The notes beneath the pieces are model-generated. The model worked only from the letters and a program-made list of their open reading frames with translations, ran no database searches and was not told the origin of the DNA. From Haliotis cracherodii (taxonomy: Eukaryota): a stretch of DNA of 64,000 nt. The position numbers were made by a program, and so were the translations under genes. Shown here piece by piece: positions 1 through 64,000 of the stretch. Location of the stretch: the NCBI RefSeq assembly GCF_022045235.1, contig NW_027266319.1, forward strand, positions 55,986,001 to 56,050,000. Direction: 5' to 3'. How positions within the stretch are numbered: the stretch's first letter is position 1; each line of letters opens with the position of its first letter.

Positions 1-558
1 CGTTTCCATTTCAAATCGTCATCGTATGTAGCTCTTCGGCTGGATGACTAAGATTTACATCAAAACAAATAGCGAACACCATTCTGTCTCATTCTGTAGT
101 GCTTAATGACATGATCACATTTTCATTATGTTCGTTTTCTAGAATAGACTAGTCCATGTAATATTTTCATACATTCAAAAACAATGTTCGGGGTCCGTTT
201 TCGTTCAGCAATATTCCAGGTAATATAACAGTGGGACTTAAATAACTGGGTGTGGCACAGACAATCCAGTGACTTATATCATGAGCATCGGTCTACACAA
301 CTGCATGATTATAGAAAGCATCCTTTCGGTTACAATTTTTACACTGAAAGCAGAGTTGGCCTTTTAGGCATTTAATTTATTACTTTCATTTGAACCTGAT
401 GTAAAAGAGAGACGTTAATGTACTTGATACATCACCGATTTGGTCCTACTACAGCCGCTCATTGTTCTATAACTTAAAACGTAACTCCATTACAGTTTGG
501 GAAAATAGAAGATACTGTATGTCAGGCACTTAATGAAGTACTCTTTGGCTTCACTCAC

Positions 559-697
559 CCAACAACACCCTGGCTCCAATCTTTGCTATTGTGCCAACTG
601 TGCGCCATCTAACGAACCGTCGTCTCCGTCGTCCCCAAGCATCAGACTGAGGGATGGAGACTATGGCCACAAGCAGGAGGACAAGGAACAAACGCAT
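559..697 (-). CDS. Cationic peptide/EF-hand precursor, copy A1 (only coding exon 2 is in the window; exons 3-4 would lie left of position 1)
   Basis: Reverse complement reads ctgcag|aatacatcccaagATG (ATG at 697), then MRLFLVLLLVAIVSIPQSDAWGRRRRRFVRWRTVGTIAKIGARVLL+G|gtgagt. One synonymous change (GCT/GCC) versus A2. Positions 1-558 match intron 2 of the other copies. Confidence 0.85.
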
Positions 698-1201
698 CTT
701 GGGATGTATTCTGCAGTGAAAATAAATTCTTTTAGCGTGTGAGCGAGTTGGGTTTAACGCAGCTATTAACAGTTATATCACGGCGTGTCAGCTTAATATG
801 GGAGGGAAGGCCGCAGTGATGCAGGTTTTAGACGTTTACCACTTCGGCGAGACCCACGAGCACAGGTATGGTGCTTACAAACATAGAAACATAATCGGGG
901 TGAACCGGGATTCGAACCCACAATCTGGCAACTCAGCACAGCGAATTGCGGCGCCTTAGACGACTGAGCCCCCCGTGCCCCACTGAATTGTTTAAAGAAG
1001 CCGCATTCTCATGTGGGTGTGATTATTGTTGCTGATTGCCTTATGAAACGTTGATTGCTTAAGATGTAATGGATTTGACGACTGACTATCATTACAAACA
1101 ATTAAATCCTCAGTTAAATCCACATTTTGTAACCAATGCAAACTGAAATGATAAGTTACACGTAAACTAATCAGACAGATAGTGCATAAAGTATTACTCA
1201 C

Positions 1202-1258
1202 CAGAAGGACACGAGACAGGTCACAGTTGTTATGAATGTCGTGTCCCTGGTATTTATA
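1202..1258 (-). promoter_or_regulatory. TATA box and non-coding exon 1 of A1
   Basis: TATAAATA at 1258-1251; donor CTG|GTGAGT at 1202/1201. Confidence 0.7.
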
Positions 1259-3627
1259 CATTCTTTCCATTCATCAACCCGTGAAGTGAATCTGTTGCCA
1301 AAATATGGTAAGTGCCTGTTTGACAGAAACGTGCAAATGTAAATATGAAAAGAGATAAGTATCTACTTAGTCCACACCTCCTAATTGTCCTCTTTACAAG
1401 GGCTGTGTGTGAAGTGTATTTGTGTGTGATATCTATTTTTTTAAATTGTTTGAGAATATTTAAAAGAAACTTATCACACCTCCATGTCAGAATATTCAGA
1501 TCTAATTGGTTCATTTGATACTGATAAAACTCTACGTATCTCAAGTGGGAGGGAAATACATTTCTGAGTGGGAAAATATATCCCGTATACCCCGACATGA
1601 AAAAAACCAGGCTACACGTGTATTCATGAGCGAGGCCATATATATTGCACCCTGCTACGAAGCACAAAGCTGCACATTGTTTACGAGTCAAAGAACGACA
1701 CGAGAGACATCACAAGTTACCCTTAGCTCATTCGAGCAGTGGTTTTCTATCTGTTTTCAATTTGTTTTAATTTTTAATCGTTGTGGCAGTATCACACAGG
1801 GTATATGTGAATTGTGCGTCCCACGTTAGGTTTTAAACCACGAGCTGGATACTGCCACAACTTCTAATATTTGTGTACCAGAGGTGTATATGGCCATCTC
1901 TGAGAAAAATATATATTTTCCATTCAGCAAACACTGGAGGCCTTCAAAACAACTGATGCATGAAAATACCACTGGGTCACAGGTCAATTGAATTTATTGT
2001 ATAAGCGCACTTTACAGATATTGTCTCGGTGGGGCGTCCTCTGGCCACTTTGGTTCAGCTGCTGTCACATCTGTCAATCACTTTAACATACATCACAGGG
2101 GAAAGGTCAACAAGAAAGGTGACATCGATTTCGAGTAGTTCACATAAGTTTGATAAATACATGATCCCTATGTTTGAAGTAATTTGTTACTTATTGAATA
2201 TTGAGTCACGGTCAAAACATTGTTTTCTATTCCTCCTTGTAATGACAAACATGTATATACAATATCGCCATAGCTTGAAACTTAAAAAACACTTGGGACA
2301 GAGAATTCGAAATTCGTCGTAGTTCTTAAGTTCTTAAATGTGTACCCGAGTCTGTAAATGTGTACGTGAGGCTATTGTTGTGCATATAATACAGCACTGA
2401 AGTAACTGTAATGTCTTCCAATCTGCACATACACCATTTCGCAAACTATAATGTATATTTATCTATGCTGTAAAACAATATACACTCAAACCTCGCTGAA
2501 TCCTCCAGAGCGCAAAGAGAAATTCTGTTGTGGAACAAGAAATTCCGGGTTTTTTCCACGATCTACCCCAAGCATACCAAGAATATCAAATGGCCAGTCA
2601 ACAACATAATACATAAATAATACATAAACACACTTCATATACACCCCTCCCGAAGAGGACAATTAGAAAGTGTGAACTAAAGTAGATACTTATCTTAGCT
2701 AAGCTGTATGACTTGCGTCTTGTTATTCGTACAGTCAAGCTACAGAATGACACCCAATTGCTTACAACTGATATGTAAATTTGTAGATCCAAAATAAAAG
2801 AAACCCAAAAATTTGCATGTTTATAGAAAGCATCTTGTCGGGTACAAGTTTTAAACTGAAAGCAGAGTTGTATGTAAATTTGTAGATCCAAAATAAAATA
2901 AACCAAAATTTTGGTTAAAGTGGTTAACAGATGTGACAGCAGCTGAACCAAAGTGGCCAGAGGACGCCCCACCGAGACAATATCTGTAAAGGGCGCTTAT
3001 ACAATAAAGTCAATTGACCTGTGACCCAGTGGTAATTTCATGCATCAGTTGTTTTGAAGGCCTCCAGTGTTTGCTGAATGGAAAATATATATTTTTCTCA
3101 GAGATGGCCATATACACCTCTGGTACACAAATATAAGAAATTGTAGCAGTATCCAGCTCGTGGTTTAAAACCTAACGTGGGACGCACAAATTCACATATA
3201 CCCCTTGTGATACTGCCACAACGATTCGTAGCAGGGTGCAAGATATATGGCCTCGCTCATAAATACACGTGCAGCATGTTTTCTTCATGGCGGGGTATAC
3301 GGGATATATTGTCCCACTCAGAAATGTATTTCCCTCCCACTTGAGATACGTAGAATTTTATCAGTATCACATGAACCAATTAGATCTGAATATTCTGACA
3401 TGGAGGTGTGATAAGTTTCTTTTAAATATTCTCAAACAAAATTTTTAAAAATAAATATCACACACAAATACACTTCAAACAAACCCTCGTAAAGAGGACA
3501 ATTAGGAGGTGTGGACTAAGTAGATACTTATCTCTTTTCATATTTACATTTGCACGTTTCTGTCAAACAGGCACTTAACATATTTTGGCAACAGATTCAC
3601 TTCACGGGTTGATGAATGGAAAGAATG

Positions 3628-3684
3628 TATAAATACCAGGGACACGACATTCATAACAACTGTGACCTGTCTCGTGTCCTTCTG
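3628..3684 (+). promoter_or_regulatory. TATA box and non-coding exon 1 of A2
   Basis: TATAAATA at 3628-3635; consensus donor CTG|GTGAGT at 3684/3685; acceptor ttttcactgcag ends at 4190. Confidence 0.7.
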
Positions 3685-3904
3685 GTGAGTAATACTTTAT
3701 GCACTATCTGTCTGATTAGTTTACGTGTAACTTATCATTTCAGTTGGCATTGGTTACAAAATGTGGATTTAACTGAGGATTTAATTGTTTGTAATGATAG
3801 TCAGTCGTCAAATCCATTACATCTTAAGCAATCAACGTTTCATAAGGCAATCAGCAACAATAATCACACCCACATGAGAATGCGGCTTCTTTAAACAATT
3901 CAGT

Positions 3905-4165
3905 GGGGCACGGGGGGCTCAGTCGTCTAAGGCGCCGCAATTCGCTGTGCTGAGTTGCGTTCCTTGGGCACGCCAGATTGTGGGTTTGAATCCCGGTTCA
4001 CCCCGATTATGTTTCTACGTTTGTAAGCACCATACCCGTGCTCGTGGGTCTCGCCGAAGTGGTAAACGTCTAAAACCTGCATCACTGCGGCCTTCCCTCC
4101 CATATTAAGCTGACACGCCGTGATATAACTGTTAATAGCTGCGTTAAACCCAACTCGCTCACACG
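3905..4165 (+). mobile_element. tRNA-derived SINE (family 1) in intron 1 of A2; same insertion in A1, A3-A6; other copies about 10786-11048 (+), 12115-12270 (-), 37145-37360 (-), 52490-52940 (-)
   Basis: tRNA-like head with A-box-like ggctcagtcgtctaaggcgc and B-box-like gggtt(c/t)gaatccc, and a (CACT)n/(CTCA)n tail. A TSD-like taaaacaatt flanks it on both sides in A5. Absent from A7. Confidence 0.8.
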
Positions 4166-4203
4166 CTAAATCAATTTATTTTCACTGCAGAATACATCCC
4201 AAG

Positions 4204-5426
4204 ATGCGTTTGTTCCTTGTCCTCCTGCTTGTGGCCATAGTCTCCATCCCTCAGTCTGATGCCTGGGGACGACGGAGACGACGGTTCGTTAGATGGCGCA
4301 CAGTTGGCACAATAGCAAAGATTGGAGCCAGGGTGTTGTTGGGTGAGTGAAGCCAAAGAGTACTTCATTAAGTGCCTGACATACAGTATCTTCTATTTTC
4401 CCAAACTGTAATGGAGTTACGTTTTAAGTTATAGAACAATGAGCGGCTGTAGTAGGACCAAATCGGTGATGTGTCAAGTACATTAACGTCTCTCTTTTAC
4501 ATCAGGTTCAAATGAAAGTAATAAATTAAATTCCTTAAAGGCCAACTCTGCTTTCAGTGTAAAAATTGTAACCGAAAGGATGCTTTCTATAATCATGCAG
4601 TTGTGTAGACCGATGCTCATGATATAAGTCACTGGATTGTCTGTGCCACACCCAGTTATTTAAGTCCCACTGTTATATTACCTGGAATATTGCTGAACGA
4701 AAACGGACACCGAACATTGTTTTTGAATGTATGAAAATATTACATGGACTAGTCTATTCTAGAAAACGAACATAATGAAAATGTGATCATGTCATTAAGC
4801 ACTACAGAATGAGACAGAATGGTGTTCGCTATTTGTTTTGATGTAAATCTTAGTCAGCCAGCCGAAGAGCTACATACGATGACGATCTGAAATGGAAACG
4901 AGTATATGTTTTGGAATGTTACTGTAGATGCATATGAATATGTTCATTTGATATCAATACTCATAGCCTGATTAAAAGTGACCACTATCTCATATTCCTT
5001 AACCGAAAATGCATTCGTGTTCTTTCATTTTGTATCTTTCCAAACATGACTATTTTCTTTCAAGGCAAACGTAATGTGGATAACCTTGATACAAACATGG
5101 ACGGCACAATTGACCTGTCCGAAGCTGAGGCGCTAATGGACAGACGATCGGCCATGGAGCTCCTTTCGTTCTCAGATGAAAATGGTAAGAGCTTTTGCCT
5201 TCAACTTCATTGATACAAATGAAATGTTTATTACTTTTAAAATAATGTAATTATTTGTCAAATGTTTGTATTTGTTTACTCTCATGGGTAATGTGGACCC
5301 TTTTCCCGAATAAATCTGACTCCTGAACATTTATTCTGACTGACTGCAACAACCTTTCTCCATTTAGGAGACTCAAGCGTGAGTTTGGAAGAGTTCGCAA
5401 GGAGCATCAACAACTTGGAGCAGTGA
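4204..5426 (+). CDS. Secreted cationic (candidate antimicrobial) peptide precursor with acidic two-EF-hand propeptide, copy A2, 105 aa
   Basis: Coding exons 4204-4342, 5065-5184 and 5368-5426. All junctions are GT-AG, both coding introns are phase 1, and the frame is open to TGA. Hydrophobic 20-aa signal ending SDA, Arg-rich 26-mer, GKR site, EF-hand loops DTNMDGTIDLSE and DENGDSSVSLEE. TATA box, non-coding exon 1 and AATAAA are present. Confidence 0.9.
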
Positions 5427-5674
5427 GTCAAATGTAAGGTGGAGCAAATCTTACTGCAATGATCCGTTTTATACAGTAGAAACCGTCATCCGTTCAACAT
5501 AACTGTATCTGAAAATGTATGCTTCAGCAATAATTTCATGTCAAATATGCCAAGATCATATGATTTGATGTATTTCTTTTGTAGATCACTCTATTGAAGA
5601 GACACTGGCATCGCACTTTGAAGGCGATTTCGAGGATGTATTCCTGAATAGTGTTCCCACAAGTCAATAGTTTC

Positions 5675-5680
5675 AATAAA
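5675..5680 (+). terminator. Polyadenylation signal of A2 (equivalents at 9117, 13986-13991 minus, 20561, 22183-22188 minus, 29995)
   Basis: AATAAA about 250 nt after the stop, followed by a GT-rich tract (ctttgttgtgtctt); conserved in A2-A7. Confidence 0.65.
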
Positions 5681-6077
5681 TAATTATAACAATCACCTTT
5701 GTTGTGTCTTGCTCATTAAAGACGTCTTTACAGGTGTCATTTCAGACAACAGGTGATCCAATATGTAATGCTTGTATCTGATTTCTAATGTGTTCACTAC
5801 CACCATCTCGTTCAACATAATATTGATCTGCAATCGTACAACAACATAATCAGCAAAATGTATATTATATCAAGTATATCTGATATACAATATTTGTTTT
5901 GTTTGCTGTTTGTTTAATCGTACAACATTACCAGCAAAGGTAGTTCCTCAAAAGGAGATATGACATGAACATATGTATGTTCACATTGTTCTACACTGAC
6001 ATCTTTTGCAGTTTTAAAACAAATATATTCAAATAATATCATCATGAGATGAGAAAGGTATATGATGTTTAATTGTT

Positions 6078-6325
6078 TGTTTGTTGTTGAACGCCGCACT
6101 CAGCAATATTCCAGCTATATGACGGCGGTCTGTAAATAATCGAGTATGGACCAGACAATCCAGTGATTAATATCATGAAAATAATTCCACGCAATTGGTA
6201 TTCGATGACATGCATCAACCAAGTCAGCGAGCCTAACCACCCGATCCTGTTAGTCGCTTCTTACGACAAGCATGGTCGCCTTATGGTTTGCTGAAGACCT
6301 ATTCTATCCCGGATCTTCACGGCTC
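6078..6325 (-). mobile_element. SINE-like repeat (family 2); other copies about 9520-9767, 13340-13595, 20960-21205, 25612-25850, 36040-36295, 41150-41395, 43365-43600, 63335-63555
   Basis: Dispersed ~250-bp repeat with core gcttgtcgtaagaggcgactaacgggatcgggtgg, 3' end gctggaatattgctgagtgcggcgtt and a (CAAA)n tail. Confidence 0.75.
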
Positions 6326-6422
6326 GTTATGTTAAGCGAGTGAGTGAGATAGTTCAATGTTAACGTCACATCGACAATACACTATTTCAGTCATATCATG
6401 ACGACATATAGTTATACATTCC

Positions 6423-6425
<3 letters not shown>

Positions 6426-6482
<57 letters not shown>
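6426..6482 (+). repeat. (CA)n microsatellite (also 9868-9922 and 21293-21378; the N run at 13100-13261 covers the homologous site)
   Basis: Perfect CA dinucleotide runs at homologous positions downstream of plus-strand copies. Confidence 0.95.
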
Positions 6483-6483
<1 letters not shown>

Positions 6484-7069
6484 AGTGATGGACAGTATCA
6501 TAACTAGATTATCACAGTTTCAAATTAAATCAAGTTGAGAGCATGTAAAAGACAACAACAACACAATATAAAAAACGGACAAGGAACCGTAGGGACGATA
6601 CTTCTGCCACCTGCACGGTTCCCCAGCACAAATTCACATATACCCCTTGTGATACTGCCACAACGATTCGTAGCAGGGTGCAAGATATATGGCCTCGCTC
6701 ATAAATACACGTGCAGCATGTTTTCTTCATGGCGGGGTATACGGGATATATTGTCCCACTCAGAAATGTATTTCCCTCCCACTTGAGATACGTAGAATTT
6801 TATCAGTATCACATGAACCAATTAGATCTGAATATTCTGACATGGAGGTGTGATAAGTTTCTTTTAAATATTCTCAAACAAAATTTTTAAAAATAAATAT
6901 CACACACAAATACACTTCAAACAAACCCTCGTAAAGAGGACAATTAGGAGGTGTGGACTAAGTAGATACTTATCTCTTTTCATATTTACATTTGCACGTT
7001 TCTGTCAAACAGGCACTTAACATATTTTGGCAACAGATTCACTTCACGGGTTGATGAATGGAAAGAATG

Positions 7070-7126
7070 TATAAATACCAGGGACACGACATTCATAACA
7101 ACTGTGACCTGTCTCGTGTCCTTCTG
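7070..7126 (+). promoter_or_regulatory. TATA box and non-coding exon 1 of A3
   Basis: Same motifs as A2. Confidence 0.7.
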
Positions 7127-7645
7127 GTGAGTAATACTTTATGCACTATCTGTCTGATTAGTTTACGTGTAACTTATCATTTCAGTTGGCATTGGTTACA
7201 AAATGTGGATTTAACTGAGGATTTAATTGTTTGTAATGATAGTCAGTCGTCAAATCCATTACATCTTAAGCAATCAACGTTTCATAAGGCAATCAGCAAC
7301 AATAATCACACCCACATGAGAATGCGGCTTCTTTAAACAATTCAGTGGGGCACGGGGGGCTCAGTCGTCTAAGGCGCCGCAATTCGCTGTGCTGAGTTGC
7401 GTTCCTTGGGCACGCCAGATTGTGGGTTTGAATCCCGGTTCACCCCGATTATGTTTCTACGTTTGTAAGCACCATACCCGTGCTCGTGGGTCTCGCCGAA
7501 GTGGTAAACGTCTAAAACCTGCATCACTGCGGCCTTCCCTCCCATATTAAGCTGACACGCCGTGATATAACTGTTAATAGCTGCGTTAAACCCAACTCGC
7601 TCACACGCTAAATCAATTTATTTTCACTGCAGAATACATCCCAAG

Positions 7646-8868
7646 ATGCGTTTGTTCCTTGTCCTCCTGCTTGTGGCCATAGTCTCCATCCCTCAGTCTG
7701 ATGCCTGGGGACGACGGAGACGACGGTTCGTTAGATGGCGCACAGTTGGCACAATAGCAAAGATTGGAGCCAGGGTGTTGTTGGGTGAGTGAAGCCAAAG
7801 AGTACTTCATTAAGTGCCTGACATACAGTATCTTCTATTTTCCCAAACTGTAATGGAGTTACGTTTTAAGTTATAGAACAATGAGCGGCTGTAGTAGGAC
7901 CAAATCGGTGATGTGTCAAGTACATTAACGTCTCTCTTTTACATCAGGTTCAAATGAAAGTAATAAATTAAATTCCTTAAAGGCCAACTCTGCTTTCAGT
8001 GTAAAAATTGTAACCGAAAGGATGCTTTCTATAATCATGCAGTTGTGTAGACCGATGCTCATGATATAAGTCACTGGATTGTCTGTGCCACACCCAGTTA
8101 TTTAAGTCCCACTGTTATATTACCTGGAATATTGCTGAACGAAAACGGACACCGAACATTGTTTTTGAATGTATGAAAATATTACATGGACTAGTCTATT
8201 CTAGAAAACGAACATAATGAAAATGTGATCATGTCATTAAGCACTACAGAATGAGACAGAATGGTGTTCGCTATTTGTTTTGATGTAAATCTTAGTCAGC
8301 CAGCCGAAGAGCTACATACGATGACGATCTGAAATGGAAACGAGTATATGTTTTGGAATGTTACTGTAGATGCATATGAATATGTTCATTTGATATCAAT
8401 ACTCATAGCCTGATTAAAAGTGACCACTATCTCATATTCCTTAACCGAAAATGCATTCGTGTTCTTTCATTTTGTATCTTTCCAAACATGACTATTTTCT
8501 TTCAAGGCAAACGTAATGTGGATAACCTTGATACAAACATGGACGGCACAATTGACCTGTCCGAAGCTGAGGCGCTAATGGACAGACGATCGGCCATGGA
8601 GCTCCTTTCGTTCTCAGATGAAAATGGTAAGAGCTTTTGCCTTCAACTTCATTGATACAAATGAAATGTTTATTACTTTTAAAATAATGTAATTATTTGT
8701 CAAATGTTTGTATTTGTTTACTCTCATGGGTAATGTGGACCCTTTTCCCGAATAAATCTGACTCCTGAACATTTATTCTGACTGACTGCAACAACCTTTC
8801 TCCATTTAGGAGACTCAAGCGTGAGTTTGGAAGAGTTCGCAAGGAGCATCAACAACTTGGAGCAGTGA
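7646..8868 (+). CDS. Cationic peptide/EF-hand precursor, copy A3 (same as A2)
   Basis: Coding exons 7646-7784, 8507-8626 and 8810-8868, offset 3442 bp from A2. No differences seen in the exons. Confidence 0.88.
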
Positions 8869-9864
8869 GTCAAATGTAAGGTGGAGCAAATCTTACTGCA
8901 ATGATCCGTTTTATACAGTAGAAACCGTCATCCGTTCAACATAACTGTATCTGAAAATGTATGCTTCAGCAATAATTTCATGTCAAATATGCCAAGATCA
9001 TATGATTTGATGTATTTCTTTTGTAGATCACTCTATTGAAGAGACACTGGCATCGCACTTTGAAGGCGATTTCGAGGATGTATTCCTGAATAGTGTTCCC
9101 ACAAGTCAATAGTTTCAATAAATAATTATAACAATCACCTTTGTTGTGTCTTGCTCATTAAAGACGTCTTTACAGGTGTCATTTCAGACAACAGGTGATC
9201 CAATATGTAATGCTTGTATCTGATTTCTAATGTGTTCACTACCACCATCTCGTTCAACATAATATTGATCTGCAATCGTACAACAACATAATCAGCAAAA
9301 TGTATATTATATCAAGTATATCTGATATACAATATTTGTTTTGTTTGCTGTTTGTTTAATCGTACAACATTACCAGCAAAGGTAGTTCCTCAAAAGGAGA
9401 TATGACATGAACATATGTATGTTCACATTGTTCTACACTGACATCTTTTGCAGTTTTAAAACAAATATATTCAAATAATATCATCATGAGATGAGAAAGG
9501 TATATGATGTTTAATTGTTTGTTTGTTGTTGAACGCCGCACTCAGCAATATTCCAGCTATATGACGGCGGTCTGTAAATAATCGAGTATGGACCAGACAA
9601 TCCAGTGATTAATATCATGAAAATAATTCCACGCAATTGGTATTCGATGACATGCATCAACCAAGTCAGCGAGCCTAACCACCCGATCCTGTTAGTCGCT
9701 TCTTACGACAAGCATGGTCGCCTTATGGTTTGCTGAAGACCTATTCTATCCCGGATCTTCACGGCTCGTTATGTTAAGCGAGTGAGTGAGATAGTTCAAT
9801 GTTAACGTCACATCGACAATACACTATTTCAGTCATATCATGACGACATATAGTTATACATTCC

Positions 9865-9923
<59 letters not shown>

Positions 9924-11049
9924 AGTGATGGACAGTATCATAACTAGATTATCACAGTTTCAAATTAAATCAAGTTGAGAGCATGTAAAAGACAACAACA
10001 ACACAATATAAAAAACGGACAAGGAACCGTAGGGACGATACTTCTGCCACCTGCACGGTTCCCCAGCAGAATTGACACTATCCCTTCAGCTGCTGGCAAG
10101 TGTAGTCAGTTTAATCCACCAGTTAAAACTAACAAATAAACTACGCTTATAAATGTGATAGTTTAAATTTACTTTGAAAGATGTGGAACGTATGTACCGT
10201 GTCAAGGGGACACTGATATCAGATTCTTTATTCTCCATAGACCACCGACGGTGGTACAAGAGCATACATAAAGTACAGAGATAAATATAATATGTACATC
10301 AAGACGGCTGTGTGCATTTAGAGTTAGCATTCAAGGTGTTAAATACAAATAATACATATACATTATGCATGTGGAACGTATGTACCCTCTCAGGGGGACA
10401 CTGATATCACTGTACTTGGATTCAACCACAAACAATCTCAGTTGCGAATTTGAAAACATGTTTTTAAAAAAAATATTAACAAAAATATTTCAAATAATTC
10501 TATATCCTTTAAAAGCCAATATTTAAACGAGAATTAATTCTACGAAAAAGTTCTTTAATAGATGATGATTTGAAACATTGATCTTTCATCACAAGGGATG
10601 CAGAATGGAGGGTCCTCACCTTTCAATAAATGTTCATGACTTTAGCGTCAATGGCCAATACGACATCATCGGGTTTTGACCTTTCCAAATCTGGACTGAC
10701 TAACCAAAATCGGTGTAACCGATGGTTGGTGTAATTTCATGTAGCGTATTTACACCTACTCGGGTGTCCCTCTTCTTTTGCATGAGGGGGCACGGGGGGC
10801 CCAGTCGTCTAAGGCGCCGCTATTCACTTGAACACACCAGAAACCTATGATTGTGGGTTCGAATCCCAGTTCGCCCCGATTATGTTTCTAGGTTTGTCAG
10901 CACCATACCCGTGCTCGTGGGTTTCACCGAAGTGGTAAACGTTTGAAACCTGCATCACTTCGGACTTTCCTCCCACATTAAGCTGACAGGCCGTGATATA
11001 ACTGGAATATTGTTAAAAGCGGCGTTAAACCCAACTCACTCACTCACTC

Positions 11050-11530
11050 CTTTGCATGATATCTTTGAAGTAACATCTAAATACAAGTTTATAATCACTG
11101 TATGGACTTAGAAGTGGTGTCACAGATTTGTTGAGTGTTTTTGCAGCCGTATCGGCCATTGAAACATGGCTGGGTAACCACCAAAAGGCGATGTCATATT
11201 GGCCAGTAGCTATTAAAACACGCCAGATCATTTAAACACGCAAAAATATCGACCAAGAGTGGATGTTTACATGACATATTTTGTAATAGCCAGAAGGCAC
11301 GAAGGAGAATGGGAAAAGGTATCAGCTGTTTATGTTCAGATTGGGTCTTGATATATTTTAGGGCTGTTAAAATGACATTTGCTTCTACTGTGAATAAAGA
11401 ACTGTTATATGGTAATCTTGAAGATAGTGTTCTGGATCCAATGATAGTGACATTAGCAACTGTGCCACCATCCTTGGATCCATCTGTAAGAAGAAAACAG
11501 CGTTATCTCTATCCCCCGCCATTATAATTA
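11050..11530 (-). mobile_element. Decayed non-LTR retrotransposon RNase H fragment (I/Nimb-like) in the A3/A4 palindrome spacer
   Basis: Minus-strand translation includes LTDGSKDGGTVANVTIIGSRTLSSRLPYNSSLFTVEANVILTALKYI and WWLPSHV...ADTAAK. Confidence 0.75.
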
Positions 11531-14239
11531 TATTTGTTCATTTAGTAGTGGATATAACCAACGCAAAGTATCAATATGCATGTTTCAAAGTAGAGTAGAG
11601 GAATGCCTAATATGACGCAGGTAGTGGATGCGTATGGTGCTGGCAGGCCAATCTGAACCCACGACCAGATATTTGGGAAGAAAGCGGAAGTTGTATAAAG
11701 TAGTAGTATGAATTGTGTCATGTATTCATACGTCATACAGCTTAGCTACTGGTCTAGTGCAATGAGAAAAACTCAGTGATTCTTCGTCGGTTTGGAAATA
11801 GAGTGGTTCGTTTTGACAATGACATATTCATTGATCTGTGCATGATAATTATAGATGCATCCTTTCTGATGACATCGATCATACATTTGACCATTGTAAC
11901 ACATCATGAAATAGTAAAGTGTCAGTCAGCTACAGCTGAATATTCTTTGGTGTTTTTACAGTATTCATGAATAGACATTGTATTTAATGATGCATTACAA
12001 CCATAATTAAAAGTAATGTGATAAAAGTCAATATTGAAGAGTAACATCACCAGCATGTACGTGTGCATACCAACTCCTGTGGGGAACAGTTGGTATTATT
12101 GTAGTCCTGCCTTGCGAGTTGGGATCAACGCCGCTTTTAACAGTATTCCAGTTATATCACGGCCTGTCAGCTTAATGTGGGAGGAAAGTCTGAAGTGATG
12201 CAGGTTTCAAACGTTTACCACTTCGGTGAAACCCACGAGCACGGGTATGGTGCTGACAAACCTAGAAACACAAAGAAGAGGGACACCCGAGTAGGTGTAA
12301 ATACGCTACATGAAATTACACCAACCATCGGTTACACCGATTTTGGTTAGTCAGTCCAGATTTGGAAAGGTCAAAACCCGATGATGTCGTATTGGCCATT
12401 GACGCTAAAGTCATGAACATTTATTGAAAGGTGAGGACCCTCCATTCTGCATCCCTTGTTATCAATGTTTCAAATCATCATCTATTAAAGATCTTTTTCG
12501 TAGAATTAATTCTCGTTTAAATATTGGCTTTTAAAGGATATAGAATTATTTGAAATATTTTTGTTAATATTTTTTTAAAAACATGTTTTCAAATTCGCAA
12601 CTGAGATTGTTTGTGGTTGAATCCAAGTACAGTGATATCAGTGTCCCCCTGAGAGGGTACATACGTTCCACATGCATAATGTATATGTATTATTTGTATT
12701 TAACACCTTGAATGCTAACTCTAAATGCACACAGCCGTCTTGATGTACATATTATATTTATCTCTGTACTTTATGTATGCTCTTGTACCACCGTCGGTGG
12801 TCTATGGAGAATAAAGAATCTGATATCAGTGTCCCCCTGACAGGGTACATACGTTCCACATCTTTCAAAGTAAATTTAAACTGTCATATTTATAAGCGTA
12901 GTATATTTGTTAGTTTTAACTGGTGGATTAAACTGACTACACTTGCCAGCAGCTGAAGGGATAGTGTCAATTCTGCTGGGGAACCGTGCAGGTGGCAGAA
13001 GTATCGTCCCTACGGTTCCTTGTCCGTTTTTTATATTGTGTTGTTGTTGTCTTTTACATGCTCTCAACTTGATTTAATTTGAAACTGTGATAATCTAGTN
13101 NNNNNNNNNNNNNNNNNNNNNNNNNNNNNNNNNNNNNNNNNNNNNNNNNNNNNNNNNNNNNNNNNNNNNNNNNNNNNNNNNNNNNNNNNNNNNNNNNNNN
13201 NNNNNNNNNNNNNNNNNNNNNNNNNNNNNNNNNNNNNNNNNNNNNNNNNNNNNNNNNNNNNTCGTCATGATATGACTGAAATAGTGTATTGTCGATGTGA
13301 CGTTAACATTGAACTATCTCACTCACTCGCTTAACATAACGAGCCGTGAAGATCCGGGATAGAATAGGTCTTCAGCAAACCATAAGGCGACCATGCTTGT
13401 CGTAAGAAGCGACTAACGGGATCGGGTGGTTAGACTCGCCGACTTGGTTGATGCATGTCATCGAATACCAATTGCGTGGAATTATTTTCATGATATTAAT
13501 CACTGGATTGTCTGGTCCATACTCGATTATTTACAGACCGCCGTCATATAGCTGGACTATTGCTGAGTGCACCGTTCAACAACAAACAAACAATTAAACA
13601 TCATATACCTTTCTCATCTCATGATGATATTATTTGAATATATTTTTTTTAAAACTGCAAAAGATGTCAGTGTAGAACAATGTGAACATACATATGCTCA
13701 TGTCATATCTCCTTTTGAGGAACTACCTTTGCTGGTAATGTTGTACGATTAAACAAACAACAAACAAAACAAATATTGTATATCAGATATACTTGATATA
13801 ATATACATTTTGCTGATTATGTTGTTGTACGATTGCAGATCAATATTATGTTGAACGAGTTGGTGGTAGTGAACACATTAGAAATCAGATACAAGCATTA
13901 CATATTGGATCACCTGTTGTCTGAAATGACACCTGTAAAGACGTTTTTAATGAGCAAGACACAACAAAGGTGATTGTTATAATTATTTATTGAAACTATT
14001 GACTTGTGGGAACACTATTCAGGAATACATCCTCGAAATCGCCTTCAAAGTGCGATGCCAGTGTCTCTTCAATAGAGTGATCTACAAAAGAAATACATCA
14101 AATCATATGATCTTGGCATATTTGACATGAAATTATTGCTGAAGCATACATTTTCAGATACAGTTATGTTGAACGGATGACGGTTTCTACTGTATAAAAC
14201 GGATCATTGCAGTAAGATTTGCTCCACCTTACATTTGAC

Positions 14240-15455
14240 TCACTGCTCCAAGTTGTTGATGCTCCTTGCGAACTCTTCCAAACTCACGCTTGAGTCTCCT
14301 AAATGGAGAAAGGTTGTTGCAGTCAGTCAAAATAAATGTTCAGGAGTCAGATTTATTCGGGAAAAGGGTCCACATTACCCATGAGCGTCAAAACTAATAC
14401 AAACACTTGACAAATAATTACATTATTTTAAACATTTCATTTGTATCAATGAAGTTGAAGGCAAAAGCTCTTACCATTTTCATCTGAGAACGAAAGGAGC
14501 TCCATGGCCGATCGTCTGTCCATTAGCGCCTCAGCTTCGGACAGGTCAATTGTGCCGTCCATGTTTGTATCAAGGTTATCCACATTACGTTTGCCTTGAA
14601 AGAAAATAGTCATGTTTGGAAAGATACAAAATGAAAGAACACGAATGCATTTTCGGTTAAGGAATATGAGATAGTGGTCACTTTTAATCAGGCTATGAGT
14701 ATTGATATCAAATGAACATATTCATATACATCTACAGTAACATTCCAAAACATATACTCGTTTCCATTTCAAATCGTCATCGTATGTAGCTCTTCGGCTG
14801 GCTGACTAAGATTTACATCAAAACAAATAGCGAACACCATTCTGTCTCATTCTGTAGTGCTTAATGACATGATCACATTTTCATTATGTTCGTTTTCTAG
14901 AATAGACTAGTCCATGTAATATTTTCATACATTCAAAAACAATGTTCGGTGTCCGTTTTCGTTCAGCAATATTCCAGGTAATATAACAGTGGGACTTAAA
15001 TAACTGGGTGTGGCACAGACAATCCAGTGACTTATATCATGAGCATCGGTCTACACAACTGCATGATTATAGAAAGCATCCTGTCGGTTACAATTTTTAC
15101 ACTGAAAGCAGAGTTGGCCTTTTAGTCATTTAATTTATTACTTTCATTTGAACCTGATGTAAAAGAGAGACAATAATGTACTTGACACATCACCGATTTG
15201 GTCCTACTACAGCCGCTCATTGTTCTATAACTTAAACCGTAACTCCATTACAGTTTGGGAAAATAGAAGATACTGTAGGTCAGGCACTTAATGAAGTACT
15301 CTTTGGCTTCACTCACCCAACAACACCCTGGCTCCAATCTTTGCTATTGTGCCAACTGTGCGCCATCTAACGAACCGTCGTCTCCGTCGTCCCCAGGCAT
15401 CAGACTGAGGGATGGAGACTATGGCCACAAGCAGGAGGACAAGGAACAAACGCAT
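14240..15455 (-). CDS. Cationic peptide/EF-hand precursor, copy A4
   Basis: Minus-strand coding exons 15455-15317, 14594-14475 and 14298-14240. Splice sites intact; same 105-aa protein as A2. Confidence 0.9.
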
Positions 15456-15974
15456 CTTGGGATGTATTCTGCAGTGAAAATAAATTGTTTTAGCGTGTGA
15501 GCGAGTTGGGTTTAACGCAGCTATTAACAGTTATATCACGGCGTGTCAGCTTAATATGGGAGGGAAGGCCGCAGTGATGCAGGTTTTAGACGTTTACCAC
15601 TTCGGCGAGACCCACGAGCACGGGTATGGTGCTTACAAACGTAGAAACATAATCGGGGTGAACCGGGATTCAAACCCACAATCTGGCGTGCCCAAGGAAC
15701 GCAACTCAGCACAGCGAATTGCGGTGCCTTAGACGACTGAGCCCCCCGTGCCCCACTGAATTGTTTTAAGAAGCTGCATTCTCATGTGGGTGTGATTATT
15801 GTTGCTGATTGCCTTATGAAACGTTGATTGCTTAAGATGTAATGGATTTGACGACTGACTATCATTACAAACAATTAAATCCTCAGTTAAATCCACATTT
15901 TGTAACCAATGAAAACTGAAATGATAAGTTACACGTAAACTAATCAGACAGATAGTGCATAAAGTATTACTCAC

Positions 15975-16031
15975 CAGAAGGACACGAGACAGGTCACAGT
16001 TGTTATGAATGTCGTGTCCCTGGTATTTATA
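15975..16031 (-). promoter_or_regulatory. TATA box and non-coding exon 1 of A4
   Basis: Same motifs as A2 on the minus strand. Confidence 0.7.
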
Positions 16032-18521
16032 CATTCTTTCCATTCATCAACCCGTGAAGTGAATCTGTTGCCAAAATATGTTAAGTGCCTGTTTGACAGA
16101 AACGTGCAAATGTAAATATGAAAAGAGATAAGTATCTACTTAGTCCACACCTCCTAATTGTCCTCTTTACAAGGGCTGTGTGTGAAGTGTATTTATGTGT
16201 GATATCTATTTTTTTAAATTGTTTGAGAATATTTAAAAGAAACTTATCACACCTCCATGTCAGAATATTCAGATCTAATTGGTTCATTTGATACTGATAA
16301 AACTCTACGTATCTCAAGTGGGAGGGAAATACATTTCTGAGTGGGAAAATATATCCCGTATACCCCGACATGAAAAAAACCAGGCTACACGTGTATTCAT
16401 GAGCGAGGCCATATATATTGCACCCTGCTACGAAGCACAAAGCTGCACATTGTTTACGAGTCAAAGAACGACACGAGAGACATCACAAGTTACCCTTAGC
16501 TCATTCGAGCAGTGGTTTTCGATCTGTTTTCAATTTGTTTTAATTTTGAATCGTTGTGGCAGTATCACACGGGGTATATGTGAATTTGCGTGTCCCACGT
16601 TAGGTTTTAAACCACGAGCTGGATACTGCCACAACTTCTAATATTTGTGTACCAGAGGTGTATATGGCCATCTCTGAGAAAAACATATTTTCCATTCAGC
16701 AAACACTGGAGGCCTTCAAAACAACTGATGCATGAAAATACCACTGGGTCACAGGTCAATTGAATTTATTGTATAAGCGCACTTTACAGATATTGTCTCG
16801 GTGGGGCGTCCTCTGGCCACTTTGGTTCAGCTGCTGTCACATCTGTCAATCACTTTAACATACATCACAGGGGAAAGGTCAACAAGAAAGGTGACATCGA
16901 TTTCGAGTAGTTCACATAAGTTTGATAAATACATGATCCCTATGTTTGAAGTAATTTGTTACTTATTGAATATTGAGTCACGGTCAAAACATTGTTTTCT
17001 ATTCTTCCTTGTAATGACAAACATGTATATACCATATCGCCAAAGCTTGAACCTTAAAAAACACTTGGGACAGAGAATTCGAAATTCGTCGTAGTTCTTA
17101 AGTTCTTAAATGTGTACCCGAGTCTGTAAATGTGTACGTGAGGCTATTGTTGTGCATATAATACAGCACTTAAGTAACTGTAATGTCTTCAAATCTGCAC
17201 ATACACCATTTCGCAAACTACAATGTATATTTATCTATGCTGTAAAACAATATACACTCAAACCTCGCTGAATCCTCCAGAGCGCAAAGAGAAATTCTGT
17301 CTCTGTTGTGGAACAAGAAATTCCGGTTTTTTTCCACGATCTACCCCAAGCATACCAAGAATATCAAATGGCCAGTCAACAACATAATACATAAATAATA
17401 CATAAACACACTTCATATACACCCCTCCCGAAGAGGACAATTAGAAAGTGTGAACTAAAGTAGATACTTATCTTAGCTAAGCTGTATGACTTGCGTCTTG
17501 TTATTCGTACAGTCAAGCTACAGAATGACACCCAATTGCTTACAACTGATATGTAATTTTGTAGATCCAAAATAAAAGAAACCCAAACATTTGCATGTTT
17601 ATAGAAAGCATCTTGTCGGGTACAAGTTTTAAATTGAAAGCAGAGTTGTATGTAAATTTGTAGATCCAAAATAAAATAAACCAAAATTTTGGTTAAAGTG
17701 GTTAACAGATGTGACAGCAGCTGAACCAAAGTGGCCAGAGGACGCCCCACCGACACAATATCTGTAAAGTGCGCTTATACAATAAAGTCAATTGACCTGT
17801 GACCCAGTGGTAATTTCATGCATCAGTTGTTTTGAAGGCCTCCAGTGTTTGCTGAATGGAAAATATATGTTTTTCTCAGAGATGGCCATATACACCTCTG
17901 GAACACAAATATTAGAAATTGTAGCAGTATCCAGCTCGTGGTTTAAAACCTAACGTGGGACGCACAAATTCACATATACCCCGTGTGATACTGCCACAAC
18001 GATTCAAAATTAAAACAAATTGAAAACAGATCGAAAACCACTGCTCGAATGAGCTAAGGGTAACTTGTGATGTCTCTCGTGTCGTTCTTTGACTCGTAAA
18101 CAATGTGCAGCTTTGTGCTTCGTAGCAGGGTGCAATATATATGGCCTCGCTCATGAATACACGTGCAGCATGTTTTCTTCATGTCGGGGTATACGGGATA
18201 TATTGTCCCACTCAGAAATGTATTTCCCTCCCACTTGAGATACGTAGAGTTTTATCAGTATCACATGAACCAATTAGATCTGAATATTCTGACATGGAGG
18301 TGTGATAAGTTTCTTTTAAATATTCTCAAACAAAAAATTTAAAAATAAATATCACACACAAATACACTTCACACAAACCCTCGTAAAGAGGACAATTAGG
18401 AGGTGTGGACTAAGTAGATACTTATCTCTTTTCATATTTACATTTGCACGTTTCTGTCAAACAGGCACTTAACATATTTTGGCAACAGATTCACTTCACG
18501 GGTTGATGAATGGAAAGAATG

Positions 18522-18578
18522 TATAAATACCAGGGACACGACATTCATAACAACTGTGACCTGTCTCGTGTCCTTCTG
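18522..18578 (+). promoter_or_regulatory. TATA box and non-coding exon 1 of A5
   Basis: Same motifs as A2. Confidence 0.7.
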
Positions 18579-19096
18579 GTGAGTAATACTTTATGCACTA
18601 TCTGTCTGATTAGTTTACGTGTAACTTATCATTTCAGTTGGCATTGGTTACAAAATGTGGATTTAACTGAGGATTAATTGTTTGTAATGATAGTCAGTCG
18701 TCAAATCCATTACATCTTAAGCAATCAACGTTTCATAAGGCAATCAGCAACAATAATCACACCCACATGAGAATGCAGCTTCTTAAAACAATTCAGTGGG
18801 GCACGGGGGGCTCAGTCGTCTAAGGCGCCGCAATTCGCTGTGCTGAGTTGCGTTCCTTGGGCACGCCAGATTGTGGGTTTGAATCCCGGTTCACCCCGAT
18901 TATGTTTCTACGTTTGTAAGCACCATACCCGTGCTCGTGGGTCTCGCCGAAGTGGTAAACGTCTAAAACCTGCATCACTGCGGCCTTCCCTCCCATATTA
19001 AGCTGACACGCCGTGATATAACTGTTAATAGCTGCGTTAAACCCAACTCGCTCACACGCTAAAACAATTTATTTTCACTGCAGAATACATCCCAAG

Positions 19097-20312
19097 ATGC
19101 GTTTGTTCCTTGTCCTCCTGCTTGTGGCCATAGTCTCCATCCCTCAGTCTGATGCCTGGGGACGACGGAGACGACGGTTCGTTAGATGGCGCACAGTTGG
19201 CACAATAGCAAAGATTGGAGCCAGGGTGTTGTTGGGTGAGTGAAGCCAAAGAGTACTTCATTAAGTGCCTGACATACAGTATCTTCTATTTTCCCAAACT
19301 GTAATGGAGTTACGGTTTAAGTTATAGAACAATGAGCGGCTGTAGTAGGACCAAATCGGTGATGTGTCAAGTACATTAACGTCTCTCTTTTACATCAGGT
19401 TCAAATGAAAGTAATAAATTAAATGACTAAAAGGCCAACTCTGCTTTCAGTGTAAAAATTGTAACTGACAGGATGCTTTCTATAATCATGCAGTTGTGTA
19501 GACCGATGCTCATGATATAAGTCACTGGATTGTCTGTGCCACACCCAGTTATTTAAGTCCCACTGTTATATTACCTGGAATATTGCTGAACAAAAACGGA
19601 CACCGAACATTGTTTTTGAATGTATGAAAATATTACATGGACTAGTCTATTCTAGAAAACGAACATAATGAAAATGTGATCATGTCATTAAGCACTACAG
19701 AATGAGACAGAATGGTATTCGCTATTTGTTTTGATGTAAATCTTAGTCAGCCAGCCGAAGAGCTACATACGATGACGATTTGAAATGGAAACGAGTATAT
19801 GTTTTGGAATGTTACTGTAGATGTATATGAATATGTTCATTTGATATCAATACTCATAGCCTGATTAAAAGTGACCACTATCTCATATTCCTTAACCGAA
19901 AATGCATTCGTGTTCTTTCATTTTGTATCTTTCCAAACATGACTATTTTCTTTCAAGGCAAACGTAATGTGGATAACCTTGATACAAACATGGACGGCAC
20001 AATTGACCTGTCCGAAGCTGAGACGCTAATGGACAGACGATCGGCCATGGAGCTCCTTTCGTTCTCAGATGAAAATGGTAAGAGCTTTTGCCTTCAACTT
20101 CATTGATACAAATGAAATGTTTAAAATAATGTAATTATTTGTCAAGTGTTTGTATTAGTTTTGACGCTCATGGGTAATGTGGACCCTTTTCCCGAATAAA
20201 TCTGACTCCTGAACATTTATTCTGACTGACTGCAACAACCTTTCTCCATTTAGGAGACTCAAGCGTGAGTTTGGAAGAGTTCGCAAGGAGCATCAACAAC
20301 TTGGAGCAGTGA
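19097..20312 (+). CDS. Cationic peptide/EF-hand precursor, copy A5
   Basis: Coding exons 19097-19235, 19958-20077 and 20254-20312. One substitution in the propeptide (EAEALM to EAETLM); mature peptide unchanged. Confidence 0.9.
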
Positions 20313-21290
20313 GTCAAATGTAAGGTGGAGCAAATCTTACTGCAATGATCCGTTTTATACAGTAGAAACCGTCATCCGTTCAACACAACTGTATCTGAAA
20401 ATGTATGCTTCAGCAATAATTTCATGTCAAATATGCCAAGATCATATGATTTGATGTATTTCTTTTGTAGATCACTCTATTGAAGAGACACTGGCATCGC
20501 ACTTTGAAGGCAATTTCGAGGATGTATTCCTGAATAGTGTTCCCACAAGTCAATAGTTTCAATAAATAATTATAACAATCACCTTTGTTGTGTCTTGCTC
20601 ATTAAAGACGTCTTTACAGGTGTCATTTCAGACAACAGGTGATCCAATATGTAATGCTTGTATCTGTTTTCTAATGTGTTCACTGCCACCATCTCGTTCA
20701 ACATAATATTGATTTTCAATCGTACAACAACATAATCAGCAAAATGTATATTATGTCAAGTATATCTGATATACAATATTTGTTTTGTTTGTTGTTTGTT
20801 TAATCGTGCAACAATACCAGCAAAGGTAGTTCCTCAAAAGGAGATATGACATGAGCATATGTATGTTCACATTGTTCTACACTGACATCTTTTGCAGTTA
20901 TAAAAAAAATATATTCAAATAATATCATCATGAGATGAGAATGGTATATGATGTTTAATTGTTTGTTTGTTGTTGAACGGTGCACTCAGCAATATTCCAG
21001 CTATATGACGGCGGTCTGTAAATAATCGAGTATGGACCAGACAATCCAGTGATTGATATCATGAAAATAATTCCACCCAATTGGTATTCGATGACATGCA
21101 TCAACCAAGTCAGCGAGCCTAACCACCCGATCCCGTTTGAATACGACAAGCATGGTCGCCTTATGGTTTGCTGAAAACCTATTCTATCCCGGATCTTCAC
21201 GGCTCGTTATGTTAAGCGAGTGAGTGAGATAGTTCAATGTTAACGTCACATCGACAATACACTATTTCAGTCATATCAGTTATACATTCC

Positions 21291-21379
<89 letters not shown>

Positions 21380-22436
21380 AGTGATGCACAGTATCATAAC
21401 TAGATTATCACAGTTTCAAATTAAATCAAGTTGAGAGCATGTAAAAGACAACAACAACAACACAATATAAAAAACGGACAAGGAACCGTAGGGACGATAC
21501 TTCTGCCACCTGCACGGTTCCCCAGCAGAATTGACACTATCCCTTCAGCTGCTGGCAAGTGTAGTCAGTTTAATCCACCAGTTAAAACTAACAAATATAC
21601 TACGCTTAAAAATGTGACAGTTTAAATTTACTTTGAAAGATGTGGAACGTATGTACCCCGTCAGCCGTCTTGATGTACATATCATATTTATCTCTGTACT
21701 TTATGTATGCTCTTGTACCACCGTCGGTGGTCTATGGAGAATAAAGAATCTGATATCAGTGTCACCCTGACAGGGTACATACGTCCCACATCTTTCAAAG
21801 TAAATTTAAACTATCACATTTATAAGCGTAGTTTATTTGTTAAACGGTTAACTGCAAAAGATGTCAGTGTAGAACAATGTGAACATACATATGCTCATGT
21901 CATAACTCCTTTTGAGGAACTACCTTTGCTGGTATTGTTGTACGATTAAACAAACAACAAACAAAACAAATATTGTATATCAGATATACTTGATATAATA
22001 TACATTTTGCTGATTATGTTGTTGTACGATTGCAGATCAATATTATGTTGAACGAGATGGTGGCAGTGAACACATTGGAAAACAGATACAAGCATTACGT
22101 ATTGGATCACCTGTTGTCTGAAATGACACCTGTAAAGACGTCTTTAATGAGCAAGACACAACAAAGGTGATTGTTATAATTATTTATTGAAACTATTGAC
22201 TTGTGGGAACACTATTCAGGAATACATCCTCGAAATTGCCTTCAAAGTGCGATGCCAGTGTCTCTTCAATAGAGTGATCTACAAAAGAAATACATCAAAT
22301 CATATGATCTTGGCATATTTGACATGAAATTATTGCTGAAGCATACATTTTCAGATACAGTTATGTTGAACGGATGACGGTTTCTACTGTATAAAACGGA
22401 TCATTGCAGTAAGATTTGCTCCACCTTACATTTGAC

Positions 22437-23659
22437 TCACTGCTCCAAGTTGTTGATGCTCCTTGCGAACTCTTCCAAACTCACGCTTGAGTCTCCTAAA
22501 TGGAGAAAGGTTGTTGCAGTCAGTCAGAATAAATGTTCAGGAGTCAGATTTATTCGGGAAAAGGGTCCACATTACCCATGAGAGTAAAACAATACAAACA
22601 TTTGACAAATAATTACATTATTTTAAAAGTAATAAACATTTCATTTGTATCAATGAAGTTGAAGGCAAAAGCTCTTACCATTTTCATCTGAGAACGAAAG
22701 GAGCTCCATGGCCGATCGTCTGTCCATTAGCGTCTCAGCTTCGGACAGGTCAATTGTGCCGTCCATGTTTGTATCAAGGTTATCCACATTACGTTTGCCT
22801 TGAAAGAAAATAGTCATGTTTGGAAAGATACAAAATGAAAGAACACGAATGCATTTTCGGTTAAGGAATATGAGATAGTGGTCACTTTTAATCAGGCTAT
22901 GAGTATTGATATCAAATGAACATATTCATATACATCTACAGTAACATTCCAAAACATATACTCGTTTCCATTTCAAATCGTCATCGTATATAGCTCTTCG
23001 GCTGGCTGACTAAGATTTACATCAAAACAAATAGCGAACACCATTCTGTCTCATCCTGTAGTGCTTAATGACATGATCACATTTTCATTATGTTCGTTTT
23101 CTAGAATAGACTAGTCCATGTAATATTTTCATACATTCAAAAACAATGTTCGGTGTCCGTTTTCGTTCAGCAATATTCCAGGTAATATAACAGTGGGACT
23201 TAAATAACTGGGTGTGGCACAGACAATCCAGTGACTTATATCATGAGCATCGGTCTACACAACTGCATAATTATAGAAAGCATCCTTTCGGTTACAATTT
23301 TTACACTGAAAGCAGAGTTGGCCTTTTAGTCATTTAATTTATTACTTTCATTTGAACCTGATGTAAAAGAGAGACGTTAATGTACTTGATACATCACCGA
23401 TTTGGTCCTACTACAGCTGCTCATTGTTCTATAACTTAAACCGTAACTCCATTACAGTTTGGGAAAATAGAAGATACTGTATGTGAGGCACTTAATGAAG
23501 TACTCTTTGGCTTCACTCACCCAACAACACCCTGGCTCCAATCTTTGCTATTGTGCCAACTGTGCGCCATCTAACGAACCGTCGTCTCCGTCGTCCCCAG
23601 GCATCAGACTGAGGGATGGAGACTATGGCCACAAGCAGGAGGACAAGGAACAAACGCAT
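22437..23659 (-). CDS. Cationic peptide/EF-hand precursor, copy A6
   Basis: Minus-strand coding exons 23659-23521, 22798-22679 and 22495-22437. Carries the EAETLM variant; splice sites intact. Confidence 0.9.
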
Positions 23660-24177
23660 CTTGGGATGTATTCTGCAGTGAAAATAAATTGTTTTAGCGT
23701 GTGAGCGAGTTGGGTTTAACGCAGCTATTAACAGTTATATCACGGCGTGTCAGCTCAATATGGGAGGGAAGGCCGCAGTGATGCAGGTTTTAGACGTTTA
23801 CCACTTCGGCGAGACCCACGAGCACGGGTATGGTGCTTACAAACGTAGAAACATAATCGGGGTGAACCGGGATTCAAACCCACAATCTGGCGTGCCCAAG
23901 GAACGCAACTCAGCACAGCGAATTGCGGCGCCTTAGACGACTGAGCCCCCCGTGCCCCACTGAATTGTTTTAAGAAGCCGTATTCTCATGTGGTGTGATT
24001 ATTGTTGCTGATTGCCTCATGAAACGTTGATTGCTTAAGATGTAATGGGTTTGACGACTGACTATCATTACAAACAATTAAATCCTCAGTTAAATCCACA
24101 TTTTGTAACCAATGAAAACTGAAATGATAAGTTACACGTAAACTAATCAGACAGATAGTGCATAAAGTATTACTCAC

Positions 24178-24234
24178 CAGAAGGACACGAGACAGGTCAC
24201 AGTTGTTATGAATGTCGTGTCCCTGGTATTTATA
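24178..24234 (-). promoter_or_regulatory. TATA box and non-coding exon 1 of A6
   Basis: TATATAAATA variant plus GTGAGT donor on the minus strand. Confidence 0.7.
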
Positions 24235-25229
24235 TATTCTTTCCATTCATCAACCCGTGAAGTGAATCTGTTGCCAAAATATGTTAAGTGCCTGTTTGAC
24301 AGAAACGTGCAAATGTAAATATGAAAAGAGATAAGTATCTACTTAGTCCACACCTCCTTATTGTTGGGTTGGGTATGAAGTGTGTTTGTGTGTGATATTG
24401 ATTGAATGGCCATTTGATATTCTTGGGGTGATGGGGGTAATCAGTGAAAAAGGATTTGAAGAAATTACAGTTACGGAAGTGATGCATTATATGCACAACA
24501 ATAGCCTCGGGTACATATTTGAAAGACTAACTTACGAGCTGCGACGAATTACGGATTCTGTGTCCCCAGCGTACCTGTTTTGTAGGTTTCAAGCCATGGC
24601 GATATGGTATACATATGTTTGTGAATACAAGTAGGAATAGAAAAATACTTCGATCGTGATTCATAGGTTCTCAGAGAATGAACTCTACAATATTCAATGA
24701 GAAAGAAATTAGTTTAAACAAAGAGATCATGCATTTTTCACACTTAAGTAAACTACCCCAATTTGATATCACCTTTCTTGTTGACCTTTCCTGTGTGATA
24801 TATGTTAAAGTGATTGACAGATGTGACAGCAGCTGAACCAAAGTGGCCACAGGACGCCCCACCGAGACAATATCTGTAAAGTGCGCTTATACATTAAATT
24901 CAATTGACCCGTGACCCAGTGGTATTTTCATAATGCGTCAGTTGTTTTGATGGCTTCCAGTGTTTGCTGAATGGAAAATATATTTTTCTCAGAGATGGCC
25001 ATATGCACCACTGGTTCACAAATATTAGAAGTTGTAGCAATATACGGCACCTGATATTAAACCTTACGTGGAACGTATAAAATCACATATACCACGTGTG
25101 ATAATGTCACAACGATTATATCTTACTTCCCCGTTTCAATCGGCCATTGTAAAAGAATTGAAAACAGATAGAAAACAGCTGTTCGAATGAGCTGAGGTAT
25201 ACATTGATAACATACAACACAATATGAAA

Positions 25230-25610
25230 ACGGACAGGAGATTACCAAACAATTGGCCCAAAACATGCAGCCTGTTTCCTTCATAGCGGGGTATACAGGA
25301 TTTACATAAGTGTTCCTACAAGTAAATGGTTTCAATATATCGTTATAACAATCACCTTTGTCATGCCTTGCACATTAGATGTCTTAACAGCAGGTGATCC
25401 GATATGTCATGCTTGTAACAGATTTGCAATGTTTCATTGCCACAATCTCCTTCAAGATATGGATCTGCAATCGTACAAAAACATTATCAGCAAAAGTAGT
25501 TCCTCAAAGAGTTTTTCCATAAGGGTATGGATGTTTGCATTGTTTCACATTGAGATCTTTTGTAGTTTGTTTTCGAACATATCTAAAAAATATCATCATT
25601 AGATGAGACG
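25230..25610 (+). pseudogene. Scar of a deleted A copy: upstream promoter sequence fused directly to the 3' UTR end
   Basis: gcagcctgtttccttcatagcggggtatacagga (homologous to 3271-3305) joins gtgttcctacaagtaaatggtttcaatatatcgttataacaatcacctttg (homologous to 5651-5701, with AATAAA mutated). An inverted copy of the same junction lies at about 27520-27605. Confidence 0.7.
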
Positions 25611-26199
25611 AGACCCCTGTGAAGATCCAGGGTAGAATAGGTCTTCTCAACCCATGCTTCCCGTACAAGGCGGTTATGCTTGTCGTAAGAGGCGACTAAC
25701 GAGATCGGGTGGTCAGACTCGCTGACTTGGTTGATGCATGTCATCAATCCCAAATGCGTGGATCGATGCTCATGATATAAATCACTGGATTGTCTGGTCC
25801 AGACTCGATTATTTACAGACCGCCGTCAACAAACCAACAACAACGACAACAACTCAACATGATACATTAAAATCATCAACAATTAATGACCCATCAAGAG
25901 AGCCATTTACAACCTTAGGTCATCTATTTATTTAACGTTACCTATTATATGCTTACCTTGCGGGACACCCTGATTGTAATCGTAAATATCAGACAAGGTG
26001 GAACCCATATGTTCCTGGAAAGGCCCCATCTCATTCAGATCTTTTAAAATTCCATATTTCCAGATGGTATCATAAGCTTTCTCTCAGTCGGAAAGTTTTG
26101 ATATAGTGTGTTGTTTATTTATTATGCCATTTTTAACAAACGTTTCCAATCGCACCAAATGGTCAATGCTGCTTCTATTTTTCCTACACTTCTTCATCA

Positions 26200-27490
26200 T
26201 CAAAATATGGCCCTGTGATTTAAATAACGATGAAGATTACAATGAAGTATTTTCATTACATGAGTAAATACCGCCCTGGAGCAAGCTCGTGATATAGCAG
26301 CGGGATGATAATATCCACTATCAGTTTTTGAAGCATTTACCTGAATCATGTAATGAAATACGTTTACACATATTTGACCTACTATGGCCGTCAGTGAGTT
26401 TTCCTCCTTCGTGGCATAATGCCATTGTCGTCCCCATAGCAAAACCTGGCCGGGATCATATAGATCCCTCAAATTACCGCCCTATATGTTTAACCAGTTG
26501 CGTTTGAAAAACCTCGGAACGAATGGAAATAATATAGATAAGTTTGGCATCTGGAAACCAAGAATCTTATTATTGATATTCAATGTGGTAGAAGTAGAAG
26601 TACTATTGAACATTAAGTTCGATTACAATCCTTTGTTAAAAATGCTATAGTCATTAAACAACGGTATCAATCTTCTTTGATCTTGAGAAAGCATACGGTA
26701 CTATCGTGAAGCATGGAATTTTAAAGGATTTACATGCTTTCGGCTGGGGGGTTTACCTCATTTTATATCACTGTTTGTAACAGACAGTTAAATTCAAGTT
26801 TGAAAGGACTAAACCCTGTCTGATTATTATTTTGTCTGTCACATTATTTGGTATTATTCAGTAGATGGATCACTTTTCGTGGATAATTTTAATATTGTTT
26901 GTTGTTACAAATCTGTAGTGGTCCCATGAAAATGGGTTTAAATTTCCTAAATCAAAAATTAATTGTATACACTGCAGAAAATATAAGACACATAAGAAAC
27001 GCGAATTATGTTTGAATATGGACGAACATTAACCAGTAATTTAAACAACATATAGATACTATTTCGTCTCAGGCCTTGCCTTGGAGAATTTCGAACCTTT
27101 ACTTTACATAGTCTGTCGTGGATACGGAGTAGCCATCCTTTAAAGAACACAGCCTGAAATTATCACCATCACCAAATTACATTTTAATCACTCAAATCCA
27201 GCTTGTGTATTTAATCCTGTTTACGAAGATATTTACAATACAAAATCATCTCTTATTCCATCACTTGAAATAAGAATCATATCTGCCATTTCTGCTATTC
27301 ATAATATACTTCAAGATATAGCCCCCGTCCAACCCCTCCTTGGCAAATGGTAAGGCCAAATGTAGACCTGACATTAACTAAACTGAAGAAATCAGACACA
27401 AACCCGCTAATTAATAAACAAGATTACAACCAATTAAAAAACACAAATGAAGTGGGCCAGGGGATATAGGAATGGAGTTCGTCCGTCCGT
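26200..27490 (+). mobile_element. Decayed LINE reverse-transcriptase fragment (duplicate of 31100-32570 with internal deletions)
   Basis: DPSNYRPICLTSCV motif; many stops and frameshifts; colinear with the 31-32.5 kb copy. Confidence 0.75.
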
Positions 27491-28296
27491 TTCTCAATGG
27501 GGACAACTTTTCTAAAAATGTGCAAGGCATGACAAAGGTATTGTTATAACAATATATTGAAACAATTTACTTGTAGAAACACTAATGGAAATCCTGTATA
27601 CACGTATAAGCGCACTTTACAGATATTGTCTCGGCGGGGCGTCCTGTGGCCACTCTGGTTAAGCTGCTGTCACATCTGTCAATCACTTTAACATATATCT
27701 CAGGGGAAAGGTCAACAAGAAAGGCGACATCAAACTACAGTAGTTTACATAAGTTTGATAAATACATGATCCATCTCTTTGAACTAATTTCTTGCTCATT
27801 GAATATTGTAGAGTTCATTCTCTGAGAACCTATGAATCACGATCGAAGCATTTTTCTATTCCTACTTGTACTCACAAACATGTATGTACCATCAATTTCA
27901 CACAAACATGTATGTACCATATCGCCATGGCTTATATAACGGGTACACTAGGGACACAGAATTCGTAAATAGTCGTAGCTCGGAAGTTAGTCTTTCAAAT
28001 ATGTACCTGAGGCTGTTGTTGTGCATATAATGCACCACTTTCGTAACTGTAATTTCTTCAAATCCTTTTTCACTTATTACCCCCATCACCCCAAGAATAT
28101 CAAATGGCCATTCAATCAACATCACACACAAACACCACAGTTCATGCCAAACCCTCCCGAAGATGACAATTAGGAAGTGTGGACTAAAGTAGATACTTAT
28201 CTCTTGTCATATTTACATTATCACGTTTCTGTCAAACAAGCACTTAATATATTTTGGCAACAGATTTACTTCACAGGTTGTTCAACGGAAAGAATG

Positions 28297-28353
28297 TATA
28301 AATACCAGGGTCAGTACATTCATGATAACACTGACCTGACTCGTGTCCTTCTG
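28297..28353 (+). promoter_or_regulatory. TATA box and non-coding exon 1 of A7
   Basis: TATAAATA and CTG|GTGAGT are conserved despite divergence of the surrounding DNA. Confidence 0.7.
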
Positions 28354-28539
28354 GTGAGTAATACTTTATGCACTATCTGTCTGATTAGTTTACGTGTAAC
28401 TTATCATATTATTTTTTTCGGAGCAGACTGTCTTAAAGTTGCCATTGTTACATAATTTACCCGAGACAATTGTTTGTAATGATAATCATGGGTGTAATTT
28501 GGGGAAATTCTTTCTTTTCACTACAGAATACATCCCAAG

Positions 28540-29745
28540 ATGCGTTTGTTCCTTGTCCTCCTGCTTGTGGCCATAGTCTCCATCCCTCAGTCTGATGCCT
28601 GGGGACGACGGAGACGACGGTTCGTTAGATGGCGCACAGTTGGCACAATAGCAAAGATCGGAGCCAGGGTGTTGTTGGGTGAGTGAAGCCAAAGAGTACT
28701 TCATTAAGTGCCTCACATACAGTATCTTCTATTTTCTAAAAACTGTAGATTTAGTTAAGGTTTAGGTTTATAGGAGAATCAGCGGCTTTAGTAGGCTGTA
28801 GTGAGACATAGTGGGTGATGTATAAAGTGCATTAATCTCACTCCTTTACATCATGTTCAAATGAAGGTAATAAATGAAAAGACAAATCTGCATTCAGTGA
28901 AAGAAATATAACCGACAAGATGCGTTCTATAATCATGCCACTGCTTAGACCAATGATGTAAGTCAATGGATTGTCTGGTTCACACTCCATTATTTAAAGA
29001 CTGCTGTTATATTACCTGGAATATTGCTGATAGAAAACAACCACAGACACAATAAAATATTGTTTTACAATACATGAATGTTTCGTTTGAAAAGTCTATT
29101 CTAGTACACAAACATAATGAAAATGTGCACATGTCATTAAGCAATACAGACTGTTTATAAGTGTATCTTAGACACTCTCCAGAAGAGCTACATGCGGTGA
29201 GATCAAAAGGAAAAGAGTAATGGAATAGCTTTGTGTTCAGTGTATTTAAATACTCATATTCATCGCCTGATTAACATGACTACTAACACATCCTCCATAA
29301 CCGAAACTCCATTCATGTTCTTTCATGTTGTATCTTTCCAAACATGACTATTTTCTTTTAAGGCAAACGTAATGTGGATAACCTTGATACAAACAAGGAT
29401 GGGACAATTGACTTGTCAGAAGCTGAGACGCTAATGGACAGACGATCGGCCATGGAGCTCCTTTCGTTCTTAGATGAAAATGGTTAGAGCTTTTGTATTC
29501 AATTTCATTGATACAAATGATTTGAATTTCTTCATTTGTCAAGAAGTCTTGATAGCATAGAAGATGAATACTTGTGTGTTTGTATTTACATTGACCATCA
29601 TTGGGAAATTGGACCCGTTTTAAAGTATATCCGATAGACTCATGAATATTTATTCTGACTGACTGCAACAACCTTTCTCCACTTAGGAGACTCAAGCGTG
29701 AGTTTGGAAGAGTTCGCAAGGAGCATCAACAACTTGGACCAGTGA
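28540..29745 (+). CDS. Cationic peptide/EF-hand precursor, diverged copy A7
   Basis: Coding exons 28540-28678, 29363-29482 and 29687-29745. Signal and mature peptide identical to A2; propeptide NVDNLDTNKDGTIDLSEAETLMDRRSAMELLSFLDENGDSSVSLEEFARSINNLDQ. The exon 3 donor is a weaker GTTAGA. Introns are clearly diverged and intron 1 lacks the SINE. Confidence 0.85.
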
Positions 29746-31099
29746 GGCAAATGTAAGGTAGAGCAAATCCTTCTGCAATGATTCCGTTTTGTAAAGTAGA
29801 AACCGCCATCCGTTCAACATGTCTGTATGTGAAAACGTATGTTTAAGCAACGATTTCATGTCAAATATGCCAAGATCATATGATTTGATGTACTTCTTTT
29901 GTAGAGCACTCCATCGAATAGGCACTGGCATCGCACTTGGAAGACGTTCTCAATGATATTTTCCTGAATAGTGTTCCTACTGAAAGATGGTTTCAATAAA
30001 TCACTATAGCAATCACCTTTGTTGTGCCTTGTTAATTACATGTCTTAATAGCAGTCATTTTAGACAGCAGGTGATGCAATATGTAATGCTTGTAACTGAT
30101 TTCCAATGTGTTCAATGCAACCATCTCCTTCAAGATATGGATCTGCAATCGTATAACAACATAATCAGCAAAATGTATATCAAGACTTAGTACAACTGAC
30201 ATACAATAGGTTTGCTTTGAAGATGAACAATGGGTATCTTTTCTGCATCATAATACGCAGTGCATATAATTCACATTAACATATCTCGGGACAATCCACT
30301 CATGGCAATCTCTCTTTAAAAATGACAAACGCTTTCCAGGATCATGACAAATCTATTCTGAAAGCAGAGTTCATTGTGCGATTCCCATTATAACATAAGC
30401 ATATGTTTATGTATCACTGTCAAATAGTGATGATACCGTGTGTGTGCAATTTAGGAATGCATTTAAAAGAAACAAACAAATTCCTGTTTTCATGGCAACA
30501 AGTTTGACTTTGACCCTGTTCAACAACATCGAGAACAACCTCGACATGATACATTAACATCATCAACAAATAGGGACCCATCAACAGAGCTATTTAAAAC
30601 CTTAGGTCAACTATTTATTTAACGTTACCGATAATATGCTACCTCGAGGGACACCCTGATTGTAATCGTAAATATCAGACATGGTGGAACCCATATGTTC
30701 CTGGAAAGGCCCCATCTCATTCAGATCTTTTAAAATTCCATATTTCCAGATGGTATCATAAGCTTTTTCTCAGTCGGAAAGTTTTGGTATAGTGTGTTGT
30801 TTATTTATTATGCCATTTTTAACAAACGTTTCCAATCGCACCAAATGGTCAATGCCGCTTCTATTTTTCCTAAACTGCCTCTGGGTTCCTGGAAATGCCT
30901 ATCTGTTAAAAAATGTGACACAGTGGGGTAAAGGACCTATCAGCCCCATCTCATTCAGATATTTTAAAATTCCATATTTCCAGATGGTATCATAAGCTTT
31001 AGGCTATGGTGTGTTGTATATTTATTAATCAATTTTTAACAAACGTTTCCAATCGCACCAAATGGTCAATGCTACTTCTATTTTTTCTAAACTTCTTCA

Positions 31100-32570
31100 T
31101 CATCAAAATATGGCCCTGTGATTTAAATAACGATGAAGATTACAATGTATTTTCATTACATGAGTTAAATACCGACCCTGAGCAAGCAGGGGATGATAAT
31201 ATCCCTTATCAGTAGTTGAAGCATTTACCTGAATCATGTCTTGAAAGAACGTTTACACATATTTGACCTACTGTGGCCGTCAGTGAGTTTTCCTCCTTCG
31301 TGGCATAATGCCATTGTCGTCCCTATAGCAACACATGGCCGGGAACATACAGATCCCTCAAATTACCGCCCTATATGTTTAACCAGTTGCGTTTGCAAAA
31401 CCGTGGAACGAATGAAAATAATAGATAAGTTTGGCATCTGGAAACCAAGAATCTTATTATAAATATTCAAAGTGGTAGAAGTACTATTGAACATTAAGTT
31501 CGATTACAATCCTTTGTTAAAAATGCTATAGTCATTAAACAGCGGTATCAATTTTCTTTGAGCTTGAGAAAGCATACGGTACTACCGTGAAGCATGGTAT
31601 TTTAAAGGATTTACATGCTTTTGGCTGGGGGGTTTACCTCATTTTATATCACTGTTTGTAACAGACAGTTAAATTCAAGTTCGAGAGTACTGAACCCTGT
31701 CTGATTATTATTGTTATAATCAGGATCAGGGTGTTCCACAAGGCAGTATTTTGTCTGTCACATTATTTAGTATTATTCAGTAGATGGATCACTTTTCGTG
31801 GATAATTTTAATATTGTTTGTTGTTACAAATCTGTAGTGGTCCCATGAAAATGGGTTTAAATTTCCTAAATCAAAAATTAATTGTATACACTGCAGAAAA
31901 TATAAGACACATAAGAAACGTGAATTATGTTTGAATAGTTTTGATCACCATCTACGTTTCTAACCGCACATTAAATACCTTAAAGGTAAATGACTGAAGG
32001 CATTTGATTTGTTGAAAGCTGCAACTAATTCAAGGGGGGAGGGGATCAGACATCCCTCTTTACACAAATCACTGATCCATTTACTTGATCATGGCGCCAT
32101 CGTCTATGGAGGAGCATTAACCAGTAATTTAAAACACATATAGATACTATTCATCATCAAAGCCTCAGGCCTTGCCTTGGAGAATTTCGAACTTCTACTT
32201 TGCATTGTCTGTAGTGGATACGGAGTAGCCATCCTTTACAGAACACAGCCTGAAATTATCACCATCACCAAATTATATTTTAATCACTCAAATCCAGCAT
32301 GTGTATTTAATCCTGTTTACGAAGATATTTTCAGTACGAAATCATCTCTTATTCCATCACTAGGAATAAGAATCAAATCTGCCATTTCTGCTGCTCATAT
32401 TATACTTCAAGATATAGCCCCCGTCCAACCCCTCCTTGGCAAATGGTAAGGCCAAATGTAGACCTGACATTAACTAAACTGAAGAAATCAGACACAAACA
32501 ATCAATCAATTAAGAAACACCTATGAAGTGGGCCAGGGGGTACGGGAATGGAGTTCGTTCATCCGTTTCT
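31100..32570 (+). mobile_element. Decayed LINE (I/Nimb-like) RT fragment
   Basis: FPPSWHNAIVVPI...DPSNYRPICLTSCVCKTVERM, LEKAY and QGVPQGSILSVTLF motifs in shifting frames. Confidence 0.8.
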
Positions 32571-32754
32571 CAATGGGGACAACTTTTCTCACAAACAAGG
32601 TAAGTCAAAGAAATGAACTTGTACACACTAAACTGGTCATGATCTCAGATGAGTTCGAAAATAAGTGTCGTAATTTCATTTTAACAGAGTTATTGCCCTT
32701 GCCTGGTGTTTTACTGCGTGAAATGGGGACAAGTTTTCTCAGAAACTACTGAAG

Positions 32755-33380
32755 TATCATATGATTTGATGTATTTCTTTTGTAGAACACTCCTTCGAAT
32801 AGGCACTGGCATCGCACTTGGAAGACGTTCTCAAGGATGTTTTCCTGAATAGTGTTCATACAAAAAAATGTTTCAATAAATCATTATAACAATCACCTTT
32901 GTCTAGCTTGCTCATTAGACGTCTTAACAGCAGTCATTTTAGACAGCAGGTGATGCAATATGTAATGCTTGTAACAGATTTCTAATGTGTTCACTGCAAC
33001 CATCTCCTTCAGGATTTGGATCTGCAATCGTACAACCACGTAATCAGCAAAATGTATATTATATCAAGTACAACTGATATACAATAGGTTTGCTCTAAAC
33101 GTGAAACTTGGGTATCTTTTCTACGTCATAATACACAGTGCATATCATTCACATTAATAAAGGAACATCTCTGGGGACATTCCACTCATGACAATCTTTC
33201 ATAAAAAGTTTAAAACACACTTTCATGATCATTCGAAAGGTCTTCTGAAAGTCCATTGTACGGTTACCATTATAACAGAAGCATATTTTATGTATCACTG
33301 TCAAATAGTGATGATACCGTGTGTTTGGATATTTAGGAATGAATTTAAAAGAAAAAAATTCCTGTTTCCATGGCAACGAA
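32755..33380 (+). pseudogene. Orphan 3' UTR and downstream flank of an A-type gene (no exons upstream)
   Basis: Homologous to about 29875-30500, the A7 3' UTR and flank, including AATAAA at 32875-32880. Confidence 0.7.
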
Positions 33381-34241
33381 GTTCCGAATCCCAATTCCAC
33401 AGTATTGTTTTCAAAGCTCAATAACTACGCTTGTATGCAGGCAGACAGACAGATTAGATAGAACTTCTCTCATCAAGTTAGACCTAAAGTGAGGATAACA
33501 AAGTCGGAGGATTTGGTCTTTCGAATGTGTGGGGGCCGGGGAATATGTCATCTTCTAATGACTCTTGTTCGAAATATTTCTTTATCAATAAATGAAAATA
33601 AACAAAAACAAGTTCATCGAGTGTCGTCTTTAGGCCGAATTGACGTTAGTTTTGGACACATGTGTGAATATGGACGTAAAAAGGTCTTAGTTTTTAGGAA
33701 ATGAACGTTGACTAAAATTATGAGGGATGATATTGAAAAGACGAGGATATATCCGTCCATGCAAAAATACCCGTTTCTGTACAGGTTTCACTCAGGATTT
33801 TTAACCTTAATTATTCTTGTGTTAATGACGAGTATATGGATACAAAAGAATTAATATTTCTTGAACAGTCTTATAACCTCGGACAGAAATATGTTAACTC
33901 CACTGCATCTAGGATTGGTCTAACACATAATAGTAACAGAGATGACTCTCATTCTAACTAGGGAGCCTTGTGGTCTGATGCGACGCAATTCGCTGCGTCA
34001 AGTTCCCTCCCTTATCTGTGCTAGGATCCGAGGCCGATATAGGTCCTTTGGTCAGCAACCATATCGGTGTATGGTCACTTCTTTGGTACAACCACATCTG
34101 TGCTCGTTGGCTTGATCTAAATGGTGAACCTCTACATCACTTTCGACTTTACATTATCCGAGTTTAGATGAGCAGATTCGATCAAGCACATTTACAAATT
34201 TGAGGTTGTCAAAACATGAGAAAGATATCGCTTAGTCACAC

Positions 34242-34247
34242 TTTATT
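34242..34247 (-). terminator. Polyadenylation signal of gene B
   Basis: AATAAA on the minus strand about 60 nt downstream of the TAA stop. Confidence 0.55.
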
Positions 34248-34305
34248 TGCAAGGAATAGCATGACGTCTCGATTCGCGAAAGTTGACATGTGTGAGACTG
34301 TCGAA

Positions 34306-36753
34306 TTATCTTTCCTCTCCCTCTTCTGGAGCTCGTCTCATATCAGCATCTGTCGACAGACGTGAAACCAAAGAATATAAATGATAGGCTAGTAATATAA
34401 TGTTAATATTTCTGAGAAATTGCATAATCAATATAACTATTATCAACAAGTGTTATAAGCCAGCTCATTGCTCAGCAACCACCAGTGGCTGAAGTGATGG
34501 CGTTAATGCTGTTGGGGTATAGTACAGTTATAAATAATCTTGTTATACCCAAATATATTTTTTCTCGTAGCTTTGTGCTTGATATATCCTGCGGAAGCCT
34601 TTTATGGCCATTTGGGGTTTTGGGGTTGTTTTTTATACTATCTTGAAATTTCAAGATACAGAAGTTGATACTATCTTACAATTTCAACTTAGTATCTTGA
34701 AATTTCAAGATAGTATCTAGAAATTTCAACTTCTGTATCTTGAAATTTCAACTTAGTATCTTGAAATTTCAACTTAGTTTCTTGAAATTTCAAGATAGTA
34801 TCTAGAAATTTCAACTTCTGTATCTTGAAATTTCAACTTAGTATCTTGAAATTTCAACTTAGTTTCTTGAAATTTCAAGATAGTATCTAGACATTTCAAC
34901 TTAGTACCTTGAAATTTCAACTTAGTATCTTGAAATTTCAACTCAGTTTCTTGAAAAATTTCAAGATAGTATCGAAAAAAAATTAAAAAACAAATGGCCC
35001 CAAAAGGCTTCCGTGCATATCAAACTCAATCTCTCTGAGCAATCGTTATCTCTTGTTTGAATGGTAAGAAGAGGCCCAGGTGGTCAGCCTTAATGACTTT
35101 GAAGATTGCGAGTCACAGTTCACCTTTGGGCGTGATCCTTGCTCTTGATTTAAGTCACTGGCCCAGAATTTGTTTATAGACTGCTGGAATATAGCCGGAG
35201 TATTCCTGAGTTAAATAAAATACATAAAATACATTAAATAGCAAACAAAACACCATGTCTTAAATAGTTGTCACAATCAACATATCGTACCGTGATCATC
35301 CTCTACATCCAGGCCTGGCTCAGACTCATCAGCAGCCCGCCCCACGTATACAGGGTAGCCTATAAACACATGCAGGGAAATACGGAACTGGGACCACCTG
35401 GTATGTGACACGACAAGATAGAAGCATCAGATGAGATGAGGTGAAATGGGGTTTAACGTTGCGTTCAAGATTATTGCGCTTATACAGCGACGTATCTCAG
35501 ACAGAATTGTATTGACTTAGCTGAATTGAATGTATGAATTGTACTGACTCCTAGCCGACCAGTTCTTGTTTTATCCCCTTAATGACGAGCGCCAGACTTG
35601 GTGACGAAATGCCATATTTTAACGTCCCTTGGACGGGGATAGAACCACCGACCCTCCGCTCTCCGGATGTATGAGAGTACATACAAATAGATGATATATC
35701 AGTTCGTGTTTTCACATTCTAGTTTAATACATGTTCTGTCCAACTATAGGTTCAAATATCTTATTTCAAACAAGGTCGACGTTAAACAACAAACAAATAA
35801 AGAAATGAGGATTGGGCGGTAGCAGTGTATGACATGAATGACTGTTTGTCATCGAATCCACATTGCTGTTTAGACAAGAGACTTTGTAAGAAGCATGCCT
35901 TTCTTCATCCAGTTGTGAATTGTACCCGGTTGAATGAGATGGTAATGTGTCTGCTAAACCTTACAGCCTCATACGGCAGCATGATTTGTATACTTGAAAA
36001 TTTGAAATTTGAGTGCTCAATGAACCCAGGCCCGGGGTATCCCGTGAAGATCCGGTGTAGAATAGGTCTTCAACAACCCATGCTTGCCGTAAAAGGTGGA
36101 CCCGTGAAGTTACGGGTTAGAATAGTCTTCAACAACCTATGCTTGCCGTAAAAGGCGACTATGCTTGTCGTAAGAGGCGACAAGCGGGGTGAACAGGCTC
36201 GCTGACTTTGTTGATGCATGGCATCGTATTTACATATATGGATTATTTACATATATGGAATATTGCTGAGTGGGGCGTTAAACAACAAACAAACAAAACT
36301 GAGATCATAAAACTATACCACCATGAGCATTTACTTCGTGAATGGAATCTGACAAATTATAAATGGACGTATTATTATATGTTACAAACTAGGACCGTCT
36401 ACTCTGGTCTAGTGGGGCTGCCTGGCGCTCGACATTAAGGGACTGAAACAAAGACTGGTCGGCGCGGAGTATACTGAGTGTGTATATCTGAGTGGGATAG
36501 CCATGTTAAACTGCGGAAGGGTATTTACATGTGTTAGCACTTTAAAACCAGCATTAGTCCAGGCAAGTGCAAGACGCCACGCACACGCACGCAAGGATAT
36601 GACAGGGCGATAAAACTACTGTTTCATCTCCGTGTATGTTGTACCATGTCGCACAATTCTTCGAATGATGCGTCTGAGACGGCGGCGTCGCCATCCTTCA
36701 GCGTCAGGCAGCATGACAAGCGCGAGGAGCAGGAAGACGAGGAGAAGACGCAT
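34306..36753 (-). CDS. Gene B: divergent secreted Arg-rich peptide precursor (73 aa) with acidic propeptide lacking EF-hands
   Basis: Minus-strand coding exons 36753-36645 (MRLLLVFLLLALVMLPDAEGWRRRRLRRIIRRIVRH+G|gtacaa), 35359-35291 (tttatag|GYPVYVGRAADESEPGLDVEDDH|gtacga) and 34349-34306 (cgacag|DADMRRAPEEGEER*). Both introns are phase 1, as in gene A. AATAAA lies about 60 nt after the stop. Exon joining is inferred; no transcript evidence is available. Confidence 0.75.
34590..35015. mobile_element. MITE-like element with ~25-bp TIRs and an internal 21-bp palindromic minisatellite, in intron 3 of gene B
   Basis: Left end gcggaagccttttatggccatttg; right end caaatggccccaaaaggcttccgt. Interior 34635-34972 is made of tatcttgaaatttcaa(gatag/cttag) units. 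Confidence 0.7.
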
Positions 36754-37362
36754 GCTGCAGATGTTGAAGATGCTGCAGATCCTGTCAGAGTCAGTGATAA
36801 CTAGACAAAAATAGAACATATCTTAGGAGGTAGATATATCGGTAGAAGAGAGCAGATCTCAAACAGTGAATGGGTGAGTGAGTGCCCCGTGAGTGCCCCT
36901 GATTATGTGTGCCAGCATCAGACCCGTACTTGTGTGTTTTAAGTAGTAAACGATTAAAACCTGCATCCAATCCCTATTGGGATAAAACTGGCATGCCGCC
37001 ATATAACTGAAATACGGCGTTCAATGCGACGTTAAACTCAATCACTCTTTCCCAAAAGTACCTGTCCCGAAGGCAGATTTCTAAACTAACAGACGCTGTA
37101 CTTTATCACCACAGTTTATATCTCAAAGGAAAAATCATGTTAAGGAGTGAGTGAGTGTATTCCAGTTATATCACGGCGTGTGAGCTTAATGTTGGAACAA
37201 AGCCCCAAGTGATACAGGTCTCAGACGTTTACCACTTCGGTGAAACCCACGAGCACAGATATGGTGCTGACAAACCTAGAAACATAATCGGGGCGAACCG
37301 GGATTCGAACCCACAATCATAGGTTTCTGGCATGCCCAAGGGACGCAACTCTGCACAGCTAC

Positions 37363-37600
37363 TTCACACAAATATCTAAAAAAAAAAAACATACCTCACA
37401 CAGATATCGGTAGAACCCAACACATCTCACGCAAATATCGGTAAAACCCAACATATCTCACACAGATATGGGTAGAACCAAACATATCTCACACAGACAT
37501 CGGTAAAACCAAACATACCTCACACATATATCGGTAGAACCAAACATATCTCACACAAATATCGGTAAAACCAAACATATCTCACACAGGTATCGGCTGA
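37363..37600 (+). repeat. ~31-bp minisatellite (about 7 copies) in intron 1 of gene B
   Basis: Repeated cacacagatatcggtagaaccaaacatatct with variants. Confidence 0.85.
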
Positions 37601-38071
37601 ACAGAAAATGTCTGAACCAGACATCCATGGAACCGATCAGATCTAAACATGACATCAGTAGTCAAGCCAAATACAAATACAAATGACAGAAAAGATTGCA
37701 AACCGACAACATGAGAATATCTCGGACATCCACAATGTTACCGTGCATGTCGACATGTTCAGCCAGGAGAGCAACGTAATGAAACAGTACAGCCTATTTG
37801 GCGGAACCTATTGAAAACGTTTATCATACCTCTAAGTCAGAATGATGAGATCTGATGGGTCCAAGTGAATGATAAATTACTGGATTTCTGAGGGGGAGAA
37901 TAAATCCCGAATACACCGTTTCGAAGCAAAAAGCTTTCCGGGTCAAGGACAGTCACGTGACATAGCACAGGTTAGCCTCAGATCAAGAGAACAGCCGTTT
38001 TCTATCAATTTTGAATTCGTTATAATTCTTTTACAATGTCTTGTAGTAAAACATGTCGATAAGATAAATTT

Positions 38072-38215
38072 GTTGCAGCAGGATCACTCGGGGTACATGG
38101 GTTTTGACGCGACCCACGTTAGTTTTTATACCACTTTAACACCTGCTCGTCGTAAAAAAAAAAAACAACGCGGGTCGCATAAAACCCCATGTACCCCGAG
38201 TGATTCTGCTACAAC
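38072..38215. mobile_element. Small hairpin/MITE-like element (~144 bp)
   Basis: gttgcagcaggatcactcggggtacatgggttttgacgcgacccacgtt pairs with aacgcgggtcgcataaaaccccatgtaccccgagtgattctgctacaac (~50-bp imperfect arms). Confidence 0.65.
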
Positions 38216-38431
38216 TTATAATATTCATCAACGGTAAAGCTCAGTTCAGTTTAACAAAAATATTCGATGATGCAAATCGATCGATTCAATCACAATGAAG
38301 ATGATGACAGTACTATTTACCATCTTAAAACAAACAACACGTGAACATTTCCATCATTTCTAACATACCTGTAGCAGAGTAAATATATATTATAAAGACG
38401 CCGACGATATATATAACACAACATGTCTTAC

Positions 38432-38487
38432 CGTGTGCCGAATCTGTGATGAAGTGCGGCATACGAGATGTGGTGGTCCCATTTATA
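38432..38487 (-). promoter_or_regulatory. Putative TATA box and non-coding exon 1 of gene B
   Basis: Minus-strand TATAAAT at 38487-38481, then donor ACG|GTAAGA at 38432/38431. TATA-to-donor distance is 55 nt versus 56 nt in gene A, without sequence similarity. Confidence 0.55.
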
Positions 38488-39394
38488 TGCGTCGAATGCT
38501 GAAACTGCAGATAAAGATATATGTGTCAAATCACAGGTGTCAAATCATAGTATTACTTTTTCACACTTATATTTGAAATATGAGACAGATGATAATTGGA
38601 CGACATCAATGTGTTGATCGAACACGGTACACACGCCACGCGAAAATTTATTATAAAGGGGTTAGCGGAGGGTGGGTGGGAGGGTGGTTGGGTGGGTGCT
38701 GTGTATCAAAAATGCACGTAGTTTTAATTTTAACACCATTCGTCACCACTCGCCCCTTTCCGTAACATGTAACCATATTCGGCTTGTCCCGGAATAACAC
38801 GAGTTGGTCACGAATGGTTTCAACAACTGATTTGTAGGGATACCCTGATCCCATTCGTCACCACTCGCCCCTTTCCGTAACCTGCAAGAAGACTCGTCCC
38901 CCTATCGATGAATGTTATGTGCAAAAATACGACAAACCAATCAGAAAGCGCGTAGGATTTCAAGTTCTTTGTCATAGAATCCCTCAGAAATAATTTCTGT
39001 TTTTACATACGTCTTGCATCTAAAGATATACCCAAGACACAGTTAAATTCGTTCAATCATACTGTATAATTTCGCATGTCCTGATGTGCTTTTAATTGCA
39101 TCTGAAATATAAATGATATATGGGGAAATATATGTGAACCATTGCGCAACGAGTTGACAATTGTTTTAGGTATGCCCGTTTGCGCTAAGACGGAACCCGG
39201 TTGCAAAAATGGCCACGAGAGGGGCACGAGTCGCTATTCGGCTTGTCCCGGAAGAACGCGAGTTGGTCACGAATGATTTGTAGGGAGACCCTGATCCCTA
39301 CAAGTTCTTGTGTCCTAAGAAAGGGATCGGGTGGTTATGATGTGACCAGGCTGATTACCGTCGTCCTACCCCAACGGCGTGGATCGTTGATTGT

Positions 39395-39728
39395 GAGGTG
39401 AGGTGAGATTGAGTTTAACGTCGCGTTATATAGCGAAGTGCATGTACGTGTGTGTGTTTGTGTGGCTGCTTGTATTAGTCCGGACTGATGCCGATTTATA
39501 GTGCTAGCCCACTGAGATACCATGCCGCAGTTTTGACACGATAACCCCACTCAGACAGTTAACTGACTCCAAGCCGGCCAGTCCTTGTTTTAGCCACTTA
39601 ATGCCGAGCGCAAGACAAGATAACCAGAAGTACCATCTTTTAACGTCTTTTGGTATGATGCGGCCGGTGATCGAATCCCGGACCGCTCTTCGGGCGGACG
39701 TTCTACCACTAGACCACGGAGGCGGTCG
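39395..39728 (-). mobile_element. tRNA-derived SINE with a V-domain-like centre (partial relatives near 35430-35665 and 36410-36560)
   Basis: Minus strand reads gcctccgtggtctagtggtagaacgtccgcc...gggattcgatcaccggccgcatcataccaaaagacgttaaaagatggtac, with a (CTCAC)n tail. The domain label is from recall, not from a search. Confidence 0.6.
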
Positions 39729-41541
39729 ACAAAGTTGGGAACATAATCAGAGCGAGCCTGAGATTCAAACCCACGATCAAAGGTTTCTGGCAGGTCTAAG
39801 GGACACAACTCTACACAGAAAGATGACTGGGTCACCCATGACCCATGACATATATTACATTTCGTTTCACGACCAACGAACAGAGTTATAGAGTGATTGA
39901 ATATTCCTTAACGACGCATTATTTGTTGTTTGTTTGTTGTTCAACGCCGCACCCAGCAATATTCTCAACCATACTCACTCGCTCATTTGTCTACAGGGGA
40001 CATGAATAACACTGTGATTTGAGCGCTGCAATTTGCGGTGCAGAGTAACGTTCCTCGATCGTTTTTCCTGTATAAAAAATACTCTACGCTTGCATCATCA
40101 TTTTCGTTAAAAGAATCCGAAGGACAAATGGTTAACTTGTTGCGGCCTAAAGTTCGTGTTGTATAACTGAAATATAACCAAGATGTTGACTTATGCTGTC
40201 ATATCAGCCCATATATCAGGTAGTTCTTGCCATATGAAGTAGGTGCCATATGTGCGTGCATGGAATAAGGTAATGGACTTCACACTCGAGACGACGGGTC
40301 AGCTGTATCAACACAGCCATGTCCTCGATATGGGCCATCGATATGGTTACATCATTCACTTGGGAATTAATATATTTTCCCCAAAACACTCTTTACAGAT
40401 TTTCCACACAAAAAAACTTGTTGTGTGGTAGAAATAAATATTAAATAAAAATAAAAATTTAAAACATTTTTCTCTTAAATTAATCTTTAAAAGCATTGTC
40501 CTTTTCAGTAAAATATTTACTTTCTCTTTGAGCTTTTTTTGTATTTCTATTTCTTAAATAAGATAACAGATTCGGAAAAAAAATAAGCTCTCCCCAATTT
40601 ATAAATGTAATCCACATTTGTGAAATTTTGGATAGAAAACATTAATCCACATAATTAAACAAACGCTGTGGTGTATTGCGATAGTGTTGTTAGTCGTGGT
40701 TTGACCATCTGACTCATTAAGTTTCCGACAGTAAACACTACGTTGTCTTCTGGTCTGTCCCTCTTAATCATCTTCCCGAAGCAAGTGAGTTACATGACTT
40801 ATATAAAAGTGGAAACTGGACTTTTAAAGTCAGTTAACTCTCTTGCCTCGGGAAGCTGCTCTAAATTGAAAACACCAAACTTTTAAAGGTGTCCATAATG
40901 ATGTTTCTGTCGAATGAACAGATTTGTTTGTTTGTTTTGTTTGTTTTTTAACGCCACGCTCAGCAATATTACAGCTATATGACGGCGGTCTGTAAGTTAT
41001 AGAGTCTTAATGCCGAGCGCCAGGCAGCCCCACTAGACCAGAGTAGACGGTCCTAGTTTATAACATATAATAATACGTCCATTTATAATGTGTCAGATTC
41101 CATTCACGAAGTGAATGCTCATGGCGCTATTTTATTATGATCTCAGTTTTGTTTCTTTGTTGTTTAACGCCCCACTCAGCAAGATTCCAGTTATATGACG
41201 GTGTCTGTAAATTATCGAGTCTGGACCAGACAATCCAGTGATTGACAACATGAACATCGATCCACACAATTGGGATCGATGACATGCATCAACCAAGTCA
41301 GCGAGTCTGGCCACCCGATCCAGTTAGTCGCCTCTTACGACAAGCATAGTCGCCTTTTACGGGGAGCATGGCCTGTTGTAGACCTATTCTACCCCGAATG
41401 AACAGAAACATGGTGTAGGCAAATTGGACACACGGTCAATAGCAATATCACAGCAGGGGGCACCCAGTCTCCGGTGTGACGAGCGTATGTTGAGCAGTCG
41501 GGCTGCATAACCGCCTCTACAACAAACCTTATCCCTTCTTC

Positions 41542-41680
41542 ATGGTAGCCTTGTGGTTAAAGCGTTCGCTCCTCACGCCGAAGACCCGGGTTCGTTTCCC
41601 CACATGGGTACAGTGCTAATGTCCTTCGTCGTGACATTGCTGGAAAATTTCTAAAAGCGGCGTAAAACGACACTCAGACA
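41542..41680 (+). mobile_element. Short tRNA-derived SINE (family 3); second copy about 52557-52722 (-)
   Basis: ggtagccttgtggttaaagcgttcgctcctcacgccgaagacccgggttcgtttcccc head followed by a gctggaa...aaaagcggcgtaaaac tail. Confidence 0.65.
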
Positions 41681-44329
41681 CTCTTGGCGAAATCGGTTCT
41701 TCTTCGAGTATTAGTGTATTTAACTCAGGAGCGGAGAAAAGGGCCTATTGACCAGTGTCCCGGTTAGAATATGGGCTTTTGGGAGCATCCATTTAATTTC
41801 GGAGGGTGGGGAGTGGGGATTCAGAAATATACCCACAATTAATAGTTTGTTGACAGTGCTGAAACTAATGAATAGTTGTTTTGTCGGAAATAATCAAATG
41901 TCAACTTTGCTGTTAATAGTGAAAAAGTATAGAGTGTTTGATGGTGCTCAGTAAATACATAGTTTGTTGGGTCCAGCTGGAAAAACATGTTTTCAAAAAC
42001 CTTCACTATACGAAAGTTGGTACTTAAATAGCAATATTTAACAAAAATTGACTTGACTGACGACTGAACGCTTTGAACCACCTGTCGCTTGAATCTGAAT
42101 GACAGTAAAACCGCAAATTGATCTCGTATAGCTGTCTCAGTTATTATATGACTGTTTCACTCACTTCGCGTAGATTCACGCGGACGTATTTCGAGTGATC
42201 TCCCTTAGTTCATCGGAGGTTGACATTCGACAAGAGCTTGAAATATAATATTTCAGCAACATGTAAAGACAAAAATCCGCTGAGTGGGGGAAGGCTCCTA
42301 TGTGCCGTGTGCCGGGAGCCACACAGAGGTGCCAGTAAGCGTGAACCCAGGGGAGAGTTAAGTTACATAGACTGGCGGCAAGTCTCCCTCGCCAGATCCC
42401 TTATTACGAGGCTGTGGAAATACGGGACGCCCCCAGCTCACCATCTGTCTCCAGAACTCTCACGCCCACTTCTTGAGACTTTTTCAATGTTCTGTACTTT
42501 TTAATATCAAAATACATTTAGTGTTTGTCAGAAGTGTTAATCAATTCTAAGTCGATTAAATGGTTTGTTTACGGTAGACAAAATTACATGACCATAGTGT
42601 CATTGCCAAACCCTTCAGTTCAATTCTAATTGATCCAGACTGCACAATATCGGGGGAAATCATCATTACATCTCTAGTTTTTTGGTACCTTTAACGAAGG
42701 CGAAAATATTGCATTAGTGTGTCACATCATGTATGACGAACAATCCCCAATACATTACTTAAAATACAACATCTGGCCGATTCAAATGACGGGGATTGCT
42801 AATTGTAACAACCTGTAAATACCTCCTATTGTCGTTGAGACGCCAATTATGCATTTCAGATCGAAGTGCGGCGAGGGGGTTAAGAAAAGTAGAACTTGAC
42901 ATTAAATTAATGTACAAGCTTTTCAACTACTACGTATATAAAATTAGATCTAGGGAAAGTAAATCTTTCCCAAAATCTAAGACCATAGTAAGATTGAAAA
43001 TGAACTTCATCTTCAACACTATCACAATAACAGAATTTACAAAAATCGTTTTTTAAGTGGACATTTTAATGATATTTTTGTTTAAGTATTTTTAACAATC
43101 CTATTTCGTAAAAATGATTTCTTAGCTATGCTTTGTTAAAACCTACATTTGTAGGTTTCAATGGGTAGGTGGGCTGCCTGATGAAGACAGTGCCTTCTCA
43201 CGTGAGCAAATTCCGACCTTCTTTGATGTTATTGTTAGACATCGGGGAATTCGTAATTCGAATTGATAACGCAATTACGCGGCATACGGACGTTCATCTA
43301 GAAATGAAGGACTATTGGCTTGGTGGTGTTCATCCAGGCGTGGTCACCCGCTACTAACAATATTAGCCCGTGAAGCGCCGTGTTAGAATTGGTCGTCAGC
43401 AACCCATGCATGTCGTAAAAGGCGACTAACGGGATCGGGTGTTCGGCTCGCTGACTTAGTTGATGTATGTCATCGTATCCCAATTGTGCAGATCGATTCT
43501 CATGATGTTAATCACTGGGTTGTCTGGTGCAGGTTCGATTATTTACAGACGCCGTCATATAGCTAGAATACTGGCGAGTCTGGCGTTAACCAATAAACAC
43601 ACAAATGTAGATCTCCAGTCATTTGGTGTAGCCTACTGTGAGGACGAGCGCAGAATTCTCTGGAATGCAGAGAACATCGCAATCAATAAGTACAAAGCTT
43701 TGAAATTCATTTTGCCTCCAACATTTGAGAGAATTACCCTATCGCATCTGCATTGCGCATTCATGCAAGGGGCTCTTGACGTTCATTGTGTATTGTGTAG
43801 TGCAGTGGAATATCTGCTTTAGACTTCATTAAGTCATTGTTTTGACATCCAGGCGAAATGAACGTTTTACTTTTTGTGGGGTCAAAAGTTAGTCTGATTT
43901 AGACATAGGTCCGTATTAGGAATAGTATAACAGATGATAACACATGTAAATGGAAACAAAGTTCAAAGAAGTGTTATTATTAATCGGAGTACATTCGGCA
44001 CAACTGATATCGCCTTGTATTACTATGCTGATTAGTTAAAGTCCTGACTCGACAGATTCCAGTGTGCGCGGTAATATTTGTAAATGTAATATGTGTGAAG
44101 AAAATATGTCCATATTAGCGATAAAGTAGCTCAGTGTCTCAATCAAGTTTTGGCACGTCACGCCCAAACTGCCAAGCTCGATTCCTTTCATCGGGGTAAT
44201 GTTTCTAATGAAGCCCATTCCTGCAGCCACCCGACGCCGTGATATAGCCGTTGAAGCGTATAACACCATACACCTGTATTAAGTGCACTTATAAACTGAT
44301 TTGAAAAAAATATTTTCACATTCCTTAAC

Positions 44330-47300
44330 TATTTAGGCACGAAATAACGTTAAAGGAATCGCGCTGTACCCCGTTTGGATAACTTTATAGCTTCCCTTTA
44401 AGACGGAGAGCTGTCTATGCAAACGTCTCTATGGAAAAAGCTTGAAAACTTTGTGGCACATCTGGGAGCCTCGCATTTTTCGCATCAAAATACTTTTAAA
44501 TACGGATTTGAAATACTATTTTCTCCTTCCTTAACTATTTCGGTATAAAATGAGGTAAAATGAGTCGCTCAGTACCCCCTTTGCTGAACTATACAGCTTC
44601 CCTCTAACACCGGTGGGTGTCTATGCAACTGGGAGCCTCGCATTTTCGAATCAAATTACTTTAAAATACGGATTTGAAATACTATTTTCTCCTTCCTTAA
44701 CTGTTTATGTGTAACATAACGGAAAAGGAATCGCTCTATACCCCCGTTTGAACACTATACAGCTTCCCTTTAACACGTACGCGGATCTATACAAGCGTCC
44801 TTCTGGAAATAGCCTGAAAACTTAGTGGCACATCTGGGAGCCTCGCATTTTTCGCATTCAAATACTTTAAAATATGGGTTTGAAATACTATGTTCACATT
44901 CCTTAACTATTTAGGTATAACATCACGAAAAAGGAGTCGCTCAATACCCCCTTTGGAGAACTATAGAGCTTCCCTTTAATTTAACACGGGGGGTATCTAT
45001 ACAAACGTCCCTGTGGAAATAGCCTATAAACTTAGTGGCACATCTGGGAGCCTCGCAATATTCGCATCCAAATACTTTAAAATTTGCGTTTGAAATACTA
45101 TGTTCACCTTCCTTAACTATTTAGGTATAACATAACGTAAAAGGAGTCGCTCAATACCCCCAAAGGAGAACTATACAGCTTCCCTTTAACACGGGGGGTT
45201 ATCTATACAAACGTCCCTATGGAAATAGCCTGAAAACTTAGTGCCACATCTGGGAGCCTCGCATTTTCCGCATGGGAATAGTTTAAATATAGGTTCAAAA
45301 TATTATTTGCTCCTTCCTTAACTCTTTAGGTATAACATAACGTAAACGGAATCGTTCTGTAACCCGTTTGGATAACTATATAGCTTCCCTTTAATTTAAG
45401 ACGGGGGGCTGTCTATGGAAACGTTCCTGTGGAAATAGCCTGAAAACTTAGTGGCACATCTGGGAGCCCCGCATTTTCCTCATCAAAATACTTTAAAATA
45501 CGGGTTTGAAATACCATTTTCTCCTTCCTTAACTAGTAAGGCATGAAATAACGTAAAAGGAATCTACCTCTGCCCCGTTTTGAAAACTAAAAAGCTTCCC
45601 TGTAAGACGGGGACTGTCTATGCAAACGTTCCTGTGGAAATAGCCTGAAAACTTAGTGGCACATCTGGGAGCCTCGCATTTTTCGCATGGAAATAGATTA
45701 AGATACGTGTTTGAAATATTATTATCTCTTTCCTGAACCATTGTGGCATATAATAACTCTAAAACAGCCCCTTTATATACCCTTTTGGAAACTATATCGC
45801 TCCCCTTTAACACAGGGGGTTGTCAATGCAAACGTCCCTATGGAAAATAGCCTAAAAATTTGGTGGCACATCTGGGAGCCTGGCATTTTTCGCATGGAAA
45901 TAGTTTAATATACGTGTTTGAAATATTATTATATTTTCACTTAACCATTTAGGCATAAAATGAAATAAAAGGTGTAGCTCTATATCCTGTCTCGGAAACT
46001 ATATAGCTTCCCTTTACCACAGGGGGTCGTCTATACAAACGTCCCTTTGGAAAAAGCCTGAAAACTTGGTGGCACATCTGGGAGCCTCGCATGTTTCGCA
46101 TGGAAATAGTTTGAAATACATGTTTGAAATATTATCATCTCTTTCCTGAACCATTTAGGCATACAATAACTTTAAAACAGTCGCTCTATATCCTTTCTTG
46201 GAAACTATATCGCTTCCCTTTACTACAGAGGGTTGTCTATGCAAACGTCCCTATGGAAATAGCCTGAAAACTTAGTGGCACATCTGGGAGCCTCGCATTT
46301 TTCGCATGGAAATAGTTTAATATACGGGTTTACAATATTATTATATCTTTACGTAACCATTTAGGCATAAAATGAAGTAAAAGGTGTAGATCTATATCCT
46401 GTCTAGGAAACTATATAGCTTCCCTTTAACACAGGGGTCGTCTATACAAACGTCCCTTTGGAAAAAGGTTGAAAACTTAGTGGCACATCTGGGAGCCTCG
46501 CATTTTTCGCATGGAAATAGATAACAATACGTGTTTGAAATATTATTATCTCTTTCCTGAACCATTTAGGCATACAGTAACTTTAAAACAGTATCTCTAT
46601 ATCCTTTCTTGGAAACTATATCGCTTCTTTTTACTGCAGGGGGTTGTCTATACAAACGTCCCTATGGAAATAGCCTCAAAACTTAGTGGCACATCTGGGA
46701 TCCTCGCATTTTTCGCATGGAAATAGTTTGAAATACGTGTTTGAAATATTATTTTCTCTTTCCTGAACCACTGAGGCATAAAATAACTCTAAAACAGACC
46801 CTCTATACCCCCATTTGGAAACAATATTGCTTCCCTTTAACACAAGTTGTTGTCTATGCAAACGTGCCTATGGAAATAGGCTAAAAACTTAGTGGCACAT
46901 CTGGGAGCCTAGCATTTTTCGCATGGAAATAGTTTCATGTATGAGTTTAAAATATTATTATATCTTTACTTAACCATTTAGGCATAAAATGAAGTAAAAG
47001 GTGTAGCTTTATATCCTGTCTCGAAAACTATATAGCTTCCCTTTAACACAGGGGGTTGTCTATACAAACGTCCCTTTGGAAATAGGCTAAAAACTTAGTG
47101 GCACATCTGGGATCCTCGCATGTTTCGCATGGAAATTGTTTGAAATACGGGTTTGAAATATTATTTTCTCTTTCCGAAACCACTGAGGCATAAAGTAACT
47201 CTAAAACAGACCCTCTATACCCCCATTTGGAAACAATATTGCTTCCCTTTAACACAAGCGTTGTGTATGCAAACGTCCCTTTGGAAATAGGCTAAAAACT

Positions 47301-48078
47301 TAGTGGCACATCTGGGAGCCTCGCATTTTTCGCATGGAAATAGAGTAAAGTACATGTTTGAAATATTATTATCTCTTTCCTGAACCATTTAGGCATACAA
47401 TAACTTTAAAACAGTCGCTCTATATCCCCTTTTGGAAACTTTATAGCTTCCCTTGAACACAAGGGGTCGTCTATACAAACGTCCCTATGGAAAAAGCCTG
47501 AAAAACTTAGTGGCACATCTGGGAGCCGCGCATTTTCGCATCAAATTACTTTAAAATACGGATTTGAAATACTATTTTCTCCTTCCTTAACTGTTTATGT
47601 GTAACATAACGGAAAAGGAATCGCTCTATACCCCCGTTTGAACACTATACAGCTTCCCTTTAATACGTACGCGGATCTATACAAGCGTCCTTCTGGAAAC
47701 AGCCTGAAAACTTAGTGGCACATCTAGGGATCGCAGTTTTCGCATCCAAATACTTTAAAATATGGGTTCGAATTACTATGTTCACATTCCTTAACTATTT
47801 AGGTATAACATAACGTAAAAGGAGTCGCTCAATACCCCCTTTGGAGAACTATACAGCTTCCCTTTAATTTAACACGGGGGGGTATCTATACAAACGTCCC
47901 TGTGGAAATAGCCTATTAACTTAGTGGCACATCTGGGAGCCTCGCATTTTTCGCATCCAAATACTTTAAAATATGGGTTTAAAATACTATGTTCACATTC
48001 CTTAACTATTTAGGTATAACAGAACGTAAAAGGAGTCGCTCAATACCCCAAATGGAGAACTATAGAGCTTCCCTTTAA
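44330..48078 (+). repeat. ~206-bp satellite array (about 18 monomers), continuing at 50137-50670
   Basis: Core aaacgtccctatggaaatagcctgaaaacttagtggcacatctgggagcctcgcattttt recurs at e.g. 45865, 46071, 46277, 46483 and 46688. Confidence 0.95.
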
Positions 48079-50136
48079 AGGGGCACTGATCTAACGCAAT
48101 TCCCCGGACTGGTTGTTGCCTTTATTATTGTTTTTTTTTCCCGTGAGTACCCGGATGATACGCAACGCAACTGAGCGTGACCAGAGGACTGGGCTACCGT
48201 CTGCAAGGAGGCTTGGAATATAGTTGGAGGCTGGCGGCAATATTTGTTTTACGCATTTTTGCATAAACACTGATTGGGTAACCGTGATCTCTAAAGATTT
48301 CGACAAAGGGCGCATGTTAATTAATTTCTTCAGCCTAGACAAACAGACAAAAAGAACGGCGGAGCTCATCGGATCTCGTCATTTGGAAATACCCCAGATG
48401 GTTATAAATTAATACTAAAAAGGTATCCATGCAGTGAAAGCGTTTTGGGATTTCGGATTGCGTCTATCATACGATTACTACTCCCTTGTTGTCATCCACG
48501 TTTTCTCGTATAACCCTACACTTGTGTATTTGTCGTCATTCACTTGATGCTCAGTTAATGAATTTATTACAGGTACAATTAGTGGTAGCACCACTTAGAT
48601 TACCTGAAGAAGGTTCCCATTTGGCATTTATTGTGTCTGGGGTAATTATTCAATCCAAATCCAGGTTTGAAGTGAGGTGAAATGTGTGTTATGTAATATG
48701 CACGTGGCAGACCAGCAAGAGGTGAATGATCAGTTGATTTACATTTTTTGGTAAATCTACTGATCGTTCCTAGTCATCAAAGGATTAACAGAAAATACGT
48801 TGATTGATTAATCACTGTTATCTTGCACAGTGGATATGTCAAAAGTGAGTGTTTACATGTGTAGGTTTACTAAAACAAAGACACTTATATCATTGCGTGA
48901 AGTGCCGATGTAAAAACAAATTACTTTGTTCATAGGGTTAACTGATAATACGTTGATTGATTGGTCATTGTTATCTATCACTCAATGGATTTTTTAGGAA
49001 CCGTGGACGTTATGAAAATAGTTGTCACGTGGGCTTTCTCAGCCGAACCTTGAGACTTGACACCTGTGTGAAACACCTGAAACAATCCAAGTGATCAGTT
49101 GAGAAACGAACACGGGTTATAATATCCCGAAATGATATATATCTTTTAAAATATTTGATTGTTACAGAGACACGTGACATCGATTAAGTTTCTTTGTACA
49201 GCTGCAGACGAGTGGGATATTGTGTGGATATTCACGGTTACATTCCTCGAACAAGGAAGCTGCCTAAAATTTATACACATAAATTGGGTAGGTTGTAATT
49301 ATGGTATTTGCATTTTGTTTTTCTTCATTTGCTGTAGCATTGAACCGATTCGTCCTTGTTTCTCTACGTCTTGGTTGGGAAATTCTTCAATGCGCGATAG
49401 AGGTTGTTTCACAGGTCTTTTCCTTTGTATTACCGTCAATTTGTAAAATGTGATTCTCTCAGGCAATTTATAGAATGTGTAAATATTTCATTTTGACTTA
49501 AAAAATCTGTCCAGATCGATTAAGACGATCAAAAGGGCCTACAAACATCACAACAGATTATTATGTAGGATTAGAAGCCAAACAACATAGAAATGTACTT
49601 TTCAACGTTACATTTTCAGTCTCTTGGTGATGACATAAAACATGAAAATGTTTGGAATTCGTTATCATAATAATACAGATGGAAATGTTTTTCAGTCCCT
49701 TTGTAAAATAACTGAATATTTAGGCGTTTAATAAATTTGAAAATGTTACACATTTTGACGGTAAAAAAATATACACACTATAAAAAAAGCAATGCTCAGG
49801 TGAAATATTTACTTTGTGTTGCAAGTCAAAATAGTGTAAACGAAAATCGCAAAATTACCAAGCAAGTGACTTATCAAAACTTCGTCACCATTACCGATGC
49901 TACCCACAAACATACCTACATTTCCTTATTATCTCGAAAACTGTATTTCATTTTGTTGATCAATGTGACCATACGCCCTTTTTACTACCCATAAAAGTGA
50001 CTAATGCGCTTACGAATGGCGCAGCAGAGGTCGCGAACTAGTCTAGATTTCTGCTATACATCCGGGTACTCACTTGGAAAAAACAATAACAAAAGCAACA
50101 ACCAGTCCCGGGGAATTGCGTTAGATCAGTGCCCCT
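48079..50136. mobile_element. Non-autonomous Kolobok-like DNA transposon inserted in the satellite
   Basis: TTAA target duplication (48075-48078 and 50137-50140), termini 5'-AGGGGCACTGATCTAACGCAATTCCCC...GGGGAATTGCGTTAGATCAGTGCCCCT-3', and ~75-bp imperfect TIRs. RR...YY termini with a TTAA TSD are characteristic of Kolobok. No intact ORF inside. Confidence 0.8.
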
Positions 50137-50679
50137 TTAACACGGGGGGTTATCTATACAAACGTCCCTATGGAAATAGCCTGAAAACTTAGTGGCACAT
50201 CTGGGAGCCTCGCATTTTCGCATGGAAATAGTTTAATATACATGTTTGAAATATTATTTTCTCTTTCCTGAACCATTTAGGCATACAATAACTTTAAAAC
50301 AGTCGCTCGATATCCTATTTTGGAATTTTTATAGCTTCTCTTTAACACAGGGTCGTCTATACAAACGTCCCTATGGAAATAACCTGAAAACTTAGTGGCA
50401 CATCTAGGAGCCTCGCATTTTTCGCATGGAAATAGTTTAATATACGGGTTTAAAATATTATTATATCTTTACTTAACCATTTAGACATAAAATGAAGTAA
50501 AAAGTGTAGCTCTATATCCTGTCTCGGAAACTATATAGCTTCCCTTTACCACTGGGGGTCGTCTATACAAACGTCCCTTTGGAAAAAGCCTGAAAACTTA
50601 GTGGCACATCTGGGAGCCTCGCATTTTTCGCATGGAAATAGTTTGAAATACGGGTTTGAAATATTATATACCTGAGTCT

Positions 50680-51065
50680 TATTGAGAGTATATTGTGATA
50701 TGCCCTGAGTATGTAGAAGTTGGACGATATCACAACATTATGAAAGATCTTAGATACTGTGGTTATTGTCAAGCTAGAAGTGTTAACATACTTGAAGATG
50801 AATATCATTTTCTATTAATATGTCCCAAATATAAAGATATCAGGGTAAAATGTATACATAAATACTATTGGGAAAGGCCATCTGAATTAAAACTAGTTAG
50901 CCTGCTACAAACAAGTTGTAAAACACAACTGTTATACATTTCTAAATATATTAAATCCTTCTTACAGTAAAGATGAAATCGTGTCCTTCCTCCATTGTCA
51001 ATATATATTTTTGTTGTATCTGTTATACGAGTGGCTGAAGTCCAAGTCATTTTCATGAATAAATA
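50680..51065 (+). mobile_element. 3' end of a LINE (RTE-X-like C-terminal Cys/His motif)
   Basis: VEVGRYHN...RYCGYC...ILEDEYHFLLICPKYKDIR, followed by a 3' UTR with aataaa. Confidence 0.7.
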
Positions 51066-51479
51066 CGTGGTCTGTTCTGTTAAAGGCTGACCACTGTCTA
51101 AGTTTCCAACATCTGTAGCTAGCTGGTGTTAGCACTCTTATCATGCAGCAGGATGCTCCTTGTTTATACGTATCAGTTAGCCCTGTCAACTCCAGGAACT
51201 TCACTCTTACATAAGGTCAACTGCTGGCCCCCTTCCGGGTTTCAGGTAGTATAGTACCAGGCCAAATGCAAGAAATGTGCTTATCTTTTAGGATCTCACA
51301 GAAGCACTAAATGTGTCATTCAGTTATTGCTGTGACATCTCTAACTCCCTGGAAACTCCTCTAGGATCTGGAACTTGCCACGGAAAGTATCATGTTACAA
51401 TAAACAAACAAGTCCCCTAACAGACCCTATAAAGAAAGGGTCTAGAAAGTCTAGACTTTTTGTTTCTAAAAATGAAGAA

Positions 51480-53520
51480 ATTCATTCTGGAATTAAGAAA
51501 GGGCTACCGAACATCAAGTAATGTATTTGTTCATAAAATATTTATTTAATAGTTTCAACAAAATGTAAAAAGAAAAAAGTATACACTTGCTTTGTAGACT
51601 TTCAAAAGGCCTTTGATTCCGTTGACAGAGCACTACCCCTAACAAGTCTATTTCAAATAAAAAGTCAGGAAATAGCTCTTAAAAAGTGAAAATTGACGAG
51701 GGCATTTAACAATCCTTTAAATCCAACATCGGCATAAAACATGGGTGAATTTTGTCTTCCACATTATTTGATATATTCCTCAATGATCGTCCACCACATA
51801 TCAAACAGGAAAATAAAAAAATAACACTTAATGTTTTAAACATTTGTCATTTGTTGTTTGCCGATGACTTCATACTATTTGTCACTTCCAAAACATCTGC
51901 ATGAGTTATTTGATGGGCTAAGAGTATTTATTTTAACAAATAACCAAAAGATTAAAGGTGAAAAAACAAATGTTGCAGTGTTTGGCAAATCAAGTAAAAT
52001 AGAAGAAACGAATACTTGGACCGTGGTTGGTACAAAAATTCTAGTTATGGATAGATATAATTATTTATGAATAACATTTGAAGCAAATGGTAAACAAAAT
52101 AATAGCGCCAAACATACCTTGAAAGAGGGCTTAGGTCCTACCATAAGCTTCAGTCTACCAATAAACTACTCTGGGGTATAGAAGCAATCCCCCTAGTCTG
52201 AACAACTTTGATTAATTAATCCCCGAGAAACTGCTGCGCATATGTTGTAAATCCATGTTAGGTGTCAACAAAACAACACACAATTGGGCAAGGCGAGCAG
52301 AACTAGGATTCTATACTCTTTATGTACACAGTACTAATATAAATTACGAAATGATATCACTATGTTGGTTCTTCAACATAGTGAAATTCTGGTTCTGGGA
52401 TGGGAAAACCAACTCAATCTATTCTCAGAAAAACAAAATATGTAAGTCTTTCAAAGAGACAATAAAGTCTAAATTCCACTCCCTCTTCAAGTGAGTTGGG
52501 TTTCACGCCGCTTTGAACAATATTCCAGTTATATCACGGTGTGTCAGTTCTATGTGAGAGTGAGTGAGTATGGTTTTACGCCGCTTTTATTAATATTCCA
52601 GCAACATCACGGTGGGGGACACCAGAAATGGGCTTCACACATTGTGCCCATGTCGGGATTCGAACTAGGGTCTTCGGCGTGACGAACTAAGGCTTTAAAG
52701 ACTAGGCTACCCGACCGCCTCGTTCCATGTGAGAGGAAAGCCCGAAGTGATGCAGGTGTCAGACGTCAACCACTTCGGTGAAACCCACGAGCACGGTTGT
52801 CGTACTGACAAAATCTAGAAACATAATCGGGGCGAACCGGAATTCGAACCCACGATCATAGATTTCTGGCGTGCCCAAGGGACGCTCATTCCGGCACAGC
52901 GAATTGCTGCGCCTCGGACGACTGAGCCAACCATGCCCCAAAAGGCGCAAGAAAAAACTGAGGACATTCAGGACAGTTAAAAATGAAATAAAATTAGAAT
53001 CCTATTTCAGTCACTGTAAAATAAGAAAATATCGAGTGCACTTTTCTAAACTAAGAGTAAGTAACCATAAATTAACTATAGAACTTGGAAGACATACAAA
53101 GCCACCCTACCCACAACATCAGAAACTATGTCGTACATGTTCAACCATTGATGAGGAAAAACACTTTATTGTACCAAACACACAAAAGAAAGAAATATAC
53201 TATTTGGAAAAGTATCCACACAAAATGTAAATGTCCACAATAATGAAAACATATTATTTCACCACATCCTCTCAAATATTGAGCCATCAACATCAACTGC
53301 ATATGTTTCAAATGGATGATGTCAAGCAATAGATTCCTCTTGATCAACCTATGACATCATCAAATCTGTACTGTTGATATTTTCTATACATTAAATCATT
53401 TCTTTGTGTTTTCAGGTATGTATGTCTGTCTGTATATGTGTATGTATGTAATGAATGAAGTGTGTTTTTTTCGGGAAAGGAATGTTTTCTGCAATGAATA
53501 TCCTTTCAGATACAAATAAA
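51480..53520 (+). mobile_element. Decayed LINE RT (RTE-X-like), interrupted by nested SINEs
   Basis: YTCFVDFQKAFDSVDR, HLLFADD and SKLRVSNHKLTIELGRHTKP...LCRTC motifs with stops and frameshifts. Confidence 0.75.
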
Positions 53521-53534
53521 TCAGATCAAGAAAC

Positions 53535-54805
53535 GGTTACATCCCATTAGTGAGACATCCCATTAGTGAGACACCCATTGTAAGACAGTGGAGTAGGTGG
53601 GATTAATTAGCTAACACAGCCAGTCTACCCACTTAACAATGGTCACAGCCCATGATTAGCGGATTAATTAATAAGAGTAGGCCAGTAATTCTGTTTGAAT
53701 ATTCTCAGGAAATAACTTAGTTAGGAGCTAGTAGGAGCTTACTAAAAATGTTGAGATGCATGTTTTGATAAAACTTACTTATTACACATATAAATGCCCC
53801 CTAGTCAGTGAACATTTCATGCACAATCATGGCAGGTTTGCAGCAGGTTGAGATCATTACCAGTCAAAGAGGTACTCTCCAGGTCCTCTTTCAGGGATAT
53901 CTCCACTACAAGAACAAAGTAAGATAAACTGGTACTCATTGGCGATGTGCCGTTAAGACCTGCATTGGCAAATGTACAACAGTTGGAAATTTTGTTAGAA
54001 ATTTCACTGTACACAACCACCCAACAGAAGACACCAGCAGAATCAAGTTCCTTGGCAGCTTAAGAAAGAGAGCAAGAGAAGAACCAACCACTCCTATGCC
54101 AGCCCTCTACAACGACGAGGTCTTGAGACATGATCCGGACGCTGCAGCTATATTTCCCTCCCTCAGCTCAGTCGGCAGCGCCATGTACAGACACCGCAGT
54201 CACACCATCCCGAAACTCCCTAAAACCAGAGCTGAAGTCGACATTGCAGCACCCTGGAGAGAGACCCATGATGGTGAGCGGTTTCTGCTTTTTGCCGACG
54301 GTGAAGAAGACAAGATGCTGGTATTTGCAACTGATGATCAGCTTAGAGTCCTCCAGTCCGCTTCCATTGTCTACATGGATGGTACTTTCTCCGCCTGCCC
54401 AGATCTTTGGAATCAGCTTTACATACTGCATGCACGGAAAGGAAGCATTACCTATTCCCTAGTCTACGCATTGATGCCTGATCGTCGGACTACAACTTAC
54501 CAACGCCTCTTTGCTCAGTTGAAGGTCCACATCCAACAACTACTGAACCAACCATTCAACCCAGAGACATTCCAGGTGGACTTTAACTGGATTTTAATGG
54601 ATTTTAAGGGATGGATGAATTAAAATGTTGAATTAAATAAAGTAAAAGAGGGTATCAAACATCTTGAGTCATTTCTTTTGTCTAAAATAAGACAAGTCCA
54701 TTTTCATGATAGGGGTTAATTACCTGATTAACATGTGCAACCAGGTATGACCTTGTTGTTTTAAGGTGTCTCACAACTGGGCTGTCTTACTAATGGGAGG
54801 AGACC
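53535..54805 (+). mobile_element. Internally deleted MULE (Mutator-like) DNA transposon; transposase fragment at about 54096-54590
   Basis: ORF contains MLVFAT...IVYMDGTFSACPDLWNQLYILH...LVYALMPDRRTTTYQRLF...FQVDF (first two catalytic Asp motifs, then truncated). Inverted ends ggttacatcccattagtgagaca / tgtcttactaatgggaggagacc. Confidence 0.8.
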
Positions 54806-55599
54806 CATGAGGTTATGAAACAAATATATCCATTACAGTCCCTTCCAAGTCTATGGTATTTAGCAAGTCTAGATTGCTGCAGTATCAGGGTTTGTACAAA
54901 TCTGCTGAATTCACAGGCCTTTTAATCATCAGTTAATCTCCAGCTGGTATTAGTGACACCACACCAAGACCTCCTGCTCTTCCCCCTGCCACTCGAGCAC
55001 TGGCCAGACATGTGTGATTTTGGAGACCTGGTGACATATACGATCTTTGTATTTTCTTTACTTTTTGAATTGGTTGGCATTTCCGGTTAAAATTAATAGG
55101 AACATTGATGACTTAATTGCTTTATCACCAAAGAAAGCAAATATACAGAGCAATCCGTCTTCGGTTCCATTTGATTGATATAAAAAAATAACAGTCTTTT
55201 CAAATGACTTCACAAGTTGGCTTAAAATATTGTCCACTCAAGTTGCCTCGCATAGACATGTTCGACACACGTTATGTGAAGAACATTCTCGATGTACTGC
55301 TCTTTGAAAACTTTGCAGTCAGAAGAAATGTCTCTATCTTAGAACTTCCAATAAAAACGTATATTCTGTTCGATGCTACATAAAGCAAACTGCCATACAA
55401 CAATCAAGTCTCGTTAATCCGACAATCGGCTTTATCCGACACTAATGATGGGAACCGATTAAATCAGTGCTATTTAGACCCGTTAATCCGACAGTCTCGC
55501 ATTCCGACTCCGACACACCTAATTTGCAACGAATCACCGAAATCACTCATTAATCAGTCTCGTTAATGCGACACAGTGAATAGCTTACTCCGTGGTCAT

Positions 55600-57420
55600 C
55601 TGCCATTTACTTCTATTTTAAGTGAAAGAATTAATAATTATCTAGAAAATAATAATTTGTTATCAGAATCACAAGGAGGATTACGATACGGATATTCTAC
55701 TGTTGATTACATGTTCGTATTGCACTCCCTCACTGAATACCTCAGGACACACAAAAAGAAACAGTATTGTACATTTATAGATTTCTCTAAGGCCTTCGAT
55801 AACGTTTGGTGCTTTGGACCCTGGCAAAAATTAATAAAAACAAATGTACAAGGTAAACGTTTCGAGATCATATTTAACATGTATCAAGGCATACAGTCGT
55901 ATGAAAATTCATCGTTTTTCTCTAGTAATATCGGAGTTAGACAGGGGGAAAATCCATCGCGAATTCTCTTTGCCCTGTACCTAAATGACCTTGAAGAATA
56001 TCTAAAACAGAAAATATGTAAAGGTATTGATGTTATATCGGAAGATGAAGTAGTTAGATGATACTATTATACTTTCAGATAACCCCTGTGACCTTAGAGA
56101 AAAATAATATGAATGGGTTTTTTTATGAATATTGAAAACAATGGAAGTTGAATATTAATAAAACTAAGCTCGTTGTATTCTGACCAAGAAAGAACAATAA
56201 TGTGTTTAGGATAGGCGATAATGTTGTTGTAGTAGTAGATAAATATAAGTACTTGGGTCTGGTTTTTAAACGAAATGGAAATTTCCTAGCAGCCAAAATG
56301 TCGTTAGTGGCTCAAGCTAGAAAAGCTATGCACTTATTATATATTAGAATATGTAATCTTGACTTGCCAATAGACTGCCAGCTATTATTATTTGATCAAA
56401 CAATCGTACCTATATTAACATATGGTTCCGAAATTTGGGGATTTGGTAAACTAGATATGATAGAAAAGGTTCACACAGATTTCTTAATATATATACTAAG
56501 GGTAAAAAAAACACACCCCACTATTTTTTATATTGTGAGCTGGGAATAACCCCTATAACGGATTTAATTAAACAAAGAATGGTGACATATTGGTCTAAGA
56601 TAACTTATAATAAACCAACGAAATTGTGTACTGTTATGTATAATGTATTATTTGCAGACTCCTGTAACCATAAATAAAGACTATTCGATGGATTAGGCCT
56701 TAGCTTTACACGGACCCAACAATTCATGCCAAATCTAAACGGACTAAAATATGCTATTAAACAACTATCTTTGATCAGATTATCCAGACGTGGACAAGTT
56801 ATGTAAACAACTCTCCCAAGGCAGTATTTTACCGAATATTTAAACATAAACTCCAGTTAGAAAATCATCTGCTGTCGCTACCCTGAAGACTCAGTATCCC
56901 GATTACTAAAATAAGATCCACAAACCATAGATTACCAATAGAAAAGGGGCGATGGGAAAATATACCGCGGGAAGAATTTGTAGTCACTGTAATAAACATG
57001 ACTTAGGTGACGAATATCACTATCTACTAATATGTCCTTTTCTGCATAACTTGCGTAAGTCATATCTTCAAAAGAAGTATTTTACAAGACCTAGTTCGAT
57101 ACTACTTGATATGTTACTCAATACTGAAAGTTTACCTGAACAAAGAAAACTAGCACAGTTTGTAAAAGAAATCCTCAAGATGCTTAATTAAATGTATGAG
57201 TGTGTTGCAGTTAAACGTATAGTCTCCTGCCTCCTGTCACCATACATCTCCATTTGTACCTTCAATATGTCATAGCTATGACCTTGAAGCGAAATATACG
57301 TTTGTTGTTGTTGTGTTGGTGTTGCCCGCGAGTACACAGCCTTGTGTTTTGATGCGAGACGAGTCCGCGAGTAGCTGCATATTTCAACGGCTGCAGAGAT
57401 AAACTTGCTCAACAATAAAC
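55600..57420 (+). mobile_element. 5'-truncated decayed LINE (RT domain plus C-terminal Cys/His motif, RTE-X-like)
   Basis: LLSESQGGLR, CTFIDFSKAFDNVW, GVRQGENPSRILFALYLNDL, KYKYLGL and RICSHCNKHDLGDEYHYLLICP motifs across three broken ORFs. Confidence 0.85.
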
Positions 57421-58109
57421 AATTACTGCTTTGAAAAAACAAAACAGGATTAATCACATACCTAGATTACCTCAATCTCATAAAATCGGATACAAGTTCT
57501 CGCTACCACTGAGGACATCCCATTACAAGTATAGTGCAAACCGTAAATAACTTTGAAATCGTTGTCGGATTTTTTGAGAGATTTCTGGACATTAGACACT
57601 TAGCCTCTCTCAACTGCCCACGACTGACAGTGAGAGTGTGTGTGTTTGGGGAGAGGCGGTAGCGTCAGTAAATATTCCTGTCAGACACACTTTCAGTGGC
57701 CTGTCAGTGATTGGTGATAGCATTCTTTACGTGTGTTTTGAATTTACAGGCAATTATAGCTCTACAGATTTGTTTAGTCTCTGAAAATGAAGAGAGTATT
57801 TGTTATTAATATATTTCATAACTAATATTTAACAACTGGTTTTATCTATAAAATATGTTAATTTCAGAGACAAGATGTTCGTCTAAGACATAGCATGTCG
57901 TCATTGTTACGGTTTGTGGCTGTTTTAGTTTTGAGGCACACTCACCAAGAAAGGGTGATGACCAACAGTAACACACCGAGACACCAACCAATTCCAGATG
58001 GGAAACGAAGAGATTGTATAAGAAGATATGAAGATAATATGGAGTAAAAGATATAGCAGAATCGCTGCAAACCCCCCATCCCCACTCCTCAGCCCCAACC
58101 CCCCCGAGA

Positions 58110-59880
58110 GGTAAGCTATATAGTTTTCACCAGGTGGTATAGAGCGACTCCTTTTACGTTAATTTAAGCATGAATGGTTAAGGAATTAGAAAATATTATT
58201 TCCAAAACGTATTTTAAACTATTTCCATGCGAAATATGCGAGGCTCCCAGATGTGCTACTAAGTTTTCAGGCTTTTTCCATAGGGACGTTTGCATAGACA
58301 ACCCCCTGTGTTAAAGGGAAGCTTTATAGTTTCCAGTAGGGGGTATAGAGCGACTCATTGTAAGTAATGATATGCCTTAATGGTTAAGGAATGAGATAAT
58401 AATATTTCAAACCCGTATTTTAAACTATTTTCATGCGAAAAATGCGAGGCTCCCAGATGTGCCACTAAGTTTTCAGGCTTTTTCCAAAGGGACGTTTGTA
58501 TAGACAACCCCCAGTGGTAAAGGGAAGCAATATAGTTTTTAAAAAAACATATAGAGCGACTGTTTTAAAGTAATTGTATGCCTAAATGGTTCAGGAAAGA
58601 GATAATAATATTTCAAACACGTATTTTAAACTATTTCCAAGCGAAACATGCGAGGCTCCCAGATGTGCCACTAAGTTTTCAGGCTTTTTCCATAGGGACG
58701 TTTGTATAGACGACCCCCTGTGTTAAAGGGAAGCTATATAGTTTCCTAGACAGGATATAGATCTACACCTTTTACTTCATTTTATGCTTAAATGGTTAAG
58801 TAAAGAGATGATAATATTTCAAACCCGTATTTTAAACTATTTTCATCCGAAAAATGCGAGGCTCCCAGATGTGCCACTAAGTTTTCAAGCTATTTCCATA
58901 GGGACGTTTGTATAGACAACCCCCTGTAGTAAAAGGAAGCTATATGGTTTCCGAGACAGGATATAGAGCTACACCTTTTACTTCATTTTATGCCTAAATG
59001 GTTAAGTAAAAATATAATAATATTTCAAACACGTATATTAAAATATTTCCAAGCGAAAAATGCGAGGCTCCCAGATGTGCCTCAGTGGTTCGGGAAAGAG
59101 AAAATAATATTTCAAACACGTATTTTAATCTATTTCCATGCGAAACATGCGAGGCTCCCAGATGTGCCACTAAGTTTTCAACCTTTTTCCATAGGGACGT
59201 TTGTATAGACAACACTCTGTGGTAAAGGGAAGCAATATAGTTTTCAAAAAAGGATATAGAGCGACTGTTTTAAAGTTATTGTATGCCTAAATGGTTCAGG
59301 AAAGAAAAAATAATATTTCAAACCCGTATTTTCAACTATTTCCATGTGAAAAATGCGAGGCTCCCAGATGTGCTACTAAGTTTTCAGGCTATTTCCATAG
59401 GCACGTTTGTTTAGATAACCTCCCGTGTTTGAGGGAGACTATATAGTTTCCAGGAGGGGGTATAGAGCGACTCCTTTTAAGTAATGTTATGCCTAAATGG
59501 GTAAGGAATGAGATAATAATATTTCAAACACGTATTTTCAACTATTTCCATGCAAAAAATGCGAAGCTCCCAGATGTGCCACTAAGTTTTCAGGCTATTT
59601 CCATTCGGACGTTTGCATAGACAACCTCCCGTGTTAAAGGGAAGCTATATAGTTTCCAAAACGGAGTAAAGAGAGACTATTTTAAAGTAATTGTATGCCT
59701 AAATGGTTCAGGAAAGAGAAAACAATATTTCAAACCCGTATTTTCAACTATTTCCATGCGAAACATGCGAGGCTCCCAGATGCGCCACGAAGTTTTCAGG
59801 CTATTTCCATAGTGACGTTTGGATAGAGAAAACCCCGTGTTAAAGGAAAGACATATAGTTTCCGAGAGAGGTTATAGATC
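58110..59880 (-). repeat. Second block of the ~206-bp satellite in inverted orientation (about 8-9 monomers)
   Basis: Repeated tgcgaggctcccagatgtgccactaagttttcaggc, the reverse complement of the 44-50 kb core. Confidence 0.95.
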
Positions 59881-61667
59881 GAAATGAATAACAACATGCA
59901 GATCAATTTTACAGGTTGGGAGTTATGCAAATGAAGCATATGACGTGACTGTAATTGTAACTGTAGACGTAACTGTAAGATAATCGTGTTTACCCTTGGA
60001 AATATATTTCTTTACCACTGTGTTGTATTTAACTTAGATTTTATGGTAATGTTGCAGTCATGTTTCATGTGTTGTTTCCAATGAAACTTTGATAATTGGT
60101 CACATTACATAACATTTGTAAAAGACGGGCATACAAAAGAACTACACAAAGGTCAAACTACTGATCCTTTAAATCCTATAGTAGCTTCACACGATGTTAT
60201 GCTCAGTTGGTTTGTAAGATTATTTGATGAGAAACAAATTCATTATAACACAAGAACACAATGACAAAAATCTTTACTATCTATATGGCTACTTTACCTG
60301 TTTCATTTGGCACGCTTGGTGATATAATAGGTGGAACTAATTGAAGATCATATTGTATAATGTAAATGCATTCCCAGTCGGAAGTAAAGAAAGTAAAGAC
60401 AGCTTCGAGATTAATTATCCTGCCGTCCTTGTCTTAATGAGTTAGGAGGTGGGAGATTTGTTCATGTGGACCTTCACTGAAGGAATTTCTTCTTCTTACA
60501 GACCCTGATACAAATATATATCAAATACAGCCCATGCAAGTCTATAATGTTTGGCAAGTCTAGATCACTGCAGTATCAGGGCCTGTACAAATCTGCTGAA
60601 TTCACAAGCGAGCACAGAACTTGTAATTCTCAGTCAATCTCTAGCTGTCATTAGTGTTTAGTATTAGGATGTGGCGAACCTCACACCCCACTCCCCAAGA
60701 CCCCACACTGAGACAAGACCTCTCGCTCCCGCTCCGGCCCTGCCAACTCACTCTGGCTAGAGAACCTGTGGGATTATATTGGAGACTTAGTGACATATAT
60801 AAATTCTAGTTTCTTAACTTGTTTCATTGTTACCCTGGTGTGTAGAGAGGAGGATTTCTAAAGGTTTTACATTGCTGTGTAAGAATTGCTTATATTCTTT
60901 TCTGCTTGTAAGAATGAATAGGAACATGGATGAGCTTATTGCTTCATCACTGATGAAACCAAACAGAGCATACATCCAAATCAAAAGACAGTCATTGAAG
61001 GTATTTACATGGTAAAGATGTGTTGTTTAGCTCTCCAACCGGGAGTGGTAAATCGTTGACATTTGAACTTTCTCCCTATTTATACAAGGCAGTAGAAAAC
61101 AGAAGCCATGCTACTGTCATTGTTGTGTCACTCTTGATCCCACTTATGAAGTAACAAACTGAGAAATGTGTGCCAAAAGGACTCATACTGTGTACCTGAA
61201 TGATGTCGCACAGAAGGCAACACTGACGAATGATGACAGTCTTGTAGAGAAATTGACTGTCGATGACATAAGGGATGGATAAGGTCAAGTTGTTTAGCCA
61301 TGGGAATCACACTAAATGCTGTCCCTAAGCTGGTACCTAAGCTTGCTCTCAAAATAGATTTCTGAACATTTGATACTTTCTGCCCTCAAAACTGCACCCC
61401 CTGCTTCCACTGGGAGGGTGTGTGTTGGGGGAGAGGTGGTGGGGGCAATAAATTTCCCTGTCAAACACACTTTCAATGGCATGCCAGTGATGGGTGATAG
61501 GATCCTTTACACTTGTTGTAAAATTCCAAGAAATTATAGCTCTACAGATTTGTTTAGTCACTGAAAATGAAGAGAGTCACTGGGCTCCTTTTTATTATAT
61601 TTTACGATAATTGAACCACTTTTTTTGTGAACGATATGTTCATTTCAGAGACTATATGTTAGTCTAG

Positions 61668-62756
61668 TTCCGGGACCGCGCTGCAGTTTATTTGGAGATG
61701 TGGTATCAGATTACAAAAGTGCTGTCATCATTTGGCCTTGGATGTGTCGACGAGAGACTGGCGNNNNNNNNNNNNNNNNNNNNNNNNNNNNNNNNNNNNN
61801 NNNNNNNNNNNNNNNNNNNNNNNNNNNNNNNNNNNNNNNNNNNNNNNNNNNNNNNNNNNNNNNNNNNNNNNNNNNNNNNNNNNNNNNNNNNNNNNNNNNN
61901 NNNNNNNNNNNNNNNNNNNNNNNNNNNNNNNNNNNNNACAATAAAAACGCATAATTGAATTCAAAAGAAAAACACTGGAACATGCATGCTGAAACAGAGC
62001 AGTGAACTAAAATGTAAAACTCTAGGTGGCTAGAGGGGTTGGTTCCGGGACCGCGCTGCAGTTTATTTGGAGATGTGGTATCAGATTACAAAAGTGCTGT
62101 CATCATTTGGCCTTGGATGTGTCGACGAGAGACTGGCGNNNNNNNNNNNNNNNNNNNNNNNNNNNNNNNNNNNNNNNNNNNNNNNNNNNNNNNNNNNNNN
62201 NNNNNNNNNNNNNNNNNNNNNNNNNNNNNNNNNNNNNNNNNNNNNNNNNNNNNNNNNNNNNNNNNNNNNNNNNNNNNNNNNNNNACAATAAAAACGCATA
62301 ATTGAATTCAAAAGAAAAACACTGGAACATGCATGCTGAAACAGAGCAGTGAACTAAAATGTAAAACTCTAGGTGGCTAGAGGGGTTGGTTCCGGGACCG
62401 CGCTGCAGTTTATTTGGAGATGTGGTATCAGATTACAAAAGTGCTGTCATCATTTGGCCTTGGATGTGTCGACGAGAGACTGGCGNNNNNNNNNNNNNNN
62501 NNNNNNNNNNNNNNNNNNNNNNNNNNNNNNNNNNNNNNNNNNNNNNNNNNNNNNNNNNNNNNNNNNNNNNNNNNNNNNNNNNNNNNNNNNNNNNNNNNNN
62601 NNNNNNNNNNNNNNNNNNNNNNNNNNNNNNNNNNNNNNNNNNNNNNNNNACAATAAAAACGCATAATTGAATTCAAAAGAAAAACACTGGAACATGCATG
62701 CTGAAACAGAGCAGTGAACTAAAATGTAAAACTCTAGGTGGCTAGAGGGGTTGGTG
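61668..62756 (+). repeat. Three tandem copies of a ~350-375-bp unit, each with an internal N run
   Basis: Identical flanks ttccgggaccgcgctgcag...gagactggcg[N]acaataaaaacgc...ggctagaggggttgg repeated three times. Confidence 0.85.
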
Positions 62757-63334
62757 GTGGGGAAATTAAAGGAAACATTATTCAGGAGCTTTCAACTGTT
62801 TGGAGAATATTTTTAAAAGAGTTCAATTTAACTATATACCCTATATTTATTCTATATATAGGCTTTCTTTGTCAAACTCCTCTCACGGCAGCATTAGAAA
62901 TTGGCACTAGTCCTATAGTCCTTGCTAAATTGCCCAATGGTAAAGGTATCATTAGGACTAGTAGAAGTTGGCCTTTTTAAGGGTTTTGTTATATGCTATC
63001 ATCATAAGGACTAGTGGAGGAAAACTGATAGTTTCTAACCATGCACGGTATTTACTTTCGAAACAGGGTGTTATATACTACCTAAAAATAATGTAACATA
63101 TGAATAAGTTTAATATATGTGAATAAGTACTATAATAAGACACAAAAAATGTTATCAATGCTTTGGGAAAAGCCTGTGTAAGTCTATGTCTCCTGACCCC
63201 CGGTTCTATCAGATAAAGGACAGTCTCGCCACAACACAGCTGTTGCTGAAAGGGGATATAAACAATAACACAGAGATGTGGGTCAGCTCACTGGCACTTT
63301 TTACTGGCACATGTGCCGATCAGTGGCATGAGCC

Positions 63335-64000
63335 TTCAGCAAACCATAAGGCGACCATGCTTGTCGTAAGAAGCGACTAACGGGATCGGGTGGTTAGGCT
63401 CGCTGACTTGGTTGATGCATGTCATCGAATACCAATTGCGTGGAATTATTTTCATGATATTAATCACTGGATTGTCTGGTCCATACTCGATTATTTACAG
63501 ACCGCCGTCAAATAGCTGGAATATTGCTGAGTGCGGCGTTCAACAACAAACAAACAATTAAACATCATATACCTTTCTCATCTCATGATGATATTATTTG
63601 AATATATTTTTTTTTAAACTGCAAAAGATGTCAGTGTAGAACAATGTGAACATACATATGCTCATGTCATAACTCCTTTTGAGGAACTACCTTTGCTGGT
63701 AATGTTGTACGATTAAACAAACAACAAACAAAACAAATATTGTATATCAGATATACTTGATATGATATACATTTTGCTGATTATGTTGTTTTACGATTGC
63801 AGATCAATATTATGTTGAACGAGATGGTGGCAGTGAACACATTAGAAAACAGATACAAGCATTACATATTGGATCACCTGTTGTCTGAAATGACACCTGT
63901 AAAGACGTCTTTAATGAGCAAGACACAACAAAGGTGATTGTTATAATTATTTATTGAAACTATTGACTTGTGGGAACACTATTCAGGAATACATCCTCGA
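63335..64000 (-). other. 3' UTR end and 3' flank of a probable further A copy (A8) lying just beyond the window
   Basis: Near-identical to about 13370-14035, the 3' flank and UTR of minus-strand copy A4, including the polyA signal (TTTATT at 63950-63955). Confidence 0.8.

Follow-up and report, generated by a model that had tools for sequence, protein, structure and literature searches.

An abalone array of 22 mostly inverted gene copies, likely evolving in concert, for a predicted cationic and likely antimicrobial peptide

The gene copies and the array

The window is the whole stretch of 64,000 nucleotides of Haliotis cracherodii DNA that was analysed. It contains seven copies of one gene in the orientation - + + - + - +, as in the original prediction, and exon 2 was located in each: 559-710(-), 4191-4342(+), 7633-7784(+), 15317-15468(-), 19084-19235(+), 23521-23672(-) and 28527-28678(+). 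An eighth copy, absent from the first reading, enters at the right edge. The gene features are as follows.

559..1246, minus strand, copy A1 (g14 of 22), exon 1 at 1246-1202 and exon 2 at 710-559
3640..5690, plus strand, copy A2, five exons
3640-3684, plus strand, A2 exon 1, UTR, putative start placed by a TATA-like motif
4191-4342, plus strand, A2 exon 2, ATG at 4204, signal and peptide
5065-5184, 5368-5433 and 5585-5690, plus strand, A2 exon 3, exon 4 (stop) and exon 5 (3' UTR)
7082..9132, plus strand, copy A3, direct tandem of A2
13976..16019, minus strand, copy A4
18534..20576, plus strand, copy A5
22173..24222, minus strand, copy A6
28309..30008, plus strand, copy A7, old type
32756..33383, plus strand, orphan last exon and flank, old type
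63334..64000, minus strand, eighth copy (g21), 3' end only

Exons 3-5 of A1 are intact and lie immediately left of the window. Every intron of A2-A7 is GT..AG, which bears out the predicted intact splice sites. All seven window copies also encode the same 20-aa signal and 26-aa mature peptide, as predicted, with one synonymous change each in this coding stretch in A1 and A7. The product of A2 is P0003.

These seven copies belong to an array of 22 copies across 158 kb (G000:C56); a search of G000 with exon 2 gave 32 matches, 22 of them near-identical. The array reads -+-+-+-+--+-+-++-+-+-+. Of its 21 neighbour pairs 19 alternate, more than random orientation would give (P=1e-4, coin-flip model). 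The reading frame is open in 21 of the 22 copies, and 13 keep the exact peptide and its amidation glycine. The remainder carry K39R (four copies), V29L (two), a one-residue deletion (one), loss of the amidation glycine (one) or a premature stop (one). The invariant mature peptide that had been proposed thus holds for the window but not for the whole array. The young copies are about 2.2% apart, and at this age the invariance in the window is expected (P=0.21 for five distinct young copies), as is that across the 20 young copies (P=0.12); no significant signal of purifying selection was found among them. Youth is thus enough to account for the shared peptide of the young copies, and that of A7 is attributed to a conversion tract, described below.

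The original prediction had named a read depth of only one or two copies as a result that would count against it; reads from other samples fit many copies. Raw reads of X18 cover 18 non-repeat bins of A2 at a mean of 1.5x (about 21 reads) and 7 of 30 bins of A7. Repeats on 400 kb place the host depth at about 0.1x, and A2 therefore corresponds to roughly 15 copies, a rough calibration taken from the best-sampled bin; in other bins the implied depth of the host genome ranged over 0.01-0.5x, and in those sampled poorly it went as high as 3x. A single copy was considered from the 1.5x depth of X18 and rejected on this calibration and on the A7-type introns, which are nearly without reads. The ratio of young to old contig depth is about 7 in X5, 10-25 in X2 and 10 in the assembly, although contig depth is not copy number; these ratios give at most a hint of the predicted variation in copy number among individuals. 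None of the reads examined bridges the A2/A3 junction; a joint from 6830 to 3400 was discarded as support for it, being merely the repeat unit continuing.

In the sister-species RNA run X14 the exons reach depths of 13,500-39,000, and most intron bins have 0-76. For intron 3 a GT..AG joint was recovered, and loose ends match the joins of exons 2-3 and 4-5, and introns 2-4 are thus spliced in this RNA. Run X19 covers no exon bins and has no bearing on expression.

Palindromes and the origin of the alternation

The main repeat features of the window are listed here.

2088..2913, no strand, spacer of the head-to-head pair A1/A2, with inner arms at 1776-2087 and 2914-3226
9943..13099, no strand, A3/A4 tail-to-tail centre, arms 9943-10778 and 12272-13099
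14759..18005, plus strand, direct repeat of window 1-3227, 4.2 kb long when sequence beyond the left edge is included
16860..17691, no strand, A4/A5 head-to-head spacer
20901..21848, no strand, A5/A6 tail-to-tail spacer, imperfect inverted repeat at 21589-21842
21850..34802, plus strand, 13-kb block with A6 and A7, whose second copy (g21, g22) runs from 63617 and is about 98% identical

The predicted recurrence of the block 1-3227 at 14759 was recovered (14759-18005, 97.9% identity), and the A1/A2 and A4/A5 spacers are 98% identical. The prediction of young palindromes stands for A1/A2, A3/A4, A4/A5 and A5/A6, which are inverted repeats; A6/A7, by contrast, is an old pair of 80-86% identity with a 2.7-kb spacer. 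The arms of A4/A5 (13268-16859 and 17692-21278) are 98.1% identical and the two copies are mutual nearest relatives, while those of A5/A6 (18344-20900 and 21849-24403) are 97.7% identical. The inner spacers measure 826 nt in A1/A2, 832 in A4/A5 and 948 in A5/A6; that of A3/A4 depends on the arms used, 1078 nt for the inner arms derived from repeats and 1493 for the 836-nt arms. A2 and A3 form a direct tandem of units 3184-6648 and 6626-10086, which are 99.8% identical with short microhomology at the junction. The first 3241 nt of the two copies are identical, and their differences are confined to a microsatellite, to a homopolymer and to the end at the junction.

Several palindromes of the array share their spacers (590/579/590 nt three times, 826/832 twice, 693/713 twice) among the inverted pairs compared, which were 16 of 19, since two had no arm of at least 90% and the comparison for g20/g21 had picked up an unrelated satellite. 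Junction 25-mers also recur across several palindromes, and entire - + pairs lie within direct duplications that are 8-13 kb long and about 98% identical. The nearest relative is in the same orientation for 16 of the 22 copies, and all four starred forks among the young copies are orientation-pure in a copy tree in which 10 of 18 inner branches are unresolved. Inverted neighbours differ by 0.020 and next-but-one copies of the same orientation by 0.017; mean divergence among young copies is nearly equal within (0.0216) and between (0.0224) orientations. The shared spacers and same-orientation relatives point to a few inversions that were recopied by direct duplication. We infer from the sequences that a small number of old inverted pairs, duplicated again and again in direct orientation, gave the alternation; the nearly equal mean divergences, the inverted nearest relatives A4/A5 and the many unresolved branches count against this history.

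The original prediction had attributed the palindromes to fold-back or breakage-fusion-bridge amplification. The recurring spacers, the 8-13 kb direct duplications and the 16 same-orientation nearest relatives speak against this mechanism. No nested symmetry of the breakage-fusion-bridge kind was found in the array, nor the unique junctions and generally inverted closest relatives that such a process would leave.

Gene conversion and change between species

28524..28736, plus strand, conversion tract of A7, 213 nt long, over exon 2 plus 58 nt of intron 2

Within this tract A7 differs from A6 by one mismatch in 213 nt, against a background of 24%, and in intron 2 the two copies differ at 147 of 602 sites. 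The chance of such a match is P=2e-6 for the 58 intron nucleotides alone and P=3e-4 for the synonymous sites alone, and the intron flank within the tract is not conserved in a paralogous cluster. The match of A7 exon 2 to the young copies thus points to gene conversion, as judged from sequence. V29L is confined to the neighbours g21 (young) and g22 (old), and K39R occurs in the pairs g03/g04 and g07/g08, across the orientation clades. Among doubletons in opposite orientations, 7 of 15 join neighbours (P=0.01) in a count that left out A3, which is identical to A2, and g20/g22, which are of the old type. A second cluster of five copies has exon differences of 0/175 and 0/120, while its plus and minus copies differ at 44-50 of 551 sites of intron 2, the same pattern as in the main array. 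Two marks of concerted evolution were found: conversion tracts, and copies that are uniform within a species and different between species.

The H. rufescens proteins P0016 and P0019 differ from the array precursor at 6 and 5 of the 26 peptide positions, respectively, and at none of 79 positions elsewhere (Fisher P=1e-4 and 7e-4), and this species has at least eight gene models with its own peptide. The sister-species peptide differs in codons 36-44 only. In DNA of organism B six non-synonymous changes fall in these codons, and no synonymous change occurs among the matches listed; two of the nine organism-B differences lie outside these matches, probably at two acceptor-side sites. Compared with the neutral rate the peptide change is borderline (6/56 sites against 4.8%, P=0.05). 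Its own peptide on the old copy of organism B is supported by one contig and by depth sums, where contigs drop rare variants.

The old-type intron of organism B differs from that of A7 at 31 of about 650 nt, and A7 therefore predates the species split, an orthologous old type being present in organism B. The old/young pair is older than the split, whereas the expansion to 20 copies may be younger, the young copies being 2.2% apart and the species 4.8%.

The predicted precursor and its interpretation

The precursor of 105 aa comprises a 20-aa signal (cleavage placed by eye from the alignment), a 26-residue peptide of charge +9, a G-KR site and an acidic 56-aa propiece (net -11) with two EF-hand-like loops. 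The gene has five exons and KR is encoded on exon 3. P0003 is without cysteine, and NCBI names it an uncharacterized Haliotis cracherodii protein. Signal, cysteine-free cationic peptide, Gly-dibasic site and anionic propiece, the layout expected in a myticalin-like precursor of a linear cationic amidated antimicrobial peptide, are all present. In an alignment of 42 relatives, R49, D55 and E66 never vary and G47 is kept in at least 90%; these positions flank a variable Arg/Trp-rich segment. The relatives (P0003-P0066 and others, with automatic names only and no assigned function) are from H. cracherodii, rufescens, rubra and asinina and from Gigantopelta aegis, with weaker family matches in Saccostrea and a sea anemone. 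At least 35 genes of the family lie on a single contig, where the other clusters encode other peptides.

Pfam EF-hand models match the precursor with E=6e-5 to 9e-4, below the curated cut-offs, which relatives pass. A sequence search of the PDB gave 32 EF-hand proteins (best E=0.02), and the best ESM Atlas score, 0.80, is a lead only. The AlphaFold model is weak (pLDDT 58, pTM 0.30), too weak to judge packing of the peptide on the EF pair. Exon 2 alone matched LEAP-2 in Pfam, in the signal region only (E=0.07), and this identity was rejected. A search of openly accessible article texts, exact motifs included, listed no publication on the peptide family or the array.

We favour, with somewhat more confidence than doubt, a 22-copy array homogenised by gene conversion that encodes a predicted short, amidated, strongly cationic and likely antimicrobial peptide. 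The copies likely serve dosage and evolve in concert, and the peptide turns over from species to species. A few inversions would have given head-to-head pairs, which unequal exchange may have recopied into alternating orientation, and conversion across the pair arms would keep exon 2 uniform; the animal would therefore produce almost a single peptide in large amounts. New variants could then spread through the array, probably under microbial selection. By known precursor logic, a convertase is predicted to cleave at KR, G47 to provide the amide and the acidic propiece to mask the charge of the peptide. Dosage rather than diversity, as originally proposed, holds within the array; between species and clusters it does not, the H. 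rufescens peptide being different and clusters of the same contig encoding other peptides. Dosage is the likely gain from the young high-copy amplification.

An account that differs from this reading only in timing and selection strength is unlikely, though a serious competitor: amplification of one gene per lineage after speciation, with only the old neighbour converted, no sweep of the array and weak or absent selection. The young copies are closer to one another than the species are, and each lineage may therefore have amplified one gene after the peptide had changed. Their invariance is not significant, a pseudogene and a copy that lacks the amidation glycine have survived, and young:old depth is about 2-3 in organism B against at least 7 in organism A, with the same caution on contig depth. 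However, conversion followed the latest block duplications (V29L in g21/g22, K39R across clades), the between-species changes fall close together within nine codons, with no synonymous one among the matches listed, and H. rufescens has its own peptide in several models. It is quite improbable that serial fold-back or breakage-fusion-bridge events made each palindrome while purifying selection froze the peptide. Alternation of neighbours, spacers of mostly 0.3-1.7 kb, the mutual A4/A5 relationship and the A2/A3 microhomology are in its favour, and template switching may have made the first inversions; yet junctions recur, the large duplications are direct, clades are orientation-pure, inverted neighbours are no closer than next-but-one copies, and the supposedly frozen peptide changes fastest between species. 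False duplication of most copies in assembly is highly implausible: A2/A3 identity would fit it, but the other copies are 0.8-3% apart with private indels, other samples fit many copies and H. rufescens has a multi-copy set of its own, leaving at most A3 doubtful.

Two alternatives concern the product. G-KR amidation sites are typical of neuropeptides, and abalone VERL shows concerted evolution with species-specific change. A signalling or reproductive role (an amidated neuropeptide or gamete factor) instead of defence draws on both parallels and on a snail neuropeptide precursor with an EF-hand, seen as an entry in a reference list. It is very unlikely, because one long +9 Arg/Trp peptide per precursor, whose length and sequence vary across dozens of paralogues, is unlike receptor ligands. 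With the same array history, the product could also be an EFCBP-like secreted calcium-binding protein for shell formation or repair, dosage feeding biomineralisation. Pinctada fucata EFCBP (P0079, ABF48089.1), the closest named relative, is a published shell-repair calcium-binding protein (Huang et al. 2007, as cited in PMC7810044) that is reported to respond rapidly to shell damage (PMC7810044), and it matches the family profile over nearly its full length (positions 3-119, E=1.2e-8) with the same layout. We consider this role improbable: between species the cationic segment changes and the EF-hand part does not, G-KR is conserved family-wide, direct BLASTP is weak (22%, E=0.064), and a response to shell damage would also fit wound defence.

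A wider form of the favoured reading is more doubtful than probable. It supposes that cysteine-free antimicrobial peptides carrying an EF-hand propiece form one family throughout the gastropods, EFCBP included. In abalone, arrays of inverted pairs would act as conversion engines in which a newly selected peptide sweeps every copy, even one 24% diverged, so that each species makes large amounts of a peptide of its own. In its passages on abalone, a 2025 review names only molluscidin, macins, LGBP-derived peptides and haliotisin. With at least 35 genes on a single contig and high transcription in one sister-species run, the present family could be an important part of abalone defence that has been missed, and EFCBP would merit reconsideration. 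Having two species-specific peptides to compare, the array also offers a small, well-defined case for asking whether conversion between inverted copies accelerates adaptation, as predicted. H. cracherodii is reported to have suffered a disease-driven collapse, and copy number and peptide alleles of the array are therefore candidates of interest.

Several known systems are similar in part. EFCBP shares with the abalone precursor the signal, the Arg/Trp-rich segment, G-KR and two EF-hands, but it is published as a shell-repair protein, pairwise identity is only 22%, and the passages on it mention no array. Mussel mytimycin precursors (PMC8004829) are antimicrobial, and their dibasic site is likewise followed by an EF-hand propiece, anionic and conserved but of obscure role; their mature peptide has 10-14 cysteines, the abalone peptide none. 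The myticalins and modiocalins of mussels also combine a signal, a cationic peptide of linear form, a dibasic site for amidation at Gly and an anionic extension and, in gene structure, share a non-coding exon 1, the peptide on exon 2, a phase-1 intron 2 and a multigene family (PMC5577615). In the same source they have three exons, the dibasic site inside exon 2, an unstructured anionic extension, no EF-hand, and hypervariable paralogues with presence-absence variation, unlike the uniform abalone copies. Five exons, KR on exon 3 and the EF-hand-like propiece set the abalone array apart from this class by description, and no myticalin was among 20 representative relatives looked up by name.

The human alpha-defensin locus DEFA1A3 is a tandem copy-number-variable locus. 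It likewise consists of near-identical antimicrobial copies (3-16) subject to gene conversion and intra-allelic rearrangement (PMC4117965, in part), whereas the abalone array has 22 mostly inverted copies and an old copy, 24% diverged, that appears to be converted exon-wise. In Y-chromosome palindromes, conversion between inverted copies homogenises them and, in the Mano-Innan model, is predicted to spread beneficial changes faster (PMC3403216, in part); the abalone arms are 1-4 kb at 95-98% identity and lie in a mollusc gene cluster.

Layout and reality of the array

The seven gene copies of the window (A1-A7) have the orientation - + + - + - + at the places originally predicted, as self-comparison and exon mapping confirm, and all seven carry GT..AG splice sites. 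The block at 1-3227 recurs at 14759-18005 with 97.9% identity by self-comparison, as also predicted, and the same two approaches place an eighth copy entering the window at 63334. Queried with exon 2, the genome gives 32 matches; 22 lie in a 158-kb stretch that surrounds the window, at 96-100% identity. We mapped 22 five-exon genes (g01-g22) over 204 kb of contig C56, on which the window occupies 55986001-56050000, in the order -+-+-+-+--+-+-++-+-+-+, where orientation alternates in 19 of 21 neighbour pairs (P=1e-4). Most copies are of a young type; A7 (g20) and g22 belong to a diverged old type, and the A6+A7 block is duplicated as g21+g22.

Copies differ from one another by 0.8-3% with private indels, except for A2 and A3, which are identical over 3241 nt; the array is real, with only the A2/A3 junction still putative. 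Raw reads of run X18 cover 18 non-repeat A2 bins at a mean of 1.5x and touch 7 of 30 A7 bins. Host depth in X18 is about 0.1x from the best-sampled repeat bin (400 kb of the genome tiled), which gives about 15 young copies, an order-of-magnitude figure as other repeat bins range from 0.01x to >1x. Young:old contig depths are ~210:29 in X5, 66-120:5-8 in X2 and 53-68:25-28 in X8 (organism B, the sister species); being contig depths, not copy numbers, they hint at variation.

Two very high-copy interspersed repeats, which we take to be SINE-like, lie at 3905-4162 and 6073-6322 and at the homologous places of each young copy, having multiplied along with the gene. The intron-1 repeat insertion is not present in the old-type A7 and g22. 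The A1/A2 spacer (1721-2700) is similar to the sequence upstream of A6/A7 (73-78% across 1721-2423) and by eye also looks like a cut-off promoter; it is probably the relic of a deleted copy. A 206-nt satellite occurs at 44289-48078, 50133-50667 and 58109-59882, with arrays in opposite orientation flanking ~8 kb. Minisatellites have units of 21 nt (34592-35013, partly palindromic) and 31 nt (37364-37644).

The precursor and its family

The spliced product is a protein of 105 aa, identical to the uncharacterized H. cracherodii protein P0003 of NCBI. It comprises a 20-aa signal, a 26-aa Arg-rich peptide (net +9), G-KR and a propiece of 56 aa (net -11) that carries a pair of EF-hand-like loops. 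In run X14 of organism B, classed as RNA by an automated guess, exon letters agree with H. rufescens proteins. Depth is 13,500-39,000 in exons versus 0-76 in most intron bins; exon 3-4 depth may take in paralogous clusters, and contig depth measures expression poorly. One joint crosses intron 3, and loose ends fit exon 2-3 and exon 4-5 joins. In run X13 (organism D) a single contig of depth 8.5, matching 29363-29752, has the end of exon 4 followed by the beginning of exon 3, an arrangement expected of circular RNA or exon scrambling.

Four Haliotis species and Gigantopelta aegis have relatives, and weaker matches come from an oyster and a sea anemone; Pinctada EFCBP is among the relatives, names having been looked up for 20 of 218 representative matches. 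In an alignment of 42 proteins, conservation falls on the G-x-R site and the EF-loop residues, and the cationic segment is variable. An exon 3 query finds 37 places in the genome, including several clusters, each encoding its own different peptide. Members on the window's contig (C56) and another (C23) are:

C56 53.86-53.90 Mb (53850001-53910000, L015-L020): 5 tandem copies, head-to-tail
C56 0.82-0.84 Mb (806001-856000, L021-L025): 5 copies, - + - - +
C56 2.35-2.37 Mb (2.345-2.370 Mb): 3 copies
C56 0.72 Mb and C23 41.1 Mb: further family members

The peptide of the 53.86-53.90 Mb cluster is different and shorter, and its propiece shows 90% identity over exon 3; the 0.82-Mb cluster encodes a 39-aa peptide. 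Two among the members at 2.345-2.370 Mb, 0.72 Mb and C23 41.1 Mb match the database proteins P0022-P0024. An acidic tail of 35-40 residues is present in most paralogues (P0005-P0008 compared) and absent from P0003; the last exon is untranslated in the array gene, and the matching exon of other clusters codes for this tail. The sea-anemone proteins P0103 and P0202-P0204 have a nearly identical Arg-rich start, then added cysteines, then an EF-hand pair; this likeness may be homology or convergence.

Alternation, conversion and peptide turnover

The original prediction explained the alternating palindromes by serial fold-back or breakage-fusion-bridge amplification. These are not needed, given recurring spacers, direct pair duplications and orientation-pure forks. 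Spacers of 590/579/590, 826/832 and 693/713 nt recur among palindromes, the 826/832-nt spacers being those of A1/A2 and A4/A5, with their boundary found again at g05/g06. Direct duplications of 12.7, 9.6+3.4 and 8 kb, ~98% identical, carry whole - + pairs. In 16 of 22 genes the nearest relative is oriented alike, and within the young copies all four starred forks of the gene-copy tree are orientation-pure. Against recopying of pairs, mean divergence is nearly equal by orientation, A4 and A5 are inverted nearest relatives, and half of the tree lacks resolution. A few inversions, perhaps via template switching, may have come first, with unequal exchange then recopying pairs; this is the economical reading of the alternation.

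An identical signal and 26-residue peptide had been predicted for all seven copies of the window, which holds; array-wide it is exact in only 13 of 22. Young copies are expected to be uniform at their age (P=0.21 with the 5 distinct copies in the window, P=0.12 with 20 copies). Gene conversion among copies is well supported by the following. A7 differs from A6 at 147 of 602 intron 2 sites, and at 28524-28736 it has 1 mismatch in 213 nt, a tract that takes in 38 synonymous sites along with 58 bases of the intron, the latter not conserved in the paralogous cluster. V29L is confined to the neighbours g21 (young) and g22 (old) and absent from their block duplicates A6 and A7; K39R unites the pairs g03/g04 and g07/g08 across both orientation clades. 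Seven of 15 opposite-orientation doubletons join neighbours (P=0.01), some sites being linked. In the 0.82-Mb cluster exons 2 and 3 have no DNA differences, and intron 2 differs by 8-9% between orientations.

The H. rufescens precursors P0016 and P0019, each with at least 4 accessions, equal P0018 at 79/79 signal, site and propiece positions and differ from it at 6/26 and 5/26 peptide positions respectively. Organism B DNA has six non-synonymous changes in codons 36-44, and two further differences probably sit at the acceptor. Measured against the neutral rate, the excess of peptide change is of borderline significance (P=0.05). Organism B has an A7-type copy, 31 letters different over ~650 nt, and the old/young split is therefore older than the species. 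Its exon 2 appears in one contig only (depth 112, versus 95 for exon 4 young and old together), which suggests, short of showing, that conversion also reached its old copy. Amplification may postdate peptide change in each lineage, because young copies are closer than species. Of the predicted dosage amplification with an invariant peptide, the dosage array is real, but the peptide changes between species.

Comparison with known systems

On balance we favour a dosage array evolving in concert; on this reading its product is probably the precursor of an antimicrobial, from an unnamed family with turnover of the peptide between species. A parallel can be drawn to VERL.

Our literature search found no paper on this peptide family, which is unnamed in the available portions of PMC8398477, PMC7653742, PMC11767717, PMC13176007, PMC13229213 and PMC9936805, whose supplementary gene lists could bear on it. 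EFCBP is treated in the accessible parts of PMC7810044 and PMC3517415. As far as the available text describes them, myticalins (PMC5577615) parallel the array gene in precursor layout and mytimycins (PMC8004829) in their EF-hand propiece; the array gene lacks defining features of both families. In genomic behaviour the array parallels DEFA1A3 (PMC4117965) and palindrome conversion theory (PMC3403216), as set out in the accessible sections of these papers.

Follow-up and report, generated by a model that had tools for sequence, protein, structure and literature searches.

Does this region of the Haliotis cracherodii genome hold a genuine gene, and if so, which part of its product would be the active one? 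Within the 64-kb stretch of DNA analysed here (the window), three short coding segments on the plus strand, at 4204-4342, 5065-5184 and 5368-5426, had been joined by a first-pass annotation into a hidden gene. Its predicted product was an Arg-rich, amidated antimicrobial peptide followed by an acidic tail with two EF-hand loops, a combination that was not recognised as any named family.

Structure and transcription of the precursor gene

The translations of the three coding exons agreed exactly with that model. GT and AG flank the introns at all coding-exon borders, and the exons join in phase 1 through Gly codons. In a profile search, NCBI RefSeq P0093 (XP_071082059.1-61, H. cracherodii, 105 aa) proved to be identical to the joined product letter for letter. 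The gene is therefore not hidden, since NCBI annotates its product under the label "uncharacterized protein".

Upstream of the coding region, a TATA box, TATAAATA, can be read directly at 3630-3637 on the plus strand. Together with it, a short non-coding first exon (3630-3684, +) ending at the donor 3684/GT is predicted from conservation: over 3620-3684, six copies of the gene share 98.5-100% identity and an older copy 88%, with GT following in every copy. RNA contig depth was zero over 3632-3703. The junction 3684/4191 of the first-pass annotation thus stands as a prediction from the TATA box and the donor conserved in all copies, whereas the other two junctions that it had proposed, 4342/5065 and 5184/5368, were recovered in RNA-type contigs. 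The first intron (3685-4190, +) lies in the 5'UTR and contains a highly repeated interspersed element at about 3850-4200. In each of the four runs, contig depth over 3848-4207 rose by a factor of thousands, and this marks the element as a genome-wide repeat; the insertion is missing from some DNA contigs and from the older copy, which lies at 28.3 kb. In the 64-kb window, this repeat included, ARAGORN predicted no tRNA and Rfam gave no matches, and the window contains no open reading frame of at least 180 aa.

Coding exon 1 (4191-4342, +; ATG at 4204) encodes residues 1-46 of P0093, namely a 20-aa signal peptide and a 26-aa Arg/Trp-rich peptide, and ends one base into the codon for the Gly of a Gly-Lys-Arg site. 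RNA contigs of run X2 span 4195-4298 of this exon. A direct connection from the exon-1 end to 5065 was evident in two runs: X3 showed it as loose ends, and X2 as a joint in which the end of exon 1 had diverged. Exon 2 (5065-5184, +; 120 nt, phase 1-1) supplies the remainder of the Gly codon, Lys-Arg, EF-hand loop 1 (DTNMDGTIDLSE), a linker and the start of loop 2, and its RNA contig depth was high in both X2 and X3. Exon 3 (5368-5433, +; 66 nt) completes loop 2 and adds the exit helix, the stop codon TGA at 5424-5426 and 7 nt of 3'UTR. The joint 5184/5368, with GT..AG, was present in RNA-type contigs of X1, X2 and X3, which represent three abalone species, and absent in the DNA run X15.

A fourth intron, in the 3'UTR (5434-5584, +), had been missed in the earlier model. 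Its joint 5433/5585, again with GT..AG, was found in X2 (three contigs) and X3 and was absent in X15. The intron occupies the position of the last coding intron of a long subfamily. In the long-subfamily gene L002, exon 3 is likewise 66 nt long with a phase-1 end, beyond which the frame stays open. From this position, we read the 3'UTR intron as a putative relic of a coding intron; BLASTP gave no alignment between the open frame past the stop (5587-5667) and the long-subfamily tail. The last exon (5585-5700, +) is 3'UTR with a directly readable AATAAA at 5675-5680 and is covered by X2 and X3 RNA depth over 5576-5700. Transcript depth was 8.5 in X1 (H. cracherodii) as opposed to 25,000-150,000 in X2, and was also very high in X3.

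The precursor gene is real: it has spliced transcripts and a conserved reading frame. Seven exon-1 translations in the window that are 100% identical, together with about 45 homologues, lie far beyond chance.

Gene copies and paralogues

The window holds six complete copies, all of them intact, and one incomplete copy; their DNA is 97-100% identical, except for the older copy at about 83%. The incomplete copy is cut by the window start (559-1266, -), with its promoter/5' exon block at 1202-1266 and coding exon 1 at 559-697. Copy 2 (7062-9132, +; exons 7646-7784, 8507-8626 and 8810-8875, last exon from 9027) is 100% identical in DNA to the gene described above, copy 1, with 6626-9841 corresponding to 3184-6399. 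On the minus strand, copy 3 (13976-16039) has its exons at 15317-15455, 14475-14594 and 14233-14298 and its last exon at 13976-14081. Copy 4 (18514-20576, +; exons 19097-19235, 19958-20077 and 20254-20319) and copy 5 (22173-24242, -; exons 23521-23659, 22679-22798 and 22430-22495) both encode an Ala69Thr variant. The older copy (28289-30010, +; exons 28540-28678, 29363-29482 and 29687-29752), whose introns are about 83% identical, retains 99.3% identity to copy 1 in exon 1, 94.2% in exon 2 and 97.0% in exon 3, as against 77.4% in the last exon. At least 22 copies of exon 1 occur within about 155 kb (C56, 55.90-56.06 Mb), and further subfamilies are located on two chromosomes.

A distant paralogue, gene B, occupies 34306-36753 on the minus strand. 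It encodes a related signal peptide followed by WRRRRLRRIIRRIVRH... and has a phase-1 donor at 36645. Its tail, which rests on predicted exons 2 (35359-35291) and 3 (34349-34306), is acidic and lacks EF-hands. A second copy of gene B lies at C56:56064405, and at C56:0.72 Mb a B-like exon 1 adjoins an EF-hand exon. Gene B keeps the signal and the Arg-rich peptide with a different acidic tail, which suggests that the conserved product is the peptide.

All relatives came from Haliotis (H. cracherodii, H. rufescens, H. asinina and H. rubra) in a search with a 39-aa query, in which the best 8000 candidates were scored. In the protein atlas, EF-hand clusters of molluscs and viruses came up as low-score leads, which were given no weight as evidence, and the peptide half was unmatched.

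The cationic peptide and its predicted processing site

The composition that had been reported for the precursor was reproduced: the 26-aa peptide contains 8 Arg and 1 Lys with no acidic residue, and the 56-aa tail 14 Asp/Glu against 3 Arg. The corresponding charges are +9 and -11. The precursor is free of Cys. The peptide, with its eight Arg and two Trp residues, begins with a Trp/poly-Arg head and continues into an amphipathic, Gly/Ala-rich hydrophobic tail ending in ...ARVLL ahead of Gly-Lys-Arg. The best 14-residue stretch (peptide residues 12-25) has a helical hydrophobic moment of 0.71, and AlphaFold2 placed a helix at precursor residues 26-46 with low confidence. The predicted amidated 26-mer would carry a charge of +10 and have a monoisotopic mass of 3177.93 Da, as against 3178.92 Da for the free acid.

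In subfamilies with as little as 45-60% identity to P0093, Gly-Lys-Arg is unchanged in all 21 sequences (21/21), which argues for a cleavage and amidation site that is in use. Conservation of the Gly would matter only for an upstream peptide that is amidated as the product. Against this stands one annotated paralogue, in which Val-Lys-Arg replaces Gly-Lys-Arg. Genes with P_proprotein (convertase) and Cu2_monooxygen domains were found in the H. cracherodii genome; DBH-type enzymes belong to the Cu2_monooxygen family as well. The features expected of an amidated secretory peptide are hence present: a signal peptide, a conserved Gly-Lys-Arg and the families of processing enzymes in the genome.

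The overall design proposed earlier, from the signal peptide through the Cys-free cationic peptide and Gly-Lys-Arg to the acidic EF-hand tail, is transcribed and conserved across subfamilies. The peptides of the family have 24-44 residues and share no conserved C-terminal motif. In every member the charge of the tail (-9 to -22) equals or exceeds that of the peptide (+7 to +18) in magnitude. In the short subfamily, a stop codon removes a third of the tail, and the peptides of this subfamily are the shortest and have the lowest charge.

The EF-hand tail

We assessed the loops as 12-residue EF-hand motifs with oxygen ligands at positions 1, 3, 5, 9 and 12, Gly at position 6 and a hydrophobic residue at position 8. 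Loop 1 (DTNMDGTIDLSE) conforms at every position. Loop 2 (DENGDSSVSLEE) conforms at all but position 6, where Ser takes the place of Gly; of the two loops annotated earlier, the first is thus canonical and the second deviates at one position. P0093 scored 22.8 bits against Pfam EF-hand_1, below the curated cut-off of 25.4, which counts against an EF-hand propiece. Two relatives, P0094 (29.0) and P0037 (25.9), exceeded this cut-off, and 14 of 15 members matched at E < 0.01. The family profile matched calmodulin and calcineurin B lobes with E values of 4e-6 to 1e-4, the lowest for calmodulin (4e-6). In phmmer, exon 2 matched the Haliotis relatives and bacterial EF-hand repeat proteins. AlphaFold2 modelled the tail with a pLDDT of 71-80 and short strands within both loops, and the best Foldseek matches of the model were EF-hand proteins (troponin C, parvalbumin and calmodulin), at E values of 0.01 or worse.

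Uneven evolution of the precursor

Mean pairwise identity across subfamilies is 69% for the signal peptide and 64% for the EF domain, as compared with 35% for the peptide. Likewise, dN is 0.37-0.68 in the peptide versus 0.04-0.20 in the EF exon; with dS saturated in the peptide region and gaps in the peptide alignment, dN/dS cannot show positive selection. The 5-6 replacements that separate H. cracherodii from H. rufescens are confined to residues 36-44, and the remaining 79 residues have none (Fisher p 1.4e-4 to 6.8e-4 for the clustering). Judged from these comparisons, the peptide is the fast-evolving part of the precursor, a pattern typical of defence or toxin peptides. Such rapid change would also be compatible with a spacer under weak constraint. 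It is the hydrophobic half of the peptide that diversifies between species.

A putative defence peptide and alternative explanations

The gene family of the array looks like an undescribed, putative family of defence peptides. Our best reading, to which we incline by a small degree, is a secreted, amidated and membrane-active defence peptide that would be neutralised by its acidic EF-hand propiece. The 105-aa secreted prepropeptide would be cut by signal peptidase after Ser-Asp-Ala20 and by a furin/PC-type convertase following Lys48-Arg49. A carboxypeptidase would then trim Lys-Arg, and peptidylglycine amidating monooxygenase would convert Gly47 into a C-terminal amide. Maturation of this prohormone type has been invoked for myticalins too (PMC5577615). 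The released peptide could act as a membrane-active host-defence (antimicrobial) effector. Until its release, the 56-aa propiece, with a charge of -11 and a compact pair of EF-hand calcium sites, may shield and neutralise it in the calcium-rich secretory pathway, and the array of near-identical copies would presumably serve high output.

The opposite assignment makes the secreted EF-hand domain the product, a calcium-binding protein acting, for example, in shell formation or mantle calcium handling, and the Arg-rich segment a removable pro-region or a mineral/matrix-binding module. The stronger conservation of the EF-hand exon is what this assignment would predict, large arrays would also suit bulk secreted matrix proteins, and secreted EF-hand proteins of the molluscan mantle, PFMG1 and abalone Hdh-SMP5, have been linked to shell formation. 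However, the invariant Gly ahead of Lys-Arg would be superfluous if the tail alone mattered, gene B retains the peptide and has lost the EF-hands, and the short subfamily loses a third of the tail to a stop codon. Moreover, the text of an in-depth shell proteome of H. laevigata mentions no EF-hand protein, and the layout of Hdh-SMP5 differs, leaving no room for an Arg-rich peptide. We consider an EF-hand product unlikely.

Another fast-evolving extracellular role, for instance in reproduction as a sperm-egg factor, as a component of mucus or adhesive, or as an anti-predator or anti-fouling toxin, could account for sister-species replacements packed into one short stretch, and the depth contrast between the X1 and X2 libraries suggests strong tissue or stage specificity. 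Such a role nevertheless appears improbable, as nothing points specifically to gonad or mucus and the succession of signal, cationic and anionic parts is best documented among antimicrobial peptides. A role as a pleurin/HCS2-like precursor of neuropeptides or hormones, with amidated signalling peptide(s) acting on a receptor and an EF-hand region, is very doubtful: Gly-Lys-Arg is the classical neuropeptide amidation signal and the gastropod pleurin/HCS2 precursor has an EF-hand region, according to the passage of PMC8398477 that cites the 1998 study, but each abalone precursor yields a single peptide, lengths of 24-44 residues, charges of +7 to +18 and the lack of a conserved C-terminal motif such as PRX-amide set the peptides apart from neuropeptides, a change in six of nine adjacent residues between sister species is unexpected for a receptor ligand, and at least 22 near-identical copies plus several subfamilies are unusual among neuropeptide genes.

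If the peptide is a defence effector, the propiece might do more than balance charge. Calmodulin binds basic amphipathic helices, and the EF-hand propiece might analogously work as a calmodulin-lobe-like, calcium-dependent clamp that holds the basic amphipathic peptide inert until cleavage and then releases it. We give this mechanism a low probability. A complex prediction of the EF tail (residues 50-105) and two Ca with the peptide (residues 20-49) scored 0.22, with the mark at 0.34, a result that weighs neither for nor against binding. If true, the clamp would represent a new principle of autoinhibition for defence peptides, in a family of at least 40 genes spread across Haliotis.

Significance

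The black abalone is an endangered species with farmed relatives. Gastropods have yielded few gene-encoded antimicrobial peptides; for abalone, the reviews consulted name chiefly molluscidin, macins and pieces of larger proteins. If active, the linear amidated peptides described here would make up a large family, fast-evolving and highly transcribed, that would be new to abalone immunity and could supply short, Cys-free templates for peptides. If it has a defence role, the family would also follow the mussel mytimycins as a second, independent example of a defence peptide whose propiece is an EF-hand domain, and the role of such propieces would become open to experiment. At present, this is a well-supported gene family that is annotated by NCBI and has a putative function.

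Comparison with known systems

Neither a general literature search nor one with the RefSeq LOC/XP identifiers found a published description of the Haliotis precursor family. The novelty of the combination itself is softened by mytimycin (PMC8004829), myticalin (PMC5577615) and pleurin/HCS2 (as cited in PMC8398477).

The abalone tail shares with calmodulin-type EF pairs the canonical loop ligands at positions 1, 3, 5, 9 and 12; the family profile matches such pairs, and the Foldseek matches, at E values of 0.01 or worse, were proteins of this type. The tail differs in an inter-loop linker that is 5-8 residues shorter, in the Ser at position 6 of loop 2, in being secreted and in having nearly no entering helix, with five residues between Lys-Arg and loop 1. 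PFMG1 from Pinctada and Hdh-SMP5 from Haliotis discus hannai (PMC10741955) are likewise small, acidic, secreted molluscan proteins with EF-hand loops. Hdh-SMP5, however, has three loops from residue 36 and a 16-aa signal, with neither an Arg-rich peptide nor Gly-Lys-Arg. We considered Hdh-SMP5 as a published member of the family and rejected it, as its architecture differs and it is also absent among the family matches.

The likeness to pleurin/HCS2 and to the myticalins was judged by design and description. In the gastropod pleurin/HCS2 precursor (Bogdanov et al., 1998, in the account given in PMC8398477), amidated peptide(s) in a secreted precursor are likewise followed by a region with an EF-hand motif. 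According to the same account, a pleurin precursor contains several copies of short peptides with PRX-amide ends, whereas the abalone genes encode one long polycationic peptide ending in ...RVLL and form a large array. A PRX C-terminus was found in none of the family members compared.

The mussel mytimycins (PMC8004829) share the antimicrobial precursor with a dibasic site and an anionic C-terminal extension containing an EF-hand. Mytimycin probably acquired its EF-hand domain from an EF-hand gene that already existed (PMC8004829), and the symmetric phase 1-1 EF exon of the abalone gene fits exon shuffling. Mature mytimycin has 54 aa and 12 Cys, in contrast to the linear abalone peptide without Cys, and no amidation Gly has been described for mytimycin, whereas the abalone precursor has Gly-Lys-Arg.

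The myticalins and modiocalins of mussels (PMC5577615, PMC12294457), of which the myticalins are reported from Mytilida only, resemble the abalone precursor in the signal peptide, the linear, Cys-free and Arg-rich peptide, the Gly plus basic site and the anionic C-terminal extension. Multigene clusters and a hypervariable peptide are further shared with the myticalins. The gene structures also agree in a non-coding first exon (predicted in abalone), an intron just 5' of the ATG, one exon for the signal and the whole peptide, and a phase-1 intron. This intron lies a few residues into the tail in myticalin, and within the Gly codon of Gly-Lys-Arg in abalone. Whereas the myticalin tail is an anionic extension without a domain, the abalone tail is an EF-hand pair distributed over two further exons.

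Gene structure and transcription

Direct reading of the sequence placed a small spliced gene within 3500-5700 on the forward strand. Coding exon 1 (4204-4341) encodes the signal peptide followed by WGRRRRRFVRWRTVGTIAKIGARVLL, coding exon 2 (5067-5183) encodes KRNVDNLDTNMDGTIDLSEAEALMDRRSAMELLSFSDEN, and coding exon 3 (5370-5426) encodes DSSVSLEEFARSINNLEQ and then a stop. GT/AG is found at every border, and the two coding joins are phase 1, each passing through a Gly codon. Database searches were run with the single exons separately, and the family profile search returned an H. cracherodii protein of 105 aa (XP_071082059.1-XP_071082061.1; P0093), which we used for the full-length analyses. This protein equals the joined three-exon model letter for letter. 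The in-frame splice model of the first-pass annotation thus has an independent counterpart at NCBI, which already carries the product as "uncharacterized protein"; contrary to the earlier claim, the gene was not hidden.

Contigs from three runs presumed to be RNA (X1, X2 and X3; one per organism, three abalone species) were mapped on the window, with the DNA run X15 as the control; X1 is from the same organism as X15, which contains the window stretch. X1, X2 and X3 all showed the 5184/5368 joint (GT..AG), which the DNA run lacked. The 4342/5065 join was seen in X3 as loose exon-1 ends directly attached to 5065, and in X2 as a joint with a diverged exon-1 end that reads in frame as ...VGRAALIGARLL-Gly-Lys-Arg, a species variant of the peptide. 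In X2 and X3, splicing also removes an intron missing from the earlier gene model (5434-5584, GT..AG), which lies within the 3'UTR, 7 nt past the stop codon. Over the exons, X1 had low contig depth, whereas that of X2 and X3 was very high. Thus, two of the proposed junctions were recovered, whereas the third, 3684/4191, was not, as no mapped contig covered the proposed 5'UTR exon (to 3684). This exon is predicted from a TATA box (3630-3637) and the donor site, both kept in all copies.

Gene copies in the window and the assembly

Coding exon 1 occurs seven times in the window with identical translation; one copy is truncated at the window start, and the other six are complete and intact. DNA identity between copies is 97-100%. 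The adjacent gene units 3184-6399 and 6626-9841 show 100% identity across 3,216 bp, reflecting either a very recent duplication or assembly collapse/expansion. Runs of N lie at 13100-13261 and at three places near 61.8-62.6 kb. Across the whole assembly, 22 copies of the window-type exon 1 were found, in both orientations, at 55.90-56.06 Mb of the same contig (C56, of which the window covers 55,986,001-56,050,000), with other family clusters at 0.81-0.84, 2.34-2.37 and 53.86-53.90 Mb and also on C23.

An older copy at 28.3-30.0 kb has introns about 83% identical to those of the gene under study, with identities of 99.3%, 94%, 97% and 77% for exons 1, 2, 3 and the last exon. Its peptide exon (28540-28678) differs from 4204-4342 by a single synonymous change, while identity is only 77-88% in its introns, promoter block and last exon, which suggests homogenisation of exon 1 by local gene conversion. 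Interspersed repeats inside introns 1 and 2 (about 3850-4200 and 4570-4700, at the same places in other young copies) reached contig depths thousands of times those of their flanks in every run. The intron-1 element, which neither ARAGORN nor Rfam recognised, is lacking in the older copy as well as in some DNA contigs, and was therefore inserted after the older-copy duplication.

A Haliotis precursor family

A phmmer search of 1.84 billion representatives, with exon 2 as the query, returned three full-coverage relatives, all from Haliotis, the remaining matches being generic bacterial proteins of repeated EF-hands. Relative-seeded and family-profile searches, of limited reach, collected about 30 proteins, all from H. 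cracherodii, H. rufescens, H. asinina or H. rubra and named "uncharacterized protein" except for two named "calcium-binding protein 5-like". The 90% cluster of P0093 holds 12 further proteins, including H. rufescens orthologues. At least four subfamilies exist (105 aa, about 142 aa, about 118 aa and the type of the relative P0094), all sharing one order of parts: signal, Trp/Phe and poly-Arg head, amphipathic/hydrophobic stretch, Gly-Lys-Arg, two EF-hand loops and acidic end. Gly-Lys-Arg and the loop ligands are the invariant alignment columns, and mean pairwise identity is 69% in the signal, 35% in the peptide, 100% in Gly-Lys-Arg and 64% in the EF domain.

P0116, an annotated H. cracherodii paralogue of the 105-aa subfamily, has Val-Lys-Arg in place of Gly-Lys-Arg; it could be cleavable yet not amidatable, and may be a decaying copy. 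A locus in the 53.86-53.90 Mb cluster (C56:53900200-53903400) belongs to another subfamily and encodes WRRRIRWRRVARIALRVAPIVL before Gly-Lys-Arg; this type, not that of the window, is nearest to the H. rubra/H. asinina proteins P0091 and P0005.

The window also contains a distant paralogue, gene B (34306-36753, reverse strand). It encodes a related signal peptide and then WRRRRLRRIIRRIVRH..., has the same phase-1 donor and, with exons 2 and 3 as predicted, ends in an acidic tail that lacks EF-hands. A tandem array of about 30-40-nt units ('ttgaaatttcaagatact...', reverse-strand reading) occupies 34650-35010, in the second intron of this model. Gene B recurs 42 kb downstream as a near-identical second copy (C56:56064405-56064533). 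Gene B is tied to the family by a locus at 0.72 Mb (C56:720400-722600), where a B-like exon 1 with an in-frame TGA lies upstream of an adjoining EF-hand exon.

The EF-hand tail

Of the two EF-hand loops proposed in the first-pass annotation, loop 1 is canonical, and in loop 2 Ser replaces Gly at position 6. The family profile gives matches at E 4e-6 to 1e-4 to calmodulin, SCaMC and calcineurin B, the family linker being 5-8 residues shorter. P0093 alone falls just under the Pfam EF-hand_1 cut-off (22.8 versus 25.4 bits). Among the relatives two pass the cut-off, and 14 of 15 members match at E < 0.01. AlphaFold2 modelled the tail as a helix-loop-helix pair (pLDDT 71-80) and the peptide as a helix at low confidence, and Foldseek returned EF-hand proteins exclusively, as weak matches.

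A gene of the long, 142-aa subfamily (L002) has four coding exons, the third of which is 66 nt with a phase-1 end, exactly as 5368-5433; by position, the 3'UTR intron is therefore the old last coding intron. The TGA at 5424, also present in the older copy, would thus have shortened the tail: an early stop would have given rise to the short subfamily, with the former coding intron left behind in the UTR. We argue this origin from position, since BLASTP of the frame past the stop detected no similarity to the long-subfamily tail.

Discussion

The gene is transcribed and spliced, its frame and Gly-Lys-Arg are conserved, and it has been amplified. By analogy with known secretory peptide maturation, the signal would be cleaved after Ala20, a convertase would cut after Lys-Arg, and trimming would be followed by amidation of Leu46; the genome has convertase P-domains and Cu2_monooxygen domains. 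The design suggests a membrane-active defence peptide neutralised by its acidic calcium-binding propiece, and the negative charge of the tail at least equals the positive charge of the peptide in every member. Docking of tail and calcium with the peptide gave no verdict and weighs neither for nor against. Sea water and haemolymph are calcium-rich, so a true calcium switch outside the cell is unlikely; a calmodulin-like clamp on the peptide inside the secretory pathway is possible, at a low probability.

The subfamilies have diverged at nonsynonymous sites by 0.37-0.68 within the peptide, compared with 0.04-0.20 for the EF exon and 0.12-0.18 for the signal. For the peptide, dN/dS above 1 is not claimable because synonymous sites are saturated and the alignment is gapped. 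The cleanest sign of peptide change comes from the sister species H. cracherodii and H. rufescens, whose proteins of the 105-aa subfamily differ at 5-6 positions. All of these fall in residues 36-44 (GTIAKIGARV versus GRLALTGA[K/R]L), and the 79 residues outside the peptide show no difference (Fisher p 1.4e-4 to 6.8e-4). The peptide might instead serve another fast-evolving secreted role, in reproduction, in mucus or as a toxin, which we consider improbable.

It is likewise unlikely that the tail is the real product, acting in shell or calcium handling. The mantle does have EF-hand proteins, such as PFMG1 and Hdh-SMP5, but the layout of Hdh-SMP5 is different, and the paper on the H. laevigata shell proteome mentions no EF-hand protein in its text. 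The invariant Gly, the truncated tail in the window's subfamily, and gene B, which retains the peptide where EF-hands are absent, all point to the peptide.

The first-pass annotation did not recognise the combination as a named family. Our literature searches found no paper describing the Haliotis family; most subscription journals lay outside their coverage, so a prior description is possible, and both of its themes are known from mussels. A neuropeptide precursor of the pleurin/HCS2 kind, which likewise has an EF-hand region, is very unlikely, as the Haliotis peptides are long and polycationic and do not end in PRX-amide; they also change rapidly from one sister species to the other and are encoded by 40 or more genes. 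As for a defence peptide, mussel myticalins match the Haliotis family in gene plan and linear Arg-rich peptide (PMC5577615, PMC12294457), and mussel mytimycins have the EF-hand propiece in common with it (PMC8004829); the Haliotis design is a combination of these two known mussel themes.

Follow-up and report, generated by a model that had tools for sequence, protein, structure and literature searches.

Antimicrobial peptides of mussels are made from precursors whose standard layout is a signal peptide, the peptide itself, a dibasic site and an anionic extension (passages of PMC5577615 and PMC8004829). Mytimycin, a cysteine-rich antifungal peptide of Mytilus, follows this order and carries an EF-hand in its anionic C-terminal extension. 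In the passage of PMC8004829 that treats it, this EF-hand domain is described as highly conserved between variants, with a functional meaning that 'remains unknown' (2021), and the other mussel antimicrobial peptides are described as having C-terminal extensions without a defined three-dimensional structure. The myticalins and modiocalins, as presented in part of PMC5577615, combine a conserved signal with a hypervariable, Arg-rich, cysteine-free peptide, a Gly-plus-basic amidation site and a Lys-Arg site, followed by an anionic extension at the C-terminus; their genes form multigene families and have a phase-1 intron close to the site of cleavage. The role of an EF-hand in the precursor of a secreted host-defence peptide is a question raised by the mytimycins, and the abalone family described here offers a simpler test case. 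Its linear, cysteine-free peptide is easily synthesised, its tail is only 56 residues long, and natural variants are available with spacers of 5 or 9 residues and with changes in an internal basic pair.

In Haliotis cracherodii, positions 5065-5426 of the window (the whole stretch of DNA analysed, 64,000 nucleotides) contain the last two of the three exons of a gene with phase-1 introns. The spliced product equals, letter for letter, the 105-residue database protein P0001 (NCBI "uncharacterized protein [Haliotis cracherodii]"), which served as the sequence for all analyses of the whole precursor. Exon 2 (5065-5184) translates as (G)KRNVDNLDTNMDGTIDLSEAEALMDRRSAMELLSFSDEN and exon 3 (5368-5426) as (G)DSSVSLEEFARSINNLEQ followed by the stop, the two bracketed Gly codons each being split by a phase-1 intron. 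We are highly confident of this gene model and of the precursor order, in which a signal peptide is followed by an Arg/Trp peptide of 26 residues, by Gly-Lys-Arg and by an acidic tail of 56 residues that contains two 12-residue EF-hand loops. The hydrophobic core, together with the conserved SDA/W (cut at the slash), indicates a probable signal-peptide cleavage point. The features of the gene are as follows.

4204..4263, + strand: exon 1, signal peptide MRLFLVLLLVAIVSIPQSDA, 20 codons (translation; conserved in 32 relatives)
4264..4342, + strand: exon 1, predicted mature peptide WGRRRRRFVRWRTVGTIAKIGARVLL, 26 codons, and base 1 of the Gly47 codon (followed by donor GT, 4343)
4343..5064, + strand: intron 1, phase 1 (GT..AG; exon-only cover in X1 and X2)
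5065..5072, + strand: remainder of the Gly47 codon and Lys48-Arg49, the Gly-Lys-Arg processing/amidation signal (translation; relatives)
5073..5087, + strand: NVDNL, short entering-helix remnant of EF-hand 1 (translation; model helix 51-54)
5088..5123, + strand: EF-hand loop 1, DTNMDGTIDLSE (translation; conservation; sub-cut-off Pfam matches)
5124..5174, + strand: exiting helix of hand 1, turn M71-D72 and entering helix of hand 2, AEALMDRRSAMELLSFS, 17 residues (model helices 64-70 and 73-83)
5142-5147, + strand: Arg73-Arg74, between the loops (translation)
5175..5184, + strand: first part of EF-hand loop 2, D84 E85 N86 and base 1 of the Gly87 codon (followed by donor GT, 5185)
5185..5367, + strand: intron 2, phase 1, splitting loop 2 (skipped in contigs of three runs)
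5368..5393, + strand: second part of EF-hand loop 2, the remainder of Gly87 then DSSVSLEE (translation; conservation)
5394..5426, + strand: exiting helix of hand 2, FARSINNLEQ, and stop TGA at 5424-5426 (model helix 93-104)
5434..5584, + strand: intron in the 3' untranslated region (joint 5433 to 5585, GT..AG; three contigs of X1, one contig of X2)

The gene is spliced and transcribed. The joint between exons 2 and 3 (5183/5184 to 5367/5368, GT..AG) was present in contigs of the runs X1, X2 and X4, which we guess to be RNA, and loose ends in X2 placed the end of exon 1 (one letter different) before 5064-5066. Beyond the intron in the 3' untranslated region, cover started again at 5554-5657. 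A dispersed repeat lies inside intron 1, at about 4566-4669.

Compared by published description, the abalone precursor resembles that of mytimycin in its order and in having an EF-hand within the anionic extension. However, the mature peptide of mytimycin has 54 residues and 12 cysteines, whereas that of abalone is linear, cysteine-free and predicted to be amidated. An extension of 75 residues with 'an EF hand-motif' is described for mytimycin, whereas the abalone tail has 56 residues and two loops, and the hosts are a bivalve and a gastropod, respectively. Since its mature peptide has no Cys, the abalone peptide is not a mytimycin and this identification was ruled out. All the layout features of the myticalins and modiocalins listed above, as far as that account goes, are shared by the abalone precursor. 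The same account makes no mention of an EF-hand in the myticalins, whereas the abalone tail has two loops, and it puts the cleavage site of the myticalin genes in the exon of the peptide, whereas in abalone it lies in the next exon (PMC5577615). Sequence similarity to the myticalins was not detected in our profile search, which matched only Haliotis (word-filtered, 8000 candidates scored). The hallmarks of a host-defence precursor (signal, cationic peptide, Gly plus dibasic site, anionic extension, variable middle and conserved ends) were all present.

Both 12-residue loops carry oxygen ligands at positions 1, 3, 5 and 12, and also at position 9. Loop 1, DTNMDGTIDLSE (5088-5123), has D1, N3, D5, G6, I8, D9 and E12 in the translation, and loop 2, DENGDSSVSLEE followed by F (5175-5184 plus 5368-5393), has D1, N3, D5, S6, V8, S9 and E12 in the spliced translation; both agree with the preliminary description of this DNA, including its reading of Ser at position 6 of loop 2. 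Thirty-two relatives could be aligned, all from Haliotis where the source was named. The ligands at positions 1, 3, 5, 9 and 12 (D-N-D-D-E in loop 1, D-N-D-S-E in loop 2) were kept in 30-32 of these 32 except at position 3 of loop 2, which was N in 16, D in 14 and K in 1. For loop 1, D1, D5, G6, D9 and E12 were found in 32/32 relatives, and N3 and I8 in 31/32. Conservation of loop 2 was also high at D1 (31/32), D5 (31/32), V8 (28/31), S9 (30/31) and E12 (30/30), and position 6 was Ser in 27/31 and Gly in one. The mean entropy of the ligand columns was 0.20 bit versus 1.23 bit for the other tail columns, and equal conservation arose in a fraction of only 4e-5 when ten tail columns were drawn at random 100,000 times. 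The loops were separated by 17 residues, with no indel, in the 30/32 relatives having both loops detected, and dN/dS of exon 2 was 0.06-0.35 in 26/28 pairs and undefined in the other two. This pattern of substitution supports evolutionary constraint on a putative EF-hand pair.

P0001 fell below the curated Pfam cut-offs for EF-hand_1 (22.8 vs 25.4 bits), EF-hand_5 (21.6 vs 25.9), EF-hand_6 (19.5 vs 25) and the pair model EF-hand_7 (20 vs 30), and exon 2 alone gave EF-hand matches that were all sub-threshold. At E <= 0.01, EF-hand_1 matched 30/32 family members, and several relatives bear a precomputed PF00036 label. None of the 32 members matched the strict PROSITE EF-hand pattern, which the loops of P0001 miss because of Ala after E12 in loop 1 and Ser at position 6 in loop 2. 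When the family profile was compared with the PDB, calmodulin was matched at E 1e-6. With exon 2 alone, the best sequence match in the PDB was lanmodulin (E 4e-4), through loop similarity alone; a lanmodulin-like fold was left aside because the second structural model (below) shows ordinary EF-pair topology. A dockerin-like 'F-hand' reading was not adopted; Dockerin_1 matched 3/32 members, with a best E of 0.0036. Taken together, the tail is probably a Ca2+-binding EF-hand pair.

AlphaFold2 with 32 sequences (model 2) predicted an EF-hand-pair topology for the tail at moderate confidence (pLDDT 71-79), with the elements H51-54, E61-63, H64-70, H73-83, E90-92 and H93-104. These form helix-loop-helix twice, and a short strand pairing joins the loops. 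A poor earlier model made with 13 sequences (model 1), which had no EF pair and one continuous helix at 65-80 (pLDDT 59), was replaced by it. The best structural matches of model 2 were ALG-2, calmodulin, calcyphosine and SCaMC-1 (Z 6.8-7.8, rmsd 1.8-4.4 A, 53-63 residues), and every identifiable neighbour was an EF-hand protein, including calmodulin and centrin bound to melittin. All VIA Z-scores were under 8, the range that the tool labels as possibly just a common arrangement, and Foldseek returned nothing at E <= 0.001. The tail is thus predicted, from the model, to fold as a minimal EF-hand pair. Its likeness to a lobe of calmodulin lies in two 12-residue loops with D1, N/D3, D5 and E12, in the predicted strand pairing between them, in the profile match given above and in a structural alignment of Z 7.2-7.6 over 60-63 residues. 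In contrast to calmodulin, the abalone hands are joined by a 17-residue linker, for which the profile alignment requires 8 extra residues; hand 1 has an entering helix of just 4-5 residues, and position 6 of loop 2 is Ser. Calmodulin is cytosolic, whereas the abalone domain is secreted and its target binding is only putative. The identification of the tail as an EF-hand pair in the preliminary description was supported by the conserved ligand columns, the low dN/dS, the AlphaFold2 topology and the EF-hand structural neighbours. The precursor structure prediction that it had proposed returned this EF-pair tail. It returned no confident peptide-tail contact in the 32-sequence model, in which the peptide region (residues 18-49) had pLDDT under 50 and pTM was 0.40, so no confident grip of the tail on the peptide is predicted.

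The predicted mature peptide is linear and cysteine-free, with two Trp and a net charge of +9, and the tail has a net charge of -11. The C-terminal 16-mer of the peptide has a helical hydrophobic moment of 0.59, matched by 1.7% of 5000 shuffles. Across the family there is one long peptide per precursor, with a charge of +7 to +18. Variation within the family is greatest in this peptide, and the tail is conserved; within one gene pair, dN was 0.41 for the mature part versus 0.045 for exon 2. Positive selection on the peptide was not adopted as an explanation, as dN/dS was 0.33 where defined and synonymous sites were saturated or misaligned in more distant pairs. Peptide and tail charge were anticorrelated (r = -0.56 over 28 full-length members, uncorrected for shared ancestry), and paralogues with longer, more basic peptides have an additional acidic C-terminal tail. 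Gly-Lys-Arg was found in 31/32 relatives and YGR in one. Convertase cleavage and amidation at this site are predicted from the established convertase, carboxypeptidase and PAM rules (quoted for the myticalins in a passage of PMC5577615).

The five residues NVDNL separate GKR from loop 1 in the translation, as first described. This spacer has 5 residues in 19/32 members, leaving hand 1 without most of its entering helix, and 9 residues (DVQDDLASA) in 13/32, with hydrophobics at the usual helix positions, so that the hand can be complete independently of the peptide. The earlier suggestion, by which the cleavage site would necessarily fall within the entering helix, is therefore compatible with the 19 short-spacer members and fails for the 13 whose nine residues lie inside the tail. 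For the present copy it was weakened by model 2, in which G47-N50 is coil and hand 1 is entered by a helix of only four residues, 51-54. A dibasic site between the hands (MDRRS) had also been described. It is real in this copy; in the family the Arg73-Arg74 columns read RR in 12, KR in 8, KK in 1, RQ in 5, ER in 4, AR in 1 and NR in 1. With only 21/32 members dibasic here, a second cleavage site was rejected as a family feature.

We tentatively interpret positions 5065-5426 as coding for a C-terminal pro-region in a secreted precursor of abalone, the tail being a calcium-folded anionic pro-domain; as a whole this statement has, in our estimation, a little under an even chance of being right, and we hold a constitutive pro-domain role of the tail with the same reserve. 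The tail would take up two Ca2+ on entering the calcium-rich secretory pathway and remain loaded, Ca2+ giving it a compact, anionic fold (net charge -11, compared with +9 in the peptide). In this form the tail would keep its cationic partner harmless and in solution, and may aid the packing or sorting of the peptide into granules before cleavage. A convertase would then cut after Lys-Arg, the basic residues would be trimmed, and Gly would be consumed to amidate Leu46, releasing a membrane-active, probably antimicrobial peptide. As the tail would be Ca2+-loaded from the secretory pathway onwards, the role of calcium would be to fold it, acting as a structural cofactor of the pro-domain rather than as a regulatory switch. 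We counted in favour of the pro-domain role the presence of GKR in almost all relatives, the charge anticorrelation, the extra acidic tails and the mussel precedent. Counted against a calcium-folded pro-domain were the Pfam and PROSITE shortfall, model 1, the weak Foldseek and VIA scores and a neighbouring relative, Gene B (see below).

Such a pro-domain is more likely than a calcium switch. It is quite unlikely, in our judgement, that the EF-hand pair behaves as a single lobe of calmodulin, clamping the C-terminal amphipathic helix of the peptide or borrowing it as an entering helix, and that calcium occupancy then sets Lys-Arg exposure and peptide release. Several features do point in this direction, namely the five-residue spacer in 19/32 members with hand 1 mostly lacking its entering helix, the strong amphipathicity of the last 16 residues of the peptide, the calmodulin-melittin and centrin-melittin complexes among the structural neighbours, and VIA alignments to calmodulin that cover model residues 43-105 and so make RVLL-GKR-NVDNL the equivalent of the first helix of calmodulin. 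To these can be added the conserved Ser instead of Gly at position 6 of loop 2, as Ser at this position of an EF loop could reduce affinity toward a range sensitive to calcium level. However, model 2 shows no confident intramolecular contact (low pLDDT over residues 18-49, low pTM, coil at G47-N50), the 9-residue spacer of 13/32 members completes the hand without the peptide, and the RR site is unconserved. A protein with a signal peptide should meet only high-calcium compartments and then a sea-water-like fluid; with no exposure to low calcium, it would need an unusually weak site to act as a switch. Convertases are themselves Ca2+-dependent, which confounds the cleavage assay proposed for this reading. 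Decidedly unlikely is the most specific form, a one-lobe built-in 'calmodulin' without its first helix that borrows the amphipathic helix of the fused peptide, with Ca2+, perhaps together with pH, gating convertase access to Gly-Lys-Arg and the release of the lytic peptide. Under this form the second site would be weakened by Ser, and its occupancy would shift between the acidic granule and sea-water-like haemolymph or mucus. If true, it would be a kind of autoinhibition not known from any antimicrobial peptide and might explain the EF-hand of mytimycin. Very unlikely, finally, is a tail reduced to a mostly unstructured acidic spacer whose relic loops have lost calcium binding. Decay is at odds with the ligand side chains, which occupy the best-conserved columns of the tail, with the indel-free loop spacing, with a dN/dS well below 1 and with 37/37 genomic exon-2 copies free of stops. 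The Pfam scores of P0001, the failure of both loops to match the strict PROSITE pattern, the first model without an EF pair and the moderate confidence of the second would be consistent with decay.

Two further alternatives assign the precursor another product. That the tail is the product itself, as a small extracellular calcium-binding protein (of mantle or extrapallial fluid, shell repair, mucus or signalling) with the basic peptide as co-product or carrier, is unlikely, though less so than a switch. Small secreted EF-hand proteins of molluscs have indeed been described as shell-related, such as PFMG1 and EFCBP of pearl oyster (in a passage of PMC3120837) and Hdh-SMP5, which is from an abalone, and it is the tail that is conserved within the precursor and the peptide that varies. 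Yet Hdh-SMP5 of Pacific abalone has a different layout (16-residue signal peptide, loops at 36-48, 56-68 and 112-124; passage of PMC10741955), and the descriptions of the three proteins, as far as they extend, include no Arg-rich peptide or Gly-Lys-Arg site (PMC3120837, PMC10741955). The profile search (word-filtered, 8000 candidates scored) gave 33 proteins at E <= 0.001, all from Haliotis where the source was named, with no named shell protein and no sequence link to PFMG1, EFCBP or Hdh-SMP5. An invariant GKR and a hypervariable cationic amphipathic peptide are, moreover, hallmarks of host-defence precursors (PMC5577615, where it treats the myticalins). The least probable alternative is a neuropeptide or hormone precursor like Helix HCS2/pleurin, with amidated peptides and an EF-hand region in one precursor. 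By description, this is also a gastropod secretory precursor combining amidated peptides with an EF-hand motif region, as indicated by the title of Bogdanov et al. (cited in PMC8398477) and by a passage of PMC8398477 that ties the HCS2 gene to pleurin and PRXamide peptides, and the Gly-Lys-Arg amidation signal occurs in the abalone precursor as well. HCS2/pleurin differs in yielding several short PRXamide peptides and in its neuronal expression. In contrast to several short conserved PRXamide copies, the abalone precursor has a single long peptide of +7 to +18 that is hypervariable among paralogues, and its dozens of near-identical tandem copies are unusual for a neuropeptide gene.

If the tail is a calcium-folded chaperone or sorting tag, it would explain the safe storage of highly basic lytic peptides; if it is a switch, it would represent a new mode of controlling them. 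The black abalone is endangered and disease-prone. Its genome contained 37 intact exon-2 matches, all stop-free, and the annotation is only 'uncharacterized', which makes the precursor family a candidate immune effector family in this species. A literature search, thin on subscription journals, found no paper describing the family. HMMER, run with exon 2 against 1.84 billion representatives, gave 79 matches at E <= 0.001, including the family members P0005, P0012 and P0054; 16 further matches examined look like secreted multi-EF-hand repeat proteins, most apparently bacterial, and no informative wider kin emerged among the 19/79 matches examined. Protein atlas scores were 0.76-0.85, a range that shuffled proteins also attain, and serve as leads only. 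In at least one neighbouring relative, Gene B, EF-hand loop 1 was not seen, so the tail may be dispensable for making such a peptide.

Within the 64-kb window, a relaxed EF-loop pattern searched in six frames matched only in the six gene copies. The following five, found by sequence comparison, accompany the gene described above.

8507..8868, + strand: copy 2, exons 2-3 identical
14240..14594, - strand: copy 3, exons 2-3, coding sequence identical
19958..20312, + strand: copy 4, exons 2-3, A69T
22437..22798, - strand: copy 5, exons 2-3, A69T
29363..29745, + strand: diverged copy A7, exon 2 at 29363-29482 and exon 3 at 29687-29745, with M58K, A69T, S83L and E104D

Comparison of exons 2-3 showed that the four substitutions of copy A7 spare every ligand position, as the preliminary description had noted. 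Exon 2 of this copy has 4 synonymous and 3 non-synonymous differences, equating to a dN/dS of 0.19.

The interval 5065–5426 corresponds to the 3′ two-thirds of a small gene that has three exons and lies on the + strand; both of its coding-region introns are in phase 1 and have GT..AG ends. A protein search with exon 2 retrieved the NCBI record P0001 ("uncharacterized protein [Haliotis cracherodii]", 105 residues), which equals the spliced reading letter for letter and on which all whole-precursor analyses were based. The features of this gene, and of the diverged copy A7, were as follows:

4204–4342, + strand: exon 1, encoding MRLFLVLLLVAIVSIPQSDA-WGRRRRRFVRWRTVGTIAKIGARVLL and one base of a Gly codon
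5065–5184, + strand: exon 2, finishing the Gly codon and encoding KRNVDNLDTNMDGTIDLSEAEALMDRRSAMELLSFSDEN and one base of a second Gly codon
5368–5426, + strand: exon 3, finishing the second Gly codon and encoding DSSVSLEEFARSINNLEQ, then a stop
5434–5584, + strand: 3′UTR intron, GT..AG, with the joint 5433 -> 5585 in X1 and X2
28540–29745, + strand: diverged copy A7, with four substitutions in exons 2–3, none at a ligand position

Transcription was checked by comparing contigs from four public sequencing runs (X1, X2, X4 and X15) with 4150–5700. Contigs of X1 and X2, whose RNA status is a guess and whose depth cannot rank expression, covered all three coding exons plus an additional 3′UTR exon and left the introns almost empty. 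The joint 5183/5184 -> 5367/5368 (GT..AG) was carried by X1, X2 and X4, and X2 loose ends before 5064–5066 matched the last part of exon 1 except for one letter. X15 covered introns and exons evenly and behaved like DNA. Most contigs placed on this interval were 90–95% similar to it; several of them therefore derive from paralogues or from related species. Positions 4566–4669 in intron 1 are a very abundant dispersed repeat, with word depths of 10^4–10^5 in all four runs, DNA-like X15 included, and many loose ends at 4601–4612 and 4642–4651. The sequence immediately upstream of the gene (3900–4110) is richer in GC and starts like an element of tRNA origin (ggggctcagtcgtctaaggcgc...); it is a possible SINE.

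The preliminary description of two EF-hand loops at 5065–5426 was confirmed. Loop 1 (DTNMDGTIDLSE) has D1, N3, D5, G6, I8, D9 and E12; loop 2 (DENGDSSVSLEE), split by the second intron and followed by F, has Ser at position 6. The five-residue spacer NVDNL stands directly after Gly-Lys-Arg, and exons 2–3 of A7 do differ by M>K, A>T, S>L and E>D with every ligand position untouched. Across all six frames of the window, which holds six complete gene copies and one partial, a relaxed EF-loop pattern matched the six complete copies only, showing that the loops are no chance motif.

A profile search returned 33 proteins at E ≤ 0.001, all from Haliotis where a source was named (H. cracherodii, rufescens, rubra and asinina), and 32 of these could be aligned. 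They share a common plan of conserved signal peptide, Arg-rich peptide starting with W or LF, Gly-Lys-Arg (31/32) and EF-hand tail, and they divide into at least three groups whose peptides differ widely (24–44 residues, charge +7 to +18). In the tail, the ten side-chain ligand columns had a mean entropy of 0.20 bit, compared to 1.23 bit for the other columns, and a fraction of 4e-5 of random draws of ten tail columns (n = 100,000) was equally conserved. D1, D5, G6, D9 and E12 of loop 1 were invariant (32/32), and the 17-residue inter-loop stretch showed no gain or loss in the 30/32 members with both loops found. For exon 2, dN/dS was 0.06–0.35 in 26/28 paralogue pairs and undefined in the other two. 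EF-hand_1 was matched by 30/32 members at E ≤ 0.01, and the family profile matched calmodulin in the PDB (E 1e-6). Against an EF-hand pair, P0001 itself fell under every curated Pfam cut-off, and none of the 32 members fits what we take to be the strict PROSITE-type EF-hand pattern, because loop 1 has Ala after E12 and loop 2 has Ser at position 6.

AlphaFold2 with the 32-sequence alignment predicted a textbook EF-pair topology for the tail (pLDDT 71–79; short helix 51–54, strand 61–63, helices 64–70 and 73–83, strand 90–92, helix 93–104); the pair was absent from the first model, made with 13 sequences. Structural neighbours found with Foldseek and the structure-comparison tool VIA were EF-hand proteins in every identifiable case. 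The best was ALG-2 (Z 7.8), and the lowest rmsd values (1.8–2.2 Å over 55–59 residues) were to CBP40, calcyphosine and SCaMC-1. Like that first model, two structural results speak against the pair: Foldseek gave nothing at E ≤ 0.001, and every structural Z-score was below 8. On balance, the EF-hand reading of the tail is well supported, and the tail is likely to be a calcium-binding EF-hand pair.

Anionic pro-pieces of cationic host-defence peptides have a classic neutralising and solubilising role, and the charge pattern of this family matches it. The net charge in P0001 is −11 for the tail versus +9 for the peptide; across 28 full-length members, tail charge drops with rising peptide charge (r = −0.56, shared ancestry left in), and an extra acidic C-terminal tail occurs in the paralogues whose peptides are longest and most basic. 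On the most likely of the readings considered, the tail would be a calcium-folded anionic pro-domain that neutralises and solubilises the cationic peptide until its release by a convertase. Calcium-dependent condensation or sorting into granules may, we infer, be a further possibility. The Gly before Lys-Arg would act as amide donor, the same rule being stated for myticalins in PMC5577615.

An attractive hypothesis, put forward earlier, is that the tail grips its own peptide, with Ca2+ as the switch controlling processing or release. Consistent with this, the last 16 peptide residues would be strongly amphipathic as a helix, with a hydrophobic moment of 0.59 that 1.7% of shuffled sequences attain, and calmodulin and centrin clamp such helices, e.g. 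melittin, in complexes that are among the structural neighbours. Structural alignments with calmodulin begin at model residue 43, within the peptide. The entering helix of hand 1, which had been thought to have to include the cleavage site, is only a stub in this subfamily. However, in 13/32 members the spacer from Lys-Arg to loop 1 is nine residues long (DVQDDLASA) and has hydrophobics at the usual helix positions, so that hand 1 of these members need not rely on the peptide for completion, and G47–N50 is coil rather than helix in the model. The suggested structure prediction of the precursor gave no confident contact between peptide and tail, as the peptide has pLDDT < 50 and pTM is 0.40. 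The proposed second dibasic site between the loops is present as Arg-Arg, but it is dibasic in only 21/32 members (otherwise RQ, ER, AR or NR), which makes it improbable as a second cleavage site kept across the family.

Cell physiology also bears on the switch. A signal-peptide protein would pass through calcium-rich compartments alone (endoplasmic reticulum, Golgi, granules) and then into a sea-water-like body fluid with about 10 mM Ca2+, and on these general grounds an EF-hand with normal affinity would stay loaded at all times. Convertases cutting Lys-Arg are calcium-dependent too, which would confound a test with EGTA. Several points count against the switch as a family-wide mechanism.

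The closest published case is mytimycin of mussels, compared here by description. As outlined in PMC8004829, its precursor consists of a signal peptide (23 residues), a peptide of 54 residues that includes 12 cysteines, and an extension of 75 residues in which an EF-hand motif lies; this EF-hand follows a dibasic site and is highly conserved, and its functional meaning 'remains unknown' according to the authors. PMC8004829 also describes the extensions of the other mussel antimicrobial peptides as being without defined 3D structure. Myticalins, also compared by description, resemble the abalone family in their linear, Arg-rich, amidated peptide and gene plan (PMC5577615). A paper by Bogdanov et al., cited in PMC8398477, reports by its title putative neuropeptides combined with an EF-hand region in the Helix gene HCS2/pleurin. 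The secreted EF-hand 'shell' proteins of pearl oyster and abalone, as outlined in PMC3120837 and PMC10741955, differ in layout from P0001. No description of this abalone family turned up in a literature search that covered main texts and few subscription journals. Its layout is a variant of a known one, that of a host-defence peptide precursor whose extension holds an EF-hand, offering a small, tractable system for the question left open by the mytimycin work.

Exon 2 has 37 matches in the H. cracherodii genome, all free of stops, and 22/37 form a single array that surrounds the window (contig G000:C56, 55.90–56.06 Mb). The others were distributed as follows:

G000:C56, 53.86–53.90 Mb: 5 matches
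G000:C56, 0.721 Mb: 1 match
G000:C56, 0.816–0.840 Mb: 5 matches, P0004 type
G000:C56, 2.345–2.370 Mb: 3 matches, P0008 type
contig C23: 1 match

Compared with the reference copy, A7 (28540–30038) differs at 1/139 bases in exon 1 and 7/120 in exon 2, with flanks about 82–84% alike, a pattern that would fit patchy gene conversion. From 36753 downwards on the − strand, Gene B has a signal-peptide/Arg-rich exon (MRLLLVFLLLALVMLPDAEGWRRRRLRRIIRRIVRHG...) resembling P0094 of H. asinina; the relaxed EF-loop pattern found no loop 1 nearby, and Gene B may be a relative that has lost the EF-hand tail. At one further locus (L008, G000:C56:718700-723800), a P0094-like copy has an in-frame stop in the peptide exon (tblastn alignment) and may be a pseudogene. 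At another (L002, G000:C56:53887500-53892600), loop 1 carries Thr instead of the hydrophobic Ile at its position 8. In the P0004-type long paralogues (L003–L005), the first intron is shifted upstream by three residues, so that exon 2 starts ...AIGKR, and a fourth coding exon adds the acidic tail SDPLLQKQLAEEFADAFEDDAE.

Follow-up and report, generated by a model that had tools for sequence, protein, structure and literature searches.

A transcribed, shortened member of an Arg-rich precursor family in the black abalone, a probable source of a defence peptide

The window analyzed here, a 64,000-nt stretch of the genome of the black abalone, Haliotis cracherodii (contig NW_027266319.1, positions 55,986,001 to 56,050,000), contains gene B, which is located within a tandem array of genes of the type named gene A. 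The locus raises the question of whether gene B is a gene at all, how it is related to gene A, and what its product might do.

Joining three minus-strand exons of the window sequence (36753-36645, 35359-35291, and 34349-34306) in frame yielded a 73-aa precursor, which reproduces the exons and the product proposed in the first-pass annotation, and the join confirmed that both coding introns are in phase 1. Exon 2 (36645-36781) was delimited by translation, by RNA-type contigs, and by its homology to exon 2 of a gene family described below. It comprises a 5′ UTR (36781-36754), the signal peptide codons starting with the ATG at 36753 (36753-36694), the codons of a Trp/Arg-rich peptide (36693-36646), and the first base of the Gly37 codon (36645), which is split G|GC between 36645 and 35359. 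Its 109-nt coding part is followed by a weak GTACAA donor (36644-36639). Exon 3 (35359-35291, 69 nt, phase 1-1) lies between the acceptor ...TTTATAG and the donor GTACGA and encodes Gly-Tyr-Pro-Val-Tyr-Val, a Gly-Arg pair (codons 35342-35337), and 15 acidic-rich residues. Exon 4 (34349-34225, minus strand, 3′ end approximate) follows the acceptor ...CGACAG and contains an acidic tail with an internal Arg-Arg, the TAA stop (34308-34306), and a 3′ UTR with AATAAA (34247-34242). Upstream, direct reading of the minus strand located a TATAAAT box (38481-38487) and a putative noncoding exon 1 (38432-38457), the 5′ end of which is a guess and the 3′ end of which is given by a GTAAGA donor after 38432. 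This donor lies 49 nt past the TATA box; in gene A, the corresponding spacing is 50 nt. The second copy of gene B, described below, has an identical TATA box. When the promoter and exon 1 of gene B were compared with gene A and with sequences upstream of paralogs, no significant similarity emerged. Pfam gave no match for exon 2 or exon 3, and nothing was found in the two long plus-strand open reading frames of the introns (Pfam) or by Rfam and tRNA scans of 34000-39000.

Transcript data support this model. In each of two RNA-type runs of a close relative, one intron-less contig spanned exons 2 to 4 of gene B. The contigs cover 36644-36782 and 36644-36801, pass from there into exon 3, where the edge of the contig piece is at 35291, and extend on the exon 4 side to 34291 and 34265. 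The lengths of their pieces fit exon 2, exon 3, and exon 4 exactly (282 = 16 + 138 + 69 + 59 and 314 = 3 + 157 + 69 + 85), the exon 3 piece matching its 69 nt without deviation. Since these lengths fit the junctions 36645|35359 and 35291|34349 exactly, the weak GTACAA donor is used. Thus, two of the three junctions for which the first-pass annotation had suggested RNA-level verification are supported, and the read-through of GTACAA that it had named as evidence against its model was replaced in the contigs by splicing at this donor. Furthermore, unique intron bins had zero depth in the RNA-type runs, whereas depth was present in DNA runs. At the 5′ side, contig X1 breaks exactly at 36782 and continues with 16 letters that are not found on intron 1, while contig X2 stays collinear for another 20 nt of "intron 1", up to 36801. 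The RNA-type depth was slight in the bin 38328-38478 and absent from 38479-38600. We conclude that gene B is a genuine gene of H. cracherodii that is transcribed and spliced.

Exon 2 places this gene in a large family. The black abalone genome contains 49 exon-2-like matches, and exon 2 of gene B matched its paralogs with E values of 1e-9 to 1e-14 and protein P0004 with a z score of 19.8. A profile search returned 13 matches; 7 of the 10 with a source looked up were annotated Haliotis or Littorina "uncharacterized" proteins, and none of the 10 was a mussel protein. This gastropod family consists of precursors composed of a signal peptide, a cationic peptide with Trp and a poly-Arg run, a Gly-(Lys)-Arg site, an EF-hand domain, and an acidic terminal piece. 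Gene B has the family type of signal peptide (M-R-L-[LF]-L-V-[FL]-L-L ... P-x-x-[ED]-[GA]), with 81% identity to L034, 69% to L035, and 41 to 56% to other types (alignment A1). It also has the Trp (or Phe) and Arg run straight after the predicted signal cleavage site, and the phase-1 intron within the Gly codon that ends the peptide exon, as do gene A (4342/5065) and L034 (G|GT). At the basic site, gene B has Gly43-Arg44, its subfamily Tyr-Gly-Arg-Asp, and other subfamilies Gly-Lys-Arg. The shared signal type, Trp and Arg run, Gly-codon intron, and array bear out the proposed paralogy of genes A and B. However, gene B is not the lone divergent copy of gene A that had been envisaged. It belongs to a distinct MRLLLVF...EG subfamily, to which that of gene A is a sister, and its terminal acidic exon carries the motif Asp-x-Asp-x-Arg-Arg-Ala of this subfamily. 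Besides H. cracherodii, the subfamily is present in H. rufescens, H. rubra, and H. asinina; because it occurs in four Haliotis species, gene B is old, as previously claimed. Among four proteins of orthologous type, identity was 89% in the signal peptide, 75% in the tail, and 52% in the cationic part.

The one family feature that gene B lacks is the EF-hand, one or two loops of which otherwise lie in the acidic part. The first-pass annotation had noted this absence, and it held: there was no Pfam match in exon 3, and alignment A2 has nothing from gene B in its EF-hand columns. Exon 3 of gene A gave weak Pfam EF-hand matches. Gene B is thus an EF-hand-less, derived family member through descent and not through domain content. 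Since normal MRLLLVF...EG members (typically ~135 aa) carry two EF-hands, the loss is derived within the subfamily.

How the shortened structure arose can be read from the parts. Exon 4 with its 3′ UTR is homologous at the DNA level to the last exon and 3′ UTR of L035 (z 7.9) and L034 (z 6.6), and this homology takes in the acceptor and the poly(A) signal; at the protein level, the gene B tail matched P0015-17 with z scores of 4.6 to 5.1. The head of exon 3 carries the subfamily motif Gly|Tyr-x-x-Tyr-Gly-Arg, and its body resembles the terminal acidic exon, but exon 3 gave no signal at the DNA level against the canonical EF-hand exon 3 (z about 0). The tail is therefore not the unrelated sequence that it had been taken for. 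The 36619-36644 stretch, formerly coding and now the start of intron 2, can be aligned to the 3′-terminal part of exon 2 in the C56:721780 paralog (z 4.8). The ancestral exon 2 donor position would be out of frame in gene B, and the upstream GTACAA is used in the contigs. Instead of the clean exchange or loss of symmetric phase-1 exons that had been suggested, these alignments indicate that several separate changes were combined: the exon for EF-hand 2 was lost, the EF-hand-1 part of exon 3 was either replaced or deleted, the donor of exon 2 was shifted, and the last exon acquired a premature stop.

There are two copies of gene B, 41.8 kb apart, and the second is intact. Exon 3 DNA is confined to these two copies within the genome. 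A word search with the read-through frame of exon 2 (45 aa) found no protein among those of 25 to 79 aa, and a search with P0004 (proteins of 74 to 234 aa) found six family proteins, gene B not among them. Since no database protein containing exon 2 was found, gene B appears to be unannotated. The start of the peptide is nearly identical in P0006, an ENA orphan for which no relatives were found. A literature search on the peptide motifs revealed no abalone paper.

The computed properties of the product are those of a charge-balanced precursor. The previously given residue counts were correct (9 Arg in the 22-mer; 13 Asp/Glu and 3 Arg in the 29-aa tail), and the net charge is +9 for the 22-mer, -10 for the tail, and 0 for the pro-form. 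The 22-mer is short, linear, and without Cys, and its N-terminal run of 4 to 5 Arg adjoins an amphipathic segment. Concerning the helical periodicity ascribed to this segment, the hydrophobic moment did peak at 90 to 100 degrees per residue, though by only a modest margin over shuffled sequences (p 0.04 to 0.11). The AlphaFold model of the full-length relative P0004, taken as a weak hint because of its low confidence (pLDDT 59), shows a helix in the cationic part and disorder in the Gly-Arg linker. Gly43-Arg44, between the cationic and acidic parts, is a candidate cleavage and amidation site. For monobasic cleavage sites, the rule of a basic residue at P4, P6, or P8 is applied. Because Gly-Arg is a monobasic site and, in gene B, none of these positions is basic, the C terminus of the product is uncertain; the signal cleavage position was inferred by the -3/-1 rule only.

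Comparison with known systems started from the abalone and gastropod Trp-polyArg and EF-hand family itself, the members of which are annotated just as "uncharacterized protein", e.g., XP_071084106.1 (H. cracherodii), XP_048244413.1 (H. rufescens), LOC124278758 (H. rubra), and two H. asinina proteins. As in this family, gene B lies in a tandem array and has a terminal acidic exon with an internal Arg-Arg, and the first 13 residues of its signal peptide are identical to those of XP_048244413.1. Unlike the family, it has no EF-hand and no EF-hand-2 exon, a cationic part of 16 residues in exon 2 instead of about 30, an exon 3 of 69 nt instead of about 120 to 141 nt, and an earlier stop, resulting in a product of 73 aa instead of 101 to 137 aa. 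The EF-hand-2 exon is likewise missing in the neighbor XP_071084106.1.

Outside the family, the tripartite precursor of gene B, with its signal, Arg-rich peptide, basic site, and anionic extension, resembles the myticalins and modiocalins (PMC5577615, PMC12294457). Myticalins have a hypervariable Arg-rich peptide and a basic cleavage or amidation site, often with Gly, and were reported as confined to Mytilida; their activity has been measured (PMC5577615, PMC12294457). Further similarities are a putatively noncoding exon 1, an exon 2 that carries the ATG at its start and encodes the peptide, and a phase-1 intron, and clustered tandem paralogs and pseudogenes are common to both families. However, myticalin genes consist of three exons, with only one coding intron, in phase 1, just after a Lys-Arg located within exon 2, whereas gene B has four exons, two phase-1 coding introns, and its Gly-Arg in exon 3, and it lacks Pro-Arg-Tyr repeats. 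Similarly, the Arg run adjoining an amphipathic helical segment recalls the fish piscidin TP4 and other natural antimicrobial peptides that combine poly-Arg with such a helix (PMC12371492) by analogy only, since poly-Arg is N-terminal in gene B and C-terminal in TP4 and the genes and precursors are unrelated. Like the abalone gill antimicrobial peptide hdMolluscidin (PMC5577615, PMC11767717), the gene B peptide is abalone derived, Cys-free, and strongly basic. Hdh-SMP5 was rejected as a relative: it has a 16-residue signal peptide and three EF-hands at other positions, is rich in Asp, Ser, and Val, and has no Arg-rich part (PMC10741955).

On balance we favor the view that gene B is a transcribed, two-copy, shortened family member from whose acid-masked precursor an amidated defence peptide of ~22 residues is released. 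Of the family plan, gene B keeps the signal peptide, an amphipathic segment of 16 residues rich in Arg and Ile, the Gly-Arg pair, and the acidic module at the end. Removal of the signal peptide after Gly20 would give a pro-form of 53 residues without net charge, the cationic head of which may be masked by the acidic tail during secretion. A cut after Arg44 and trimming of the Arg would then leave Gly43 as the amide donor, and the resulting C-terminally amidated peptide could act on microbial membranes, with poly-Arg as an anchor next to an amphipathic helix. The peptide is probably antimicrobial, a function suggested by several lines of evidence. The signal and tail are conserved while the cationic part varies, a pattern noted for antimicrobial peptide and toxin families (PMC5577615). 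The Gly-Arg is kept at one and the same position throughout the subfamily, with Gly-Lys-Arg in the others, and the precursor and gene plan match those of the myticalins. Poly-Arg motifs joined to helical segments raise antimicrobial potency (PMC12371492). In addition, among the differences listed for a related organism, 3 of 222 coding sites were changed (one Ala-to-Val in the signal peptide and two synonymous changes), compared to a noncoding divergence of 4.3% (Poisson p 0.014).

Three other explanations were weighed. That there is no gene at this locus and open frames and splice-like sites coincide by chance might have accounted for the very short exons, the weak donor, and the lack of Pfam matches; this reading was already refuted by the intron-less contigs with exactly the gene B junctions in two runs, by the family-wide homology of exon 2, and by the DNA-level homology of the last exon to paralogs. 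Alternatively, gene B could be a functionless derivative of an EF-hand precursor, still transcribed and spliced but heading toward a pseudogene, which we consider unlikely. Both EF-hands are lost, the stop in the last exon is premature relative to L035, exon 2 apparently carries a frameshift that is circumvented via the weak donor, and the contig depth is low (3.7 and 9.6). Moreover, members of the subfamily do decay, as its close paralog L034 has an in-frame TGA in the black abalone and an intact ortholog in H. rufescens, and the differences between the two gene B copies (three nonsynonymous and one synonymous) show no constraint. Against decay, both copies of gene B, and the related organism as well, have a frame that stays open across two splice junctions. 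In that organism the mature-peptide codons of exon 2 are unchanged among the differences listed, against 4.3% in noncoding DNA, and the charge balance and Gly-Arg site are preserved in gene B.

It is also conceivable, though we regard it as quite improbable, that the product is real but serves signaling, as an amidated neuropeptide or hormone, cell penetration or nucleic acid binding, or, in the manner of other basic or acidic proteins secreted by molluscs, mantle or shell-forming secretions. A signal peptide, a Gly-basic amidation site, and an acidic spacer make up the grammar of neuropeptide precursors too, but the +9 charge of a 22-residue peptide and its poly-Arg run are unusual for this class, and a hypervariable cationic part behind a conserved signal, in large arrays of many paralogs, fits effectors and not receptor ligands. 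A link to shell formation has been reported for secreted abalone EF-hand proteins (PMC10741955). The protein described there differs in layout, and the calcium-binding part that mineralization would need is lost in gene B.

Linear, cysteine-free antimicrobial peptides known from gastropods are few (PMC5577615, PMC11767717). Gene B encodes one of the most cationic peptides in a large undescribed family and was apparently missed by annotation. As a natural EF-hand-less version, it offers a direct comparison for the role of the calcium-binding propiece, and its donor shift, exon remodeling, and early stop illustrate how genes for such effectors are reshaped once they have duplicated. The black abalone has suffered devastating losses from a bacterial disease. 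A bolder proposal, which seems doubtful to us, is that gene B is a "minimal" defence-peptide precursor maintained by selection. In that case, the calcium-binding EF-hand propiece of the gastropod family would be dispensable, a plain acidic tail sufficing in its place. This family and the myticalins of bivalves would represent either two branches of a single mollusc-wide design for linear Arg-rich antimicrobial peptides or a striking convergence on it, and a critically endangered, disease-hit abalone would be the source of a new and potent peptide, the amidated 22-mer.

Gene B lies on the minus strand. Read from the sequence, its ATG is at 36753, the coding part of exon 2 spans 36753-36645 and is followed by a GTACAA donor, exon 3 occupies 35359-35291, and exon 4, beginning at 34349, has its TAA stop at 34308-34306 and an AATAAA at 34247-34242. 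Joining the three coding pieces of the window by script returned the 73-residue product given in the first-pass annotation, and translation of the joined exons showed that both coding introns are in phase 1, as proposed there. The residue counts also agreed: the 22 residues past the predicted signal cleavage contain 9 Arg (net +9), and the 29-residue tail contains 13 Asp/Glu and 3 Arg (net -10), the pro-form being neutral. The Arg/Ile segment has the suggested helix-like hydrophobic-moment peak (90-100 degrees per residue), but composition-matched shuffles were exceeded only at p 0.04-0.11, and we therefore give amphipathicity limited weight.

A run search with exon 2 found it in ten sequencing runs, all from one organism related to black abalone. 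Four runs were compared over 34100-38600: X1 and X2, taken by guess as RNA, and X5 and X8. The latter two resembled genomic DNA, with low, even depth across unique bins and contigs collinear over exon-intron borders. Depth in X1 and X2 was zero in unique intron bins (36818-36968, 37422-37572, and 34100-34250), and each run gave one contig of constant depth (X1, 282 letters, depth 3.7; X2, 314 letters, depth 9.59). The X1 contig corresponds to 36782-36644. Farther along, differences at 35319 and 35313, 29 and 23 letters off the piece edge, place this edge at 35291, and a difference at 34302, 12 letters off the contig end, places the end at 34291; the piece lengths sum exactly (16 + 138 + 69 + 59 = 282). 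The X2 contig lies on 36801-36644, ends at 34265, and also sums exactly (3 + 157 + 69 + 85 = 314). Since coordinates and lengths close exactly, we conclude that the predicted junctions 36645/35359 and 35291/34349 are present in RNA-type data from two samples and that the weak GTACAA donor is used and not read through. This support consists of piece coordinates and lengths; the contig depths are low, and the contigs are no measure of expression.

For the putative noncoding exon 1, with its junction 38432/36781, the data were divided. The X1 contig breaks exactly at the predicted exon 2 acceptor, the 16 letters beyond falling elsewhere; X1 and X2 show slight depth in the bin with the predicted exon 1 and none farther upstream; and the TATAAAT-to-donor distance is 49 nt in gene B versus 50 nt in gene A, its EF-hand-containing paralog. 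However, the X2 contig runs 20 letters into "intron 1," and the region upstream of gene B showed no sequence similarity to the corresponding regions of gene A or other paralogs.

A six-frame genome search yielded 49 matches to gene B exon 2, in arrays on three chromosomes, whose translations have in common a signal peptide and a start with Trp/Phe plus poly-Arg. With a profile of 16 exon 2 peptides, 13 proteins were retrieved from 1.84 billion representatives, including one lancelet protein that is probably spurious. Sources were checked for 10 of the 13: seven are "uncharacterized" proteins (H. cracherodii, H. rufescens, H. rubra, and Littorina saxatilis) and three are unnamed ENA sequences. 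H. asinina members were added by a follow-up search. One match, XP_071084106.1 (Haliotis cracherodii), is identical to a gene neighboring gene B. Signal peptides of the type MRLFLVL...SDA belong to gene A and its relatives, while the type MRLLLVF...EG is found in gene B, XP_071084106.1, the gene at C56:721780, the chromosome-23 array, and 134- to 137-aa proteins of other species. Because gene B has this signal peptide in common with XP_071084106.1, C56:721780, and the proteins of other species, its predicted precursor places it in a second, old subfamily. Thus, the proposed "ancient paralog" is indeed old and related to gene A, but it belongs to a distinct subfamily. A literature search found no paper on the gastropod Trp-polyArg/EF-hand family or on these peptide motifs in abalone; the abalone EF-hand protein SMP5 is a different protein outside this family (PMC10741955).

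Several further sequences were observed. L049 and L053 (G000:C6:7.32 and 7.42 Mb) are more distant members with 8 to 11 consecutive Arg past the Trp, a middle part with Cys/His, and no obvious EF-hand loop in the tail. The ENA orphan P0006 (64 aa; contig of 621 nt) has a mature start nearly identical to that of the gene B-type peptide, followed by Gly-Lys-Arg, and a different signal peptide that starts with Met-Lys-Gly like the myticalin consensus; a search for its relatives found none. Downstream of gene A exon 4, at 5435-5690 and past the apparent stop, inspection by eye showed a further sequence resembling an acceptor and, stopping just short of an AATAAA, an acidic open frame that might correspond to the terminal acidic exon of the gene B subfamily.

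The normal plan of that subfamily was obtained by tblastn of annotated proteins on black abalone loci. Exon 2 encodes the signal peptide and about 30 cationic residues; exon 3 encodes Tyr-x-Phe-Tyr-Gly-Arg, preceded by a Gly at the exon border, and then EF-hand 1; exon 4 encodes EF-hand 2; and the last exon is acidic and contains Asp-x-Asp-Leu-Arg-Arg-Ala. In XP_071084106.1, the EF-hand-2 exon is already missing (tblastn). Gene B is a member of the family by descent but lacks its EF-hand feature. Its tail had been described as unrelated, which is contradicted at the DNA level: from the acceptor to AATAAA, exon 4 and the 3' UTR align with the last exons of two family genes, L035 (z 7.9 versus shuffles) and L034 (z 6.6). 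Relative to the ancestral stop, the TAA comes eight to nine codons early, and the former coding sequence is still legible in the 3' UTR. Exon 3 starts with the subfamily motif and the same split Gly codon; the rest of it does not resemble EF-hand exons (z about 0) and aligns weakly with terminal-exon sequences (protein z 3.9 versus the family protein P0017; DNA z 2.1-3.6). This suggests, with modest strength, a canonical exon 3 head joined to a terminal-exon-like acidic body. Past the GTACAA donor, 26 nt align with the end of L034 exon 2 (z 4.8); splicing from the ancestral donor position would put gene B in phase 2, out of frame with exon 3, and the upstream GTACAA restores phase 1. Thus, the tail is a remnant of the family's own propiece after loss of both EF-hands.

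In black abalone, the ortholog of H. rufescens XP_048244413.1 is L034 (G000:C56:716500-724500), whose exon 2 (C56:721780-721887) contains an in-frame TGA directly behind a Trp/Arg peptide of 17 residues. The EF-hand exons 3 and 4 and the terminal exon of L034 are intact or almost intact, the exon 3 protein being 100% identical to XP_048244413.1. L034 may be a recent pseudogene or else a short form that has no tail.

A second copy of gene B, about 97% identical including introns, is located 41.78 kb away; its splice sites, TATA box, and poly(A) signal are all intact. The copies differ by three amino acids and one synonymous change. Since the flanking gene A copies are equally spaced around both, the duplication took in at least 13 kb (A-, A+, B-). 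The duplicated block corresponds to 23570-36753 of the window and, outside it, to G000:C56:56051347-56064533; it holds gene B and two oppositely oriented gene A copies, with intergene spacing differing by 3 and 123 nt between copies. Outside these two copies, gene B exon 3 and exon 4 DNA did not occur in the 1.18-Gb assembly. Very high-copy interspersed repeats (summed contig depth 1e5-1e6 in all runs) lie in the introns of gene B (37157-37359 and 36041-36297) and in intron 1 of gene A (3890-4170), and one SINE-like element is common to intron 1 of both genes; ARAGORN and Rfam made no call at these repeats. Tandem repeats are present in intron 3 (34672-34973; 21/85-bp unit, about 14 copies) and intron 1 (37387-37596; 31-bp unit, about 7 copies), with copy number unequal between the two gene B copies.

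Established steps of peptide processing are removal of the signal by signal peptidase, cleavage at basic residues, carboxypeptidase trimming, and amidation by peptidylglycine alpha-amidating monooxygenase. From this knowledge and the gene B sequence, the signal peptide would be cut after Gly20, and during passage through the secretory route the acidic tail of the neutral pro-form would mask its cationic head. A cut after Arg44, with Gly43 as amide donor, would then release an amidated peptide of roughly 22 residues. Gly-Arg occurs at one position in all subfamily members, and Gly-Lys-Arg stands there in other subfamilies, a conservation that supports a processing site. The exact C terminus is uncertain because the Gly-Arg site of gene B is monobasic, with no basic residue at P4, P6, or P8. 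A second site could lie at the conserved Arg-Arg of the tail.

Among described systems, the mussel myticalin/modiocalin family (PMC5577615, PMC12294457) comes closest. Compared by description, both have a tripartite precursor, a noncoding exon 1 (putative in gene B), a peptide encoded by exon 2, an intron in phase 1, an anionic extension, a Gly that often precedes the basic site, and paralogs clustered in tandem, pseudogenes among them. Gene B departs from this plan in its two coding introns and in its basic site, which is Gly-Arg and lies in exon 3.

A chance open reading frame is ruled out by the family exon 2 matches, the X1/X2 junctions, and the DNA homology of the last exon. Gene B could instead be a transcribed but decaying copy: it carries several degenerative changes, constraint is not evident between its two copies, and its sister L034 has the TGA that the intact H. 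rufescens ortholog lacks. However, both copies and the related organism keep the frame across the two junctions, and coding changes are few; we regard decay as a serious but less likely alternative. Compared with the related organism, whose DNA-type contigs differ from the window at 4.3% of noncoding sites, the differences listed for the coding sequence are three, one of them in the signal peptide (Ala18Val) and the other two synonymous, and among them none alters the exon 2 peptide codons; from these differences, the deficit of coding changes (Poisson p 0.014) is suggestive only.

A role outside defense, such as signaling or mantle secretion, is less likely. In proteins of four species, identity is 89% in the signal peptide and 75% in the tail versus 52% in the cationic part. 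A conserved signal peptide and tail with a variable cationic part have been noted in antimicrobial peptides and toxins by the myticalin authors (PMC5577615), and we counted this pattern toward defense. The family forms large tandem arrays, in which some members are pseudogene-like. In a low-confidence model of the H. rufescens relative P0004, the cationic part is helical, and the Gly-Arg linker and terminal acidic piece are disordered; poly-Arg motifs beside helical segments strongly raise antimicrobial potency (PMC12371492). We infer that gene B, a family member remodeled by loss of its EF-hands, would supply black abalone with a defense peptide.
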